The notes under the pieces: model-generated
Told to the model about the DNA's origin: nothing
The model's input: the letters and a program-made list of their open reading frames with translations, nothing else
Database searches by the model: none
Program-made: the position numbers and the translations under genes
Assembly (NCBI GenBank): GCA_963841905.1
Contig: CAWJEM010000015.1
Span: forward strand, 50,457 to 114,456
DNA length: 64,000 bases
DNA from: an uncultured Acidobacteriota bacterium
GTDB lineage: Bacteria; Acidobacteriota; Vicinamibacteria; Vicinamibacterales; UBA2999
Reading direction: 5' to 3'
In this document: positions 1-64,000 of the stretch, piece by piece
Layout of the letters: each line of letters starts with the position of its first letter
Position numbering within the stretch: the first letter of the stretch is position 1

Positions 1-1
1 G

Positions 2-1021
2 CATGATGCCGTCCAGCAGGCCGGGGAAGTTCTGCGCGATGAGAAGCTGCTGAATAGCGCCGCCCGAACCGCCGAAGCCAATCGTCCAGGCCGGCAATCC
101 ATATCGCTCGACGAAGTGCTCCTTGATCATCATCAACGCCTCGGCCGACAGGTTGTCGTTGCAGTGCTGCTGCATCACGTTCTGCGTCGAGATCGCGTGC
201 GCAAAACCGCGCGACAAGGCCTGGTCGTTGAGCGCGCCGGTGGCCTGATTCGTTCCCTGGTTGTAGTTGGTGCCGCACCCGCCACCGAAGGAGAACATCA
301 GCCGTCGGTTCCAGCCGTCGCCAGGAGCCCAGGCGTTGCTGGTGCTCCGCGACGGATCGTCGAGGATGGCGATGCGATAGATGGCCCGGTTGATCGTGCC
401 CGATTCGACCCGAACGATGTAGGGGACGGTCTTGCCGTCGGTCGTGGTCGTCTGCGCAACGTCTGCGGGCCGCGGTCCTGCAAGGTCCGTGAGCGGCTTG
501 AAGTGCGGCCGTTCGGCGAGCGGCTGCGTGCTGGCGACAGGCGGAGGCGGCAACGTCGAGCGGTAGAAGTACTCGACCTTGGTCGTGGCCGAGCAGTTTT
601 CGTCGAGCGGATCGCCAAGACCGGATTGTGTGGTGTTGCAGACGAATGGTGTCAGGTGTGGACCCGAGACAATGGGCCCGGTGATCGGATGATTCGTGAG
701 TTGGAGCCGTGTCGAGCCGTTGCCGCGGCGCGCTTCGATGGTGTTGGCGCCGAGACGAAGTCCCTCGACGAGGCCGGTCACCGTTCGTCGCGCCTCGTTC
801 GGGTGGAACGTCGCGGAGATGTCCTGGCCGTTCAGCGTCACGGTCAGGCCGTCAGTTGTCGGCGCTTTGATCTCGACGAGCGCGTTACCACCGCTCACCA
901 TGTCGGGCCGCCCCGACAACACTGCGATGGCCAGCGCGCCTTGCGCGCCCAGCTGCGGCCCCAACGCCGCCAATCCCATGGCACATACTGCGGAAACCGT
1001 TGCTGCCTTTGCGTTTCGCAT
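2..1021 (-). CDS. secreted alpha/beta-hydrolase-like protein (N-terminal ~340 codons; 3' end lies beyond window start)
   Basis: Reverse frame is open from ATG (complement of 1019-1021) to the window edge. It is absent from the ORF track because it has no stop in the window. Translation: MRNAKAATVSAVCAMGLAALGPQLGAQG (signal peptide) ... FSFGGGCGTNYNQG ... GFGGSGGAIQQ (G-x-S-x-G nucleophile elbow). The tannase/DUF6351-like assignment is from memory only. Confidence 0.6.
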   Translation of the reverse strand, partial: MRNAKAATVSAVCAMGLAALGPQLGAQGALAIAVLSGRPDMVSGGNALVEIKAPTTDGLTVTLNGQDISATFHPNEARRTVTGLVEGLRLGANTIEARRGNGSTRLQLTNHPITGPIVSGPHLTPFVCNTTQSGLGDPLDENCSATTKVEYFYRSTLPPPPVASTQPLAERPHFKPLTDLAGPRPADVAQTTTTDGKTVPYIVRVESGTINRAIYRIAILDDPSRSTSNAWAPGDGWNRRLMFSFGGGCGTNYNQGTNQATGALNDQALSRGFAHAISTQNVMQQHCNDNLSAEALMMIKEHFVERYGLPAWTIGFGGSGGAIQQLLIAQNFPGLLDGIM

Positions 1022-1036
1022 CTGAGTTCCCCACAG

Positions 1037-1158
1037 GAAAGTTACAAGTTACAAGTTCCGAGTTACAAGTTCGTGTTCACCTCTGACATGCTCGACTCAG
1101 CTGGGCGTTGTGCACAGGTCGTCCGTTTTGAACTTGTAACTTGGAACTTGTAACTTTC
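1037..1158. repeat. inverted repeat built from GTTACAA heptamers
   Basis: Left arm GAAAGTTACAAGTTACAAGTTCCGAGTTACAAGTTC (1037-1072). Right arm GAACTTGTAACTTGGAACTTGTAACTTTC (1130-1158). The arms are near-perfect reverse complements; the left arm has one extra heptamer. Lies between the thiolase stop (1166) and the start of the hydrolase gene (1021). Confidence 0.8.
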
Positions 1159-1165
1159 GTTTCGA

Positions 1166-2347
1166 TCAGGCGCGCTCGAACAGCGCTGCCGCGCCCTGCC
1201 CGCCCCCCACGCACATCGTCACGACGCCATAGCGTGCGCCGCGACGCGTCATCTCGTTCGCCAACGTGCCGACCAGCCGGGATCCCGTCATCCCGAACGG
1301 ATGTCCAATCGCTATCGATCCACCGTTGACGTTCAGCCGCTCCATCGGAAGCCCGAGGCGATCGCGACAATAGACTACTTGCGACGCGAATGCCTCATTC
1401 AATTCCCAGAGATCGATGTCGTCGATCGTCAGCCCGTGCTTTTTGAGCAGCTTGGGGACCGCGAACACCGGGCCGATGCCCATCTCGTCCGGTTCGCACG
1501 CGGCGACCGAATATCCTCGAAAGACGAGCTTTGGCTGAATGCCAAGCGCCTTCGCCCGTGAGGCTGACATGACGAGCGTCGCAGACGCTCCGTCCGAAAG
1601 CTGCGACGAGTTCCCAGCCGTCACGCTGCCTTGCCCGCTTGTGTCGAACACCGGCGGCAATTTGGCGAGGCCCTCGAGCGTGGTATCGACGCGATTGCAC
1701 TCATCGCGATCAACGTGGACGCCCTCCTCACCAACCTTCTCGCCGGTCTTCTTGTCGAGCACCCCGCGAGTGACATCCAGTGGCGCCAACTCGTCGGCGA
1801 AAAACCCTTCCTGCTGCGCGCGCGCGATTCGTTGCTGGCTCGCCAGCGACAATTGATCCTGGGCATCGCGTGTCACGCCGTATCGCTTGGCCACGACCTC
1901 CGCCGTTTCACCCATCGCCATATAGAGACCCGGATGGTGCTCTTTGACCCACGGATTCGGCGAGGTGTCGCGCTGCATCATCGTGATGGATTCGACGCCG
2001 CCGCCGATGGCGGCCTCTACGCCCTCCTGCGTCACCATGTGCGCAGCCTGGACGATAGCCTGGAGGCCCGAATTGCAGAACCGATTCACGGTGACGCCTG
2101 GTGTGGTGACCGGAAGGCCGGCGCGAAGGGCGGCCACGCGCGCGATGTTGTGTCCCTGGGTACCGTGAGGCTGTCCGCATCCCAGAACCACTTCCTCGAT
2201 CTCGGATGGACTCAACTGCGGGGCTTTCGACAGGACGTGCTTGATCGCGTGAGCGGCGAGATCGTCCGGGCGCGTGAGGTTGAACGATCCACGGCCCGAC
2301 TTGGCCAGGGGCGTGCGGCTGCTGGCAACGATGACGGCTTCGCGCAT
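1166..2347 (-). CDS. acetyl-CoA C-acetyltransferase (thiolase II)
   Basis: C-terminal 393 codons of the artefactual 1166..3928 ORF. Motifs: [31 protein letters not shown] (active-site Cys), [38 protein letters not shown]. Start is ATG at complement 2345-2347 (alternative at 2359). Confidence 0.9.
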
Positions 2348-2360
2348 GGACGGGATCATA

Positions 2361-2539
2361 GTTCCAAGGTTCCAAGGTTCCAACGTTCCAACGTTCCAAC
2401 GTTCCAACGTTCCAAGGTTCAAACCTTGAAACCCAGACCTCAACTCTGGACCATTTCGGACAAGGGAACTCTGGAACCTCGAACTCTGGAACCTGGAACA
2501 TTGGAACTCTGGAACTCTGGAACTCTGGAACTCTGGAAC
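2361..2539. repeat. 8-nt periodic array: 7x GTTCCAA[GC], then about 9 GGAAC-containing units (GGAACTCT); imperfect long palindrome
   Basis: Read directly. GTTCCAAG/GTTCCAAC tandem units run 2361-2416. A central small hairpin GGTTCAAACCTTGAAACC follows. GGAACTCT-type units then run to 2539. The reverse complement of the right arm (GTTCCAGA) matches the left unit at 6 of 8 positions. The array fills the whole divergent spacer between thiolase and the ThuA-like gene. Confidence 0.85.
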
Positions 2540-2557
2540 GCGTGTAGGATTGCCCCC

Positions 2558-3421
2558 GTGCGCCCAATCCTCAGTGCTGCGTTGCTCGTTTTGCTCGCCT
2601 CGCTGGATGGGACCGCATGGCAAGGTTCCCCCGCCACGCCCGCGTCGAAGAAGCTCCTGTTCCTCACGCACGCCGCGCTCTACAAACACACCAGTCTCGG
2701 CCCGGCCGAGAACGCCGTGACGGAACTTGGAAAACAAGGCGGGTTCAGCGTCACGACCGTGCAGGGCTACAAGCAGGACGCTGACAAGCTCGACCTCACG
2801 TTTCTCACACCGGAGTACCTCGATCAGTTCGACGGCCTGATGCTGATGACGAATGGCAACCTGCCGCTCACCGACGATCAAAAGCGCGCGTTGATCGAAT
2901 TCGTGCGCAACGGCAAGGCCCTGATCGGTGCGCATTGTGCGAGCCTCACGCTCTACAACCACCCCGCCTTCGGCGAGATGCTTGGCGGCTACTTCCGCCG
3001 ATCCGGCCGGCAGAATCGCATCGTCATTCTGAAAGTCGAGGACCAGAAGCACCCGGCGACCCGAATGCTGGGAGCCAGCTGGCCGGTCGTCGATGAGTTC
3101 TATCTGTTCGGAACCGCACCGTGGGATGCCACCCGACCAACGGAGAACGTCGATGCGCTGTTCGGCAATCGAATTCCGGTCGGTTTCTCGCGCGATCGCG
3201 TACATGTGCTTTTGAGCATCGACACCGAGACGTCGAACCTCGCTGGTCAACCGGAGATGCAACGAGGCGGCGACTATCCGCAAGCGTGGTGGCGATCGTT
3301 TGGTCAAGGCCGTGTGTTCTATACGGCGCTCGGTCATCGTGATGACATCTGGTCGAACGATCCGATCTTTCGCGCGCACATTCTTGGTGGGATTCGGTGG
3401 GCGCTCGGGCTGGAGCATTGA
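2558..3421 (+). CDS. ThuA-domain (trehalose-utilisation-like) secreted protein
   Basis: C-terminal part of ORF 1631..3421. In-frame GTG at 2558 gives [18 protein letters not shown] (signal peptide), then [47 protein letters not shown]. Start codon is uncertain. Confidence 0.75.
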
Positions 3422-3475
3422 AGCTGGCAGCAGCCGGCTGCCGGCCGCCGGCCGCCAGCAACGTGCGCGAGCCCT

Positions 3476-4600
3476 GTGCGTTCGTGTGACAATTCCCCCG
3501 TGCAAATTGACGCCGCCATCGTCTGGGAACAGGGTGCTCCTTTGTCCGTCGAGTCTGCGGAGCTCGATGCGCCTGGTGCGGGTGAAGTTCTCGTCGAGGT
3601 GAAAGCGGCGGGAGTTTGTCACAGCGATCTGCACGCGACGTCCGGCGACTGGCCGATGGGCGTGCCCTTCGTGCCGGGGCACGAGGGCGCGGGCATCGTT
3701 CGCGGCGTGGGCGCTGGTGTCACGCGTGCTGCGCTTGGTGATCACGTGGTCTTTTGCTGGGCGCCGTCGTGCGGGCAGTGCGAACCGTGCCGGCTTGGTA
3801 CTCCGCTGCTGTGCGATCGGCTCGAGAAAACGACGTTTCGCAACAAGCTGCCGACCGGCGATACGAGGCTGCACGCCAAGGGACAGGACGTCGCACCGTT
3901 TCTCGGCACCGCGTGCTTCGCCAGCCACACTGTCGTTCCGCAGGAAGGCTTGGTGACCGTGCCCGACGAAGTGCCCTTCGAGGCGTTGGGGGCGGTCGGC
4001 TGTGCGGTGGTGACGGGCGTCGGCGCGGTCAGCAACGCCGCCAAAATTCCGCCCGGTGCGGTCGTCGCCGTCATTGGCGCCGGGGGCGTCGGCCTCAACG
4101 TCGTGCAGGGGGCTGCGCTGGCCGGTGCGTCTCGCATCATCGCGATCGACCGCGAGTCGGCCCCGTTAGCAGTGGCAAGTTCGCTCGGAGCGACCGACGT
4201 GTCGCAACCGACCGGGAAAACCTCGGAGGCGGTTCGAGCGCTGACGAACGGCCGCGGCGCCGACTTCGTCTTCGACACCGTTGGGACCCCCGCAACTCTC
4301 ACAGATGCAATCACTTCCGCCAGGAAGGGCGGAACCGTCGTGGTGACCGGGTTGTCTCGAATCGACGCCCAGGGGACCATCCGGCTCTACCCGTTCGTCA
4401 TGCAGGAGAAGCGCCTGATCGGGTCGGTTTACGGTTCGGGTAACCCGCTGCTCGACATCGAGCACCTCGTCAACCAGTATCGTGAGGGCCGCCTCAAACT
4501 CAACGAGTTGACGACCAGGACTTACCGACTCGATCAGGTGAACGACGCGCTCGCGGCGCTCGGTCGAGGTGACGGCGGGCGCGGGGTACTGCTGTTCTGA
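3476..4600 (+). CDS. Zn-dependent alcohol dehydrogenase (MDR superfamily)
   Basis: Motifs [24 protein letters not shown] (structural Zn) and [13 protein letters not shown] (Rossmann fold). The GTG start at 3476 is uncertain; an alternative GTG lies near 3500. Confidence 0.85.
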
Positions 4601-4670
4601 GTGCCCAGCGGGGTCGTGGCGGCCGGTCGCTCTTACGCTGTCCGTTCGCCCGCCAGGCACATTACAAATT

Positions 4671-4701
4671 CTGACAACAAGGTGCCCATAAATTGTAGAA
4701 A
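4671..4701 (+). promoter_or_regulatory. candidate promoter in an AT-rich island upstream of module 1 (CTGACA-N19-TAGAAA)
   Basis: Locally AT-rich stretch (ATTACAAATTCTGACAACAAGGTGCCCATAAATTGTAGAAAATGG) in an otherwise GC-rich spacer. A similar CTGACA-N19-AGAATA lies upstream of module 3. No experimental or consensus support. Confidence 0.2.
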
Positions 4702-4860
4702 ATGGAATGGTTTAAGCACGCGTCGCACTGACGTGTTTTCGGCAAGGTCGTGAGGCGCGAGGCTCGTCTCGGGCCACGATCGACGGGATGTTTCCGCCGG
4801 CGTCCCACGACGGCGCGGGACGAGGGTGAGCAGAGTCGAAGGTCGAGACAGGGATCACGA

Positions 4861-7371
4861 ATGCAGCGCCTACTGTTTGCGATTCCCGCGGCTCTCGTCG
4901 CGGCGCTGGGAGTCGCGGCGGCCACCAGTCAATCGCCTCGAACCCAGGGAGCCGCCCCGGCTCCCGTGGCCAGCCATTCGCCTGCCACGCAGACGACCAC
5001 CGCACAAAAGGACACCGCTGTAAAAGACATCGCCGTAAAGGACACCCCTGTAAGTGACCCTGCGTCGCAGACCCAACTCGTCAAGCAATACTGCGCGACG
5101 TGTCACAACGACCGCACCAAGGCAGGGCAACTCTCGTTCGCCAGCTTTGAGGCGGCGACGATCGAGCAGCATCCCGAGCTGGCCGAGAAAATGATTCGCA
5201 AGCTGCGGACGGGCATGATGCCGCCCGCCGGTGCGAAGCGTCCGGACGAAGCCACCCTCACCGCGTTCGTGTCGTCGCTCGAAAGTCGAATCGATCGCGC
5301 GGCCGCCTTGCGGCCAAACCCCGGTCACCGGCCCTTCCAGCGACTCAACCGCGCCGAGTACGGCCTCGCGATTCAGGGCTTGCTTGGCATCGATGTCGAC
5401 GTTTCGGCCTTGCTGCCACCTGACACGATCAGCCACGGCTTCGACAACATTGCCGACGTGCAGGTGTTCTCACCGACGGTGCTCGAGGGCTACCTTCGAG
5501 CGGCGGCGAAGATCAGCCGCGACGCGATCGGCGATCGAACCGCCGCGCCATCAGGCGTCATCTATAAGGTGCCGAGGACTGCAGCGCAGCTCAAGCACGT
5601 CGACGGAGCTCCGATTGGGACGCGCGGCGGCTCATCGCTCGTGCACATCTTTCCAGCGGACGGCGAATACACCTTCCGCATGATGTTCCACAGCATTCCG
5701 ACCGGACAGCTCTACGGGAGCACGACCCGCGGCGAGCAGATCGAGGTCTCGATCAACGGCGAGCGCGTGGCGCTGCTCGACATCAACCCACGGCTGAGCG
5801 AGGCCGACCCCAAGGGCATCAGCATCGAGACGCCGCCAATCATGGTGAAGGCGGGACCGCACCGCGTGTCGGCAGCATTCCTCGCACGATCCGAGAGTCC
5901 GGTTGACGATCTGCTCGCGCCTGTCGATTACACGCTGGCCGACACGCAAATCGGCAGCGCGATGGGCGTGACGACGTTGCCACACCTGCGCGAGCTGGCG
6001 ATCACCGGACCGAGCAAGGTTACCGGCGTCTCCGAAACCGTCAGCCGTCGTCGCATCTTTCAGTGTCGTCCCACGACGCCGGCGGAAGAGGCGCCCTGCG
6101 CGGAGCGAATCCTTCGCACGCTCGCGAACCAGGCGTACCGACGTCCGGTCAACGGCGATGAGATGCAGGGGCTGCTCGAGTTCTACGACGCGGGCCGCAA
6201 AGAGGGTGATTTCGAGACGGGCATTCGGACCGGGCTGCAGGCGATTCTTGCGAGCCCGCAATTCCTGCTGCGCCTCGAGCGCGCCCCCGCCGGCATCAAG
6301 CCCGGTCAGAACTATCGGATCAGCGACATCGATCTGGCGTCGCGACTGTCGTACTTCATTTGGGCTACGGTTCCCGATCAAGAGCTGATCAACCTCTCGA
6401 TGAAGTCGCAGCTGCGCGCGCCCGGGATGCTCGAGGCGCAGGTGCGGCGCATGCTCGAGGATCCGCGATCGGAAGCGCTCGCCACACGATTCGCATCGCA
6501 GTGGCTGCGGCTGCAGGATCTCGACAAGATTCACCCTGATGCCCTCACGTATCCGAAGTTCGATCACTATCTCGCCGAGGCCATGCGCCGCGAAACCGAA
6601 CTGCTGTTCGAGACGTTGATTCGCGAGGATCGCAGCGTGCTCGAGCTGCTGACGGCCGACTGGACGTTCGTGAACGAACGTCTGGCGCGGCACTACGACA
6701 TTCCGAACATCACGGGTGATCAGTTCCGGCGAGTGCAACTAGCTGGGGAGAATCGCCGTGGCCTGCTGGGACACGGCAGCATCCTGATGATGACCTCGGT
6801 GGCCGACCGCACCTCGCCGGTCAATCGCGGCAAGTGGGTCATGGAAGTGCTGCTCGGATCGCCGCCGCCACCGCCGCCCGCCAACGTGCCGGCCCTCGAA
6901 GAGACGAGTGGTGTCGCCGACGCGCGGTTGCTGTCGGTTCGTGAGCGGATGGAAGAGCATCGCAAGAATCCGGCGTGCACCTCGTGCCATCGGGTGATCG
7001 ATCCGCTGGGACTCGCACTCGAGAACTTCGACGTCACCGGCGCGTGGCGCATCAAGGACAACGGTGTGCCGATCGACCCGTCCGGCACGTTGTATGACGG
7101 CACCGCGATGAGCGGTCCGATCGAATTGCGACAGGCGTTGCTCAAGCGATCGAACGTCGTTCTGACGAGTTTTACCGAGAGCCTGATGACCTACGCGCTC
7201 GGCCGGCGGGTCGAACACTACGACATGCCGACGATTCGGACGATCGTCCGTGATGCAGGAAAGAACGGCCACAAGATGTCAGCGTTCATTCTCGGAGTGA
7301 TCGCCAGCCCGGCGTTCCAGATGAGCCGCGCCGAGGCCGTGGAAACGACAGCGGCACCAGAAGCACGTTAG
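4861..7371 (+). CDS. secreted cytochrome-c-motif protein, DUF1592/DUF1588/DUF1585-type (module 1, intact)
   Basis: ORF 4750..7371. Likely start is ATG 4861 (MQRLLFAIPAALVAALGVAAATSQ signal peptide). Motifs: LVKQYCATCHNDRTKAG (CxxCH), MIRKLRTGMMPPAGAKRP, LLGSPPPPPPANVP, NPACTSCHRVIDPLG (second CxxCH). Confidence 0.85.
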   Translation: MQRLLFAIPAALVAALGVAAATSQSPRTQGAAPAPVASHSPATQTTTAQKDTAVKDIAVKDTPVSDPASQTQLVKQYCATCHNDRTKAGQLSFASFEAATIEQHPELAEKMIRKLRTGMMPPAGAKRPDEATLTAFVSSLESRIDRAAALRPNPGHRPFQRLNRAEYGLAIQGLLGIDVDVSALLPPDTISHGFDNIADVQVFSPTVLEGYLRAAAKISRDAIGDRTAAPSGVIYKVPRTAAQLKHVDGAPIGTRGGSSLVHIFPADGEYTFRMMFHSIPTGQLYGSTTRGEQIEVSINGERVALLDINPRLSEADPKGISIETPPIMVKAGPHRVSAAFLARSESPVDDLLAPVDYTLADTQIGSAMGVTTLPHLRELAITGPSKVTGVSETVSRRRIFQCRPTTPAEEAPCAERILRTLANQAYRRPVNGDEMQGLLEFYDAGRKEGDFETGIRTGLQAILASPQFLLRLERAPAGIKPGQNYRISDIDLASRLSYFIWATVPDQELINLSMKSQLRAPGMLEAQVRRMLEDPRSEALATRFASQWLRLQDLDKIHPDALTYPKFDHYLAEAMRRETELLFETLIREDRSVLELLTADWTFVNERLARHYDIPNITGDQFRRVQLAGENRRGLLGHGSILMMTSVADRTSPVNRGKWVMEVLLGSPPPPPPANVPALEETSGVADARLLSVRERMEEHRKNPACTSCHRVIDPLGLALENFDVTGAWRIKDNGVPIDPSGTLYDGTAMSGPIELRQALLKRSNVVLTSFTESLMTYALGRRVEHYDMPTIRTIVRDAGKNGHKMSAFILGVIASPAFQMSRAEAVETTAAPEAR

Positions 7372-7436
7372 GCACTTTCGCACCATATGCACTGTAGGCA
7401 CGAGCACCCAGGCACGCTGAGGCACCGTAGGCACCT
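7371..7436 (+). repeat. strand-asymmetric GGCAC array (5x GGCAC plus 3x GCAC)
   Basis: GGCACTTTCGCACCATATGCACTGTAGGCACGAGCACCCAGGCACGCTGAGGCACCGTAGGCACC. There is no GTGCC complement within the array. The last unit runs into the Shine-Dalgarno sequence (GGCACCTTAGGAG) of the DUF1552 gene. Confidence 0.8.
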
Positions 7437-7448
7437 TAGGAGAGACCG

Positions 7449-8846
7449 ATGATCATCACGAAGAAGCACGTTTCCCGGCGCACTGTCCTGCGCGGAATGG
7501 GCGTGACGATGGCGCTGCCGTTCCTGGATGCGATGGTGCCGGCCCGGACCGTGTGGGCGAAGACCGCCGCGGCGGGGAAGATTCGCCTCTCCTGCATCGA
7601 ACAGGTGCACGGCGCCGCTGGCAGCACGAAGATTGGCCTCGAAAAGAACATGTGGTCGCCCGCGGCGGTTGGTCGCTCGTTCGATTTGTCGGCCACGAGC
7701 CTCAGCCCGCTCGAGCCGTTCCGCGACTACGTCACGATCGTGAGCAACACGGACGTGCGGAACGCCGAGGCCTTCGCGCCCAACGAGATTGGCGGCGATC
7801 ACTTCCGGTCGAGCGCGGTGTTTCTGACCCAGGCGCATCCGAAGCAGACCGAAGGGTCCGACGTGCACGTCGGTCCCTCGATCGATCAGCTCTACGCCCA
7901 GAAGTTCGGGCAGGACACCGCCATCCCCTCGATGCAGTTGGCGATCGAGAACGTCGATCAGGCGGGCGGCTGTGCCTACGGCTATGCCTGCGTCTACACC
8001 GACACCATCAGCTGGGCCGACGCCGAAACGCCGCTGCCGATGATTCGCGATCCGCGCTACGCCTTCGATCAGCTCTTCGGCGTCGGCGCGACCCCGCAGG
8101 AACGCGCGGCGCGGCGTCGCACCGATCGGACCATCCTCGACTTCATCTCGACCGAGATTTCACGGCTGCGCAACACGCTGGGGACGTCTGACCGGGCGCG
8201 TCTCGACAGCTATCTCGAGGACGTGCAGGAAGTCGAGCGTCGGATTCGTCTCGTCGAAGCGCGCAATACCAGCGGCGAAGAGCGCGAACTGCCGGGTGCG
8301 CCCGCCGGCGTGCCCGACTCGTTTACCGAGCACGTGAAGCTGATGTACGACCTGCAGGCGCTGGCGTTCGCGGGCGACATTACTCGTGTCTTCTCGTTCA
8401 AGACCGGTCGCGACGGTTCGGCGCGCGTCTATCCGGACAGTGGCGTCAACCTGCCGTTCCACCCGGCATCGCACCACGGCGAGCGCGAAGACCGCGTGAC
8501 GCAGTTTGCGGCCATCAACAAATACCAGGTCAGCCTGCTGCCGTACTTCATGGAGAAGCTGAAGTCGCTCAAGGAAGGCGACGGCAACCTGCTCGATCAG
8601 ACGGTGATCGTCTACGGATCGCCGATGGGCAACTCGAACGTGCACAACCACAAGCGCTGCCCGCTGTTCTTCGCCGGGCACGGTGGTGGCATGTTGAAGG
8701 GTGGCCTGCACCTGAAGGGCGCGGACGGCACGCCGATGGCCAATGTCCTCCTGACCTTGGCGCATGGCCTCGGTCTCGAGATGGCGAGCTTCGGCGACAG
8801 CACCGGCGAGTTCAACTTGAACGCGGTACCTGAAACGACTGTTTAG
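7449..8846 (+). CDS. DUF1552 protein with twin-arginine leader (module 1)
   Basis: MIITKKHVSRRTVLRGMGVTMALPFLDAM (Tat-like leader), IGGDHFRSSAVFLTQ, FHPASHHGEREDR (HxxSHH), GSPMGNSNVHNHKRCPLF. Confidence 0.9.
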   Translation: MIITKKHVSRRTVLRGMGVTMALPFLDAMVPARTVWAKTAAAGKIRLSCIEQVHGAAGSTKIGLEKNMWSPAAVGRSFDLSATSLSPLEPFRDYVTIVSNTDVRNAEAFAPNEIGGDHFRSSAVFLTQAHPKQTEGSDVHVGPSIDQLYAQKFGQDTAIPSMQLAIENVDQAGGCAYGYACVYTDTISWADAETPLPMIRDPRYAFDQLFGVGATPQERAARRRTDRTILDFISTEISRLRNTLGTSDRARLDSYLEDVQEVERRIRLVEARNTSGEERELPGAPAGVPDSFTEHVKLMYDLQALAFAGDITRVFSFKTGRDGSARVYPDSGVNLPFHPASHHGEREDRVTQFAAINKYQVSLLPYFMEKLKSLKEGDGNLLDQTVIVYGSPMGNSNVHNHKRCPLFFAGHGGGMLKGGLHLKGADGTPMANVLLTLAHGLGLEMASFGDSTGEFNLNAVPETTV

Positions 8847-8875
8847 CGGCGAGGGCCAGAGCGCGGGGTTTGAAT

Positions 8876-8935
8876 TCCCTGTTCCCAGTTCCCTGTGCCC
8901 TCCCCTATGCCCTGTGCCCTGAGCCCTATGCCCTG
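8876..8935. repeat. CCCT[GA]TGCCCT-type word array (complement orientation of the AGGGCA family)
   Basis: TCCCTGTTCCCAGTTCCCTGTGCCCTCCCCTATGCCCTGTGCCCTGAGCCCTATGCCCTG. Lies between the DUF1552 stop and the ankyrin start. Confidence 0.7.
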
Positions 8936-8955
8936 TTTGAAAGTGGAGCCTGGAC

Positions 8956-10836
8956 ATGCTGCGACGAAGATTGGCAAGCGCGTTGGGTGTGAGCGTCGTA
9001 GGAGCGGTGTTTCTGAGTGCGGCAGTGCTCGGGGCGGCGACGGAAGCGCCGGTCGCCGAAGCGGCTCGCTCGGGAGACCGGGAGGCGGTTCGCGCCCTGT
9101 TGAAGCAAGGCATGGACGTCAACGCGTCGCAGGGCGACGGTATGACGGCACTGCACTGGGCCGCGCGGCTGGGCGACGTCGAGTTGGCGCAGATGCTGCT
9201 CTACGCGGGCGCCAACGTGAAGGCGATGACTCGGCTCGGTTCCTACACGCCGCTCCTGATGGCGGCGCAGATCGGCCACGCGCCGATGCTGGAGACGTTG
9301 ATCAAATCCGGTGGCGATCCGAAGGCGGCGACGAGCAATGGCACGACGCCCTTGATGCTGGCGGCGGCGTCGGGCAAGGCCGACGCGGTCCGCCTGCTGC
9401 TCGAGCACGGCGCCGATCCCAATGCCAAGGAATCAGCACGTGGCGAAACCGCGTTGATGTTCGCCGCCAACTTCAATCGTGTGGACGCGATGAAAACGCT
9501 CATCGAGAAGGGCGCCCAGATTGACGTTGCGACCAAAGTGACCGATCTCGCCGGCTTGACGAGTCCGGAGGAGGAGTTCTTCCGCCAGCAGCAGCAACAG
9601 CAGCAGGGCGGTCAGGGTCAGGGGCAAGGTCAGGGGCAAGGTCAGGGCCAGGGCCAGGGGCAAGCCCCAGGGCAAACCCAGGGACAAGCAGCCGGTCGCG
9701 GTCAGGGCGGCGGCCAAGGTGGTGGCCAAGGTGCACCTGCAGCGCAGGCGGCCGGTCAGGGCGGGGGACAAGGGGGGGGACGCGGCGCCGCAGGCGCTCC
9801 GGCGAATCGCGGGCCGGACATCGCAGGCGTGACGCGGCAGTATCGCTTCAACGAGCTGGTGAGCACCCAGGGTGGGTTGACGCCGCTCCTGTTTGCGGCT
9901 CGTCAGGGTCACATCGACGCCGCGGCCGCGCTCTTCGACGCGGGCGCCGACATCAATCAAGTGAGTCCAGGCGACAAGACGAGCCCCTTGCTCATGGCCA
10001 TCATCAACGGCCACTTCGACCTCGCGAACCTGATGATCGAGCGCGGCGCGGATGTGAAGCTCGCGAGCGACAACGGTGCGACGCCTCTCTACGCGGTGCT
10101 GAACGTTCAATGGGCGCCAAAGGCGCTGTATCCGCAGCCGCGCGCCTATACGCAGCAGAAGATGTCGCACCTCGATCTGATGAAGGTGCTCATCACCAAA
10201 GGCGCTGACGTCAATGCGCGGCTGAAGAAGAAAGTGTGGTACTCGGGCTACAATTTCGACCTCGCCGGCGTCGATGAGATTGGCGCGACACCGTTCTGGC
10301 GCGCGGCGTACGCGAGCGACACCGAGGCGATGAAACTGCTGGTGGCAAACGGAGCGGATCCCACGGTTCCGACAGCACGACCGGCCGGGCGGCCTCGCAC
10401 TGGCGATGGCGGTCGCGAGCAGGTGCAGGACGTGTCGGGTTTACCTCCGATCCCGGTGGGTGGGGCTGCCGTCACACCGTTGCAGGCGGCATCGGGCGTC
10501 GGCTACGCCGAGGGGTTCGCGGCCAACTCCCATCGCTATGCTCCGGGCGGGATGCTCGCGGCCGTCAAGTATCTGATCGAGGAGCTCGGCGCCGACGTCA
10601 ACGCGCGCGATCACGAGGGCAACACCGCCTTGCATCACGCTGCTTCACGCGGCGACGTCGAGATGATTCTGTATCTGGTGTCGAAAGGCGCGGACGTGAA
10701 AGCCGTCAACCGCGAAGGGCAGTCGACGGCCGATATGGCGAATGGACCCGTGCAGCGCACTCAACCCTATCCGGAAGCGTTGGAATTGCTCGTCAAGCTG
10801 GGCGCCAAGAACAACAACAAATGCGTCTCGTGCTGA
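8956..10836 (+). CDS. secreted ankyrin-repeat protein with Gln/Gly-rich linker (module 1)
   Basis: Signal peptide MLRRRLASALGVSVVGAVFLSAAVLGAA. Multiple G.TALHWAA/TPLMLAA..G...V..LL..GAD ankyrin units. Internal QQQQQQGGQGQGQGQGQ... linker. C-terminal KLGAKNNNKCVSC. Confidence 0.9.
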   Translation: MLRRRLASALGVSVVGAVFLSAAVLGAATEAPVAEAARSGDREAVRALLKQGMDVNASQGDGMTALHWAARLGDVELAQMLLYAGANVKAMTRLGSYTPLLMAAQIGHAPMLETLIKSGGDPKAATSNGTTPLMLAAASGKADAVRLLLEHGADPNAKESARGETALMFAANFNRVDAMKTLIEKGAQIDVATKVTDLAGLTSPEEEFFRQQQQQQQGGQGQGQGQGQGQGQGQGQAPGQTQGQAAGRGQGGGQGGGQGAPAAQAAGQGGGQGGGRGAAGAPANRGPDIAGVTRQYRFNELVSTQGGLTPLLFAARQGHIDAAAALFDAGADINQVSPGDKTSPLLMAIINGHFDLANLMIERGADVKLASDNGATPLYAVLNVQWAPKALYPQPRAYTQQKMSHLDLMKVLITKGADVNARLKKKVWYSGYNFDLAGVDEIGATPFWRAAYASDTEAMKLLVANGADPTVPTARPAGRPRTGDGGREQVQDVSGLPPIPVGGAAVTPLQAASGVGYAEGFAANSHRYAPGGMLAAVKYLIEELGADVNARDHEGNTALHHAASRGDVEMILYLVSKGADVKAVNREGQSTADMANGPVQRTQPYPEALELLVKLGAKNNNKCVSC

Positions 10837-10910
10837 CTAGCGAGGCTCCGCCTGAGGCTGCTAAGCGTCGGTCGCGTTGAACCTGTTTTGAGTTGAACGT
10901 TTTCGTGACA

Positions 10911-13458
10911 ATGAAGCCAATCTTTCCCGCCACCTTTGGTGCCGTCGTACTGGGTGTCGGTCTGGCCCTTGCCGCCGGGCAGGCGCCGAAGGCACCGGCG
11001 CCGCCGGCCATTGCTGCCCCGTCTCGAGCCGCGGCCACACCGCCTGCGACCCAGCCGGCTGGCGGGGCCGCGTCGGCGAAGCGCGCCGCACCTCCGCTCG
11101 TGGCCGCGCATACCGCGGGCCCGACCGCCGCCGAGCAGACCGCGATTGTGAAGCGGTACCTGCGTCGGCTGCCACAGCGATCGCGCCAAGGCTGGTGGGC
11201 TGACGCTTGCCGCGTTCGATGCCGCCAATGCGACCTCGCAGGTCGAGATCGCGGAAAAGATGATCCGAAAGCTCCGCGCCGGCATGATGCCGCCCGCGGG
11301 CGCGAAACGACCCGAGGGCGAGGCGCTGCTCGGGCTCGCGCGCACGCTCGAAGACCGCATCGACCGCGCGGCGGCGCTCAATCCCAATCCCGGATTCCGC
11401 CCCTTCCAGCGTGCCAACCGCGCCGAGTATGCGCGCGCCGTGCGTGACCTGCTGGACGTCGAGGTCGATGTCAACACGTTCTTGCCGCCCGACACCATCA
11501 GCGACGGCTTCGATAACGTGGCCGATGCGCAGACGCTGTCACCGACGTTGATGGAAGGCTATCTGCGGGCCGCCAGTCAGATCAGCCGCCTTGCGGTGGG
11601 CGATCGCAACGCGACCGCGACCTCCGTCACCTACAAGATTCCTCGCGCCCGTTCACAGATGGCGCACGTCGACGGTGCGCCGATCGGGACTCGTGGCGGC
11701 GTGTCCGAGATCCACGTTTTCCCGGCCGACGGCGAATACATCTTCAAGGCGGCGATGCACTACGAGCCGCTCGGAGGGTTGACCGGACGAGCCACGATGA
11801 GCGCGTTCGGCTTGAGCGAGCTGATTGACGTTTCCATCGATGGCGAGCGCGTGGCGACGCTCGAGCTCAACTCTCGGATGAGCGAGTCCGATCCCAAGAA
11901 CAACCTCGAGCCGCAGACCCCACCGATTCACGTCAAGGCGGGTCCGCATCGCGTGTCCGCCGCCTTCGTGCAGAATTTCGAGGCCATTCCGGACGACCTC
12001 GTGGTCCCGCTGGAGAACACCCTCGCGGATGTCTCGATTGGGCAGGGCATCACGCTGCTGCCGCACATGCGCGAGCTGCGCATCATCGGCCCCTCTCGCG
12101 TGACTGGTGTCTCCGACACCCCGAGCCGGCGTCGCATCTTCACGTGCCGTCCCACGAGCGGCGCTGAGGAAGCGACATGCGCGCGCGACATCATCAGGCG
12201 GCTCGCGACTCACGCGTTCCGCGGTCCGGTCAGTGCAGACGATCTCGAAGGCCTCGAGGTGTTCTATCGCGATGGTCGTGCGAAGAACGACTTCGAGAGC
12301 GGCATTCGACTCGCGTTGCAGGCGATTCTCGCCAGCCCGCGTTTCGTGTTCCGGTTCGAAGAGGCGCCGCCAACCGTTCGTCCCGGGCAGAGCTATCGCA
12401 TCACCGACGCGGATCTCGCGTCGCGTCTGTCGTTCTTCCTGTGGGGAACCGCACCCGATGCCGAGTTGCTGAAGGTCGTGGCGAGCCGCACGTTGCGTAC
12501 GCCAGGTGTTCTCGACCGGCAGGTGAAGCGGATGCTTGCCGATTCGCACGCCGAGGCGTTGTCCACGCGGTTTGCGGCGCAATGGCTGAGGCTGCAGGAC
12601 CTCGACAAGGTCAATCCCGACTATCTCCAGTACCCGCAGTACGACGATCGACTCGCCGCCAGCCTTCGACGCGAGACCGAGCTGTTTTTCGACAGCCTCG
12701 TGCGCGAGGATCGCAGCTTGCTGGATTTGGTGACGGCCGACTACTCGTTCGTCGACGAGCGCGTGGCGCTGCACTACGGCATCCCGAACATCACGGGTCC
12801 CGAGTTCCGTCGCGTCACGCTCCCGGAGAACCGCCGCGGCATTCTTGGACACGGCAGCATCCTGGTGCTCACGTCGAACTCGGATCGCACGTCACCGGTC
12901 TATCGCGGCAAGTGGGTGATGGAGGTGCTGCTCGGCAGCCCGCCACCACCGCCACCACCCAATGTTCCCGAACTGGACGAGGTCAAACCGACTGCGGCCG
13001 GGCGTACGCTGTCCGTACGCGAGCGGATGGAGGAACACCGGAAGAACCCGACGTGCAACGCGTGCCACCGGGTGATCGATCCGCTGGGGCTGGCGCTCGA
13101 AAACTACGATCCGACGGGAGCCTGGCGCATCAAGGACAACGAGGTCGCCGTCGATCCGCAGGGCGTTCTGTATGACGGAAGCAAGGTCGATGGTCCGGCG
13201 AGTTTGCGGACCGCGCTCCTCCGACACAAGGATGCCCTGGTCTTCAGCTTCACCGAAAGCCTGATGACATACGCGCTCGGTCGTCGCGTCGAGACCTACG
13301 ATATGCCGGCGATTCGAGCGATTGTGCGCAATGCGGAGGCGAGCGGCTACAAGATGTCGGCCTTCGTCAACGGCGTCATCAAGAGCGCGGCGTTCCAGCG
13401 CGGAATGGCGCCGGTGGGCGAGGCGCGGGCGGCGGAAGCGGCGAGCAGTAGCCGATAG
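10911..13458 (+). pseudogene. DUF1592-type cytochrome-c-motif protein (module 2), frame broken by one extra base at 11160
   Basis: Signal peptide and linker (MKPIFPATFGAVVLGVGLALAAGQ...AIVKRY) lie in the frame of ORF 10893..11447. CVGCHSDRAKAGGLTLAAF...MIRKLRAGMMPPAG and the rest lie in the frame of ORF 11260..13458. The junction reads AAG CGG TAC c TGC GTC GGC TGC CAC. Confidence 0.8.
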
Positions 13459-13484
13459 GATCTGACGTGACAGGGCCACAGAGA

Positions 13485-13538
13485 CACGAGAGACTCAGAG
13501 GATCAGGAAAAATAAGAGAATTCTCTGAGTCTCTCGTG
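13485..13538. repeat. perfect 16-bp hairpin (CACGAGAGACTCAGAG / CTCTGAGTCTCTCGTG) with A-rich 22-nt loop
   Basis: Read directly. Lies between the DUF1592 (module 2) stop and the DUF1552 start. No T-tract follows it. Confidence 0.85.
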
Positions 13539-13602
13539 ACTCTGAGGCTTCGTTCGTGGTCGGACAACGGCGGTTAGAATTCGACAATAGGGGCACGAAC
13601 CG

Positions 13603-14997
13603 ATGTTCATAGCGAAAAAGCAACTCTCGCGCCGCGAAGTCCTGCGGGGCATGGGCGTGACGGTGGCTTTGCCGTTCCTCGATGCGATGATGCCGGCGCG
13701 GGCAGCGCGGGCGCAGGCTGCGGCCGGCAGGGTCCGCTTGGCCGCCATCGAGATGGTCCACGGCGCAGCCGGCAGCACGAAGATCGGCATCGAGAAGAAC
13801 ATGTGGTCGCCGGCCGCCGCCGGGCGCGCCTTCGACCTCATGCCAACGAGCCTGAGCCCGCTCGAACCCTTCCGCGACCACCTGACGATCATCAGCAATA
13901 CCGACGTCCGCAATGCCGAGGCGTTCGAAGCGCCCGAGATTGGCGGCGATCACTTCCGATCGAGCGCCGTGTTCCTGACGCAGATGCACCCGCGTCAAAC
14001 CCAAGGGTCGGACGTCCGGGTGGGCACATCACTCGATCAGTTCTTCGCCCAGAAGCACGGCCAGGACACGGCCATCCCCTCGCTCCAGTTGTGCATCGAG
14101 AACGTCGATCAGGCAGGCGGTTGTTCCTACGGCTATTCTTGCGTCTACACCGATTCCATCAGCTGGGCCTCGCCGGAGGATCCGCTGCCGATGGTGCGCG
14201 ACCCGCGGGCCGTGTTCGACATGCTCTTCGGAGTCGGCGCAACGCCGCAGGAGCGCGCCGAGCGCCGCTCGGAGGACCGCAGCATCCTGGATTGGATTCG
14301 CGAGGACATGTCACGTCTGCGCAATACGCTGGGCAGCGCCGACCGGGCTCGCTTGAACGACTACCTCGAAGACATCTACGAGATCGAGCGCCGGATCAAG
14401 CGCGTCGAAGCGCAAAACAGCACGGGCGAGCCGCGCGAGCTTCCGGGCGCGCCGATTGGCGTCCCCGACTCGTTCGAAGAGCACATCAAGCTGATGTTCG
14501 ATCTGCAGGCGTTGGCATTTGCCTCCGATATCACGCGAGTCTTCGCGTTCAAGCTCGGTCGCGACGCCTCGAATCGGGTGTTCGCCGAGAGTGGCACCAG
14601 CACCGGCTTCCATTCGGCCTCGCATCACGGGGATCGTGAGGACCGCGTCACCGCCTTCGCGCGCATCAACCGGTATCACATCAGCATGCTTCCGTATTTC
14701 CTGGACAAGCTGAAGAAGACACCGGATGGCGACGGGACCCTCCTGGACAACACGCTCGTGCTCTACGGATCGCCGATGGGCAATTCGAACGTTCACAATC
14801 ACAAGCGTTGTCCGCTGTTCCTCGCCGGGCACGCGGCCGGCAAGCTGAAGGGTGGCCTCCATCTCAAGGCGCCCGACGGCACCCCAATGGCGAATGCGAT
14901 GCTCACCGTTGGCAACATGCTGGGCTTGGACTTCGAGAAATTTGGCGACAGCACCGCTGCGATGGACCTCAATCAAGCGCCCAGCACCACTGTTTGA
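13603..14997 (+). CDS. DUF1552 protein with twin-arginine leader (module 2)
   Basis: MFIAKKQLSRREVLRGMGVTVALPFLDAM, FHSASHHGDREDR, GSPMGNSNVHNHKRCPLF. Collinear with the module 1 and 3 copies. Confidence 0.9.
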   Translation: MFIAKKQLSRREVLRGMGVTVALPFLDAMMPARAARAQAAAGRVRLAAIEMVHGAAGSTKIGIEKNMWSPAAAGRAFDLMPTSLSPLEPFRDHLTIISNTDVRNAEAFEAPEIGGDHFRSSAVFLTQMHPRQTQGSDVRVGTSLDQFFAQKHGQDTAIPSLQLCIENVDQAGGCSYGYSCVYTDSISWASPEDPLPMVRDPRAVFDMLFGVGATPQERAERRSEDRSILDWIREDMSRLRNTLGSADRARLNDYLEDIYEIERRIKRVEAQNSTGEPRELPGAPIGVPDSFEEHIKLMFDLQALAFASDITRVFAFKLGRDASNRVFAESGTSTGFHSASHHGDREDRVTAFARINRYHISMLPYFLDKLKKTPDGDGTLLDNTLVLYGSPMGNSNVHNHKRCPLFLAGHAAGKLKGGLHLKAPDGTPMANAMLTVGNMLGLDFEKFGDSTAAMDLNQAPSTTV

Positions 14998-15018
14998 GCG
15001 TTTCCGGCCGTCCGAGAC

Positions 15019-15053
15019 AAATGGCCGAGGTTGAACCCCTCGGCCATTTTTTT
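15019..15053 (+). terminator. canonical intrinsic terminator
   Basis: Stem AAATGGCCGAGG, loop ttgaacc, stem CCTCGGCCATTT, followed by a T-run (TTTTTTT). Lies 22 nt after the DUF1552 (module 2) stop. Confidence 0.8.
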
Positions 15054-15081
15054 GCACAGCCCCTGACGGAGGAGCTGGACC

Positions 15082-16252
15082 ATGCGCCGCTCGACCCTTG
15101 TTCTTCTCGTATTGTCGTGGCGGCGAGCGCGGCGGGATGTGCAAGAGGGTGCAATGGGGCCATCTGCTTCGAGCCGCATCGACCCTGGGCCGCGCTCCAT
15201 CGACCGCCTGAGCGTCCTCGAGCGTCGTTCAATTCTCGAGCGCGCGCAGGTGTGGCGCCCAATTGATACCGCCAGGCTCAATCTGATCAGCGGTCCAGCG
15301 GCCGCCGATGGTTTTCCATTCGACGCCTCAGCAGCCTGCGACTATCACTTCCCTGACAAGCCCCTGTCGGGCGTCACGCCGAAATTCGAGTGCGCCTTAC
15401 GGCCCGGCGGCAAGGACGTCGTCAAGGTGAAGTACGGCGAGACCAACGGTGAAGTGTACGCGGAGGTCGCCGGCAGCCGGCTGTTCTGGGCGCTCGGGTT
15501 TGTCGTCGATCGGATGTATCCCGTCAGCGTGCTGTGCCGCAACTGTCCGCCCGATCCGTTCAAGGAAGGCAAGGAGGACTGGGATTTCGGCAAAAGCGCC
15601 AAGGGTGCGACGAGGCGGTACGGGACGGCGGTCATCGAGCGCGACGTCGAACGGTGAGAAGGTCGAGGTGCCAGACTACGAGGGCTGGGCGTGGCCCGAG
15701 CTCGACTTCGTCAGCGAGGAATCGGGCGGTGCGCCGCGCGCACATGTCGATGCCTTGAAGCTGCTCGCCGTCTTCGTGCAGCACGTTGACAACAAGCCGG
15801 AGCAGCAGGCCATCGTGTGCACCGATTCGCGCGAGCGTCGCGATCGGGCAGGCAATGCGACCTGTTCGGCGCCGATTCTCGTCGTCAAGGATCTGGGCTC
15901 GACGTTTGGCGGGGCGAAGCTGTTCAACTACGACAAGATGAAATTGGACAGCTGGCGAGAGGTGCCCATCTGGCGTGACCCGGCGACGTGTGAAGGTGAC
16001 CTATCACGCAGCCTCATCGGTAATCTGGAGCACCCAACGATCAGCGAGGCCGGCCGCAGATTCCTGGCGACACGCCTGTCGATGCTCAGCGATCGCCAGC
16101 TACACGACCTCTTTACGGCGGCCCGCGTCGAGCGCCGGGGTGATACCACCCGAGACGCAGACGGTCCTCGGCGGCCAGTGACCGTTGCCGACTGGGTTGG
16201 CGCGTTCAAAGCGAAGCGGGCGCAGATTGTGAATCACAAGTGTCCTGCGTAG
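15082..16252 (+). pseudogene. hypothetical Cys-containing secreted protein; reading frame interrupted near 15650
   Basis: ORF 15082..15657 (...VKVKYGETNGEVYAEVAGSRLFWALGFVVDRMYPVSVLCRNCPPDPF...AVIERDVE) continues in the frame of ORF 15449..16252 (GEKVEVPDYEGWAWPELDFV...HVDALKLLAVFVQHVDNKPEQQAIVC...). The junction reads GTC GAA c GGT GAG. No family recognised. Confidence 0.6.
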
Positions 16253-16362
16253 GGCTATAGAGGGCATAGGGCATCAGGGCATAGGGCATAGCAGGGCATA
16301 AGGGCCGCTACTCCCTCCTGTGCCCTGTGCCCTATGCCCTACGCCCTATGCCCTACGCCCTG
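16252..16362. repeat. long imperfect inverted repeat of AGGGCAT-type words
   Basis: Left arm GGGCTATAGAGGGCATAGGGCATCAGGGCATAGGGCATAGCAGGGCATAAGGGCC. Right arm TGTGCCCTGTGCCCTATGCCCTACGCCCTATGCCCTACGCCCTG. Begins at the stop codon of the preceding gene. Confidence 0.85.
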
Positions 16363-16400
16363 TAAGTGTCTGTCAATGGACCACTTACCAGAGACAATCG

Positions 16401-16431
16401 CTGACATTCGCACCTGAAAGATGAGAGAATA
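16401..16431 (+). promoter_or_regulatory. candidate promoter upstream of module 3 (CTGACA-N19-AGAATA)
   Basis: AT-richer spacer CGCTGACATTCGCACCTGAAAGATGAGAGAATAAACG. Same word and spacing as at 4671-4701. Confidence 0.2.
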
Positions 16432-16487
16432 AACGCTCGTCGTTACATATACTTTTGCCGGCCGGCCGTCAGGGGCCGAGGTCAGAC

Positions 16488-19005
16488 ATGAATCGACTCG
16501 TCGTGTCGATGCTGGTGGTAGGAGTTGCGGCGCTTAGCGCCCAGTCTGCCGTTTCGCAGGCGCAGCGACCCTCGCCTCCTGCGACGGTCGCTCAGCCCAC
16601 CACGCCGTCTTCAAAACCCTCTGCATCACGGTCAGAAGCTCCCAAGTTGTCGTCGACACATCAGCCGTCTACCGATGCCCAGACGAGGGCTGCTGCACAG
16701 ACGGCTCTGGTCAAGCAGGTACTGCACGAGCTGTCACAACGATCGCACCAAGGCCGGCCAGCTCACGCTCGCCGCGTTCGATGCCTCCAAGGCCGCAGAC
16801 AGTGCGCCAATTGTCGAGAAAATGATTCGCAAGCTGCGCGCCGGGATGATGCCCCCGGCGGGTGCGAAGCGACCGGATGGGCCCGCGCTGACGACCCTTG
16901 CCGCCGCGCTCGAGACGCGCATCGATCGCGCGGCGGTGCTCGATCCCAATCCTGGGTTCCGTCCCTCGCAGCGGCTGAATCGTGCGGAGTACGCCAACGC
17001 GGTGCGCCAGCTGCTCGGGCTCGATATCGACGTCAACGCGTTTCTGCCGCCCGATACCCTGGCGCACGGCTTCGACAACATCTCAGAAGAGCAGGGGGTG
17101 TCGACCGCGGTGATGGAGGGCTACCTGCGCGCCGCCAGCGCGATCAGTCGTCTGGCCGTCGGCGATCGCAACGCGTCGCCGACCTCCACGATCTACAAGC
17201 TGCCACGCGACGGCACCCAGATGCGGCATGTGCGCGGCGCACCGGTTGGAACACGCGGCGGCGTCTCCGTCGTTCACATTTTCCCGGCCGACGGCGAGTA
17301 CGTCTTCAAGATGCTGCTGCACAGCGGTCCGACTGGCGATTTGTTCGGCGGCGCCACCCGCGGCGAGCAGATTGAGGTGTCGATCAACGGCCAGCGCGCG
17401 GCCGTGCTGACCATCAACCATCTGATGCGCGAGTCCGATCCGAACGGGCTCAACCTGCAGACGCCGCCCATCATGGTGAAGGCCGGCCCACAACGCGTGT
17501 CGGCTGCTTTCATCCAGACCGCCGACGGTCCGGTGGACGACCTCGTCGCCCCCATCGAGCACACGCTGGCGGACACGAACATCGGCGAAACCTTTGGCGT
17601 GACCGCGCTTCCGCACCTGCGGGAGTTTGCGGTGACGGGACCCCAGAAGGTCATCGGCGTTTCAGACACGCTCAGCCGTCGGCGCATCTTTTCCTGCCGG
17701 CCAACGACGGCGCAGGAGGAGACGGCCTGTGCGAACGAGATCATCAAGCGTCTGGCGCTGCAGGCGTATCGCGGCACGGCGACCGGTGACGACCTGTCGG
17801 ATCTGAGTCGTTTCTATCAGCAAGGACGGAAGGACGGCGACTTCGAAGCCGGCATTCGCCTGGCGCTGCAGGCCATCCTGGCCAATCCGCGGTTCGTGTT
17901 CCGTCTCGAGCAGGCGCCGCCGACGCTGCGCGCGGGGCAGACCTACCGGATTACCGACCTCGATCTCGCGTCGCGCTTGTCGTTCTTCCTCTGGGGCACC
18001 GTGCCCGACGAAGAATTGGTCAGGGCCGCGACCAGCGGCGGGCTGCGAACGCCGGCCGGGCTCGATCGTCAGGTCCGTCGGATGCTCGAGGATTCACGGT
18101 CCGAAGCTGTGGCCACTCGATTTGGCGCGCAGTGGCTCCGGCTGCAGGACATCAAGAAGAACCGGCCGGATCCGCTGCTCTACCCACAGTGGGACGACAC
18201 TCTCGCCGATGCCTTCAAGCGCGAGACCGAGCTGTTTTTCGACAGCATCGTCCGCGACGATCGCAATGTGCTCGATCTCCTGACGGCGGATTACACGTTT
18301 GCCAACGAACGGATTGCCAAGCACTACGGCATTCCCAACGTGATGGGCAATCAGTTCCGTCGTGTAGCGCTGCCGGACGAGTCGCGTCGCGGCATCCTCG
18401 GGCACGGCAGCGTGTTGCAGCTCACGTCAGTGGCCGATCGCACGTCGCCTGTGCTGCGGGGCAAGTGGGTGATGGAAGTGCTCCTGGGGACGCCGCCGCC
18501 ACCTCCGCCGCCGGGTGTGCCCGACTTCGAGGAGACCAAGGGGGTCAAGGATGCTCGCACGCTGTCGGTGCGCGAGCGCATGGAGCAGCATCGCGCCAAC
18601 CCGTCGTGCAACTCGTGTCACCGCGTGATCGATCCGCTCGGCCTGGCGCTCGAGAACTTCGATCCTTCGGGCAAGTGGCGGATCAAAGACAACGGCGTCG
18701 TCGTCGATCCGACCGGGGTGATGTACGACGGTACCAGACTCAATGGCCCGGCGGATCTGCGTCAGGCGCTCATGAAGCACTCGGACGCGATTCTCTCGAG
18801 CTTCACCGAGAGCCTGATGACGTACGCGCTCGGCCGTCCGATTGAGTACTACGACATGCCGACCATCCGCGCGATCGTCCGCGACGCGGGCAAGAACGGC
18901 AATCGGATGTCTTCGTTCATCACTGGGGTCGTGAACAGCAGCGCATTTCGAATGGCGCGGGCGTCGGCGGTCGAAACGACAGCCGCCTCGCAGCAGGGAC
19001 AGTAG
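16488..19005 (+). pseudogene. DUF1592-type cytochrome-c-motif protein (module 3), frame broken by one extra base at 16719
   Basis: MNRLVVSMLVVGVAALSAQSAVSQA...AAQTALVKQ lies in the frame of ORF 16455..17375. YCTSCHNDRTKAGQLTLAAF...MIRKLRAGMMPPAG...NPSCNSCHRVIDPLG lies in the frame of ORF 16525..19005. The junction reads AAG CAG g TAC TGC ACG AGC TGT CAC. Confidence 0.8.
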
Positions 19006-19140
19006 GCACGGAAGCAACGACGCACGGCACGGGCTTACAGCGGCACAGAACACGGGAAGCACCTCAGGCACCCAAGCACTGCGATGCACTGAGGCACCCG
19101 CACCCAGGCACGACAGGCACGTTAGGCACAGAAGGCACCT
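19004..19140 (+). repeat. strand-asymmetric GGCAC array (9x GGCAC)
   Basis: AGGCACGGAAGCAACGACGCACGGCACGGG...CAGGCACGACAGGCACGTTAGGCACAGAAGGCACC. There is no GTGCC in the array. It ends in GGCACCTTAGGAG just before the DUF1552 ATG, as in module 1. Confidence 0.8.
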
Positions 19141-19151
19141 TAGGAGCAGCG

Positions 19152-20558
19152 ATGTTTATCAGCCAAAAACACCTTTCCCGACGCACGGTGTTGCGCGGCT
19201 TGGGCGTGACGATGGCCCTTCCGTTCCTCGAGGCCATGGTGCCGGCGCGGCGCGCGCTGGCGAAGACCACGGCTGGAAAGGTCAGGCTGGCCGCGATTGA
19301 GATGGTGCACGGCTCGGCCGGTGCCACCGCGATTGGGCTGCAGAAGAACATGTGGTCACCGGCGGCCGTGGGTCGTAACTTCGACCTCACACCGACCAGC
19401 CTCACGCCGCTCGAGCCGTGGCGCGACTACGTCACCATCGTCAGCAACACTGACGTGAGGAATGCCGAAGCGTTCGAGACGCCGGAGATTGGCGGCGATC
19501 ACTTCCGCTCGAGCGCGGTGTTTCTCACCCAGGCGCACCCTCGTCAGACGAAGGGATCCAACGTCTTCGTCGGCAAGTCGATGGATCAGTTCTACGCGCA
19601 GCGTTTCGGGCAGGAGACGGCGATTCCGTCGATGCAGTTGTGCATTGAGGCCGTCGATCAGGCGGGCGGCTGCTCCTATGGATACTCGTGCGTCTACACC
19701 GACACCGTCAGCTGGGCGTCCGAGACGCAGCCGTTGCCGATGATTCGCGATCCGCGGTTCGCCTTCGACCAGTTGTTTGGCGTGGGCGCGACCCCGCAGG
19801 AACGGGCCGAGCGTCGCCGCGAGGATCAGAGCATCCTCGATTCAATCAGCGCAGCGGCTGGACGGCTCCGCAACACGCTGGGTGCCGCCGATCGCGCCCG
19901 GCTCGCCGCCTATTTGGACGAAGTGCGCGAGGTCGAGCGCAGAATCCAGTTGGTCGAAGCGCGCAACAACAGCGGCGTGGAACGCGAACTGCCGGGGGCT
20001 CCGGCGGGCGTGCCCGATTCGTTCTCCGAGCACATCAAGCTGATGTTCGACCTGCAGGCGCTGGCCTTCGCGGGCGACACGACGCGGGTGTTCTCGTTCA
20101 AGCTTGGACGCGACGCGTCGAGCCGTTCCTACCCGGAGAGCGGGACGAAGAGCGCGTTCCACCCGGCGTCACATCACGGCGAGCGCGAGGATCGCATTGT
20201 CGACTTCGCGAAGATCAACACCTACCACGTCAGCATGGTGCCGTACTTCCTCGACAAGCTGCGCAACACGCCCGATGGCGACAGCAACCTGCTCGAGAAC
20301 ACGCTCGTCATTTACGGCTCGCCGATGGGCAACTCGAACGTGCACAACCACAAGCGCTGCCCGTTGTTCCTGGCGGGGCGTGCCGGCGGCCATCTCAAGG
20401 GCGGCTTGCACTTGAAAGCACCCGATGGCACGCCGATGGCCAATGTCTTCCTGACCTTGATGCACAAGCTCGGGTTGGATGACGTCGACAAGTTTGGGGA
20501 CAGCACGGGTGAGTTCAATCTCACGAGCGTGACTGAGACCACCGAGGTTCGTTCGTAG
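19152..20558 (+). CDS. DUF1552 protein with twin-arginine leader (module 3)
   Basis: MFISQKHLSRRTVLRGLGVTMALPFLEAM, FHPASHHGEREDR, GSPMGNSNVHNHKRCPLF. Confidence 0.9.
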   Translation: MFISQKHLSRRTVLRGLGVTMALPFLEAMVPARRALAKTTAGKVRLAAIEMVHGSAGATAIGLQKNMWSPAAVGRNFDLTPTSLTPLEPWRDYVTIVSNTDVRNAEAFETPEIGGDHFRSSAVFLTQAHPRQTKGSNVFVGKSMDQFYAQRFGQETAIPSMQLCIEAVDQAGGCSYGYSCVYTDTVSWASETQPLPMIRDPRFAFDQLFGVGATPQERAERRREDQSILDSISAAAGRLRNTLGAADRARLAAYLDEVREVERRIQLVEARNNSGVERELPGAPAGVPDSFSEHIKLMFDLQALAFAGDTTRVFSFKLGRDASSRSYPESGTKSAFHPASHHGEREDRIVDFAKINTYHVSMVPYFLDKLRNTPDGDSNLLENTLVIYGSPMGNSNVHNHKRCPLFLAGRAGGHLKGGLHLKAPDGTPMANVFLTLMHKLGLDDVDKFGDSTGEFNLTSVTETTEVRS

Positions 20559-20608
20559 CTCCAGGCCTCGCTGGTGCCGAGAGCTCTACCTCGCCAGGGA
20601 AACGTGCG

Positions 20609-22360
20609 ATGAAACGTCTTACGAGTGCCGCTCGATTGAGTGTCGTCGGGGCCATAGGCCTCACGGCCGTCCTCTCCGCGCAGGGCGCGTCCCAAGTGGC
20701 CGATTCGGCGATGGCCAAGGACGCGACCGCGGTTCGCGCGCTGTTGAAGCAGGGCGCGGACGTCAATGCTGCTCAGGGCGACGGCATGACCGCCCTCCAT
20801 TGGGCCGCGATGAACGGTGACCTCGAGCTGGCGCAGATGCTGATGTACGCGGGCGCCAATCCGCGAGCTGGGACACGGCTCAACGGCTATACGCCATTGT
20901 TTCTTGCGAGTCGCGAGGGTCAGGCGTCAATCGTCGAGGCATTGCTGAAGGCGGGTGCCGAAGCCGATGCGCGCTCCTCGACCGGCTCGACCCCGCTCAT
21001 GTTGGCGGCAGCATCCGGGAACGTCGAGGCCGTCGGGCGGCTGCTCGATGCGGGCGCCGATCCAAAGATCAGGGAGACCGCACGCGGACAAACCGCGCTC
21101 ATGTTCGCCGCGGCTTACAACCGCGTCGGCGCGGTTGAGCTCCTGGCCAGGCGCGGTGCCGACGTGAGCGCGACCAGCAAAGTCGTCGACTTGTTCGAGC
21201 TGACGCGAGAAGAAGCCGCCGCACCAGCCGCACCTGCCGGCACTGGTGGTGGCGCTGGCGGCGGTGGGCAGCGAGCAGGCGGACAAGCCGGCCCGGGTGG
21301 ACCGGGCGGCACGCGACCAGCGGCGGACGCGCCCAAGCGTCCGCAGATTCCGGGTCTCGACCGCGGCTACAACTACACCGAGCTGATCGCCTACCAGGGC
21401 GGGATGACGGCGCTGATGTTCGCGGCGCGCGAAGGTCACATCGAGACCGCCAGGGCACTGCTGGACGCGGGCGCGAACGTGGACCAGGCGCGCGTGGGCG
21501 ACCAGACGACCCCGTTGCTGATGGCGACGATCAATGGTCACTTCGATCTGGCGAAGTACCTCCTCGATCGCGGCGCCGATGCGACGCTGGCGGGCGAGAA
21601 CGGCGCCACGCCGCTCTACGCCGCACTCAATTGCGTGTGGGCGCAGAAGTCCAACTATCCACAGCCGCGTGCGTTTGCACAGCAGACGCTCACATACCTC
21701 GATCTCATGTCCGCACTGCTCGACAAAGGGGCCGATCCCAACGTGCGGCTGAAGAAGAAGATCTGGTACTCGGGCTACAACTCGGACCTGTCAGGGGTGG
21801 ACGAGACCGGCGCCACACCGTTCTGGCGTGCCGCCTACGCGAGCGATATCGATGCCATGAAGCTGCTGGTGGCTCGTGGAGCGGATGCCAAGCTGCCCAC
21901 CGTCAAACCCGCGGGCCGTCCGCCGTTTGGCGATTCCCCGCGCGAGGTCAAAGACGTGTCCGGGCTTCCGCCCGTGCCCGTGGGTGGTTCTTCCGTGACA
22001 CCCCTGATGGCTGCCACAGGCGTTGGCTACGCCGAAGGGTTCGCAGCCAACTCCCACAAGATCCATCCCGCTGGCTGGATGCCGGCGGTGAAATACCTGG
22101 TTGAAGAGCTTGCCTCAGACGTCAATGCCAAGGACCATGAGGGAAACACCGCGCTGCACAATGCCGCCGCGCGCGGCGACCTCGAGATGATTCTGTATCT
22201 CGTCTCCAAGGGAGCGGATGTCAAGGCCGTCAACCGCGAGGGCCAGACGACCGCGGACATGGCCAACGGGCCGGTGCAGCGAACGCAGCCGTATCCCGAA
22301 GCCGTCGAGCTGTTGGTAAAACTCGGCGCGAAGAACAACAATAAGTGTGTTTCGTGTTAG
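20609..22360 (+). CDS. secreted ankyrin-repeat protein with Gly/Pro/Ala-rich linker (module 3)
   Basis: Signal peptide MKRLTSAARLSVVGAIGLTAVLSAQGA. Ankyrin units (GMTALHWAAMNGDLELAQMLMYAGAN...). Linker AAPAAPAGTGGGAGGGGQRAGGQAGPGGPGG. Same C-terminal KLGAKNNNKCVSC as the 8956..10836 copy. Confidence 0.9.
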   Translation: MKRLTSAARLSVVGAIGLTAVLSAQGASQVADSAMAKDATAVRALLKQGADVNAAQGDGMTALHWAAMNGDLELAQMLMYAGANPRAGTRLNGYTPLFLASREGQASIVEALLKAGAEADARSSTGSTPLMLAAASGNVEAVGRLLDAGADPKIRETARGQTALMFAAAYNRVGAVELLARRGADVSATSKVVDLFELTREEAAAPAAPAGTGGGAGGGGQRAGGQAGPGGPGGTRPAADAPKRPQIPGLDRGYNYTELIAYQGGMTALMFAAREGHIETARALLDAGANVDQARVGDQTTPLLMATINGHFDLAKYLLDRGADATLAGENGATPLYAALNCVWAQKSNYPQPRAFAQQTLTYLDLMSALLDKGADPNVRLKKKIWYSGYNSDLSGVDETGATPFWRAAYASDIDAMKLLVARGADAKLPTVKPAGRPPFGDSPREVKDVSGLPPVPVGGSSVTPLMAATGVGYAEGFAANSHKIHPAGWMPAVKYLVEELASDVNAKDHEGNTALHNAAARGDLEMILYLVSKGADVKAVNREGQTTADMANGPVQRTQPYPEAVELLVKLGAKNNNKCVSC

Positions 22361-22430
22361 GTGGGCTCCACCCCTACCCACCCGACCGACCCGATCAACC
22401 AGACCAACCAGACTGATGAGGAGAGGCACG

Positions 22431-22973
22431 ATGCGACGTTGGACGACTGTCTTCTCGACCGCGCTTGTGTTCGCGATGTTCGGCGTAATGCTTGCGGCTC
22501 AGAAGACCACCGAAGTTCATCCCGGCAAGGGCGGAAGCCCGCATGTAAAGACCGCGTGGGTCATCGATGGCGCCAACATCTCGGTTGAATACGGTCGCCC
22601 CTCCCTGAAGGGGCGCGAGGAAGCGAAGATGATGCCCGTCGGACAGGTATGGCGGATGGGGGCAGACGAGCAGACCACGCTCGTCACCGACAAGCCGCTC
22701 AAGTTCGGCACGCTGGCGGTTCCGGCCGGCACCTACGGACTGCACGCGATGGTCAACGACAAGGACTGGCAGCTCGTGGTCAGCAAGCGGCCAAAGGGCT
22801 GGGGCATTCCGTATCCTGAAGGACAAGATCTGGGTCGCGCGCCGATGAAGCTGGGCAAGACCGCCAAGCCGGTCGACCCGTTGACGATCTCTATCGACGA
22901 CACGGCGACCGGCGGCGTCCTTCGGGTTGAGTGGGGCACGCAGAGCGCCACGATTCCGTTCACGGTCGGGTAG
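22431..22973 (+). CDS. DUF2911-like secreted protein
   Basis: ATG 22431 is preceded by GAGGAGAGG. MRRWTTVFSTALVFAMFGVMLAAQ signal peptide. ISVEYGRPSLKGRE, VWRMGADEQTTL, GTYGLH. Family from memory. Confidence 0.7.
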   Translation: MRRWTTVFSTALVFAMFGVMLAAQKTTEVHPGKGGSPHVKTAWVIDGANISVEYGRPSLKGREEAKMMPVGQVWRMGADEQTTLVTDKPLKFGTLAVPAGTYGLHAMVNDKDWQLVVSKRPKGWGIPYPEGQDLGRAPMKLGKTAKPVDPLTISIDDTATGGVLRVEWGTQSATIPFTVG

Positions 22974-23063
22974 TTCTCGTTTCTTGTGCTCGGTCGCGGT
23001 GCGGGCGCCAAGGCGCCTGCATCGCGCCGATCTGCTCCGTCATCCCTTCGCTTCGCGTACCAA

Positions 23064-25355
23064 ATGCATCGAGTCCTTGTCTGCTCGCTCGTCCTCGCGT
23101 TCGTTTCCGCGCCCGCCGTCGGGCTGGCACAAAGCCAGGAAAACGGTCCCAGTCCCTCAATCGTGATCGACGGATCGCCCGCGCCGGAGGCACCGGAGAC
23201 GATTACGCGCGATGCACGTGGGCGAGCCACCGTTCGCGCCATCAAACTCACCGAGCCGCTGCGGCTCGACGGCAAGCTCGATGAGGAGGTCTATCAGACC
23301 ACCAAGCCCTTCGGCGGCATGCTGCAGGTCGTGCCGAAGTACGGCGAGCAATCCACCGAGCGGTCCGACATCTGGGTGACCTACGACCAGGACAACATCT
23401 ACGTCACGTGTCGCTGCTGGGACGCGGCTCCACCCGAGCGGTGGATTGCGAACGAGCTGCGGCGTGACACCAATCAGTTACGTCAGAACGATCACTTCGG
23501 CGTGATGTTCGACACTTTCTACGATCGGCGCAGCGGCTTCATGTTCTACACCAACCCGTTGGGTGCGCTCGCCGACTATTCCGTCGTCGATGAAGGGCAG
23601 TCGAACACCGACTGGAATCCGGTCTGGAGCTCGCACACCGGCACCTTCGAGGGCGGGTGGACGGTTGAAATGGCCATCCCGTTCAAGACGCTGCGCTACC
23701 GGTCTGGCCTCAATCAGGTGTGGGGCATTCAGCTGCGACGGGCGATTCGCCACAAGAACGAGTGGACCTACCTGACGCCGGTCCCACAGAACATGGCCGG
23801 CCCGCAGGCGCTCAATCGCGTGTCGTCGGCCGGCACGTTGGTCGGCCTCGACTTACCGCCGGCGAGCAAGAACTTCGAGGTCAAGCCGTATGCCATCTCA
23901 CGGCTCTCCACCGACAACTTGCGAGCCGTGCCGATCGAGAACGACTTGGATGGCGACATTGGCGGCGATGTGAAGTACGGTGTGACGGCCAACCTCACGG
24001 CGGACTTCACGTTCAACACCGACTTCGCCCAGGTCGAGATCGACGAACAGCAGGTCAACCTCACGCGGTTCAGCCTCTTCTTCCCCGAGAAGCGTGACTT
24101 CTTTCTCGAAGGCCGCGGCATGTTCGATTTCGCCCGCGGCGGCGCCGGCGCGCAGATGGGGCCCGTCCAGGCGACCGATACGCCGACCATGTTCTACAGC
24201 CGCCGTATCGGGCTCAACGCCAACCGCGTGATCCCGATCGTGGCCGGTGGGCGCCTCACCGGTAAGGTTGGTGACTTCGGGCTGGGCGTCATGAACATTC
24301 AAACCGGCGACGAGGAGGTGTCGAGGACCGAGGACACCAACTTCACGGTCGTTCGTGTCAAGCGCGACATCTTGCGTCGGAGCACCGTCGGCGGCATGTT
24401 CACGAACCGGTCGGTGTCGACGGTTGCTCCGGGGTCGAATCAGGCGTACGGCGTGGATGCGGCGCTCGCCTTCTATCAGAACGTCAATATCGGCGCGTAC
24501 TGGGCGAGGACGCAGACCGAGGGCCAGGACGGAGATGACGACAGCTACCAGGCCAAGTTCGACTACCTTGCCGATCGATATGGCGCGCGCGCGGAATACC
24601 TGAAGGTTGGCGACAATTTCAATCCCGAGGTCGGCTTCCTTCGTCGTGATGATTTGAAGCGATCGTACGGACAGTTGCGCTTCAGCCCCCGGCCCACGAA
24701 CATCCGCAGCGTACGCAAGTTCACCTACGAGGCTGGCATCGAGTACCTGGTCAACGGTGGCGGCGACCTCGAGACCCGTCAGTTATCGGGGCGGTTCAAC
24801 ACCGAGTTCGAGAACAGCGATAACTTCACCGTCGAGGTCAACGACAACTATGAACTGGTGCTCCTGCCGTTCACGCCGATTCCGGGCGCGGTGATCAGGC
24901 CGGGAGGTTACGATTTCAACGACGTGACGGTGTCCTACACGATGGGCACGCAGCGCCCGGTCTCGGGCACGGTGTCGGTGCTTCGCGGCGGCTACTACGG
25001 CGGCGACATCACGACGGTCGCGTTCGGCAGCGGACGTGTCACGGTGACCAAACGGTTCTCGCTCGAGCCGCGCATGTCGATCAATCGCGTCGAGCTGGAC
25101 ACCGGAACGTTCACGACCAAGCTGTTCGGGTCGCGCGTCGACTACGGCTTCTCCCCACGGATGTTTGTCAGCGCCCTGCTGCAATACAACTCCGCGGACC
25201 GCACCTTCAGCAGCAACCTGCGCTACCGCTGGGAGTATCGGCCCGGCAGCGAGTTCTTCGTGGTCTGGACCGACGAGCAGGACACGCGCCCGAACGGCAT
25301 CGGCCTGAGGAATCGCGCGTTCGTGCTGAAGCTCACGCGGTTGCTGAGATTCTGA
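23064..25355 (+). CDS. large secreted/outer-membrane protein, CBM9-like N-terminus plus DUF5916-like beta-rich C-terminus
   Basis: ATG 23064 (MHRVLVCSLVLAFVSAPAVGLAQ). LDGKLDEEVY, NDHFGVMFDTFYDRRSGFMFYTNPLG, GWTVEMAIPFKTLRY, C-terminal ...FVLKLTRLLRF. Family from memory. Confidence 0.7.
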   Translation: MHRVLVCSLVLAFVSAPAVGLAQSQENGPSPSIVIDGSPAPEAPETITRDARGRATVRAIKLTEPLRLDGKLDEEVYQTTKPFGGMLQVVPKYGEQSTERSDIWVTYDQDNIYVTCRCWDAAPPERWIANELRRDTNQLRQNDHFGVMFDTFYDRRSGFMFYTNPLGALADYSVVDEGQSNTDWNPVWSSHTGTFEGGWTVEMAIPFKTLRYRSGLNQVWGIQLRRAIRHKNEWTYLTPVPQNMAGPQALNRVSSAGTLVGLDLPPASKNFEVKPYAISRLSTDNLRAVPIENDLDGDIGGDVKYGVTANLTADFTFNTDFAQVEIDEQQVNLTRFSLFFPEKRDFFLEGRGMFDFARGGAGAQMGPVQATDTPTMFYSRRIGLNANRVIPIVAGGRLTGKVGDFGLGVMNIQTGDEEVSRTEDTNFTVVRVKRDILRRSTVGGMFTNRSVSTVAPGSNQAYGVDAALAFYQNVNIGAYWARTQTEGQDGDDDSYQAKFDYLADRYGARAEYLKVGDNFNPEVGFLRRDDLKRSYGQLRFSPRPTNIRSVRKFTYEAGIEYLVNGGGDLETRQLSGRFNTEFENSDNFTVEVNDNYELVLLPFTPIPGAVIRPGGYDFNDVTVSYTMGTQRPVSGTVSVLRGGYYGGDITTVAFGSGRVTVTKRFSLEPRMSINRVELDTGTFTTKLFGSRVDYGFSPRMFVSALLQYNSADRTFSSNLRYRWEYRPGSEFFVVWTDEQDTRPNGIGLRNRAFVLKLTRLLRF

Positions 25356-25441
25356 AGGGCGTAGGGCCTAGGGCATAGGGCACAGGGAGGGATCAGGGAT
25401 CCCTTTGCCCTTCCTATGCCCTAAGCCCTATGCCCTAGGCC
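25356..25441. repeat. inverted repeat of AGGGC[AG]T-type words centred on AGGGATCCCT
   Basis: AGGGCGTAGGGCCTAGGGCATAGGGCACAGGGAGGGATCAGGGATCCCTTTGCCCTTCCTATGCCCTAAGCCCTATGCCCTAGGCCCTA. Lies exactly between two convergent stop codons (25355 and 25442). Confidence 0.85.
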
Positions 25442-26461
25442 CTATCGAGTAGTTGCACCCAACTGCTGATCGATGTCGGTGAGTGGCTGGTTGAAGCCCA
25501 ACGCTTTCAGCGTTCGAAGATTTACGCTGCCCGTGGCGTCGAGCTTCTGCGCTTCCTGAAACTTCTTGAGCTCTGCCGAGAGCTGATCGGACCATTTGCC
25601 GTCGAGAACGACGGCCTTGTGTCCACGCTGCTGGAGCGAGAGCTGGATCTGTCGAATACCCGCCGGCCCGATGAACACTGGCGTGCCTGTGAAGACGAGC
25701 GCCTTGTCGGCGAGAATCTGCGCCACGCTGTCGGTCGGCAACTTGCCGGGTTTCGGATCGATCAGCGATGAGGTGAGGCCGAGCGTGTGAATGATGCGGA
25801 GATCCAGCGTCGAGGTGATCTCCAGCCCTTTGGCCTTTTGAAACGCGCGCGCGGCCGCCTCCGAGCCAGCCATCCAGATGCCGAAGACGTTGTCCGTTGG
25901 ATACCCGGCCTCGGTCAGCTTGTTCTGCAGCACGCGTGTCGTACGAGGGCTCAATGAGAATGGCGCGCCCCCGCTGCTCGCGGCTTGTGCGGTCACGGGT
26001 GCATCAGCGCCCGGAGGAATTTCGCCTCGTAGCACCTGCGGCATCTCCAGCGCCAGCAATGTCAGTTCGTCCAGATCCCCGCCCGGATCGAGGCCCATCT
26101 TTTCCTGGAACTTGGCGAGCGCGGCCGCGGAATTCTCGCCCCAGGCGCCCGAGACCGTTGGCACGGGGTAGCCGAGCGTCAACAGCTTTTGTTGAATGTG
26201 CTGCACGATGCCCGGGCTGATATACAAGGGCGCGCCCGAGGGTGGCGGAGGCTCTGCGGGTTTGGCGGGAGTCTGATTGCCGCCGGCGGTTTGATTGCCC
26301 GGGGCACGAGGCGCTTGATTGCCAGCAGGCGGCTGCGTCGCTTGTGGCCGCGCCGGCGGCTGATTCTGACGTGACAGCGCCGGCCGTCGAGGCCCGCAAG
26401 ACACCAGGCCGATTGCCAGCAGGATGACCGCCGCGGCCTTTCCGACATCCCCGTGACTCAT
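25442..26461 (-). CDS. lipoprotein with repeated peptidoglycan-binding (PGB_1-like) domains
   Basis: Lipobox LLAIGLVSC. Pro/Gln-rich linker. Four repeats of the pattern ..Q..L...GY......G.WG..S..A...FQ...GL..TG.L...TL..L. Confidence 0.8.
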   Translation of the reverse strand: MSHGDVGKAAAVILLAIGLVSCGPRRPALSRQNQPPARPQATQPPAGNQAPRAPGNQTAGGNQTPAKPAEPPPPSGAPLYISPGIVQHIQQKLLTLGYPVPTVSGAWGENSAAALAKFQEKMGLDPGGDLDELTLLALEMPQVLRGEIPPGADAPVTAQAASSGGAPFSLSPRTTRVLQNKLTEAGYPTDNVFGIWMAGSEAAARAFQKAKGLEITSTLDLRIIHTLGLTSSLIDPKPGKLPTDSVAQILADKALVFTGTPVFIGPAGIRQIQLSLQQRGHKAVVLDGKWSDQLSAELKKFQEAQKLDATGSVNLRTLKALGFNQPLTDIDQQLGATTR

Positions 26462-26505
26462 GACAAAAGTCTATCGCATGCGTGCGGCGGCATCGTGGTT
26501 CCGAT

Positions 26506-26607
26506 CTTCCGGCGAAAGCCGGAAGCCACGAGTGCCAAGCAATACTCGCACTGCCGAGCAATATCCGTGGTCGAGCAATATCCGTGGCTTCCGCCTTCAG
26601 GCGGAAG
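26506..26607. repeat. two GC hairpins (CTTCCGGC-GAAA-GCCGGAAG and CTTCCGCC-TTCA-GGCGGAAG) flanking tandem AGCAATA[TC][CT]CG units
   Basis: Read directly. The 24-nt GTGGCTTCCGCCTTCAGGCGGAAG (26584-26607) recurs exactly at 28685-28708. The carboxylesterase stop codon (complement of 26597-26599) lies in the second hairpin loop. Confidence 0.75.
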
Positions 26608-28108
26608 TCCGACGAGCGAGGGCTCGATCGAGGAAGTCGAGTTGCGGCTTGAGGAGGTGCGTGCGGCTCGCGATCTGCGTGCCGAAATCCAGATACGGCT
26701 CGGTGATCGGATCGTAGGGCATCCAGAGGGGAAGGCCTGGACCGTTGGGATCTCCCGCCGCAACGAAATTCACCCAGTAGCTCGACATGCGATCGGCCAG
26801 CCGGCGGTCGTCGTCTGTGTAGTCGAAACCGGCTTCGCGTGGATCGGTCGACGGGATGACGTTGAAGACGTATGGGATTTCGCCGGCATGAAAGGCGCCT
26901 AGAGCGCCTCGTCGCGGCGCCGGTGGGGCATAGCTGAAGTAATAGAGAAACGCTTTCGAGCCGACCGCCGTCACAAGGCGTGCCCAGTTCCGCATATGGG
27001 ACGAAAACGTGGTGTCGCGGGCCACGTCGACGACGGCGCGCGCCGTGTCTGCGTCGCTGCGAACGTTGTAGGCGAGTTCGAATTCACTCGCCAGCTCGCG
27101 AAAGTGTTGCGCCGTCCATCGTCTGAAATCCTCCAGCGTTCGCGGTGCGGTTCGCGCAAGGTCGAACGGCGTCATCTCATCCGCAGTCGAACCGACAATC
27201 ACCGGCACGTGGTGATGCCGCCCGCCCGCAAAGATCGCTCGGATCTCATCTGGCAGGACCCATCCATCGACGTTCTCCTGGCTGCGAAAGCCATCGACCA
27301 TCACCAGCGAGTCGGCGGGCAGTTGTCGCAACGCCGACAACGAATCGGCGCCAAGCCTTCGGGCCAACGCCAGTCCCACACCTTCCGCGGATGTTTGCGA
27401 TCCACGATCGTCGGTCAGATGGGGAGTGCGGCTGAATCGGCCACCGCTCTGGCCGATCGCGCCTCGAAAGAGGCCGGCTGCCAGCGGCGACGCCATCAGC
27501 GTGTTGACGCTCCACGAACCGGCGGACTCGCCAGCGATGGTGACCTTCGCCGGATCGCCACCGAAGCGCTCGACGTTTCGCTGCACCCATTGCAGCGCGG
27601 CAATCTGGTCGAGCACGCCGTAATTGCCTGATGATCCCTGAGGCGACTCCGCGCTCAGTTCCGGATGCGCGAAGTAACCCAACGGACCCAGCCGATAGTT
27701 GAGCGAGACCAGAACGACGTTCTGCTGAGCGAGTGGGACGCCATCGCGTACGTCGCTGATGCTGGAGCCATACGTCAGCGCACCGCCGTGAATCCACACG
27801 AGCACGGGTAGCTGGTCGCGTGCATGGGCGGTCGTCCACACGTTGAGGAAAAGGCAATCCTCGTTTTGCGGCTGTAATGGCCGTATGTAGATGGACCCCC
27901 TCGGATATTGGGCCTGGGGGCACTCGTGGCCAAAGGTGGAGGCCTCGCGCACCCCCGACCAGGGGACCACCGGCTGGGGCGGTTTCCATCGACCATCCCC
28001 AACCGGAGGCGCCGCATAGGGGATTCCCTTGAAAACATGCACGCCCCGATCGAGAACGCCGGCGACCTGCCCGCTTTCGATGTCGATGATTCTGTGACTT
28101 GCGCTCAT
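26597..28108 (-). CDS. carboxylesterase type B (para-nitrobenzyl-esterase-like)
   Basis: FKGIPYAAPPVG, EDCLFLNVW, VWIHGGA, GESAGS nucleophile motif. ATG at complement 28106-28108; a TTG lies 3 nt upstream in the ORF track. Confidence 0.9.
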   Translation of the reverse strand: MSASHRIIDIESGQVAGVLDRGVHVFKGIPYAAPPVGDGRWKPPQPVVPWSGVREASTFGHECPQAQYPRGSIYIRPLQPQNEDCLFLNVWTTAHARDQLPVLVWIHGGALTYGSSISDVRDGVPLAQQNVVLVSLNYRLGPLGYFAHPELSAESPQGSSGNYGVLDQIAALQWVQRNVERFGGDPAKVTIAGESAGSWSVNTLMASPLAAGLFRGAIGQSGGRFSRTPHLTDDRGSQTSAEGVGLALARRLGADSLSALRQLPADSLVMVDGFRSQENVDGWVLPDEIRAIFAGGRHHHVPVIVGSTADEMTPFDLARTAPRTLEDFRRWTAQHFRELASEFELAYNVRSDADTARAVVDVARDTTFSSHMRNWARLVTAVGSKAFLYYFSYAPPAPRRGALGAFHAGEIPYVFNVIPSTDPREAGFDYTDDDRRLADRMSSYWVNFVAAGDPNGPGLPLWMPYDPITEPYLDFGTQIASRTHLLKPQLDFLDRALARRTSA

Positions 28109-28121
28109 CAATACGCCAACT

Positions 28122-28224
28122 CGGCACTTGGCACTTCACGAACCCCTGGGCACCATCGGCATATGGGCACCATAGGCACCGCACCCAGGCACCCAGGCAC
28201 CGAGGCACTGAGGCACCGAGGCAT
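28122..28224 (+). repeat. strand-asymmetric GGCAC array (9x GGCAC)
   Basis: CGGCACTTGGCACTTCACG...GGGCACCATCGGCATATGGGCACCATAGGCACCGCACCCAGGCACCCAGGCACCGAGGCACTGAGGCACCGAGGCA. Lies in the divergent spacer. GGCAC is on the sense strand of the downstream 28380 gene. Confidence 0.8.
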
Positions 28225-28379
28225 TTGCGCGCCCGCATTCTAATGGAAGAGGTCTCGCGTCTTGCCGGCTTCGGCCGCGATGCCGCGCCGGTGTCAAAGT
28301 TTACGAAATTGCCATAGACATCGAGCGGCGAAGAACCGACAATCTGTGGCTCCGTGAGCCATCACCAAGGAGGGAACCG

Positions 28380-28640
28380 ATGTTTGGCGTTCTTGGGTGG
28401 ATACTTTTCGGGTTGATCGCGGGCGTGATTGCGAAGTTGATTATGCCGGGCAGAGATCCCGGTGGCTTCGTCGTCACGATGCTGCTCGGCATTGCCGGCG
28501 CGCTCGTCGGCGGGTTCGTCGGGCGTGCGTTGGGACTCTACGGCGAAGGCGAGGCAGCCGGCCTGATCTTGTCGGTGATCGGTGCCATCATCCTTTTGGG
28601 AATCTATCGGATGGTGGTCAAGCCGCATCCCAAGGTCTAG
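28380..28640 (+). CDS. GlsB/YeaQ/YmgE-family small membrane protein
   Basis: MFGVLGWILFGLIAGVIAKLIMPGRDPGGFVVTMLLGIAGALVGGFVG. RBS AAGGAGGG upstream. Confidence 0.85.
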   Translation: MFGVLGWILFGLIAGVIAKLIMPGRDPGGFVVTMLLGIAGALVGGFVGRALGLYGEGEAAGLILSVIGAIILLGIYRMVVKPHPKV

Positions 28641-28737
28641 GCACGGAAACACGGAAGCGGAAACACGGAAGCGCGAAATCTCGCGTGGCTTCCGCCTTCA
28701 GGCGGAAGATGCCTCTTCTGCTTCCGTGCTTCCGTGG
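28641..28737. repeat. nested hairpins built from CACGGAAG words plus a copy of the 24-nt GTGGCTTCCGCCTTCAGGCGGAAG element
   Basis: GCACGGAAACACGGAAGCGGAAACACGGAAGC ... GCTTCCGTGCTTCCGTG. Inner hairpins CGCGA-AATC-TCGCG and CTTCCGCC-TTCA-GGCGGAAG. Lies between convergent genes. Confidence 0.8.
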
Positions 28738-28744
28738 CCCTTCG

Positions 28745-29230
28745 CTACGCGCGTTCGTAGAACGGCGGCGGCGCAATCCCCAAGGCGCGCAGGTAGACAT
28801 AGCCCTGGCCTCGGTGATGAACCTCGTTATCGATGACGTACAGCATCAAGTTGTACGCCTTGTCGGTGTACTGCCCAAAAGCCGTTAATGTCTCCTGAAA
28901 GCGTTCCGCCGGAATCTGCGGCCAGAGCTTGTTGATCTGCTCCGTGCTCTCGTCCCACAAGCGCAGGACTTCTTGCTTCGACTTGGCCTCGCGCGTCGCG
29001 AACTGCGTCCACTGATTCGTCACCATACCCTGGACCATGGGCGACGCCATGGCGAGCATTTCCATCGCGAGCTCGCCAAAGGGGCGCATCGAGCCCACGG
29101 AAAAACTAAACAGCTTGTCGTCCGGGAAGGTGTCGATCATGCGCCGGGTGAGACGGCGGTGACCCTGCCAGTGGTCGAGCAGTGCGCTGGACGAAACGAA
29201 AAGAGCCGAGGGACTCGCGGTAACTGCCAT
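28745..29230 (-). CDS. DinB-family protein
   Basis: ALLDHWQGHRRLTRRMIDTFPDD, YVIDNEVHHRGQGYVYLRALG (DinB_2-like His pattern). Confidence 0.75.
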   Translation of the reverse strand: MAVTASPSALFVSSSALLDHWQGHRRLTRRMIDTFPDDKLFSFSVGSMRPFGELAMEMLAMASPMVQGMVTNQWTQFATREAKSKQEVLRLWDESTEQINKLWPQIPAERFQETLTAFGQYTDKAYNLMLYVIDNEVHHRGQGYVYLRALGIAPPPFYERA

Positions 29231-29447
29231 GGCTATGACCTCATTGAGAAGAAGTGACGTTGGGAGCCAATCCTAGTCCACGATTCATGTCACCTTCTGT
29301 CATGATTCCACCTCTTACATCGATGCAGCTTGCGACCGGATGAGCTTGGCAGTATCCTCGCTTTACATCGGCGTCACATATTGACTTGTCGGCGCTATTC
29401 GGATCGTTCGACAACCAGAAACGCGTATCAAAACAAAGGAACGTTGG

Positions 29448-30617
29448 ATGAGTCGTCACCTGCCCCCAGTGTCAGTCGTCGTGTGCGTCGTGTTCGCGGC
29501 CGGATGCGGGTACCGCCCTACGGAACCGGTGTCGGCCCAGACGTCTTCCCAGACGCGCACCTACTTCGTCGCGGCGGAGGACGTGACCTGGGACTATGCT
29601 CCCAGCGGCGCCAACAAAATCACGGGCAAGCCGTTCGAAGGCTTCGAGCTTTTCTTGACGACGGCCACGCCGATGACGCTGGGTCGGATGTACAAGAAGA
29701 CCGTCTTTCACGAGTACACCGATGATTCATTCACCAAACTCAAGCCGCGAGAGCCGCAGTGGGAGCACCTGGGAATCCTCGGGCCGATGATTCGCGCCGA
29801 GGTTGGCGACACCATCAAGGTCGTCTTCCGCAACAACGCCAAGCATCCGCACAGCCTCCATCCGCACGGTGTCTTCTACGAAAAGTCGTCCGAAGGCGCT
29901 CAGTATGACGATGGGACGGGACAGAAGTTCGCGGTGGCGCCGGGCGCGACCCACACCTACACGTGGCCTGTGCCAGAGCGCGCTGGCCCGTCGCACGGGG
30001 AGGGCAGCTCCATCGTGTGGATGTATCACTCACACATCGAGGAGGAACGCGACGTCAATGCCGGCCTCATCGGACCTCTGCTGGTGACCGCGCGAGGTAA
30101 GGCGCGACCCGACGGCTCGCCGATCGACGTCGATCGCGAGATCGTTGCCGGGTTCATCGAGTTCGACGAGAACAACAGCTGGCACTTCGAGGAAAACATC
30201 AAGACATACGGCGTCAAAGGCAACCAGGTGCGGTTCATGGACATTTTCGCCGATCCCATCTACATCGCCAATCTCAGGGAAACCATCAACGGCTATTACT
30301 ATGGCAACACGCCGCCGATGGTGATGAAGAAGGGCGAACGCGTGCGCTGGTACCTCTTTGGCTCCACGAACTTCGAGATTCACGCCCCGCACTGGCACGG
30401 CAACACGGTCGTCGCGCGACACATGCGGACCGACGTGACGAGCCTGCTGCCGATGGACATGGTGGTGGCGGACATGGAACCCGACAACGCCGGCACATGG
30501 CTCTTCCACTGTCACACCGGGCCGCACCTGCGCGCGGGCATGGTCACGCGCTATACGGTCGAAGCGGCTGCGAATACGACGGCGGGCGCCGGCCAGATAA
30601 CTGACAGTTACAGTTAA
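29448..30617 (+). CDS. two-domain multicopper oxidase, ceruloplasmin/hephaestin A-domain-like
   Basis: Lipoprotein-like leader (VVCVVFAAGC). YFVAAEDVTWDYAP, LGILGPMIRAEVGDTIKVVFRN, SLHPHG, WMYHSHIEEERDVNAGLIGPLLV, FDENNSWHFEENI, VRWYLFG, HAPHWHG, HCHTGPHLRAGM (full T1 plus trinuclear ligand pattern). Confidence 0.85.
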   Translation: MSRHLPPVSVVVCVVFAAGCGYRPTEPVSAQTSSQTRTYFVAAEDVTWDYAPSGANKITGKPFEGFELFLTTATPMTLGRMYKKTVFHEYTDDSFTKLKPREPQWEHLGILGPMIRAEVGDTIKVVFRNNAKHPHSLHPHGVFYEKSSEGAQYDDGTGQKFAVAPGATHTYTWPVPERAGPSHGEGSSIVWMYHSHIEEERDVNAGLIGPLLVTARGKARPDGSPIDVDREIVAGFIEFDENNSWHFEENIKTYGVKGNQVRFMDIFADPIYIANLRETINGYYYGNTPPMVMKKGERVRWYLFGSTNFEIHAPHWHGNTVVARHMRTDVTSLLPMDMVVADMEPDNAGTWLFHCHTGPHLRAGMVTRYTVEAAANTTAGAGQITDSYS

Positions 30618-30721
30618 AGACCGCTACCGGCAGCCAGCAGCCAGCAGTCAGCAACCGACCACCGGCCGCCGACAACCGGCCACTGACCACTGGCCAGCGG
30701 CAACCGGCCGCTGCCTTTCGC

Positions 30722-32104
30722 TCACAGCGAGTTGAGGAATCGCAGCACCAGGCCCTGTTGCTCCGGCGTCAAACCGTCAAACCGTCGTCGAGTCGCTGAC
30801 GCTTGACCGCCGTGTCGCGCGATGGCTTCCTCGCGCGTGAACGACAGGCCGTCGTGCATCAAGCGATTTCTAGTGCGCAGCCCCCACAGCGGGGCCGTGC
30901 GGATGAGCGGCGCCGTTTCCGCGTACTGCGGTCCCGGCAACACCGGGATGCCATCGCCAGACTCGATGTCGTGCAGCAGGAAATCACTGTACGGGTGGAT
31001 CACCTTGTTCCCCAGAGCCTCTGGCACGGTGAAGGCGCCGGCGTTGATGCGCGTGCCCGCTGGCGCTGTGACCAGCGAGGCCACGTGGCACGTCGAGCAA
31101 CCGATACTCTCGAAGAGCTTCTCGCCTTCTAGCACCTCCGGTGTGATCGGGCCGCGCGACGGCGCTTTCGTCGAGCGCATGAAATTGGCGAAGGCAACGA
31201 TGTCCACACCGTCATCTTCAGGGTCCGGTACGGTGTCGAAAGGAGCGACGTCGCGGCCGCTCGAACTGTTCTCGTCTGGGAAGAGCGGGCTCGTGATGCC
31301 CATTTCGTTGAGGTAAGCGTCGGCGCTGAATGACTCGAGGCTGGCGTGCTGGCTCTTCCAGCCGAAGCGGCCAATCCGAGAGGCCCCGCTGACCTCGAGC
31401 ACCGGGACGATCACCGCTAACCCGCGCATTGATCCAGGCTGATGATCGCGGATCGCGAGGAGTGTCCGATTGGAGATGGCTTCGATGAATCCGGCCCCTA
31501 GCGTGTTGGTCGAGATTCGGAACGTCCGAATGTCATCCTCGAACGAGACCACCTCACCGATCTCGGGATGGGTGGCCCGCGAATGAATCAGCGACCCCCC
31601 GAGCGACTCGAAAAACTCACCTTCAAGTAGTTGCCCGGTGCGATGTTCCGCAATCTGGCTGGCGCCCCCAGTGACCACGTTCTGGTGGCATTCTCGGCAG
31701 CTCTGGGCGTTGTAGGTTGGGCCAAGGCCGTCGTCGACGGTCTCGACTTCTTCGAAAATGAACCGATTGTCGTTGAAGGAACGGAGTGGGACGACGTTGT
31801 CTTCGTCGATGTCTTCGAACGGCGGCCCTTGTTCGTTGAAGCCATTGGTCTCGTTGTCGAAGCCGACCGGCGCTTCGGTGGGTGCCGCGCGTCGCTCCCG
31901 GCCGGTGTCGTCTTCCTCGTCAACCGCACCCGCGTGGCTGAATCGCTGCCGGCGGCGTTCGTCCGCAGGGCGACCCTGCGTTGCGACAATCGCAATCGTC
32001 GTTGACGAAAGGATCGCAGCAAGTAGAACAGACAACGTACCTCTGGTGTAACTCAATGAATGAACGCGCAGGATTCTCATCGCGTCCCTCCTTCCAAGCG
32101 ACAT
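30722..32104 (-). CDS. di-haem cytochrome-c peroxidase-like protein (DUF1111 type)
   Basis: Two CxxCH motifs: AQSCRECHQN and SIGCSTCHVAS. GRFGWKSQHASL, PLWGLRTRNRLMHDG. Confidence 0.8.
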   Translation of the reverse strand: MSLGRRDAMRILRVHSLSYTRGTLSVLLAAILSSTTIAIVATQGRPADERRRQRFSHAGAVDEEDDTGRERRAAPTEAPVGFDNETNGFNEQGPPFEDIDEDNVVPLRSFNDNRFIFEEVETVDDGLGPTYNAQSCRECHQNVVTGGASQIAEHRTGQLLEGEFFESLGGSLIHSRATHPEIGEVVSFEDDIRTFRISTNTLGAGFIEAISNRTLLAIRDHQPGSMRGLAVIVPVLEVSGASRIGRFGWKSQHASLESFSADAYLNEMGITSPLFPDENSSSGRDVAPFDTVPDPEDDGVDIVAFANFMRSTKAPSRGPITPEVLEGEKLFESIGCSTCHVASLVTAPAGTRINAGAFTVPEALGNKVIHPYSDFLLHDIESGDGIPVLPGPQYAETAPLIRTAPLWGLRTRNRLMHDGLSFTREEAIARHGGQASATRRRFDGLTPEQQGLVLRFLNSL

Positions 32105-32251
32105 GGCGCTGGCGTCCTAGAACGAGGTGGGACCGAGGCTGGCGCAGAACGAACGTTGAACGCTACGTGCCGGCAGAGGGATTGTCGGGCAACGGTCCCG
32201 GAGACTGGCAAGCACACTAGTGGCGGGACGACACACTGTCATTGAAGTAGT

Positions 32252-32846
32252 TTAAGAAGTGCGCGACTTACCCCTCGCGATGCGTCCACGCAGTTTGCTC
32301 AAGAACTCAGGTGAGACGCCGATGTAGCGGGCGATCTGGTATTGCGGGATGCGCGCGTCCAGTCCGGGATACAGCTCGATGAAGGCGCGGTATCGCTGTT
32401 CCGCAGTCTTCCGCAACGATGCGGTCACACGCTGCTGCTGCAGGCGTAGGACACGCTCCACGGTGGTGTTGTAGAACGCCGATACCCTTGGGATGTCACG
32501 CCGGAGCTCCTGGAGCGACGTGCGGTCGAGCAGGAAGACGTCCGAGGGTTCCACCGCGTCAATCGCGAGCGACGACGGTCCTCTCGTCAGAAAACTTTCG
32601 GTGTCGGTCAAGCACCATCCCTCCGGCGCAAAGTGCAGCACACGCTCGGATCCGTCGTCGTCTGCGAAGTACGCGCGAAGGCAACCACGCAACACGAACG
32701 CCAGGAAAGTGGCGGATTCGGCGAAGCTGAGGAGTGTCGCACCCTTTGTCCAAGTGGCGACACTGCACCCGCGCGGTAACGCGATCGATTTCAGATTGCG
32801 TCAGTCGAAGATGGTCAGAAAGATACCGATGCAGCCGGTCCAGCAT
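32252..32846 (-). pseudogene. Crp/Fnr-family regulator, frame broken near 32742
   Basis: N-terminus MLDRLHRYLSDHLRLTQSEIDRVTARVQCRHLDKG is in ORF 32559..32846. The continuation (G)ATLLSFAESATFLAFVLRGCLRAYF...IARYIGVSPEFLSKLR is in the frame of ORF 32252..32695. There is one extra base in the AAAGGG(G) run. Confidence 0.75.
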
Positions 32847-32939
32847 CCACTCGTCTCGCGCAGCCGAGTGAGGGATCTGGCTGTCGTCGCGATCTGACGT
32901 TACACCCCCACGGCTACTCAGACAACCGCAGGTCCCCGT

Positions 32940-32966
32940 TTGTAACTTGTAACTTGTAACTTGTAC
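32940..32966. repeat. TTGTAAC x3-4 (complement of the GTTACAA heptamer family)
   Basis: TTGTAACTTGTAACTTGTAACTTGTAC. Abuts the sigma-factor stop codon (32967). Confidence 0.8.
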
Positions 32967-34247
32967 CTATCGTGAGATGAGCTTGGCTGCCTTCGTCGTG
33001 AGGTAGTTCCTCTCTGGAATGCTCGCGGTTCGGGCCGCGGCCGCCTGATAGTGCGAGATGGCGGCCGTGTGATCGCCTGCCATCTCGCACAGATGCCCTC
33101 TCACGGCATCGAGACGATAGTGCCGCGACATGCGCTCGTCAGCGTCGAGCGGCTTCAGCAGCTCGAGGCCCGCTGCCGGTCCATGCACCATGGCCGCCGC
33201 GATCGCATGGTTGAGCGCGACCATCGGGTTGTCGGACATCCGTTTGAGGACGGAATAGAGGGCGAGGATCTGGCGCCAGTCCGTCTCTTCGGCCCGCGTC
33301 GCTTCGTCGTGCACGGCGGCTACCGCGGCTTGCAGTTGATAAGGGCCGACCGAGCCGCGAGGAAGCGTTCGCGAAATGAGCGCCACGCCCTCCGCAATGG
33401 CGTCGCGGTCCCACAGCGTTCGATCCTGCTCGGCCAGCGGAATCAGCTCGCCGTCCGGTCCCGTCCGTGCCGCGCGCCTTGCGTCCGTCAACAGCATCAG
33501 CGCCAGTAGTCCGGCCACCTCTCCAACGTCCGGCAAAACGTGGTGAACGGCGCGGGTCAAGCGGATGGCCTCGTTGGCGAGGTCGCTGCGCTGAAGTTGT
33601 GGGCCGATGCTGCTCGTATAGCCTTCGTTGAAGATGAGATAGAGCACATGAAGGACAGCGTCCAGTCGTTCGGCCCGCTCGCGATCGGTTGGAAGACGAA
33701 AGGGTACACCCGATGTCTTGACCTTCTGCTTCGCGCGGCTGATGCGTTGCGCCATCGTCGCCTCGGGAACCATGAACGCGTTGGCGATTTCAGCGGTCGT
33801 GAGGCCGCCGACGGCGCGCAGCGTGAGAGCGATCGCCGACGTTTGCGTCAGCGCCGGGTGGCAACACATGAACAGCAGGATGAGCGTATCGTCGCCGCCG
33901 CCGGCGTGGTCAGCGCCGCCCGTGGAGTCCCAGCCGGCGCGTGACACAGCATCAGGCTCGGGTCCATCGACCACCTGACGTTCAGGCGATTCGATGACGA
34001 CCGCGGTTTCTCGCCGCCGGCGGGCGAGCTCGGCGCGAATGTGGTCGGTCATCCGCCGCGCGGCGACGTGAATCAACCAGCCGCGTGGATTGTCCGGCAC
34101 CCCCTCGTGTGGCCATTGCATCGCGGCCGCGAGCAATGCCTCCTGCACTGCGTCTTCGGCAGCAGAGAAGTCGCCGTAACGGCGGATCACTGCGCCAAGC
34201 ACCTGCGGCGCCAGCTCGCGCAGCAAGTGTTCGCTCGTGAAGGTCAC
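32967..34247 (-). CDS. long ECF-type sigma factor with C-terminal TPR-like extension (COG4941-like)
   Basis: DFSAAEDAVQEALLAAA (region 2), GGLTTAEIANAFMVPEATMAQRISRAKQKV (region 4 HTH), plus a ~200-aa C-terminal extension. Confidence 0.8.
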   Translation of the reverse strand: MTFTSEHLLRELAPQVLGAVIRRYGDFSAAEDAVQEALLAAAMQWPHEGVPDNPRGWLIHVAARRMTDHIRAELARRRRETAVVIESPERQVVDGPEPDAVSRAGWDSTGGADHAGGGDDTLILLFMCCHPALTQTSAIALTLRAVGGLTTAEIANAFMVPEATMAQRISRAKQKVKTSGVPFRLPTDRERAERLDAVLHVLYLIFNEGYTSSIGPQLQRSDLANEAIRLTRAVHHVLPDVGEVAGLLALMLLTDARRAARTGPDGELIPLAEQDRTLWDRDAIAEGVALISRTLPRGSVGPYQLQAAVAAVHDEATRAEETDWRQILALYSVLKRMSDNPMVALNHAIAAAMVHGPAAGLELLKPLDADERMSRHYRLDAVRGHLCEMAGDHTAAISHYQAAAARTASIPERNYLTTKAAKLISR

Positions 34248-34339
34248 TGTCCTAGCTTACGCGCAGAGCCACCACCACGCCCCTCGTCAGTGCTAGCTCC
34301 GGCCCCGTCGTCTCGTTGGTCAGAAAATGTCCCGATCTG

Positions 34340-36065
34340 TCAAGTCTTGAAGACTATCGATCCAACTATCTCGGCAGCGTCCCGCTCCAAGGTACGCCGC
34401 ATGAGCAGTTCGTGGGTACCCACAGCCGCGTCGGCGTTGCCCGCGTCCGAGGCCACGCGCGAATACGTCCCCGTTTCGTCCAGACACCAGGCTTGACGGG
34501 CGTCGCGCAGGTTCACCTCGAGGATTTCCCACAGCTTCTCGCGCAGGCCACGGCCCGTCACCGGCGTCACCACCTCGACTCGGCGCGAAAGGTTGCGAAA
34601 CATCCAGTCTGCCGAGCCGATGAAGAACTCGCCTTCGCGCGGGTCCTCGGAACCGGCGGCGAAGTGGAAGATCCGGGGGTGCTCGAGGAAGCGTCCGATG
34701 ATCGACCGCACGCGCACGTTCTCGCTCCATCCGCGCACACCGGGCTTGAGGCAGCAGAAGCCCCGCACGATGAGGTCGATCGACACGCCGGCGCGCGCGG
34801 CCTCGCAGAGCGCGGTGATCAGCGCCGGATCTTCCAACTGGTTCATCTTGGCCACGATCCGCGCCGGACGTCCCTCTCGTTGCGCCTCGACCTCGCGGTT
34901 GATCCGCTCCACGAGGCTCTTCCGCAGCGTTCGAGGTGCCACGAGCAGCCGCTCGAAGCCGGGGCTTTCCGCTCGGCCTGTCAAATAGTGGAAGAACCTG
35001 ACCACGTCGCTGGTGAGCGCCGGGTCTGCCGTCAGCAAACCAACGTCGGTGTACATCCGGGCCGTGCGAACGTTGTAGTTGCCCGTCCCGATGTGCGCGT
35101 AACAGCGCAAGCGCCCGGCTTCTGTCCGGACCACCAGTGCTGTTTTCGCGTGGATCTTCAGCCCGGCCACTCCGTAGAGCACCTTGGCGCCGGCCTTTTC
35201 CAACGCGCTCGCCCAGTGCAGGTTTCGATCTTCGTCGAATCGCGCTTGCAGCTCGATGACGCAAGCGACCTGCTTGCCCCTGTCCGCAGCGCGGATCAGC
35301 GAGCGGACGAACGGCGTGTCATCGCCCACCCGATACACCGTCATCTTGATCGAGATGGTTGCCGGGTCATCGGCCGCGGCGCTGATGAAGTGCTCGACGC
35401 TGGCGTCGAAACTTTCGTACGGATGGTGAACGAGCACATCGCCATTGGCAATCGCCGCGAAGATGTCTTCGTAACCGCCTCGGAGGGCCGGCGGCTGGCG
35501 AGGCGACCAGGGGCGATCCCGCAAGGCCGGACAATCGAGACTCGCGATTTGAAACAGGCTGGTGTAGTCGAGCTCACCGGGCATGTCGTAGACGTCGGCG
35601 TCGGTCAGCTCGAACCGCTCCATCAAGCCCGTTCGGATGGCCGGATCCGCGTCCTGGGTGAACTCCAAGCTGCTGGGCCTGGCTGAGCCGCTCCCACGGA
35701 AGCAGATGGATACCATGGCTGGCCAGCTCGGTCACGATGGCCGCAAAACACCGGGCCTGCTGCTCCAGGTCGGGCTGCAGGCGCTCGTGAATGGCCGCGA
35801 TGTGGGCGAGGCGGGCGGGTGTCGGATCTTCGCGCAGCACGGCGACGCGCTTCATGAAGAACTCGTCGAGATTCGAGGTGAAGATCGCCAAAAACTTGGC
35901 CCGTTCGAGCAGCGGCGTTCGCAAGTCCTGCGCTTCGGCCAGCACCCGGCGATTGAAATCGAGCCATCCCAGATCCCGGTCAATCCACACTTCGGCCAGG
36001 GGGGCCCTTTCGTAGGCGGGCGCAGCGTCCCGCTCGTCGGTTGGTACGGGGTGAGTGTCAGTCAT
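34340..36065 (-). pseudogene. ppk1: polyphosphate kinase 1 with internal deletion and frame change near 35669
   Basis: N-domain (DRDLGWLDFNRRVLAEAQD..PLLERAKFLAIFTSNLDEFFMKRV) is in ORF 35574..36065. C1/C2 domains (VLVHHPYESF, IKMTVYRVG, ELQARFDEDRNLHWA, GLKIHAKTALV, HIGTGNYN) are in ORF 34340..35716. The junction LSQAQQ|LEFTQDAD skips most of the head domain. Confidence 0.85.
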
Positions 36066-36235
36066 GGCATTTCATCACGGTAGCTGAATGGCTCAACGTC
36101 TCTGCTCCAAGCACCGTCGCGACGGCGTTGGCGGTGTCATGAAATCCGTTGACGGCCTCCTGAAACACGATCACGACGAAGATGACTGCTAGAACGGCGG
36201 AGCGTACAGACCGGCAGACCTGCGAGGAACTCCAT
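36059..36235 (-). pseudogene. remnant of PiT (PHO4)-family phosphate transporter, N-terminal ~50 codons, frameshifted
   Basis: The reverse strand reads MEFLAGL... and then, in another frame, AVLAVIFVVIVFQEAVNGFHDTANAVATVLG (the NGFHDTAN signature). It stops where ppk1 begins. Confidence 0.6.
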
Positions 36236-36295
36236 GTGTCTCTTGACGTATGCCTTCGTGATTTGCCGGATGCCGCGCAAGAAGCCGTGAGCGAA

Positions 36296-38488
36296 TCACG
36301 GCAGGTTGTAGCGAAGCTGCGCGAAGAACATGAAGGCCTCGGCCGAGGCCGGACCCGATCCCCGATCGAACGGCTTGCGTTCCAGCCACGACAGCTGGGT
36401 GTTCAGCTGCACGGAGCCGCGGTTGGCAATCTTGAACGGCTGCCAGCCGAACGTGAGTGTCCCTTGTCGGATCGACTCGTTGTTCGAGTTCGACGAGCCG
36501 GGGAACCCGAAGCCGATGTACGTGCCGGTCGTGTCGACGAACGACGCCGCGTCGGTTTCGACGCCGCTGTAGTACCCGGCAATGGAAATTGTGGAGGACA
36601 GCTTCTGTTCGAGGCCGAACACATAGGACGTCGCGTCGATCGGCTCGATCGACCCATCCGCGGTGAAGCCGGCATCCGGCACCAGCCCGCCGATGTAGCG
36701 CCCGATGCCTGAACCGGTGGCCACTTGCCCGAGCAGCTTCGTGACGGACCCGAGCCTGAAGCTGGCATTGGCGTTCACGCCGCCTGCGGAGGCGCGCTCG
36801 TCGTCGCCGCTGTCGTACGGCGCGAGCTGGTGCCGGAACATCCGGAACACGCCGCCGACGTCCAGATGCAGCGCGCCGAAGCCGTTGAACGCCACGCGCG
36901 TGTGGAGATCGGGCATGAGATTCGGCACCTCGAGCTCGTCGGCACCGGTGTTGTACTGCGCGTCGATGTCAGACGCGCAACATTCGGGCAACGTCACCAG
37001 GCTCCTGCCCAGTTGCTGCTCCGGGTTCTCCAGCGAAAACGCCCAGTTGAAGGCCTTGCTCGGCCGCCAAGTCACGCGGACGCCGGGAATGCGGCCCCAC
37101 ACCATGCCGGCCAGGTAGTTGGTGTCCACCGCCTGCGACATCTCGACGTCGGAAGGCCAGGAACTCAGCTGATCCTTCATCGGGGTCATGAGCGTGAAGG
37201 ACTGGCCAGCCGCCAGCAACCACGACGACTCGGATCCGTACTGCGCTTCGCCGAAAGCGTGGCGGAGCCGGAAGCCGGCAGAAGTGCTCGTGACGGCCAC
37301 GTTGCCCGACACGGAGCCGTTGAAATCCATCTCGAAATAGCCCCCCAGCTTGCGGGAGTACGGGCCCTCCTCAGGGCGGAAATCCGCGTCCACGCGAATC
37401 GAGATTCTCGAAGGCTGCGCGGTGAGTCGGGTCTCCGAGACGTTGCCCTGCAGTCTGTTGTCGTACGGAACCGACGCGAAACTCGTGCCCGTCCCCCCGC
37501 CGCCGCTGACGTCGCGATACAGGGCGGTGATCCCGAGATAGCCGCCAATCCTGAGTCTGGCAGGCCCCACCGGGATGGAGGGACCCTCGGGTTTCTCAGC
37601 CGCGATTTCCTGCGTGGGGTTGAACTGGCGCTCCGGCTCCGCCGTCGGCGGCAATTGGTTCGGGTCCGCCATCGTCCCGGGCTGGACGGCTATCTCCATG
37701 GCCTCGGTCCACGTGATGTCCGCCCGTTCGCCCGGCTTGAGGGCATTCAACACGGCGGGGCCAATTGACTCGGATACGGTTCGCGTGTAGACAGTCCCGT
37801 GCGGCCCGGTGAAAACGACGGTCCGCGTCTTCGGGTCCCAGGCCGTGATCGTCACGGTGGCCTCACGTTGGCGGGAGACCGTGGCCCCGGGGACCGCTCC
37901 CGGCTGCTGGGTGAAAGTCGGCTCGACGATCCGATCGACGGCAGGTTCGCCCGCGGTCTTCAGGCGCACGTTCACGCGGTCGAAGTAGGTCGTCGTCACG
38001 AGGTCACCCACCTTTATCTGCTCGATCCCGGTCACGGTCGGCGGTATATCCAGCGTGACAACCTGGCCGAGCCGGCCTCGAATCGTCACCGTGCGCTTCT
38101 CGTAGTCGACGGCGGTGACGGTTCCCTGGACCGTGACCCGGTTCTCGGCTTCCGCACTGGGCGGCTTCGCGGGTTGTGCGGGAGCCGCTGGCTTCGGTTG
38201 GGAGGTCTGCTCCGAGGGTCCGGTCAACCCCAGGTACTCACCGACGCCATGTGCACGATGCGGATCGGTCACGTTAACCGGATCGGTGCCCGGCCCTTGT
38301 TTCATGAGCTGTGTCTTCAGCTCTTCCAAGGCTCTTCGCAGTTCGTGCAGTTGCTGCTGTTGAATTTTGCGCAGCTCGCGGAGGCGAGCGGTTTCGTCTG
38401 CGTTGGACACCTCCTGTCCAGCGCTGATCGACGTAAACAAGAGACAGAACAAACACGCCACCATGATCCAGCTTGCCCGCATACACAA
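36296..38488 (-). CDS. outer-membrane beta-barrel (porin-like) protein with N-terminal coiled coil
   Basis: Signal peptide MCMRASWIMVACLFCLLFTSISAGQ. Coiled coil ETARLRELRKIQQQQLHELRRALEELKTQL. Two related beta-rich inserts. C-terminal alternating-hydrophobic barrel ending FFAQLRYNLP. No specific family claimed. Confidence 0.7.
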   Translation of the reverse strand: MCMRASWIMVACLFCLLFTSISAGQEVSNADETARLRELRKIQQQQLHELRRALEELKTQLMKQGPGTDPVNVTDPHRAHGVGEYLGLTGPSEQTSQPKPAAPAQPAKPPSAEAENRVTVQGTVTAVDYEKRTVTIRGRLGQVVTLDIPPTVTGIEQIKVGDLVTTTYFDRVNVRLKTAGEPAVDRIVEPTFTQQPGAVPGATVSRQREATVTITAWDPKTRTVVFTGPHGTVYTRTVSESIGPAVLNALKPGERADITWTEAMEIAVQPGTMADPNQLPPTAEPERQFNPTQEIAAEKPEGPSIPVGPARLRIGGYLGITALYRDVSGGGGTGTSFASVPYDNRLQGNVSETRLTAQPSRISIRVDADFRPEEGPYSRKLGGYFEMDFNGSVSGNVAVTSTSAGFRLRHAFGEAQYGSESSWLLAAGQSFTLMTPMKDQLSSWPSDVEMSQAVDTNYLAGMVWGRIPGVRVTWRPSKAFNWAFSLENPEQQLGRSLVTLPECCASDIDAQYNTGADELEVPNLMPDLHTRVAFNGFGALHLDVGGVFRMFRHQLAPYDSGDDERASAGGVNANASFRLGSVTKLLGQVATGSGIGRYIGGLVPDAGFTADGSIEPIDATSYVFGLEQKLSSTISIAGYYSGVETDAASFVDTTGTYIGFGFPGSSNSNNESIRQGTLTFGWQPFKIANRGSVQLNTQLSWLERKPFDRGSGPASAEAFMFFAQLRYNLP

Positions 38489-38936
38489 ACCTATTCCTCT
38501 AGCAGATCACGCGAGAATTAGAGTGCAGCTGACGCTCCACTCAGCAAGCGCTCTGCCAGTGGCGGCCCCGCGATGGCTTACTGCGCCATGATCTTCAGCG
38601 CTGAGCGCCCAGTATGTCGGAGGAGCCTCCGGTAAGCGGGATGACGTTAACATTGGCGTCATTTCGCCGAGAGTCGACGAGGGGCGCACGTTATATCGGA
38701 TAGTCGGTGAGACGCAGGGTGAACGCACGGCAGATACCCGAGGAGATGCCGGCCGTGTCGGCGCGCTACGACTCTTCGGCTCGCGGCAGCGTCACCTGAA
38801 CCATCCCTTAGCCTCCGATCCCTCGGTGTTATTCAGTCTGGCAGGACGCGTGCATCCGGATGCGGCGCGTCGCGACTGATGGGCCCCGAGGTGGTGCGCT
38901 GGCCCGTTTCGCGACGGAAACGGAAAGAGCAATCAG

Positions 38937-39560
38937 ATGTCCTCTTCAAGCGATCCGCAGCCGAGCCTCGGGTTGATGGCCTGCACGGGCATCGTCGTTG
39001 GCAACATGGTGGGCGCCGGCTTCTACCTTTCCCCGTCGGCGTTGGCCCCGTACGGCCTGCTCGCGGTTCTCGCGTGGATTGTCATGGGCATCGGTGCTGG
39101 ATGCCTCGGCCTGGCGTTTGCGCGCCTGGCGAGAATGGCGCCGGCCACCGGCGGGCCGTATGCGTACACCAGACTGGCTTACGGAGACTTTGCCGGTTCC
39201 TCGTGGCGTGGGGTTATTGGATCTCCATCTGGGCATCCCTTCCGGCAATCGCGGCGGCGTTGACCGGTTCGGTGATTGCGTTCCTGCCGGGCACCCAGGG
39301 AAACAGGCCTGTTGCCGTGGCGATCACGCTTGGCGCCATCTGGCTTGTCGTGATCACAAACTTACGAGGCGTCAAGACAGCGGGCTTCGTGGCATCGCTG
39401 ACGACGTTTATGAAGCTCGTTCCATTCGGCGCGATTGCCGTGCTGGGGCTGCTTTATGTCCGCGGTGAGTTTTTCTCCACGCTGAATCCCAGCGGGAAGC
39501 CGTTGTTGGCCGCAAGCGCCGCGCTGGCGCCGCTGACGATGTTCGCGTATTTGGGGCTGG
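38937..39560 (+). pseudogene. APC-family amino-acid permease, N-terminal ~200 codons only, frameshift near 39197
   Basis: GLMACTGIVVGNMVGAGFYLSPS...GGPYAYTRLAYGDFAG, then a frame change to FLVAWGYWISIWASLPAIAAA...LAPLTMFAYLGL. It ends abruptly at the Na/Pi remnant. Confidence 0.7.
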
Positions 39561-39562
39561 CC

Positions 39563-39848
39563 GGGCGCAGGGCGAGGATGCCAGAATCGACCAGGCCCAC
39601 GACCATGACGGTCATCGCGGTGCTCGACTGGATGACGCCGGTGATCAGCGTGCCCGCCAATACCCCCTTGAGCGGGGTCCCGCGATTCTGGCGAGCAGAT
39701 CGCGCAACCCGTTGACGGCGAGCTTCTGAATGCCATCGGGCATCAGCTCGAGGCCGAGCATGAACAGGCCAAGCCCGCCTATCACTGGCACGAGCACGTC
39801 CTTGAAAAATCGATCTGCATGGGGACTAGCCTTGCTGACTTGTCTCAA
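39563..39848 (-). pseudogene. Na/Pi-cotransporter (NptA-type) N-terminal remnant, frameshift near 39676
   Basis: VLVPVIGGLGLFMLGLELMPDGIQKLAVNGLRDLLARIAG, then a frame change to PLKGVLAGTLITGVIQSSTAMTVMVVGLVDSGILALRPA. It stops at the junction with the permease remnant. The TTG start at 39848 is a guess. Confidence 0.65.
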
Positions 39849-40149
39849 CGATGGTGGATGGCGTCCTTGCTGCTGACCTTGGTGCCGGAACGGCGGTGGT
39901 GAGCTGAGCGGAGCCAGCCTAATCGTAGTGCTTGGATATGACGAGCCTGTTACGAGCCAGCCCTTCGGTCCATGGTGTCTCCAGCAGCTCGACGCATCGC
40001 CGAGGCACCCTACGCCGACCAAGCGACGCCCAAAAAGCAAGTGTTCTGCCAGCGCCGACCTGCCGACGGCTTGCCTGCGGGCGTACGACTTCGTGACGTT
40101 CTGACGTTGGGCGCCCCACATTTCGGAGTCTGCTCCGCGGACGTCACGA

Positions 40150-40554
40150 TCAGGGAGCGACGATCCGAAGCGAGGGGAAGTACTTCCGGTACCGCTTCGC
40201 GTCTCGTGTGAGCAGCGTCAGGGCTTCGACCGCGGCGTGCGCACCGACGTAGAAGTCGGGCATCGGCGAGCGGCGGGCACCACCCGCGCGCCTGTACTTG
40301 ACGAACACTAGGCCGGCGAGGAATCCCGCTTCCCAAGGCAGGTTCGCACGCCGAAAGTAGTCGGCCGAGACGACCTCGTCGAGCTCCTCGATCGAATCGA
40401 ACAGCGGCGAGATCTCCGCGTAGATGATCGGATTGATGAACAGTTCACCCTGCTCCGCGCACTGCTCGAGCGCTGCCGCCGACCAGTCAATCCAGTCCTC
40501 GTCTTCGGTCAGGAGATCGATGAGGACGTTGCTGTCGACCAGCGTCGCAGGCAT
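40150..40554 (-). CDS. vapC: type II toxin, PIN-domain VapC
   Basis: MPATLVDSNVLIDLL..., acidic PIN residues, LLTRDAKRYRKYFP. The start overlaps the vapB stop (TAATG). Confidence 0.85.
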   Translation of the reverse strand: MPATLVDSNVLIDLLTEDEDWIDWSAAALEQCAEQGELFINPIIYAEISPLFDSIEELDEVVSADYFRRANLPWEAGFLAGLVFVKYRRAGGARRSPMPDFYVGAHAAVEALTLLTRDAKRYRKYFPSLRIVAP

Positions 40555-40784
40555 TACGCCCTCATGAGGCGCATCAGCTGCGCGGTCGTGAATCGGCGAT
40601 TGCCGCGGCCGCGGATGTGGTCTGCGATTCTCCGCCCGCGGCTGGCGCCGCTGGCGCGAGCGGCTTTTCGGATCCGCACCACGTCGCCATCGATGTCGAA
40701 CGTCACCTCGGTTCCCGCCAGCAACCCGAGTTCCTCACGAATCGCCTGAGGAATCGTCACTTGTCCTTTGGTCGTCAGGCGCAT
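40554..40784 (-). CDS. vapB: type II antitoxin, AbrB/SpoVT-fold VapB
   Basis: MRLTTKGQVTIPQAIREELGL (SpoVT/AbrB swapped-hairpin motif). 76 aa. Immediately upstream of vapC. Confidence 0.85.
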   Translation of the reverse strand: MRLTTKGQVTIPQAIREELGLLAGTEVTFDIDGDVVRIRKAARASGASRGRRIADHIRGRGNRRFTTAQLMRLMRA

Positions 40785-40814
40785 GGTAATACTCCTACTA
40801 GTAAGAGTAATACC
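40785..40814 (-). promoter_or_regulatory. imperfect 30-nt palindrome overlapping the vapB RBS (candidate VapBC operator)
   Basis: GGTAATACTCCTACTAGTAAGAGTAATACC is centred on ACTAGT and has two arm mismatches. It abuts the vapB ATG. The AGGAG on the coding strand lies inside it. Confidence 0.45.
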
Positions 40815-41026
40815 AGGGCGGCTTTATCGTCAACGCTTCGGCGACGGGCCCCATGGGAATCTGCTGCCCGTCCCGCCCGAGCGTGAGTTCACGGGAGTGG
40901 GATGGCCTTCGTCGCTCTCGCATCCGACGCCTGGTGCAAGTCGTGGATGATCGGTGAGCCACTTGATCTCTGCCAGGCGAGGTGTGCGAAGGGCCCGAAC
41001 CCGGTGGCGACAGTCCGACTAGGAGG

Positions 41027-42121
41027 TCATTGCGCAGCGGGTGGTAAGAGATACAGCGTCATCGCGAAGATCAGGTAGACCATCAAGACGAGCACGCCGA
41101 CGAACCACGCCGATCGTCCGCTGCTGGTCACGAGCGAGGCGGTGAGCGTCGCGATGAGCATCATCACCACAGCGCCGGGCCACAATCGCAGATCCATCGG
41201 CGTGGGGCCGATCACATAGCTGAGCAGCACGAGCACCGGGGCCACGAACAACGCGATCTGCGAGGCGCTGCCTAAGGCAATGCCCACGCTCAGATCGAGC
41301 CGGTTCTTGCGCGCGCCGGAAAACGCCGACGCCATCTCCGCCGCACCACCGACCAACGCGACCACGATGAAACCGACGAACGCGGGAGTCATCCCGAGGC
41401 CCATGGCCGCTTGTTGCACCGATTCGACGAACACCTCGCTGACAAGCGCCACCAGCACCGTGACGCCAGCCAACGTGGCGAGCGCCACGCCAATCGGCCA
41501 TGGTGCCTCATCGTCGCTTCCGTGCTCCGCCGCAGCGAACAACTCGCGATGGGTCCTGAGCGAGAACACCATACCGAGCCCGTAGGCACAGATTAGTAAC
41601 CCGGACAAACCGAGGCTCAACTGCTGCGTGAACGCTGCTGACGGCCCGGCATCGGCGAGTCTGACCGCGGACGGAATCAACAACGCGATCGTGGCCAGGA
41701 AGAGCAGGCTCGCCTGAAGACGAGCACTGATGCGATTGAACTCCTGCACGTGGTACTTCAGCCCACCAAGGAGAAACGATGCACCCAGCATGAACAACGA
41801 ATTGGTGACAATGGCGCCAGCGATGGACGCCTTGACCAGCATGTACTGGCCCGCCCGCAGTGCCGCGAGCGCAATCACCAGTTCGGTGAGGTTTCCAAGC
41901 GTCGCGTTGAGCAGCCCGCCGACGGTGTCGCCGGTCTTGGCCGCCACCGATTCGGTGGCGTGACTCAGCAACGTGGCGAGCGGCACGATCGCGAGAACCG
42001 ATAACACGAACAGCAATGTGTGTGCTTCGGGCTCGAGTGCCTGGACGACGAACACGCCAGGCAGGAATACGAGCAGCCAGAGCAGCGGATTGTGGCGGAG
42101 TTCCGACAACAGGGCCGCCAT
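41027..42121 (-). CDS. Ca2+/H+ antiporter (CAX family)
   Basis: GLLNATLGNLTELVIALAALR and the second repeat FVGFIVVALVGGAAEMASA (GNxxE alpha-repeat motifs). About 11 TM segments. ATG at complement 42119-42121. Confidence 0.85.
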   Translation of the reverse strand: MAALLSELRHNPLLWLLVFLPGVFVVQALEPEAHTLLFVLSVLAIVPLATLLSHATESVAAKTGDTVGGLLNATLGNLTELVIALAALRAGQYMLVKASIAGAIVTNSLFMLGASFLLGGLKYHVQEFNRISARLQASLLFLATIALLIPSAVRLADAGPSAAFTQQLSLGLSGLLICAYGLGMVFSLRTHRELFAAAEHGSDDEAPWPIGVALATLAGVTVLVALVSEVFVESVQQAAMGLGMTPAFVGFIVVALVGGAAEMASAFSGARKNRLDLSVGIALGSASQIALFVAPVLVLLSYVIGPTPMDLRLWPGAVVMMLIATLTASLVTSSGRSAWFVGVLVLMVYLIFAMTLYLLPPAAQ

Positions 42122-42123
42122 GT

Positions 42124-42553
42124 TCAAGAATCACCAGGGTTTGCTTCCGCCCGGAACATGCGGCTGACAACCGCGAGGAAGAAGCCGGTCGACCATCCAC
42201 ACATCAGAATGCCCGTGAGCGCCTCGATTGCTCCGACCAATCGCCACTCTTGCGGCAGCACGAGGTCGCCGTAGCCGGTCGTCGTGTACGTCACGGCGCT
42301 GAAATAGAGGGCGGACGGCAGGTCGGCCATGGCGTCCGTCCACACGTAATAACAACGCCCACGTCGTGATTTCGATCAGGTGCAGGACAATAATCCAGCC
42401 CGCCAGGCGAATGAACAGCCAAGTACCCAGCCAGAAGTGGTGCGCCGTGGTGATTGGATACTGCAGCCAGCGCACTGCGGAGGTCACACCGATCGCGTGA
42501 ATCATCACGCACAAAGCCATCAGGCCAAACCCGATGAGGAGTTTCGAGAACAT
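42124..42553 (-). pseudogene. two-TM K+ channel (TTTGYGD filter), frame broken near 42350
   Basis: N-terminal TM region MFSKLLIGFGLMALCVMIHA...LHLIEITTWAL is in ORF 42131..42553. YYVWTDAMADLPSALYFSAVTYTTTGYGDLVL... is in ORF 42124..42345. The stop lies 2 nt before the CAX ATG. Confidence 0.75.
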
Positions 42554-42646
42554 GGATCGTGCTATTCGATCTGCCAGCGCGCCCGACTCATTTTCGCTTC
42601 ACCAGCCGGTCCCGTCCAGATCTGGCGATCAGAGTCTTCCTGCTCG

Positions 42647-43048
42647 TCACATGTCGCTCGACGGTACGCTCATCACCTCCCGCACTTCGATCGGCATATT
42701 CAGAGGAACGCCGCCCTTGCCAGGAGCCGCCGAGGCGCGCGCGGCAATCTCATAGGCCCGCTCCTTGCTCTCGCAGTCGATGACCCAGAAGCCGGCGAGA
42801 AACTCCTTCGCTTCCGGGTAGGGGCCGTCGGTGACCTCAGGCGCGCCATTTTTGCCGGCGCGCACGATGCGAGCGTCCTGGGGCAGCGCCAGCCCCTGCG
42901 CCTGCACGAATTCGCCGGAATCCGTCAGCTCTCTATTCAAGCGGTGCATGAAATTGATGTGGGCCTTGATGTCGTCGGGCGGCCAGGTGCCGATTCCGGC
43001 TTCCTTCCAGCCGACGCGGGGTGCGTGCATCATCAGCATGTATTTCAC
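42647..43048 (-). CDS. YCII-related (DGPF) protein
   Basis: GTG start at complement 43046-43048, preceded by AGGAG. (M)KYMLMMHAP..., VTDGPYPEAKEFLAGFWVIDCES. Confidence 0.8.
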   Translation of the reverse strand: MKYMLMMHAPRVGWKEAGIGTWPPDDIKAHINFMHRLNRELTDSGEFVQAQGLALPQDARIVRAGKNGAPEVTDGPYPEAKEFLAGFWVIDCESKERAYEIAARASAAPGKGGVPLNMPIEVREVMSVPSSDM

Positions 43049-43133
43049 GGTCTGAATCTCCTTCGAGCAGGTCTGGATTGGCCCGTTCCCCTGTAAGTCG
43101 GAGCCGCTTGAGGCTTCTCGACAGCCGGTCACT

Positions 43134-43169
43134 AAAGTTACAAGTTACAAGGTACAAGTTCAAAGTTGG
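43134..43169. repeat. GTTACAA heptamer array
   Basis: AAAGTTACAAGTTACAAGGTACAAGTTCAAAGTTGG. Lies in the divergent spacer between the YCII and AlkD-like genes. Confidence 0.8.
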
Positions 43170-43181
43170 AGGTCGACCAAT

Positions 43182-43919
43182 TTGGCCAGGATTGGATCTG
43201 CTCGTCGCACCGCGCCACCGAAATCGGCTCGCCCGGTCAAGGACGAGGTTGCGGACATCGTCTCGTGGCTGAAGCGCAACGGGACCAAGAGCACACGAGA
43301 TGGCATGGCTCGCTATGCCATCCCGTCCGACAAAGCGTTCGGCGTGTCGGTGGGGGCGATGAAGAAGTATGCGAAGCAGCTGGCGAAAGACCACGAGGTC
43401 GCGATGGCGCTTTGGGACACTGGCTGGTACGAGGCGCGAATGACGGCCGCCTTCCTCGGCGAGCCCGAGCGGTTGACGAGCGCCGAAATGGATCGCTGGT
43501 GCCGGGACTTCGACAACTGGGCCGTGTGTGACCATGCGTGCTTCCATCTCTTCGACCGGAGTCCGCATGCATGGAGCAAGGTCATGTCGTGGAGTCGGCG
43601 TCGCGGCGAGTTCCAGAAGCGGGCCGCCTATGCGCTGCTGGCATCGCTGGCGCTGCACGACAAAGAGGCGCCAGACGCGAGGTTTCTGCCAACGCTGAAG
43701 CTCATCGAACGGGATGCAACCGACGAGCGAAACTTCGTGAAGAAGGGTATCAGTTGGGCATTGCGATTGATCGGGCGGCGGAATCAGGCGCTCAATGCGG
43801 CCTCGGTTGCCCTTTCACGCCGCCTCGCAGAGTCGTCCGACCCGACGGCGCGGTGGTTGGGAAGGGGGGCGGTCAAGGAATTGACGAATCCGGCAGTCCT
43901 GCGAAGGCTAAAGGGGTAG
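43182..43919 (+). CDS. DNA alkylation repair protein (AlkC/AlkD-like HEAT repeats)
   Basis: GVSVGAMKKYAKQL, LWDTGWYEARMTAAFL, FDNWAVCDHACFHLF, EFQKRAAYALLASLALHD, NFVKKGISWALR. The TTG start is uncertain. Confidence 0.8.
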   Translation: MARIGSARRTAPPKSARPVKDEVADIVSWLKRNGTKSTRDGMARYAIPSDKAFGVSVGAMKKYAKQLAKDHEVAMALWDTGWYEARMTAAFLGEPERLTSAEMDRWCRDFDNWAVCDHACFHLFDRSPHAWSKVMSWSRRRGEFQKRAAYALLASLALHDKEAPDARFLPTLKLIERDATDERNFVKKGISWALRLIGRRNQALNAASVALSRRLAESSDPTARWLGRGAVKELTNPAVLRRLKG

Positions 43920-43981
43920 CGCGATCGCTATTCCGCACATGCTGTACCATTGCCGTTAGCTGTTGCGGTGGTGCACGCAGT

Positions 43982-45067
43982 ATGGAGAACCGAACTACCC
44001 AGTTGAGGACCGTGTTCGATTCCACTCAGGTCAAGTCGCCCCTGGTGAGCGTCATCGTCACGAGCTTCAATTACGCCCCCTACCTCGAGGCGTGTCTCAG
44101 CTCGATTGCTCGCCAGTCCTACAGCCACTTCGAGTGCGTCGTCGTCGACGATGTCTCAACCGACGGCTCGGTCGAAGTCATCGATCGGTTCATCCATAGT
44201 GATCTGGCGGCCGGGAAGTTTCGGCTGCAACGCCATTCCGAGAACGAAGGTCAGATGGCGGCTTTCCAAACCGGCCTGCAACACACCAACGGCCCGTTCG
44301 TAGTGTTTGTGGATGCTGACGACCTTCTGCTTCCGGATTTTCTGGAGACGCATCTCAAGGCGCACCTGAACTCGGCCCGGCTGGCCGCGTTTACGAACTC
44401 GGAGCTCCTTCAGATTTCTGCTGACGGTCAGGTGCTCAGTGGAATACAAGGGATCTCCGGTACGCCCTCACTTCGCTCGAGCCGCGCCCCTGACGGCCAC
44501 AAATGGTCGCTGTCGACCGCGTCCGAATTTGCTCTCGAGCAGCCACTCCTGCCCGTGGCGTACGTCGGCACGTGGGATATTTATTCGACTGACTGGGTCT
44601 GGTCGACGACTTCGGCCACCATGTTCCGGCGCGCGGTGTTGGATGTGATCATGTCGCCCGAGTCACGGTGCTTCCGAATCAGTGCGGATCGCTACATCTT
44701 CAATTTCAGTCATGGTATTGGAGGCTCGCTGCTCATCCAGAGCGTGCATGGCTGCTATCGCCGCCATGGGGGAAACGGCTTTGGTGCCAACCCAGTTCTC
44801 GGAGGCGGTACCTTCCTCGGTGACAACAGGAAGGATCCTGTCCGTCTGGTCAATATTCTGATTTGCCAGGACATCCTCCGGAAGTTCGAGCTTTTTTGCT
44901 CGCTGTTCGGAAGGTGGCACGCGATTCGCCTACTGATCTATTTCAGGCCTCGCGGACTTCGCGACAAGCTGAAGCTCGCGCTGACGACCTCGTCTCAGCT
45001 AAAGCGCGCTGGGCAATTGCGCAAGGGCACACGTTCCACACAGCCGCTCCGACTACCGTCCGATTGA
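43982..45067 (+). CDS. family-2 glycosyltransferase
   Basis: ATG 43982. VSVIVTSFNYAPYLEACLSSIARQSY, ECVVVDDVSTDGS, VVFVDADD (DxD). Confidence 0.85.
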   Translation: MENRTTQLRTVFDSTQVKSPLVSVIVTSFNYAPYLEACLSSIARQSYSHFECVVVDDVSTDGSVEVIDRFIHSDLAAGKFRLQRHSENEGQMAAFQTGLQHTNGPFVVFVDADDLLLPDFLETHLKAHLNSARLAAFTNSELLQISADGQVLSGIQGISGTPSLRSSRAPDGHKWSLSTASEFALEQPLLPVAYVGTWDIYSTDWVWSTTSATMFRRAVLDVIMSPESRCFRISADRYIFNFSHGIGGSLLIQSVHGCYRRHGGNGFGANPVLGGGTFLGDNRKDPVRLVNILICQDILRKFELFCSLFGRWHAIRLLIYFRPRGLRDKLKLALTTSSQLKRAGQLRKGTRSTQPLRLPSD

Positions 45068-45081
45068 GGCCGGCAACCGGA

Positions 45082-45114
45082 TAGGGCACAGGGCGCAGGG
45101 CGCAAGGCGCAGGG
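45082..45114. repeat. short AGGGC[AG]C/AGGGCGC word array between convergent stops
   Basis: AGGGCACAGGGCGCAGGGCGCAAGGCGCAGGG. Confidence 0.5.
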
Positions 45115-45726
45115 CTACTCCATGGACGATCGCGCCCTAGGTACCCCGAGCCGTATCAGCAGGGCGGCCGCGTACTCGTAAAACCTCGAGCGATCGAGCG
45201 GCGGATTCATCCAGCCGTGTGTCACGCAATAGGCTTGCGCATACGGTGCCTGGTGATGGTGTGCGTGACGCTCTGGCGACAAAATGATGCCGCGCGCCTG
45301 CAGCCATCGGACGATGGGCGGTGCGGTGGTCGTATGCGCCCACCCGTGTAGACGATTGGTCACGGCGACCGCGAGAAAGAAGAATGTCACGAACAGTGTC
45401 AGGAAGGTCGCCCAGGCGCTGGCCGGCACCGGAGGTCCGAGCCAGACTGCAACCGTGAGCGGCAAAACCAATCCAAGGCAGTTGTTCCCATTGAGCTCCA
45501 GGAATCCATGGCGCGTCATGGCCAGCGGATCGCGGTGGTGTTCTCGGAAGGGTTGAATCAGCGCAGGCCCGATGACCGCCGTGTCTTCCTCGAAGAAGGT
45601 GTCGCAGAACCAGTGCGCGAGGCCCGATACCCAGTCCGCCGCGCCGTACGCGGCGACGACTGCGAGCCCGGCGAGTCCGATGTCAGAAGAGCTGTCAACT
45701 GCACCCCAGGCACGCCTCGCGAGCAC
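45115..45726 (-). CDS. CarF/TMEM189 (PEDS1)-type lipid desaturase-domain protein
   Basis: DWVSGLAHWFCDTF, IQPFREHHRDPLAMTRHGFLELNGNNCL, NRLHGWAH, ILSPERHAHHHQAPYAQAYCVTHGWMN. Collinear with my recollection of human TMEM189 ([45 protein letters not shown]). Confidence 0.8.
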   Translation of the reverse strand: MLARRAWGAVDSSSDIGLAGLAVVAAYGAADWVSGLAHWFCDTFFEEDTAVIGPALIQPFREHHRDPLAMTRHGFLELNGNNCLGLVLPLTVAVWLGPPVPASAWATFLTLFVTFFFLAVAVTNRLHGWAHTTTAPPIVRWLQARGIILSPERHAHHHQAPYAQAYCVTHGWMNPPLDRSRFYEYAAALLIRLGVPRARSSME

Positions 45727-45810
45727 CAGCCACAGGGCCGAGCTGACGGCGATTCCGGTCGCTTCGAGGCAGACCAGTACCGAAGGAGCGTGGTTGGGCG
45801 CCGTGATCGT

Positions 45811-48501
45811 TCATGGGCTTCGACGGCCGGCGAGCCGCTGCCAGTTGGTGATGGCGTGGACCGGGGGACCGGCGGGTCGTCCTGGCTCGATAACGAGAAA
45901 GCGGGACGCATCCGGCAAGACGGTGTAGAACGGTGAGCTGATCCGGAAGAGTGGCCGCGGCGTGCCGGGCTGGAACGATGGTGCGGTGCGAATCCGCACC
46001 GACATGAGCCTCGAATCGGTTCCAACGAAGAACAGTTCGGTCCCGTTGCGCCCCCACTCCGGGTTGACGCCGCTCCCCTGCGAGACCTTCCAGCGCAGGC
46101 CACTGTTGTCGATCGACTGGATGTACGCCTCGTAGCGGCCGGATTCGTTGGAATCGTAGGCGACCCACCGGCCGTCTGGGGAGAATCGCCCGGATGACTC
46201 ACCGGCCGGTGTCGGGTGGAGCACCGCGGCCTGCGCCGTGCCATCGAGCCTCAATCGCCAGAGGTCCCCGCTCGTGCCGCGGCCCGGCCGGTGAAAGAGC
46301 AGCTCGAGGCCATCGGGCGAGGTATCGGTCGGCTGTTCAATCCCCTCGGTCTTCAAGAGCAGATCGTCACGGCCGCTGTTGAGAACGCGGCGATAGAGGT
46401 CGGGCGGGCCGGCAGCGTCGGATGCGTAGAACAGTGCGGTCCCGTCCCGAGACCATATCGGCGTGCGCTCATCGGCCGGGGAAAAGGTCACGCGCACCGA
46501 CGTCCCCAGCGAACGATCGAACACCCACAGGTCTCCTGTGCCCTGCGCTGGATCGCTGATATCCACGGCCACGCGCGCGCCATCCGCCGAGATGCGGGGC
46601 TCGCCGTAAAGCGCCTCGTCCCCAAGGCGTCCGACCTCGATTCCTTCACGATCCAGCCACACGAGACGGGACGGCGGCGGAGGAGTCCGATATGCCAGCA
46701 TGCCGGTTGTCGAGATCGTGAAGTCTGCGAGGCCGGTGGAACGAAAATAGTGGAAGCGATCGGCGAGCATTGTCGCCTCGCCGGTAAACGTCCGCGCGGC
46801 TGGGTCGAAGGGTTGTGCGAACAAGCCTCCGTCTCGCGCATACAAGAGGTGGCCCGCGCGATCGAACAACGCTCGCGAATCGATGACGCCGATGTCAGCA
46901 CGGTCGCCGCCATCGACGGACGCCGTACGGAGCATGTGGGCCAACGAGCGAGTCGTCTCGTCGACGAGCATTGTGAGATAGAGGAAGTGCCGTCCGTCCG
47001 GCAGGAAGTGCGGCCACATGAGCGCCGCTTCACGCTTGGTGGGATCCACCGCGACCACCTGCGTCGCGTTGCCACCATCCGCGCTCACGTTGAAGATCCC
47101 AGCAGGTCCGCCCTGGGGGGTCATGCCTGAGAACAGAATCGTTCCGCTCGACCCCCACGAGATTCCGCCAGTCGGGAGGGCATCGGCAAGGTCCTGCATG
47201 GCACCACCGCGGACGTCGATCCGTTTGAGCTTACCCTGTGCGAGAAAGGCGATGTAGCGGTTATCGGGCGACCACTCGGGAGACACTGCTCCCTCAGTGC
47301 CCGGGAGCGCCGTCAGCGTGAACGAGTCCATCGCTCGGAGAAACAGTCGGCCTGCACCAACCAGAGCGATCTGCCGGCCGTCGGGTGACAGCGCGACGGT
47401 GTAACCGGCCGGGAAAAACGGCATCGAGGTACCAGTTGGCCCGGGGCCGGCGATGCCCATCTGCAGCGGCGGCTGGCTAGCCACGTCGCCAGCCGAATCC
47501 TGCCGCCACGCGCCCGACAGGAGAAACGCGGCCGCGACAGTTCCGAGCAGGCAACCGAGCCCACATGCCCAGAGCGCGGCTCGGCCCAATCGACCGGGTC
47601 GAACGGGCGCAACGACGGGGATCGACGAGGAGACCGACGAAGCGCGCTCCCGAAGATTGACGAGGTCGCGCGCGAGATCGGCGGTCGAGTCATAACGTTG
47701 CCGCGGATCCTTTTGCAGGCATCGTTCGATGATCCAGACGAGTGGCGCCGGAAGATCCGCGCGACTCGAAGCAAGGGAGGCCGGTTCGTCTTTGATGATC
47801 GCACTCAGCGTCTCGACGGTGCTGGGACCGCGGAACGCCGTCCGCCCCGACAGGAGCTCATAGAGAATCGCACCCAAGGAAAATTGATCGGATCGGAAAT
47901 CGACCGTCGCGCCAGTGGCCTGCTCGGGCGACATGTAGGAGGGAGTTCCGAAGGTCGGTCCGGGGCCAGTCTGGAACGAATCGATGAGCGAATCCGTGGC
48001 GGATTCCTCGGCCTTTCGATCGGGATGGAGCTTCGCCAGGCCGAAGTCGAGGATCTTCACCAGGCCCTCGGGTGTCACCATCACGTTCTCGGGTTTCAGA
48101 TCCCGGTGCACGATGCCAGCCGCGTGTGCGTTGGCCAGTCCTTCGGCAATCTGCGCCGCGACGTTGAGCATCGCCTTGACGGGCATCCCTCCGCGCACGA
48201 TCGTCTCGCGCAGCGATCGTCCCTCGACGAGCTCCATCACCAGGAAGTGCACGCGTCCGTCCACGCCGACGTCGTAGACGGTGACGATGTTGGGGTGCTT
48301 CAGGGCGGAGGCCGCCTGGGCTTCACGGGAGAACCGCGCGAGACGGTCGGGGTCGTCCGCAATCTCCGCGGGCAGAATCTTGATCGCAACCTCACGGCGG
48401 AGCCGCGAATCACGCCCGCGATAGACCTCGCCCATACCGCCGGCGCCCAGACGGGCGACGATGTTGTACGGCCCAAGGCGAGCACCTGGGTTGAGGGACA
48501 T
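45811..48501 (-). CDS. Ser/Thr protein kinase with TM segment and C-terminal TolB-like beta-propeller repeats
   Basis: ATG at complement 48499-48501 (MSLNPGARLGPYNIVARLGAGGMGEVY). AIKIL, HRDLKPENVMV, DFGLAK. Repeated SPDG..IA/F motifs. Confidence 0.85.
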   Translation of the reverse strand: MSLNPGARLGPYNIVARLGAGGMGEVYRGRDSRLRREVAIKILPAEIADDPDRLARFSREAQAASALKHPNIVTVYDVGVDGRVHFLVMELVEGRSLRETIVRGGMPVKAMLNVAAQIAEGLANAHAAGIVHRDLKPENVMVTPEGLVKILDFGLAKLHPDRKAEESATDSLIDSFQTGPGPTFGTPSYMSPEQATGATVDFRSDQFSLGAILYELLSGRTAFRGPSTVETLSAIIKDEPASLASSRADLPAPLVWIIERCLQKDPRQRYDSTADLARDLVNLRERASSVSSSIPVVAPVRPGRLGRAALWACGLGCLLGTVAAAFLLSGAWRQDSAGDVASQPPLQMGIAGPGPTGTSMPFFPAGYTVALSPDGRQIALVGAGRLFLRAMDSFTLTALPGTEGAVSPEWSPDNRYIAFLAQGKLKRIDVRGGAMQDLADALPTGGISWGSSGTILFSGMTPQGGPAGIFNVSADGGNATQVVAVDPTKREAALMWPHFLPDGRHFLYLTMLVDETTRSLAHMLRTASVDGGDRADIGVIDSRALFDRAGHLLYARDGGLFAQPFDPAARTFTGEATMLADRFHYFRSTGLADFTISTTGMLAYRTPPPPSRLVWLDREGIEVGRLGDEALYGEPRISADGARVAVDISDPAQGTGDLWVFDRSLGTSVRVTFSPADERTPIWSRDGTALFYASDAAGPPDLYRRVLNSGRDDLLLKTEGIEQPTDTSPDGLELLFHRPGRGTSGDLWRLRLDGTAQAAVLHPTPAGESSGRFSPDGRWVAYDSNESGRYEAYIQSIDNSGLRWKVSQGSGVNPEWGRNGTELFFVGTDSRLMSVRIRTAPSFQPGTPRPLFRISSPFYTVLPDASRFLVIEPGRPAGPPVHAITNWQRLAGRRSP

Positions 48502-48630
48502 TGCGGGAACGCGTCGAGGATACACGACGGATGGCACCGCGAGCTCGGTTTGGGCGTGGATGCGGGCGTCGAAGATAATGTCGGCGGATGACTGCGTCAA
48601 CCACAACGAAGAGCGAGAAAGAGGGGAGTC

Positions 48631-48951
48631 ATGCCCAAGTTCATGGTCACGGCGTCGTATACCGCCGAAGGAGCCAGAGGGCTCATCAAGGAGGGCGGAT
48701 TGGGGCGGCGGGCTTCGGTTAAGAAGTTGATTGAAGGCCTGGGAGGCAAGGTCGAGGCGTTTTACTTCGCCTATGGGGAGCACGACGCGTTTGTCATTGC
48801 CGACCTGCCTGACGCGGCCTCCGGTCTTGCGTTAAGCCTGGCCGTCAACGCGTCAGGCGCTGTTCGCCTGTCCACCGTCCCACTCATCACGCCCGAAGAA
48901 ATGGACGCCGCGTCCAAGAAAACGGTCGCGTATAAGCCGCCCGGAGCGTAG
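48631..48951 (+). CDS. GYD-domain protein
   Basis: MPKFMVTASYTAEGARGLIKEGG...AFYFAYGEHDAFVIADLPD. RBS GAGGGGAG upstream. Confidence 0.8.
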   Translation: MPKFMVTASYTAEGARGLIKEGGLGRRASVKKLIEGLGGKVEAFYFAYGEHDAFVIADLPDAASGLALSLAVNASGAVRLSTVPLITPEEMDAASKKTVAYKPPGA

Positions 48952-49214
48952 TTGTGTGCGAACCCTGCTGCAGGCATCGTTCAAGCCTCGGCACTTCCAT
49001 CAAGCGCCAGTGACTTGAGGAGCCGCGGACTGAGATCTGACAGACATCCGCGGCTACCCCATCAGTGATCTCCGCTTGAGTACACAGCGGTGCGTCGTGT
49101 TCAGCCGTTCCCATTGAAGTAACGTTGGAAAGGTAGTGCGCAGCGTTGTGCAGAGTCGATAGGGTTTGCCCGCGCGATCTCTCACGAAAGTGCGCAAGCT
49201 CGGGCATACAATAA

Positions 49215-50711
49215 TTGGGCACGGAATCGCCACTGTCGTCGTCCACGCCACGAACCATCGCCCAGCTGACCCACGGGGATCGGGTGGTCATTATCGGCGC
49301 CGGTCCCGCCGGCCTGACGGCGGCGTACCTGCTCGCCAAGCAAGACGCTTACCGCGTGACCGTACTCGAGGGAGACAAGGTGGTCGGCGGCATCTCGCGC
49401 ACAGCCACCTACAAGGGATTTCGCTTCGACATCGGCGGTCACCGCTTCTTCACGAAAATTCGACCGGTCGAGGATCTCTGGCACGAGCTTTTGGGCGGCG
49501 AATTCATTTCCGTGCCGCGGTTGTCGCGCATTCAGTACAACGGTCACTTCTTCGACTATCCGTTGAAGGCTGCCAACGCGCTCCGCGGCCTCGGCGTTCT
49601 GAACGCCGTGCGGATCGTGCTCAGCTATCTCAAGTGGCACTATCGTCCGTATCCGGTCGAAGAAACGTTCGAACAATGGGTGACGAACCGCTTCGGCAAG
49701 CGCCTCTACGAGATCTTTTTCAAGACCTATACCGAAAAGGTGTGGGGCATCCCCTGCACGGAGATCCGCGCCGAATGGGCTGCGCAACGGATTCAAGGCC
49801 TCTCGCTTGCGCGCGCCATTCTCAACGCGACTTCAATCAACAAACGACCATCGACCATCAAGACGCTCATCCACACGTTTCAGTATCCGCGCCTCGGCCC
49901 GGGGCAGATGTGGGAGACCTGTCGCGATCGGGTGGTCGAGCGTGGGCATCAAGTACTGTTGCAGCACGACGTCGATCGAATCGAACTGCAAGGGGGCCGC
50001 GTCTCCAAGGTCTACGCGAACACGCCCGATGGCGAGCGTGCCTTCGAGGCGGAGCATGTCATCTCCACGACCGCCGTGCGGTCGCTGGTGCGGGCCTTGG
50101 CGCCCAGGCCGCCGCTTGAGGTGTGCGAGGCCGCCGAAGGCCTGCGCTATCGGGACTTCCTGGTCGTTGCGCTGATTCTGAATCGGGACAAGCTGTTCCC
50201 CGACAACTGGATTTACATTCACACCCCGGGGGTCAAAGTCGGTCGCATCCAGAACTTCAATAACTGGAGCCCGGCCATGGTGCCGACGCCCGGGATGACG
50301 TGCCTCGGCATGGAGTATTTTTGCTTCGAAGGCGACGGGCTCTGGAGCGCGCGCGACGAGGATCTCATCGCGCAGGCGGGTCGTGAGCTCGAGCAGCTCG
50401 GGCTCGCCCAGCAATCGAGCATCGTGGACGGGACCGTCATCCGCATGCCCAAGGCTTATCCGATCTACGACGCGAGCTACCGGGCGCACCTGATGAAGGT
50501 ACGCGAGTTCGTCGATGCGATTCCGAACCTCCACACCGTCGGGCGCAACGGGATGCACAAGTACAACAACCAGGACCATTCGATGCTGGCCGCCATGATG
50601 ACCGTGTCGAACATGCAGGGCGGCTCGTACGATGTGTGGGACATCAACACGGACATGGACTACCACGAAGAGCAGAAGCTCGAGGCCACGAGCATGAGGG
50701 CGGCGGGATGA
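49215..50711 (+). CDS. NAD(P)/FAD-dependent oxidoreductase (amine-oxidase/UDP-galactopyranose-mutase-like fold)
   Basis: VVIIGAGPAGLTAAYLL...VLEGDKVVGGISRT, FDIGGHRFF. The TTG start at 49215 is uncertain. Confidence 0.8.
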   Translation: MGTESPLSSSTPRTIAQLTHGDRVVIIGAGPAGLTAAYLLAKQDAYRVTVLEGDKVVGGISRTATYKGFRFDIGGHRFFTKIRPVEDLWHELLGGEFISVPRLSRIQYNGHFFDYPLKAANALRGLGVLNAVRIVLSYLKWHYRPYPVEETFEQWVTNRFGKRLYEIFFKTYTEKVWGIPCTEIRAEWAAQRIQGLSLARAILNATSINKRPSTIKTLIHTFQYPRLGPGQMWETCRDRVVERGHQVLLQHDVDRIELQGGRVSKVYANTPDGERAFEAEHVISTTAVRSLVRALAPRPPLEVCEAAEGLRYRDFLVVALILNRDKLFPDNWIYIHTPGVKVGRIQNFNNWSPAMVPTPGMTCLGMEYFCFEGDGLWSARDEDLIAQAGRELEQLGLAQQSSIVDGTVIRMPKAYPIYDASYRAHLMKVREFVDAIPNLHTVGRNGMHKYNNQDHSMLAAMMTVSNMQGGSYDVWDINTDMDYHEEQKLEATSMRAAG

Positions 50712-51127
50712 GCCATGTTAGACTCCGCACCGACAGTCGCGACGGATTGGCGAAAACGACCGTGACCGACCGTCGAGCGCTGGAGCCCATCGAGCTCGAG
50801 CTGGAGCTGGCGTTTGCGCCCATGCACAAGCGTGTGTTGGGCGTGGCCGTCGGCATCACGGCTGCGGCGATGGTCTTTCTCCTCACCGCCTTCCATGTGG
50901 TGGTGCGGCCCAACGGGCTACCCCTCGAGCTGCTCTCGGTGTACTTCTACGGCTACGAGGTGTCGTGGAGCGGAGCGTTTATCGGCGCGGGTTGGGCGTT
51001 TCTGACGGGATTCGTCTACGGCTGGTTCGCCGCGTTCTTGCGCAACGTGGTTATCGCCACCTGGCTCATGATGGTGCGCATCCGAACCCACCTGAATGAA
51101 GCACGGGACTTTCTGGATCACTTGTGA
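50708..51127 (+). CDS. small 2-TM membrane protein (paralogue A)
   Basis: The ATG overlaps the upstream stop (ATGA). VLGVAVGITAAAMVFLLTAFHVV ... LLSVYFYGYEVSWSGAFIGAGWAFLTGFVYGWFAAFLRN. Confidence 0.6.
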   Translation: MSHVRLRTDSRDGLAKTTVTDRRALEPIELELELAFAPMHKRVLGVAVGITAAAMVFLLTAFHVVVRPNGLPLELLSVYFYGYEVSWSGAFIGAGWAFLTGFVYGWFAAFLRNVVIATWLMMVRIRTHLNEARDFLDHL

Positions 51128-51133
51128 TCGATC

Positions 51134-51439
51134 ATGGTTGATCCACTGACCCCCTCGGAAGAGCATGTCGTCCGTAAGGTCATGGCCCGAGCCCACGAGC
51201 AAGGGTGGGGCGTGGCCTTTGGCCTGGTGTGTGGCATCGGGCTCTTTCTCGCCACGGCGATACTCGTGGTGCAGGGTGGTCCGAATCCGGGCCCGCATCT
51301 GGGCTTGCTCCGCGTCTACTTCCCGGGTTACAGCGTGACCTGGCTCGGAAGCGTGATCGGCTTCGTGTATGCCTTCGTTGGTGGCTATGCGATCGGCCGA
51401 ACCGTCGCGACGATCTACAACCGGCTCAGTTCGAAGTGA
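51134..51439 (+). CDS. small 2-TM membrane protein (paralogue B)
   Basis: WGVAFGLVCGIGLFLATAILVV ... LLRVYFPGYSVTWLGSVIGFVYAFVGGYAIGRTVATIYN. Same architecture and motif as 50708..51127. Confidence 0.6.
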   Translation: MVDPLTPSEEHVVRKVMARAHEQGWGVAFGLVCGIGLFLATAILVVQGGPNPGPHLGLLRVYFPGYSVTWLGSVIGFVYAFVGGYAIGRTVATIYNRLSSK

Positions 51440-51455
51440 GAGGAAGATCGCCACG

Positions 51456-52847
51456 ATGAATCATCTGATCATCTCGCGCGAGTATCCGCCGTGCGCCTGT
51501 TCACAGGGCGGCATCGGCACCTACGTCGCGCATGTGGCCCAGCTGCTAGCCGAGCGCGGAGAAACAGTCCATGTCATCGGCGAGCGATGGCAGGGAGCGC
51601 CACTCAGTCGCGAAGTGCGGTGCGACGGCCGCCTGATCGTCCACCGGGTCGCACTCGACCGCCCGCTGCCGGAGGGGGACCAGAAGGTCGACACGTGGGC
51701 GCTGGACGCGATGCGGCATTCGTCCTTTCCTGCGCAGGCGTTTTCGTGGCAGGTGGCGCGTCTGGTTGAATCACTGGTAGAGGCGGCGGACATCGACTGC
51801 ATCGAAGCCCAGGAGTTCGAAGGACCCCTTTACTACTTTCTACTCCGCCGCGCGCTCGGCCTGGGCCCACGGAGACAGCCTCCGTGTTTCGTGCACCTGC
51901 ACTCGTCGATGCAGTTTGTCTGCCATCACAATGGCTGGGATCTCGGATCCGTCGGCGTTGCGATGAAGCGGTTCGAGGATTACGTGATTCAGGCGTCCGA
52001 CGCCGCGCTGTGCCCGAGCCTCTATCTGGTACGTCAATCGGAGCGACACTACGGTTTCCCGGCGGGGTCGATCGCGCGTATCCCCTTACCGAAAGGTGAT
52101 ACGCCGCTGATCGAGCGGACCGCCGAGACGTGGGAGCGCGGCGTGATCACGTACTTCGGGCGCATGGAGGGGCGCAAAGGCGTCTTCGAATGGGTGGACG
52201 CGGCTGTCGCCGTGGCGCGAGAGCGGCCCGGTCTGCGGTTCGAATTGATTGGATGGGACACCCCTTTGACTTGGACGCGGAATATCGAACGGTCGGTTCG
52301 CGACGCTCTCAGACGACGGATTCCAAGCGACCTCGCATCGTCCATTACGCTGCTCGATGGCATGCCGCGGCCGCAGCTGTTCGAGCGGCTCGCGAATGCG
52401 CGCCTTGCCGTCGTGCCGTCGCGCTCGGAGAACTTTCCGAATACCTGTGTGGAGGCGATGGGCACGGGTCTTCCCGTGCTCGCGTCGCCGTGCGGTGGCA
52501 TGGCGGAGATGGTGGAAGATGGGCGGACGGGATGGCTGGCGCGGAGCGCAGCCACCGCCGATCTTGCGGATGCGCTCCGGCGAGCACTCGATACGCCCGC
52601 TGCAACGAAGGCCATCATGGGGCGCGCGGCGGGCGACGCCATTCGGCGCCTCTGCGACAATACTCACACTGTCTCGGAGCACATTGAGTTCCGTCGCGCC
52701 CTCGCGGCACGCGGGCCTGGCCGATCGCGGCGGATTCCCCTTCAGGCTTCGAGCGTCGTCTGGGAGATCGAAGCGCCAGCGTCACCGGCGCGTGAGGGGC
52801 TTGAGACATCCACCAGCGACGGGTGCCCGTCCAAGCGGCGGCGCTGA
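51456..52847 (+). CDS. family-4 glycosyltransferase
   Basis: ATG 51456. MNHLIISREYPP...GGIGTYV, FGRMEGRKG, PSRSENFPNTCVEAMGTGLPVLAS (EX7E region). Confidence 0.85.
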   Translation: MNHLIISREYPPCACSQGGIGTYVAHVAQLLAERGETVHVIGERWQGAPLSREVRCDGRLIVHRVALDRPLPEGDQKVDTWALDAMRHSSFPAQAFSWQVARLVESLVEAADIDCIEAQEFEGPLYYFLLRRALGLGPRRQPPCFVHLHSSMQFVCHHNGWDLGSVGVAMKRFEDYVIQASDAALCPSLYLVRQSERHYGFPAGSIARIPLPKGDTPLIERTAETWERGVITYFGRMEGRKGVFEWVDAAVAVARERPGLRFELIGWDTPLTWTRNIERSVRDALRRRIPSDLASSITLLDGMPRPQLFERLANARLAVVPSRSENFPNTCVEAMGTGLPVLASPCGGMAEMVEDGRTGWLARSAATADLADALRRALDTPAATKAIMGRAAGDAIRRLCDNTHTVSEHIEFRRALAARGPGRSRRIPLQASSVVWEIEAPASPAREGLETSTSDGCPSKRRR

Positions 52848-53652
52848 GGCGGGTGGAGTCGCAGTCGTCATCGCACCGGGGCTCGAGCAGCTGCTCGACG
52901 CCTGCAAGTTGAGCATCGCCGCGCAAACAGTGGCCCCGGCGACGGTGATGATTGACAGCTATCATGCGATCGCGCCGCTTCTGGCATCGACGCCTGGACT
53001 GCGAGGCGTGGCCATGCTGGATGCCGGCTGTCGGCTCGAACCACAGTTCATCGAAACTGTTGAAAACGCGCTCGCGTCAGACGACTCGATCGGTGTGGTG
53101 TGTACATGGCACGACGCTGGACGCCCGTCCCAGATTGCGACTGCGCCCGCGCCGGGCCGCCCCTATCAATGGGTGCGCGATGACGTCGGACGCTGCGCGG
53201 TGTTTCGCGCCGAGGCGCTGAGAGCCGTCGAGGAGATCTTCGCGATCTCGGGCGGCACACTCACACCAGGTGACGTGGCGCTGGCCGTGCTGCTCGCCGG
53301 CTGGAGTGGTGTGCGCTATCCTGCGCTGCTCAGCCGGAGCGTCTACGTCCATGACGTCATGGCCGACGGCCTCGCCGACGCTCTCGCGGCGACCGGTCGT
53401 GCGCGTCTGCTCGCGCTGCTGCAAGCGCGCTTTCCCGCGCAGGTGGCCCAGGACGCGACCGAAGTCCTGCATCTCACCCAGCCACAGTTCGATGGACGTG
53501 CTGAGGCACCGACGCCGAGCGAGTTCATGCAGATGTCGGCGTCGCAGCGACTGGTCCTGGCCCGGCGCGCGCTTCGTGATCCCATGGGCGCGGTGCGGTG
53601 GGCGATCGGACACGGGAAGCGCGCGGTCCGTGAGGTTGGCCGCGCCGAGTGA
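52792..53652 (+). CDS. hypothetical protein with degenerate GT2-like N-terminus
   Basis: C-terminal part of ORF 52357..53652. VAVVIAPGLEQLLDACKLSIAAQTVAPATVMI resembles a GT2 N-terminus. The start (GTG 52792) is a guess that overlaps the upstream gene. Confidence 0.4.
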   Translation: MRGLRHPPATGARPSGGAEAGGVAVVIAPGLEQLLDACKLSIAAQTVAPATVMIDSYHAIAPLLASTPGLRGVAMLDAGCRLEPQFIETVENALASDDSIGVVCTWHDAGRPSQIATAPAPGRPYQWVRDDVGRCAVFRAEALRAVEEIFAISGGTLTPGDVALAVLLAGWSGVRYPALLSRSVYVHDVMADGLADALAATGRARLLALLQARFPAQVAQDATEVLHLTQPQFDGRAEAPTPSEFMQMSASQRLVLARRALRDPMGAVRWAIGHGKRAVREVGRAE

Positions 53653-54728
53653 TCGTCGCGGTGACGCCGATTCGCGTCCGCGCCTTTTACACGCGATATC
53701 CGCATTGGGGCGCCTACTCCGGCTTTCGACAGATGTGTCGGTACCTGAGTCCCGCGGCCGTCGATATCTCGCTGCAACCGGTCTCTGACACCGACGAGGA
53801 CTGGCCCCTCCCTAAGAATCCCTTGAACCGTCCTTTGCGCCGGTACGTCAACCGCCGGGGCATGGCATGGTACAAGCTCAGCGACCTCGCCGCCGAGATT
53901 GCCGTGACCCCGGCCGCGATGACGAACGCCGTGGACATCATTCACTTCCTCGATGGGGAGCACACCGGGCAATACCTTCCGGCTTGGATCAAGCGATGGC
54001 GACGATCTCGCGTGAAGACGGTCGGCACCTTTCACCAGCCGCCAGAGCTCCTGCCTGGTCTCGTGAATCCCAACATTGTCCGGAGTCTCGATCGCGTGAC
54101 CCTGGTCTCGCCCTCGCAGGTGTCGTACTTCCGCGCATTTCTTCCCGCCGAACGGATACAGACGATCCTGCACGGCATCGACGTCGAGTTCTTCCGGCCG
54201 GCCGAGTCGCGCAAGCCCGACGGCATCTTCCGGTGCATTACGGTCGGCCATTGGATGCGGGACTGGCGTGCGATTCGTGCCGTCGCTGAAGCGGTCCGAC
54301 CGCGACGGCACCTGGAGTTTCACACCGTGACAAATCGAGCGACCGGCTTGGAGGGCCTGCCCAACGTCCACCGGCACGAGAACGTCGACGATGAGAGCCT
54401 GCGGGGCTTGTATCAGCAGGCCGACGTGTTGTTTCTACCGCTCGAGAACGCGACCGCGAACAACAGCCTTCTGGAGGGCATCGCGTGTGGGCTGCCCGTG
54501 GTGTCCACACGGATCGAGTCGGTCCTGGCGTATGTCGACGAGACTGCGGCTGACCTCGTCGCCGGCAACGAACCCGAAGCCCTGGCAGCCGCAATCTGCC
54601 GACTGGATGACGACCCGGACCGGCGCGCCAGGATGGCCGCGGCGGCGCGGGCGAGAGCCGAGGCTTTGGCGTGGTCACGGATCGCCGCGGAGTGGGAAGA
54701 TCTGTACGCTTCCATGCTCGTGTCCTGA
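53649..54728 (+). CDS. family-4 glycosyltransferase
   Basis: The start overlaps the upstream stop (GTGA). LYQQADVLFLPLENATANNSLLEGIACGLPVVST. Confidence 0.8.
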   Translation: MIVAVTPIRVRAFYTRYPHWGAYSGFRQMCRYLSPAAVDISLQPVSDTDEDWPLPKNPLNRPLRRYVNRRGMAWYKLSDLAAEIAVTPAAMTNAVDIIHFLDGEHTGQYLPAWIKRWRRSRVKTVGTFHQPPELLPGLVNPNIVRSLDRVTLVSPSQVSYFRAFLPAERIQTILHGIDVEFFRPAESRKPDGIFRCITVGHWMRDWRAIRAVAEAVRPRRHLEFHTVTNRATGLEGLPNVHRHENVDDESLRGLYQQADVLFLPLENATANNSLLEGIACGLPVVSTRIESVLAYVDETAADLVAGNEPEALAAAICRLDDDPDRRARMAAAARARAEALAWSRIAAEWEDLYASMLVS

Positions 54729-54787
54729 CCGCGTGGTTCGTGACACAACTGCCGGGCGGCACGCCTGCGAGCACCTGCTTGAAGCGG

Positions 54788-55568
54788 TCAGGCCGTTGTC
54801 GTCCGTTCTGCTCTGAGCGTGGCATTCGACTCGTTCAGGTAGGCCTCGACGATCTCGCCGGCGTCGCCGACCTCGCGCACCTCACCGCGCGCCATCCAGA
54901 CGGCGCGCGAGCACACACGGCTCACGGCGTTCAGATCGTGCGACACGAAAATCACGGTGCCGCCATTCGCTTGAAAAGTCGCCAGGCGTTCGAGGCAGCG
55001 CTGGCTGAAACGCTCGTCGCCGACGGCCAGGACCTCGTCGAGCAAGAGGACCTCCGGCTTCGAGCACACGGCGACGGAGAAGGCGAGTCGGGCCCGCATG
55101 CCGGATGAGTAGTACTTGGTCGGGGTATCGATGAACTCCTCGATCTCGGCGAAGGCAACCATCTCGTCGTAGCGCTCCGCGATCTCTTCACGCGTCAGGC
55201 CCAGCGCGGCGGCATACAAACGGACGTTCTCCGCACCCGTCAGGTCGGGATGGAACGTCGCGCCCAGCTCGATGACTGCGACCACTCGTCCGCGCCGGAC
55301 GATCGTGCCGCTGGTGGGTGGATAGATGCCCGCGATCAGGCGAAGCGCCGTGCTCTTTCCGGCGCCGTTTGGACCGATGAGCCCGACCGATTGGCCGGCG
55401 TCGACCTGAAGATTGAAGTTGGTCAACTGGAACTGCGCATGGCGGATGTGGATGGGTCGACGCAGGACGCTCCTCACGAACACCTCCTGCAGCGAGGTCT
55501 GTACGATGCTCGTAGTGATAGAAGCGCTTCGTCACGCCCGTGCACTCGATGATCGGCGGTATCGACAT
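54788..55568 (-). pseudogene. polysaccharide-export ABC ATPase (Wzt/TagH-like), frame broken near 55498
   Basis: N-terminus MSIPPIIECTGVTKRFYHYEHRT is in the frame of ORF 55188..55709. SLQEVFVRSVLRRP...GPNGAGKST (Walker A), YSSGMRARL (signature) and LLLDEVL (Walker B) are in ORF 54788..55483. Confidence 0.8.
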
Positions 55569-55575
55569 CAGCACC

Positions 55576-56370
55576 TCAAACGATCTCAGCGAAGAGGTCG
55601 CGCTGGCGCCTGAAGATCGCATAACCGACCAGACACACCACGACGCACGCCGCCGTCGCGCCGCCCAGATGCGCGAGCGACGGCACGCGTCCCATGTACA
55701 GAGCCTCATGGAAGAGTGTGAGTACGGAGGCGACGGGATTCAGATTGAACACCTGTCGGAACGCAGGCGGCACGAGGTCCGCGGGATAGAACACTGGCGA
55801 CACGTACAACAGCATCATCAGCGCCGCCGGCAGACCGTGTTGAAGATCCTGGAAGAAGACCGAGAGCGCTGCCGCAGGAAGCGCGAACCCCAGAGTGACC
55901 AGGAGCAGGAGCAGCGTCAACACCGGCAGCAGCAGGAAACTCACAGGCACCCCGCCGTGGTGGAACACCGCGAGGACCACGACCACCGGGACCATTTCCG
56001 CAAGGAACTCGATCAGGCGCGAGGTGACGGCGGCGAGCACGAAAACGTCAGCTGGCACGGGAACGCTCTTCGCCACCCACGCGTGCTCGGGAATCACGAG
56101 CACGCTCGTGGTGAGGGTGTGCAGCACGAAGACCCACGCGAAGTACCCGCTGATCAGAAAAGCCCAGTAGTGCGGCACGTCCAGGCGCACGATGTAGCCG
56201 AACACCAGGATGAGAATGCCCGCCGTCAGGGCTGGGTTGACCAGCAGCCACAGAAACCCCAGGCCCGATCGCTGATAGCGAACTTTGAGGTTCCGGATGA
56301 CGAGTTGCCGGAACAGTTCACGAAACTGCCAGCCGGAGGCTATGGGGTTGAGGGCGCTTGCGTTGGCCAT
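55576..56370 (-). CDS. ABC-2-type polysaccharide export permease (Wzm-like)
   Basis: ELFRQLVIRNLKVRYQRSGLGFLWLLVNP. Six TM segments. The stop lies 8 nt before the ATPase start. Confidence 0.85.
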   Translation of the reverse strand: MANASALNPIASGWQFRELFRQLVIRNLKVRYQRSGLGFLWLLVNPALTAGILILVFGYIVRLDVPHYWAFLISGYFAWVFVLHTLTTSVLVIPEHAWVAKSVPVPADVFVLAAVTSRLIEFLAEMVPVVVVLAVFHHGGVPVSFLLLPVLTLLLLLVTLGFALPAAALSVFFQDLQHGLPAALMMLLYVSPVFYPADLVPPAFRQVFNLNPVASVLTLFHEALYMGRVPSLAHLGGATAACVVVCLVGYAIFRRQRDLFAEIV

Positions 56371-56768
56371 GCACCACGATGGTCAAAACACCAAGCAGCG
56401 TTCGCGAGCCGACTGATCACAGTCCTGCTGGCCGGGTGCGAAGGAGCCGCGGCGAGTCGGGTCAGCCCGTCACGGCAGGGTTTGATGTTACCACAGCGCC
56501 TTTCATGGCCCTGGGCTTCGCGCATGAGCGTTCGGCGGTGGCGGCGGCGTGGATGTTCGCGTGAACCGGCGCTTTCTCGGTCCGCGCGCAGTTCGATCTG
56601 CTGGGTAGCTTCGCGGATATCGTCGAAGGCAACTCGCGGTTCGCCGTCGGCGGCGTCGTCCGGTTGGGGGGCGTAGTCGACTACCAACGTGCGTTGGATC
56701 TGTCGGCCGGCGCAATGGTTCGCTCGAGCTGGGCGTCAAGAAATAGCCGGTCTGCTATCCTCGCACTC

Positions 56769-57224
56769 ATGTCGGAGCCCACCTCGCCGCTCGCGCTCGG
56801 GCAGATCAACATCGTCGTCCGAGACATGCCGAAGTCGCTCGCGTTCTATCGGCTGCTCGGCCTGTCGATCCAGGAGGTCCCGCACGCCGAGTGGGCGCCT
56901 CACCACGCGAGCGGCGTGACGTCGAACGGCGTGCGCGTCGAGTTCGACAGCATCGCGTTCGCGAAGCAATGGAACCCCGGGCTCGACGAGGCGAAGCTCG
57001 GCTCCGCGACGATGCCGTTCTTCCACGTCGCGGTGCGGGAGGAGGTGGATCGTGTGCACACGCGGGTGACCTCCGCCGGGCACCGGAGCCAGCAGGCGCC
57101 CGAAGACGCGTTCTGGGGGGCGCGCTACGCGATCGTCGAGGACCCCGACGGGAACGCGGTGGGGATCATGAGTCCCATCGACGAGTCGAGGCGCCGCCCG
57201 CCGCCGCCCCCGCCGGGCGTTTGA
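56769..57224 (+). CDS. VOC/glyoxalase-family protein
   Basis: ATG 56769. LGQINIVVRDMPKSLAFYRLLGL, FWGARYAIVEDPDGNAVGIM. Pro-rich tail. Confidence 0.8.
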   Translation: MSEPTSPLALGQINIVVRDMPKSLAFYRLLGLSIQEVPHAEWAPHHASGVTSNGVRVEFDSIAFAKQWNPGLDEAKLGSATMPFFHVAVREEVDRVHTRVTSAGHRSQQAPEDAFWGARYAIVEDPDGNAVGIMSPIDESRRRPPPPPPGV

Positions 57225-57230
57225 GGAGCG

Positions 57231-58166
57231 ATGCCGCTTCGCGAACGCACGGTGATTGATACCATCGTGCTGCTGGGCAACTTGCTCGTCGACGACGTCG
57301 TCCTTGACGACGGCACGACGCGCATGGGGCAGCCAGGTGGCGCGTTGTTGTACGGCGCTCTTGGCGCAACGCTGTGGGACTCGCGCCCGGGACTCGTCAG
57401 CGTCCGGGGCGACGATTATCCAACTCAGATACTCGACGAACTTCAGCAGCGCGGCGTCGATCTGAGCGGCGTGCATCCCTTGGGTCGTCCCGGCGTCCGC
57501 ACCTGGCTGCTTTACGAAGGGCATGTTCGGCGTCTGATTCACCGGTTGGGGTGCCCGACGCACGAAGAGGTGTCGCCGCGGCCAACACTCATCCCCGCGA
57601 AATGGAGCGCCGCTCGGGCGTTTCATCTCGCGCCGATGCCGTTCGACGTGCAGCGCGCCCTGCTGACAGCACTTGCGGCCCACGCACCAGCCTTCATCTC
57701 GATCGACCCTCACCACGCGGTCACCGAGGAGACGCTTCACGAGTGGCGGGAAGTACTGGCGCACGCTGACGCCTTCCTCCCGGGCGAAGACGAACTCCTG
57801 CTCGAAGGCGCACAGGCCGATCCCCATCACGCGCTTCCGCGCCTCGTGAACGGCCGCCTGCGTTTCGTTGTCTTCAAGCGCGGGGCAAAAGGCGGAGTCC
57901 TCTACGACGCACATGACGAGCGCTTCTACAGTTGGGACGCTCGCGCACCCGCAGTCGTCGATCAGACCGGCGCAGGGGATGCCTTCGGCGTCGGGCTGGT
58001 GCTGGCGCACCTCGAAGGGCTTCCGATCGAGGTCTGTCTGCAGCGCGCGATCGTCACGGCAAGCTTCGCCGTCGCTGGCTGGGGACCTGAGGCACTGTTG
58101 GCGGCCACTCGCGCCGATGCCGAGGCCAGGTTGCGTCAGTGGTACGGCAGCGAGGAGCAGCAGTGA
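57231..58166 (+). CDS. PfkB-family carbohydrate kinase (possibly pseudouridine kinase, by adjacency to psuG)
   Basis: GGALLYGALGA, VVDQTGAGDAFGVGLV (PfkB signature 2). Overlaps the psuG start. Confidence 0.75.
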   Translation: MPLRERTVIDTIVLLGNLLVDDVVLDDGTTRMGQPGGALLYGALGATLWDSRPGLVSVRGDDYPTQILDELQQRGVDLSGVHPLGRPGVRTWLLYEGHVRRLIHRLGCPTHEEVSPRPTLIPAKWSAARAFHLAPMPFDVQRALLTALAAHAPAFISIDPHHAVTEETLHEWREVLAHADAFLPGEDELLLEGAQADPHHALPRLVNGRLRFVVFKRGAKGGVLYDAHDERFYSWDARAPAVVDQTGAGDAFGVGLVLAHLEGLPIEVCLQRAIVTASFAVAGWGPEALLAATRADAEARLRQWYGSEEQQ

Positions 58167-59068
58167 AGGAGCGGTTGGAATACAGCGACGATGTCGCGCG
58201 GGCCCTCGCCGTCAAGGCGCCCGTGGTCGCGCTCGAAACGACGGTCGTAACGCACGGTCTGCCGCACCCGAATGGCGTGACGACGGCGTTGTCGCTGGAA
58301 GAGATTGTCCGCGCGGCGGGCGCTACACCGGCAACCATCGGCGTCATCGACGGTGCACTCCGCGTTGGGCTCACGCGCATCGAGTTGGAGCAACTCGCGA
58401 AAACACCGAACGTCGCCAAGATCAATCTCAGCAACCTCGCCGCGGCAATTGCATCCGGTCAGCCCGGTTCAACGACGGTGGCAGCCACCATGTTCGCAGC
58501 GCATGCCAGCGCAATACGCGTGTTCGCCACTGGAGGCATCGGGGGCGTGCATCGCGACGCGACCGAAAGCGGCGACATTTCCGCCGACCTCACGGCACTT
58601 TCGCGCATTCCGGTCGTGGTCGTTTCTGCCGGCGCCAAGGCAATCCTCGATCTGCCGCGCACGGTGGAGATGCTGGAAACACTCGGCGTGCCGGTGTTTG
58701 GATTCGGAACGGACGAATTCCCGGCGTTCTATCGGCGATCGACCGGGCTCCCCGTGGATCGCCGCTACGACTCCATCACCGACCTCGCGTCGGCTGTGCA
58801 ACTCCACCTGTCCCTTGGCCTCGGCACGGGCGTGCTCATTGCGAATCCGATTCCGATTGCGGACGAAATGCCGTCCGAGCTCTATGAACGCGCGCTCCAC
58901 ACGGCACTGTCCGAGGCGGAGGCGCGCCGCATCCGGGGCCGTGCCGTGACACCGTTCCTGCTCGACCGCATGCGCGCCTTGACGGGCGGAGAAAGCGTCC
59001 GGGCCAACGTGGCGCTGCTGAGACACAACGCGCAGGTTGCCGCGGCTCTTGCGGTTGCGGGCTTATGA
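58163..59068 (+). CDS. psuG: pseudouridine-5'-phosphate glycosidase
   Basis: The GTG overlaps the upstream TGA. VVALETTVVTHGLPHPNGV, ATGGIGGVHR, ISADLTALSR.PVVVVSAGAKAILD. Confidence 0.85.
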   Translation: MKERLEYSDDVARALAVKAPVVALETTVVTHGLPHPNGVTTALSLEEIVRAAGATPATIGVIDGALRVGLTRIELEQLAKTPNVAKINLSNLAAAIASGQPGSTTVAATMFAAHASAIRVFATGGIGGVHRDATESGDISADLTALSRIPVVVVSAGAKAILDLPRTVEMLETLGVPVFGFGTDEFPAFYRRSTGLPVDRRYDSITDLASAVQLHLSLGLGTGVLIANPIPIADEMPSELYERALHTALSEAEARRIRGRAVTPFLLDRMRALTGGESVRANVALLRHNAQVAAALAVAGL

Positions 59069-59158
59069 GACATCTGCGTAGCGAACCCGGCCCAACTGAT
59101 GTGTCGAAGAACCTGTCGCTGGACCGAGAAGATTCAAAAGCAGTTCCGATGACGTGAA

Positions 59159-60142
59159 TCACTCCGGACACATGAACTGGTGGTTGAGGTAGACGCTCAC
59201 CTGGTCTTTGTCGATAGCGTCCAAGAGATTGTCTACGGCTTGAAGGTGCAGCTGCTGCAGAGCTGCAAGCTGGATGAGCAACTGGGCCGAAACCTCACCC
59301 AACTGCAATAGATATTCGTCGCCATCGGGAAAAGCGATCCAGTCATTGCCAGGAAAGGCAATGCCAGCCTTCGCCGTCGTGGGTGCCCCGTTGTTGTTGA
59401 GAGTGACATACGTCGCGTCGGGAATGGCGTCGGGAGTCGTGTCCGCGGCGGCGGGACGAGGCCGGTGATGAGTCTGTGTTTACTCGCCGCAGGTTTGAGA
59501 AACAGCATGGAATTGTTCGTCGGCGAACCCTGAAAGTCGATCTGGGTAAAACCAGCGAATGTCCCGCTCCATAGAGCGGCGTCTTTGGTGCCCAGATAAT
59601 CGAAGAACGCCTTGGCCTCCACACCGGTCAGAGTGTCCGCGAATGTCACGACTGCATAATCAAGAGAGAAAAAATAGGCTCTCTGTTATCGGGACTGAAG
59701 TGAGCGGTTCCATCCTGGTTCAAGACGTATCCGAGAGCATTATCGAGGACGTTAACATCCGCTTCGCTCACCGCATCTGGCCCCGAGTCCTGGACGGTAA
59801 ACACGTACGAAGGATTGGTAACGGCCTCGAAACCACCAGCAGCAACACGAAAACTGGTATTACCGGGATGGACGGTGCTGATTGCGCCATCAGCTAACAG
59901 GGCGTTAATCACCTGGTGGACGATGCCGCACTCATGAGGAGTCGATTGCTCCACAGCTCCAGGTTTGCGTAGCCGACACTCTGGATCTTGACGAGCGCCT
60001 CCTCCCCCACGACATCTCCAGAGGGAATCGGTTCCACCGAGATGTACGTGGTCGCGTGAACCGCAAGCGTGGTCGTGAGCAGAATGCTTGCGATCAAGCA
60101 TGGGAAGAACTTTCGTCGACTCGTCGTGATGCTTGTAAACAT
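59159..60142 (-). pseudogene. degraded gene for a secreted hypothetical protein (at least 3 frame changes), lower-GC segment
   Basis: Signal peptide MFTSITTSRRKFFPCLIASILLTTTLAVHA is in ORF 59909..60289. It continues in ORF 59646..60245 (GIVHQVINALLADGAISTVHPGNTSF...), then in ORF 59233..59649 (TFADTLTGVEAKAFFDYLG...). It then runs in an unlisted frame (DTTPDAIPDATYVTLNNNGAPTTAKAGIAFPGNDWIAFPDGDEYLLQLG...NHQFMCPE, stop at complement 59159-59161). One shift sits at a T6 run near 59670. Confidence 0.55.
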
Positions 60143-60368
60143 TTGTTTCACCCGGAAATTTCGCAGTCGTCTTACACTCGGCGAGCATCGTGCGGGGCAT
60201 ATGATACGCGGCAGCGACAGGGGCGGAAGCTCTTTCGTCGAACATTTCGAGTTCGCCTGCTGAGCCGCATGCCGAGCCGCCTGAGTCATGTCGCCACGCG
60301 TGCGATATGCATCCGCGAGTACGGAGTCAGCCTCCGCCAGCCCAGCCTCTGGCCGACGACGAATCCCG

Positions 60369-60689
60369 TTATCCGCCGACGTGTTCCGCGCGGAACATCG
60401 TCAGCTCCCAGATGTTGGATCGCTCATCGTGGCGGACGAGATAGGTATCACCGTCTTCGCCTTTTAGCTTGAAGTACCGGTAGTCGGGCGCCAGCCACGC
60501 GTCGACCACTTCCGCGACGGCGGTGCGATGGTCTCCAAGAATCAGGGTGCGTGGGGTTTGCTCGCCACGATGGCCCGCGTAGCACTCGACTCTAACCGTG
60601 AGGGCCCGTTCCTCTTGCATCCGATCACCATACGACGTTGAAACCATCGTAGCGCTTGAAGCCGTTACTGCTTCGACGTCCTGGGCCAA
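60369..60689 (-). CDS. small conserved hypothetical protein
   Basis: ORF with protein-like composition: VRVECYAGHRGEQTPRTLILGD...DYRYFKLKGEDGDTYLVRHDERSNIWELTMF. Start uncertain. No family assigned. Confidence 0.5.
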   Translation of the reverse strand: MAQDVEAVTASSATMVSTSYGDRMQEERALTVRVECYAGHRGEQTPRTLILGDHRTAVAEVVDAWLAPDYRYFKLKGEDGDTYLVRHDERSNIWELTMFRAEHVGG

Positions 60690-60776
60690 GCCGCGCGACG
60701 ATACTTGACTCGGTCAACTATCGGATCCACACTGACCTGGCAGGCCGTCTCCGGGCCATTCGAAGGAGGATCGCAC

Positions 60777-61772
60777 GTGGCCGCTTCCGCACTCGCGCAG
60801 CACGTCGACGCCGTCCGAGGCTTCAATCGCTTCTACACGCGCCAGATTGGCGTGCTGCAGGAAAAACTCCTCCATAGCGCGTTCTCGCTGACCGAAGGAC
60901 GCGTGCTCTACGAGATCGGGTATCACGGCGACATCGGGACGCCCCGCGACAGGGAGCCGACCGCCGTTGACCTTGCGAAGGCCCTGGACATCGATGGCGG
61001 CTACTTGAGCCGCATCCTCCAGCGCTTCGCCAAGCGCCGGCTCATCACACGCACGGCGTCAGACGCCGACGCACGCCAGGCGCATCTCGCCCTCACCGCG
61101 CGCGGACGGGCTGCGCTCGTGCCGCTGCAGCAACTGGCGCGAGACGAGGTGGCCGTCATGCTGCGACACCTCTCGCCGACCGAGCGTCGGCGCGTCGTGG
61201 ACGCGATGCGTCTGATTCAAACATCGCTCGGCAAGCCTGGGGACGCCGCGGTCGCCGAAGCGGCGGCCGCGCAGGAGCATGAAGGCGACAGCGAGCTGTG
61301 CACACTGCGCGAGCATCGCGCGGGGGACATGGGCTGGATCGTTTCGCGGCAAGGCGCACTCTACGCCAAGGAATACGGCTGGACGACCGAATACGAAGCG
61401 CTCGCGGCCGAAATCGTGGCGCAGGTCCTCAAGAACTTCGACCCGACGCGCGAACGCTGCTGGATCGCCGAATGCAACGCTGCCCGGGTCGGCGCGGTGA
61501 TGATCGTCAAGCATTCCGACACCGTGGCGAAACTGCGGCTGCTGCACGTCGAACGGGCGGCGCGCGGGCTCGGTATCGGCAAACGCCTGGTCGACGAGTG
61601 CATCCGCTTCTCGCGAGCCGCTGGCTACGAGAAGATCACGCTGTGGACGCAGGCGAACCTGCTCGCCGCGCGTCATCTCTACAGGACTACCGGCTTCAGA
61701 TGCATCGCGCAGGAGCCGCACCACCGCTTCGGTAAAAACCTCGTCGCCGAGACCTGGGAGCTCGCGCTCTAG
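60777..61772 (+). CDS. MarR-type HTH fused to GNAT N-acetyltransferase
   Basis: GTG 60777 lies 7 nt after AAGGAGGA. VRGFNRFYTRQIGVL, GRVLYEI, DGGYLSRILQRF (wHTH). C-terminal RLLHVERAARGLGIGKRLV (GNAT motif A). Confidence 0.8.
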   Translation: MAASALAQHVDAVRGFNRFYTRQIGVLQEKLLHSAFSLTEGRVLYEIGYHGDIGTPRDREPTAVDLAKALDIDGGYLSRILQRFAKRRLITRTASDADARQAHLALTARGRAALVPLQQLARDEVAVMLRHLSPTERRRVVDAMRLIQTSLGKPGDAAVAEAAAAQEHEGDSELCTLREHRAGDMGWIVSRQGALYAKEYGWTTEYEALAAEIVAQVLKNFDPTRERCWIAECNAARVGAVMIVKHSDTVAKLRLLHVERAARGLGIGKRLVDECIRFSRAAGYEKITLWTQANLLAARHLYRTTGFRCIAQEPHHRFGKNLVAETWELAL

Positions 61773-61774
61773 CC

Positions 61775-62209
61775 GCGCTCCGCTCGTTCGACCCGCCAGA
61801 CCGTTCGGCGAATTGGCCGCCCGCGCCCCCCGGCGACCGAGTGCCCGATGCGCAGCTCCTTCGCGACGGTCAGCCGACGTACTTGCAGCAGGCTCTCGGG
61901 AGTCCATACCTGCACCTCGTGCTGTGCGGGCCAGTCGCCGCGTGGAACGAGCACGACGCAACGGGCATGGTTGAGCGATTTCCCGAGATCTTGGCGATTC
62001 ACCACCTGGCTCGCGAGCATTCAGACGGAGCGCTCGTTGATTCGAGCGGCGAGGTATTCACCCGCCTCGGCATCGATCGACATGCGACGTACCTGATTCG
62101 TCCGGATGGCCACGTTGCGTTTCGTTCCGGCGGAACCGATCTACGTGGCCCAGCCGCGTACCTCGCACAATGGTTCACAGCTGGCGGCACTCGCGAGACT
62201 CTCAAATGA
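61775..62209 (+). pseudogene. C-terminal fragment of an FAD-dependent aromatic-ring monooxygenase
   Basis: PPGDRVPDAQLLRDGQPTYLQQALGSPYLHLVLCG...ATYLIRPDGHVAF (thioredoxin-like C-terminal domain). There is no FAD-binding N-terminal part. The frame simply opens at the upstream gene's stop. Confidence 0.55.
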
Positions 62210-62227
62210 TCGCAACCGTCGCCATGC

Positions 62228-62567
62228 ATGCTTCGACGAGGCGAGAGGTTGTCGTTCGTCATCGACTTCTCGTCGTATGCCGTGGGAAGCAGGCGACGTG
62301 GAGGTCTGGCGCTTCGTGAATCGCGGCATGTTCCGGCGCACGACGCTCCCCGTGCACACGCACCTCGCGCCCTTCCAGGTGTTCCGCCGGAATCGGCGGG
62401 CGCCATTGCCCCAAGAGAGTGGGTGGAAGCACACAGTCGCCATCGACGACGGAGAAGAAGTTGAGGTCCTCATTCGCTGGAATGGCTATCGCGGGCGCTA
62501 CCTGCTGCACTGTCACAACCTCGAGCACGAGGACCACACGATGATGGCGCGCGTTGATGTGATTTGA
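62228..62567 (+). pseudogene. remnant of a three-domain multicopper oxidase (C-terminal domain, frameshift and internal loss)
   Basis: ERLSFVIDFSSYAVGS is in ORF 62228..62464. GDVEVWRFVN...PVHTHLAPFQV...GWKHTVAI...GRYLLHCHNLEHEDHTMMARVDVI is in ORF 62106..62567. About 100 residues normally lying between these blocks are missing. Confidence 0.6.
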
Positions 62568-62574
62568 GTCCCCT

Positions 62575-63513
62575 TCACGAGGAAGACGCCACCGCCAAAT
62601 GCCGCAACTTGTCCGGATTGCGCACCGCGTACAGCGCCCGAATCACGTCGCCGTCGATCTCGAACGCCACAGTCTGCACCGGTCCCTCGGGTCCGTCCAC
62701 GATGACACCGGGCAGGCCGTTGATGGTCGCAAGGCGCACCGTAAACTCCGGGCGCCACCACTGACCTGGGTGTGGGCGCGCGGCGTCAACCAGGAACCGC
62801 GCCGCGCGCTCGGCGCCGACATCGATTACGTCCCGCGCGGCCCGCACCTTGCCGCCGCCGTCCGACCAGATGCGCACGTCGCTCGCGAGCAGCTGCGTCA
62901 ATGCCTTGAGATCGCCCGACTGAGTTGCCGCCATGAATGCGGACAGGAGCTGCGCATGTTTCGCATCGATCTCACCCGAACGCGCGGGCGGCACGGTCGC
63001 GCCGCGTGGTCGCGCTGCGCGCACGTGCTCGCGTGCGCGGGCGGCCAGCTGCCGGCACGCCGCTTCGCTCCGCTCCAGTGCCGGCGCCACTTCGTTGAAC
63101 GAGAAATCGAACACGTCGTGCAGCAGGAAGGCAGCCCGCTCGAGCGGCGACAGCCGGTCGAGCGTCAAGAGCAGTGCGATGGACAGATCTTCGGCCAGCT
63201 CCGTGCGGCTGTCGGGCGCGAGCGCTGCCGTGTCGAGAACCGGCTCCGGCAGCCAGGGACCGACGTACTCCTCGTGCCGTGCGCGCGCCGAGGTCAGCAT
63301 GTTGAGACAAATTCGCGTCGCGGTGGTCATGAGAAACGCTCTCGGTTCCGACACGTTCTCGCGGTTGGCCCCATGCCAGCGTAAGTACGTCTCCTGCACC
63401 GCGTCCTCGGCGTCGGCCATCGACCCGAGCATGCGGTAGGCGAGACCGAGCAGGCGCCGTCGGTACGGCTCAAACGTCCCAGCAGGATTCGACATCGCGT
63501 TCACAGTGCTCAC
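62575..63513 (-). CDS. ECF sigma factor, SigJ-like with SnoaL-like C-terminal domain
   Basis: FEPYRRRLLGLAYRMLGSMADAEDAVQETYLRW (region 2), LSPLERAAFLLHDVFDFSFNEVAPAL (region 4). About 120-aa C-terminal extension. Confidence 0.85.
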   Translation of the reverse strand: MSTVNAMSNPAGTFEPYRRRLLGLAYRMLGSMADAEDAVQETYLRWHGANRENVSEPRAFLMTTATRICLNMLTSARARHEEYVGPWLPEPVLDTAALAPDSRTELAEDLSIALLLTLDRLSPLERAAFLLHDVFDFSFNEVAPALERSEAACRQLAARAREHVRAARPRGATVPPARSGEIDAKHAQLLSAFMAATQSGDLKALTQLLASDVRIWSDGGGKVRAARDVIDVGAERAARFLVDAARPHPGQWWRPEFTVRLATINGLPGVIVDGPEGPVQTVAFEIDGDVIRALYAVRNPDKLRHLAVASSS

Positions 63514-63529
63514 GCCGTGCGCACCGTCG

Positions 63530-63958
63530 TCAGGCGGTGCGGCGGGAGCGGGCCAGAGCCAGCCCGCCGAGGGCCGTGCCCATCAGCCCCAACACCAGGG
63601 CCATGGCGCCACCGATTACTCCGTTGCCACTGCCGGGACCACCGTCGGCGATGGCCAAAACCAGCCCGCCGTTGACGCCGGCGATTAGCCCCGCCACTAG
63701 GGCCGCGATGGCTCCGAGTCGCCCAAAGGCGGTGCTGAAACGACTGGCGGGGCGGCCGAGAGCCAGCCCACCGATTACCACGCCGATCAGCGCCAGCACA
63801 ACGACCGTGGTGGCCCAGAGTCGCCGCGGGGTCAGGCCGTAAACCGTGGTGGCGGCTGGCTCGGAAACCTGCGCGGCCACCAGCACGCCATGCACAACCC
63901 CCCCGAACAGGGCGACTGCAGCCAGGGCCGCGAGAATAATAGCGAAGGTTCGTTTCAT
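63530..63958 (-). CDS. Gly/Ala-rich 4-TM membrane protein
   Basis: MKRTFAIILAALAAVALFGGVV..., repeated hydrophobic G/A/L/V segments. Lies directly upstream of and co-oriented with the sigma-factor gene. Confidence 0.6.
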   Translation of the reverse strand: MKRTFAIILAALAAVALFGGVVHGVLVAAQVSEPAATTVYGLTPRRLWATTVVVLALIGVVIGGLALGRPASRFSTAFGRLGAIAALVAGLIAGVNGGLVLAIADGGPGSGNGVIGGAMALVLGLMGTALGGLALARSRRTA

Positions 63959-64000
63959 AGATTTATGTCGCTCCTTCTGTCACCAACGGTGGGACCGGAT

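Follow-up and report, generated by a model that had tools for sequence, protein, structure and literature searches.

A tandem array of a conserved operon for large cytochrome, DUF1552 and ankyrin proteins in a Vicinamibacterales-type acidobacterium

We describe here a conserved operon that occurs in three old paralogous copies, arrayed in tandem, in a 64,000-nucleotide stretch of DNA (the window) from a Vicinamibacterales-type soil acidobacterium; the third gene is missing from the middle copy. The operon encodes a large cytochrome subunit, a DUF1552 protein and an ankyrin protein, and gene order in related genomes indicates that the ankyrin gene is a genuine and conserved third member, restricted to one of the pair's subfamilies, whose range on the same evidence takes in Acidobacteriota, Gemmatimonadota-labelled contigs and one Novosphingobium. 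We consider it likely that this account holds in its families, its order and linkage (about 80 other genomes were compared overall), its selection, export signals and frame-break errors, and also that the three proteins act together.

Results

The three consecutive modules lie on the + strand where an earlier sequence-only reading of the window had placed them (Table 1), although 10911-13458 (2548 nt) and 16488-19005 (2518 nt) do not stand as the single ORFs it made of them, neither length being divisible by three, and the nine proteins that it counted are in fact eight. Pfam assigned all of the families it had named (DUF1592/1588/1585/1587/1595, DUF1552 and Ank), and its DUF1552 motifs were found, except that module 2 has VALPFLDAM instead of MALPFLDAM. 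Amino-acid identity between the module copies is 61-64% for the large protein, 72-75% for DUF1552 and 66% for the ankyrin protein; DNA identity is ~76%, with dS of 0.8-1.65 and dN/dS of 0.17-0.28 between paralogues. Each copy has its own orthologues elsewhere (86-99% identity, order kept), and arrays of 2-3 modules are frequent among related loci. The amplification is ancient and common to several species, and a recent origin is wrong. That the copies could be an assembly duplication, as the sequence-only reading had allowed, or a collapsed-repeat artefact has the tandem layout alone in its favor, and is already refuted because the copies have diverged, differing at ~24% of DNA positions and 25-39% of residues; the match of each copy to its own orthologues, which other genomes keep in this order, also argues against an artefact, and we regard its probability as negligible.

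Table 1. Features of the array and its flanks (positions in the window)
Feature	Coordinates	Strand	Description
Module 1 large subunit	4861..7371	+	836 aa, intact ORF
Module 1 DUF1552/HXXSHH	7449..8846	+	465 aa, twin-arginine leader SRRTVLRG, Pfam HXXSHH E 9e-83
Module 1 ankyrin protein	8956..10836	+	626 aa, Pfam Ank families
Module 2 large subunit	10911..13458	+	848 aa after removing one base; all Pfam domains once corrected
Module 2 DUF1552	13603..14997	+	464 aa, ankyrin gene absent 3' of gene
Intrinsic terminator after module 2	15023..15053	+	GGCCGAGG-TTGAACC-CCTCGGCC then T7
Inserted gene U	15082..16252	+	between modules 2 and 3
Long hairpin	16253..16365	+	(AGGGCAT)n then (CCTATGC)n, between U and module 3
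Module 3 large subunit	16488..19005	+	838 aa after removing one base
Module 3 DUF1552	19152..20558	+	468 aa
Module 3 ankyrin protein	20609..22360	+	583 aa, signal peptide, CVSC tail
DUF2911 gene	22431-22973	+	Pfam
DUF5916/CBM9-like gene	22986-25355	+	Pfam

The module 1 large subunit begins with a Sec signal peptide, a low-complexity linker and a class-I-like haem c domain (CATCH and GMMPP), followed by PSD3, a CBM6/35-like beta-sandwich, PSD5, PSD4, PSCyt3 with the second CxxCH inside it, and PSD2. Matches of the large proteins to PSD3/DUF1587, PSD5/DUF1595, PSD4/DUF1592, PSCyt3/DUF1588 and PSD2/DUF1585 are above the Pfam cut-offs, and those of the N-terminal haem domain to PSCyt1/Cytochrome_CBB3 are weak and under the cut-off. 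The two CxxCH motifs previously read in this protein (C78/C81/H82 and C706/C709/H710) are both invariant in 60 homologues, and the PSCyt3 motif C..CH...DP.G is kept across phyla. With an AF2 model of the subunit (pLDDT 73.6, pTM 0.73), Foldseek found matches for the beta domain alone, and these were CBM6/35/36 modules at prob 0.98-1.0 and E 0.014-0.12.

All three partner proteins match Pfam HXXSHH/DUF1552 (E 1e-83 to 1e-87), and the twin-arginine leader noted earlier on this partner is present. Export signals were read from the sequences by eye, with support from weak matches to the TAT_signal model in 50 of 63 DUF1552 homologues. The AF2 model of the module 1 DUF1552 protein is of medium quality (pLDDT 63, pTM 0.76), and in the PDB Foldseek matched it to alkaline-phosphatase-superfamily enzymes alone (sulfatases, LtaS, BcsG, PhnA and ENPP), with E of at least 4e-3 and TM of 0.3-0.4, a weak predicted resemblance to the metalloenzymes of that superfamily. 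No sequence profiles joining DUF1552 to the superfamily were found.

The module 1 ankyrin protein runs from a signal peptide through an N-terminal ankyrin block, a disordered G/Q-rich linker and a C-terminal ankyrin block to a tail ending in NNNKCVSC, which holds both of the protein's two cysteines. A CxxC end is present in all 120 closest homologues and in most distant ones, and every one of the 120 that has a complete N-terminus carries a signal peptide; sizes in this group are 540-730 aa. Comparison of the module 3 genes with those of L001, a JGI contig of short-read type that is 97% identical, gives dN/dS of 0.08-0.17 (0.08 for DUF1552 and 0.14 for the ankyrin gene), and all three genes are under purifying selection.

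The main survey covered 73 non-redundant related loci from about 63 species-representative MAGs, all within a single DUF1552 subfamily (identity of 70% or more). The large gene is followed by DUF1552 in 118/118 cases and DUF1552 by the ankyrin gene in 94/112, and all 100 members of the ankyrin family with upstream context have DUF1552 directly 5'. Median gaps between genes, taken from tblastn matches, are 66-107 nt, and the DUF1552 and ankyrin genes of L081 share 4 nt. Six distant ankyrin relatives (45-57% identity) each lie 3' of the pair in the same order, and the cultured Novosphingobium sp. KACC 22771 has the large gene, DUF1552 and a signal-peptide ankyrin gene; the CxxC tail is not universal, because the Novosphingobium protein is without it. 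The ankyrin gene is missing after 18 of the 112 DUF1552 genes, that of module 2 here among them, and therefore either not every pair needs the ankyrin protein or one copy serves several. Orthologues of the module 2 DUF1552 gene in L002-L005, L008 and L029 likewise have no ankyrin gene 3', and it is absent from the pairs examined in Planctomyces, Chondrinema and Sphingobium.

The strong enrichment of ankyrin genes behind DUF1552, together with the distant relatives and Novosphingobium, agrees with the suggestion of the sequence-only reading that an ankyrin protein is the third member of an amplified secreted system. We also considered the ankyrin gene as a lineage-specific passenger, a neighbor through common descent that is functionally unconnected to the pair. 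Sampling within a single subfamily inflates the counts through shared ancestry, and the absence of the gene from some pairs is consistent with a passenger. However, the order is retained in independently duplicated arrays, at H-protein identity down to 37% and ankyrin identity down to about 45%, in L076-L081, where the flanking genes are otherwise unrelated, and in an alphaproteobacterium; the genes overlap or are separated by short gaps, ankyrin-family members with upstream context lie behind DUF1552 without exception, and the ankyrin protein is under purifying selection. A passenger is thus unlikely.

In modules 2 and 3 the large gene has the signal peptide and linker in one frame, and everything from the first CxxCH onward in the +1 frame, with one extra base per gene directly 5' of that motif (positions 11160 and 16719). 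Module 2 reads AAG CGG TAC [C] TGC, with the extra C at 11159/11160 within GCGGTACCTGC, and module 3 reads AAG CAG [G] TAC TGC, with the extra G at 16718/16719 within GCAGGTACTGC; both fall in the palindrome GCAGTACTGC, which encodes K-Q-Y-C. With the frame intact the site would read CAGTACTGC or CGGTACTGC. This site is corrupted in 11/19 long-read (Nanopore) instances versus 0/61 short-read instances (p=7e-9), in forms such as symmetric G/C insertions and substitutions of A>G or A>C. The module 2 site is likewise corrupted in L008, a long-read MAG that is 95% identical, and L001 has an intact 838-aa module 3 ORF with CAGTACTGC at the site.

Two biological explanations of the offset can be weighed against these observations. 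If the large genes carrying the extra bases were true pseudogenes, module 1 would have the sole functional copy in a decaying array, consistent with both genes being frame-broken in the given sequence, with disruption of the nearby U gene and ppk1, and with the long-read genome L002/L004, which has at least 6 breaks in its module 2 orthologue and an intact module 3. Nonetheless, this is quite improbable, as each gene has a single break and is stop-free over the other 2.3 kb, the two breaks are no more than 4 nt apart at paralogous positions, module 3 has a dN/dS of 0.17 relative to L001, where the gene is unbroken, and corruption of the same palindrome divides long-read from short-read instances. 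Programmed +1 ribosomal frameshifting, or other recoding that regulates cytochrome synthesis, could place a shift at nearly the same codon in two paralogues, directly 5' of the haem motif, but module 1, L001 and 61/61 short-read instances of these codons do not have the shift, the inserted base varies by copy (G 5' of TAC versus C 3' of TAC), and on reading the sequence a slippery codon, a zero-frame stop at the site and a prfB-type upstream Shine-Dalgarno-like stimulator are all absent; we consider recoding very improbable. Comparison of these sites across genomes points to the extra bases at 11160 and 16719 being most likely consensus errors tied to sequencing technology, and from this error signature we infer a long-read assembly as the source of the window.

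The terminator previously assigned to the end of module 2 is genuine, with an RNA fold of -24.6 kcal/mol (z -5.1). Gene U, overlooked in the sequence-only reading, is orthologous to a 387-aa lipoprotein-like ORF and is broken in the window by an extra C at 15648 (tblastn against L002 gives two frames; L008 was also compared). Searches of Pfam, NCBIfam and PDB with it gave no match, and it is probably outside the module. The long hairpin has an RNA fold of -75 kcal/mol (z -7.1), and a promoter-like site lies 3' of it at 16401-16430. The DUF2911-DUF5916 order that follows the last module is also seen in L001, L002, L012 and L029, and in about 15 loci DUF5916 is 3' of the last ankyrin gene; L079 has DUF5916 upstream of the module. 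The DUF2911 and DUF5916/CBM9-like genes, often 3' of the last module in relatives, may be tied to the array.

Discussion

PSCyt3 and PSD domains were originally described from Rhodopirellula baltica. The PSCyt3/PSD and DUF1552 pairs of Planctomycetota and Verrucomicrobiota have the same set and order of large-protein domains as here, and share the directly downstream position of DUF1552, the RR leader and C..CH...DP.G, whereas the signal-peptide ankyrin third gene and the tandem arrays are features of the present subfamily. The pairing of PSCyt2/PSD1 (DUF1549/DUF1553) with DUF1501 has a parallel design, with a Sec haem-motif large protein beside a Tat sulfatase-like protein, but the Pfam families differ and the window's proteins have none of these domains. 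He et al. 2017 (PMC5615132) found that PSCyt3 genes mostly adjoin one unknown family, that PSCyt2/PSD1-DUF1501 is a second conserved pairing, that CBM domains occur in the products of some PSCyt-encoding genes, and that oxic-layer (epilimnion) genomes are richer in PSCyt genes.

The export logic and layout are also those of SorAB and SoxCD, in which a cofactor subunit goes via Tat and a c-type cytochrome via Sec and the genes are adjacent. These are periplasmic two-subunit substrate:cytochrome c oxidoreductases, with a Tat catalytic subunit and a Sec cytochrome c subunit. The likeness is in design alone, since the proteins here have no molybdopterin, flavin or iron-sulfur domain, and the model of the candidate catalytic subunit resembles alkaline-phosphatase-superfamily hydrolases. 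In the Sphingobium variant (in Sphingobium herbicidovorans), the large subunit is short and has no N-terminal haem domain, and its gene is followed in turn by those for DUF1552, cytochrome c' and cytochrome b561; this gene order was counted as support for a redox link.

Catalase-associated ankyrin proteins are small, roughly 170-200 aa. Their partners are catalases, whereas the bipartite ankyrin proteins here, which carry a disordered linker and have CxxC at the C-terminus, are partnered with the cytochrome/DUF1552 pair; the generic ankyrin repeat is the sole sequence similarity. In Pseudomonas aeruginosa (AnkB/KatB), Campylobacter jejuni (Cj1386/KatA) and Xanthomonas (AnkB/CatB), an ankyrin protein is encoded in an operon with the haem enzyme, and such proteins reportedly bind the enzyme and promote either its activity or its loading with haem (PMC10294975). 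AnkB of P. aeruginosa has been described as a periplasmic protein.

Like the sequence-only reading, we infer that the proteins may form a redox or hydrolytic pair plus an adaptor, the pair being a periplasmic enzyme and a dihaem cytochrome. In the mechanism that we propose, all three proteins would cooperate in the periplasm, with DUF1552 as the catalytic subunit, exported after it has folded and acquired its metal in the cytoplasm. The large subunit would hold a glycan-like or polymeric substrate, and its two haems would relay electrons into or out of the respiratory chain. For the alkaline phosphatase superfamily, redox chemistry would be unusual. The ankyrin protein would be a dedicated partner, acting either as an assembly or stabilizing scaffold or as a thiol or metal shuttle via its terminal CxxC, a role modelled on the small ankyrin proteins that support catalases, and the substrate would vary among the paralogous modules. 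These specific roles, drawn in part from predicted structures, are tentative and we regard them as doubtful.

The literature that could be searched makes no mention of an ankyrin protein as a third member. The new part is the conserved ankyrin gene and the tandem arrays, which are added here to a known but uncharacterised gene pair.

Results

Eight + strand genes, arranged as three modules, occupy positions 4861 to 22360 of the window. Each module contains a gene for a large putative dihaem cytochrome (PSCyt3/PSD, DUF1592 type) followed directly by a DUF1552/HXXSHH gene, and modules 1 and 3 also contain an ankyrin gene. The sequence-only reading had described three consecutive same-strand modules with nine proteins; the modules stand, but the proteins number eight, and neither the module 2 nor the module 3 large gene is a single open reading frame in the window, the lengths given for them not being multiples of three. 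Module 2 has no ankyrin gene. A further gene, U, lying between modules 2 and 3, had been left out of that reading, and the canonical terminator proposed to follow module 2 is real.

Features of the window discussed in the text
Feature	Positions	Strand	Remarks
Module 1, large gene	4861-7371	+	
Module 1, spacer	7372-7448		
Module 1, DUF1552 gene	7449-8846	+	
Module 1, ankyrin gene	8956-10836	+	
Module 2, large gene	10911-13458	+	
Module 2, palindromic site	11148-11170		extra base at 11160
Module 2, spacer	13459-13560		
Module 2, DUF1552 gene	13603-14997	+	
Terminator after module 2	15023-15053		RNA fold -24.6 kcal/mol, z -5.1
U gene	15082-16252		orthologue L002:4690-5853, a 387-aa lipoprotein-like ORF; broken by an extra C at 15648
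Module 3, large gene	16488-19005	+	
Module 3, palindromic site	16710-16732		extra base at 16719
Module 3, spacer	19006-19151		
Module 3, DUF1552 gene	19152-20558	+	
Module 3, ankyrin gene	20609-22360	+	
DUF5916/CBM9-like gene	22986-25355		
Intergenic repeat-built hairpins	1039-1156, 2361-2539, 8877-8936, 16253-16365, 25356-25445, 32940-32965, 43135-43160, 45083-45115		16253-16365: RNA fold -75 kcal/mol, z -7.1
ppk1 (polyphosphate kinase)	34340-36150	-	N domain and C1/C2 in different frames

The amino-acid identity between copies is 61-64% for the large proteins, 72-75% for the DUF1552 proteins and 66% for the ankyrin proteins, the DNA identity is about 76%, and paralogue comparisons give dS values of 0.8-1.65 with dN/dS of 0.17-0.28. 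Judged by this divergence the three copies are old paralogues, and an assembly duplication artefact, which had been named as a way in which the triplication might prove false, is therefore excluded. The spacers between large and DUF1552 genes are unusual, those of modules 1 and 3 being rich in AGGCAC repeats and ending in a Shine-Dalgarno sequence, GGCACCTTAGGAG, and that of module 2 folding almost perfectly into a hairpin of 100 nt (-52.5 kcal/mol, z -7.7); they may act in the processing or stability of the mRNA, or in setting the stoichiometry of the subunits. We give no weight to a sigma-70 scan of 19.5 kb, which returned one promoter-like site, fewer than in shuffled sequences.

The families assigned from sequence alone (DUF1592, DUF1588, DUF1585, DUF1587, DUF1595, DUF1552 and Ank) all agree with Pfam. 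All three large proteins, those of modules 2 and 3 being scanned as frame-corrected sequences, contain PSD3/DUF1587, PSD5/DUF1595, PSD4/DUF1592, PSCyt3/DUF1588 and PSD2/DUF1585 in this order, each above the Pfam gathering score (E-values 1e-17 to 1e-45), and the N-terminal haem domain gives weak PSCyt1/Cytochrome_CBB3 matches. Two CxxCH motifs, putative haem attachment sites, are present in each large protein and invariant in 60 homologues, and the CxxCH/PSCyt3 motif is kept in other phyla. An AlphaFold2 model of the large subunit (pLDDT 73.6) resembles known folds only at residues ~230-390, which form a CBM6/35/36-like beta-sandwich.

The DUF1552 proteins match Pfam HXXSHH/DUF1552 (PF07586) at 279-294 bits against a cut-off of 30, with the HxxSHH motif appearing as HPASHH or HSASHH; together with GGDH and NVHNH this motif makes up a conserved His/Asp cluster. 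Every copy has SRR(T/E)VLRG and, after it, a hydrophobic stretch, a putative twin-arginine signal whose RR leader is kept across phyla; the Pfam TAT_signal matches, found in 50 of 63 homologues, are all below the cut-off. All top Foldseek PDB matches of the AlphaFold2 model (pLDDT 63, pTM 0.76) belong to the alkaline-phosphatase superfamily (sulfatases, LtaS, BcsG, phosphonoacetate hydrolase and ENPP), and these matches to a model of that confidence are weak (E 4e-3 to 0.02, TM 0.29-0.40). A relaxed Pfam scan of the 63 homologues contained no sulfatase, DUF1501 or phosphatase family, and we found no sequence-profile link between DUF1552 and the alkaline-phosphatase superfamily. PDB sequence searches with the large subunit and with DUF1552 gave no meaningful match, and NCBIfam has no curated family for any module component, the ankyrin matches there being far under the cut-offs. 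An exact search of public assemblies for the module 2 DUF1552 protein gave no record.

The third-gene proteins match Ank, Ank_2, Ank_3, Ank_4 and Ank_5 at E-values of 1e-42 to 1e-66, and their PDB sequence matches are ankyrins and DARPins. A putative Sec-type signal peptide is followed by two blocks of ankyrin repeats with a low-complexity linker between them, and the tail N-[NH]-[KR]-C-V-S-C is common to all 120 of the closest homologues. The module 1 protein has only two cysteines, both in this CxxC tail.

The proposal that the ankyrin gene is a recurring third member is borne out by its neighbourhoods. Species-representative genomes were searched with a DUF1552 alignment, yielding 73 loci from ~63 MAGs whose DUF1552 proteins share 70% or more identity with the query, nearly all labelled Vicinamibacterales or Acidobacteriota; gene order was taken from tblastn, and counts are non-redundant. 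DUF1552 is the next gene after the large gene in 118 of 118 cases, this ankyrin gene is next after 94 of the 112 DUF1552 genes with downstream context, and a DUF1552 gene directly precedes the ankyrin gene in 100 of 100. The exceptions lacking an ankyrin gene are pairs inside arrays and the module 2 orthologues, after which U comes next. With the window and two overlapping loci included (76 loci), 47 contain one complete module, 23 contain two and 3 contain three. The window order (ADH, module 1, module 2, U, module 3, DUF2911, DUF5916) recurs wholly or partly at the related loci L002/L004, L003, L005, L008 and L029, with orthologues 86-99% identical, and the array is therefore older than these species. 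L029 (CAVRUW010000011.1) matches this order but lacks module 3, so close relatives differ in the number of modules.

Because the main survey was limited to similar DUF1552 proteins, cluster representatives were also searched with the C-terminal half of the ankyrin protein; giant generic ankyrins dominated, and end-to-end alignments alone were used. These gave relatives at 45-57% identity, some with Gemmatimonadota names, most of which retain the C-terminal CxxC. In all six relatives with readable contigs the large gene comes first, then DUF1552 and then the ankyrin gene; one of these contigs contains two modules, and another shows a 4-nt overlap between DUF1552 and the ankyrin gene. The closest DUF1552 in the plasmid collection (37% identity) comes from a cultured strain, Novosphingobium sp. 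KACC 22771, in which a 1.33-Mb replicon encodes it (NZ_CP117882.1, about 943.3-948.5 kb). It is flanked on one side by a large gene whose domains follow the same order and on the other by a signal-peptide ankyrin gene whose product is shorter and lacks the CxxC tail. No ankyrin gene lies beside the more distant pairs of Planctomyces sp. SH-PL62, Chondrinema litorale and two Sphingobium plasmids. Over the full survey (the closest 80 loci plus 11 distant ones) the ankyrin member is thus specific to one subfamily of the pair, a subfamily that extends across phyla.

In both module 2 and module 3 the reading frame of the large gene breaks at one position, with the signal peptide and a Pro/Ala/Thr-rich linker in one frame and everything from the first CxxCH onward in the +1 frame. 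When the three copies are aligned, the module 2 and module 3 genes each prove to have a single extra base: module 1 reads AAG CAA TAC TGC, module 2 AAG CGG TAC [C] TGC and module 3 AAG CAG [G] TAC TGC. A 9-kb JGI contig (L001) is 97% identical to window 16331-25366 and has an intact large gene of 838 aa with the site CAGTACTGC, the extra G of module 3 being the sole frame-breaking difference in ~9 kb. The codons for the conserved K-Q-Y-C before the haem site form a palindrome, GCAGTACTGC, and we collected every instance of this site in 75 related loci. Corrupted forms have G inserted before TAC, C inserted after TAC, both, or A>G or A>C substitutions, and apart from the window they occur only in MAGs named in the style 'MFD ... 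contig_N' (L002, L003, L004, L008, L029, L047, L048 and L069). Of the 19 sites in the window and the long-read loci together, 11 are corrupted and 8 intact, as against 0 corrupted and 61 intact in short-read-type assemblies (Fisher p = 7e-9), and long-read loci whose codons form no palindrome are never broken. The MFD genomes were assembled from Nanopore reads alone and polished in a single Medaka round (PMC12313526), and L008, an MFD MAG at 95% identity, has many single-base insertions in coding sequence.

We conclude from this distribution that the breaks in modules 2 and 3 are systematic consensus errors of long-read assembly at a motif that is palindromic and perhaps methylated, and the error signature suggests that the window itself is a long-read assembly. 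Because the site is palindromic, both strands would present the basecaller with the same k-mer and hence would not correct each other. Methylation is a possible cause, although GTAC methylation in general is rejected: the window contains 135 GTAC sites, most of them in intact ORFs, and GTAC with a 5' G or a 3' C is no commoner in long-read than in short-read loci. The effect is tied instead to the longer palindrome CAGTACTG. A programmed +1 frameshift of the prfB type is not supported: neither L001, which is near-identical, nor any of the 61 orthologues and paralogues from short-read assemblies has the shift, and the site has no slippery codon or stop context. In the organism both large genes are most likely intact, which is supported by the dN/dS of 0.17 for module 3. 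A crude GC3 frame-change scan for other frameshifts was too noisy for use. We also note that L002/L004 (OY970174.1, MFD01275.bin.c.18) has a module 2 orthologue (L002:588-4720) with the large gene broken in at least six frames and DUF1552 broken once, beside a module 3 that spans 8.7 kb with no break; the pattern is too uneven for random read error, and may reflect either real decay or a local low-coverage problem.

Several neighbouring features deserve mention. U, a conserved gene, is placed after module 2, where an ankyrin gene would be; its signal peptide region looks garbled in the window, its protein has no Pfam, NCBIfam or PDB match, and by eye the motifs VKVKYGE...EVYAEVA and HVDxKPxQ recall a protein-kinase-like fold. 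The DUF5916/CBM9-like gene often flanks the array, following the last ankyrin gene in ~15 loci, and at L079, a locus of a distant ankyrin relative, it is upstream of the module (L079:611-2944) with SusC/SusD-like genes nearby; the protein might be an outer-membrane or substrate-capture component of the system. At L085, on plasmid pMSHV of Sphingobium herbicidovorans (record 44923-49069), the large subunit is short, lacking the N-terminal haem and beta-sandwich domains, and the order is large gene, DUF1552, cytochrome c', cytochrome b561, SDR oxidoreductase gene. This order ties the DUF1592/DUF1552 pair to electron transfer, and L085 is, judging from its genes, a natural 'split' variant linking the family to membrane electron transfer.

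In the intergenic hairpins of the window, tandem copies of a unit of 7-8 nt precede the inverted array, for example (AAGTTAC)n/(AACTTGT)n, (GTTCCAAC)8/(GGAACTCT)9.6 and, twice, (AGGGCAT)n/(CCTATGC)n, and by their appearance these hairpins form a family of terminators or insulators built from repeats. In ppk1 the N domain is directly joined to the last 45 middle-domain residues and C1/C2 in the other frame, with ~130 middle-domain residues missing, reflecting either a real deletion or pseudogene, or a misassembly.

Discussion

The so-called planctomycete-specific cytochrome families, of which the DUF1592/DUF1552 pair is part, are highly abundant among the bacteria of soil and water, and to our knowledge two decades have passed without a function being assigned to them. 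In the literature on DUF1552, DUF1592, PSCyt3 and ankyrin we found no functional study and no mention of an ankyrin partner; what is known is an uncharacterised pair, and what that literature leaves unmentioned is the conserved ankyrin/CxxC third gene and the Acidobacteriota tandem arrays. As far as gene order and conservation can speak to it, the comparative evidence for the three-gene set is strong.

As the likeliest mechanism we propose that the three module proteins would form one periplasmic complex, in which DUF1552 would be the Tat-exported catalytic metalloprotein, and the large subunit would bind substrate and relay electrons via its two haems. The ankyrin protein may be dedicated to partnering them, whether it serves as scaffold or stabiliser or shuttles thiols or metal through its CxxC tail, by analogy with catalase-supporting ankyrin proteins (PMC10294975). 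The analogy is functional only: the AnkB/Cj1386-type proteins are small and encoded beside a catalase gene, whereas those described here are 583-626 aa long, with no catalase gene in the window or the 80 loci examined. Paralogous modules would differ in specificity. The most specific version, which we put forward as speculative and rather unlikely to hold in full, is that the operon encodes a new three-subunit periplasmic redox enzyme widespread in soil Acidobacteriota, with an obligate ankyrin solenoid whose CxxC tail swings as a thiol/metal shuttle into the DUF1552 active site, and with modules that oxidise different glycan- or organic-ester-type substrates and pass electrons through the two haems into aerobic respiration. 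A similarly tentative view was taken for Verrucomicrobia by He et al. (2017), who described CBM-containing PSCyt genes with no known function and found PSCyt genes to be more numerous in genomes from the oxic layer (PMC5615132).

The reproducible error site GCAGTACTGC in Nanopore-only MAGs creates false pseudogenes in exactly this gene family. The tightly linked third partner, a secreted ankyrin with a terminal CxxC invariant in its closest homologues, defines a subfamily with richer constraints, and the cultured carrier Novosphingobium sp. KACC 22771 makes knock-outs and pull-downs feasible. Vicinamibacterales are abundant in soils and some genomes contain two or three modules, and the system is therefore likely to matter for their use of organic matter.
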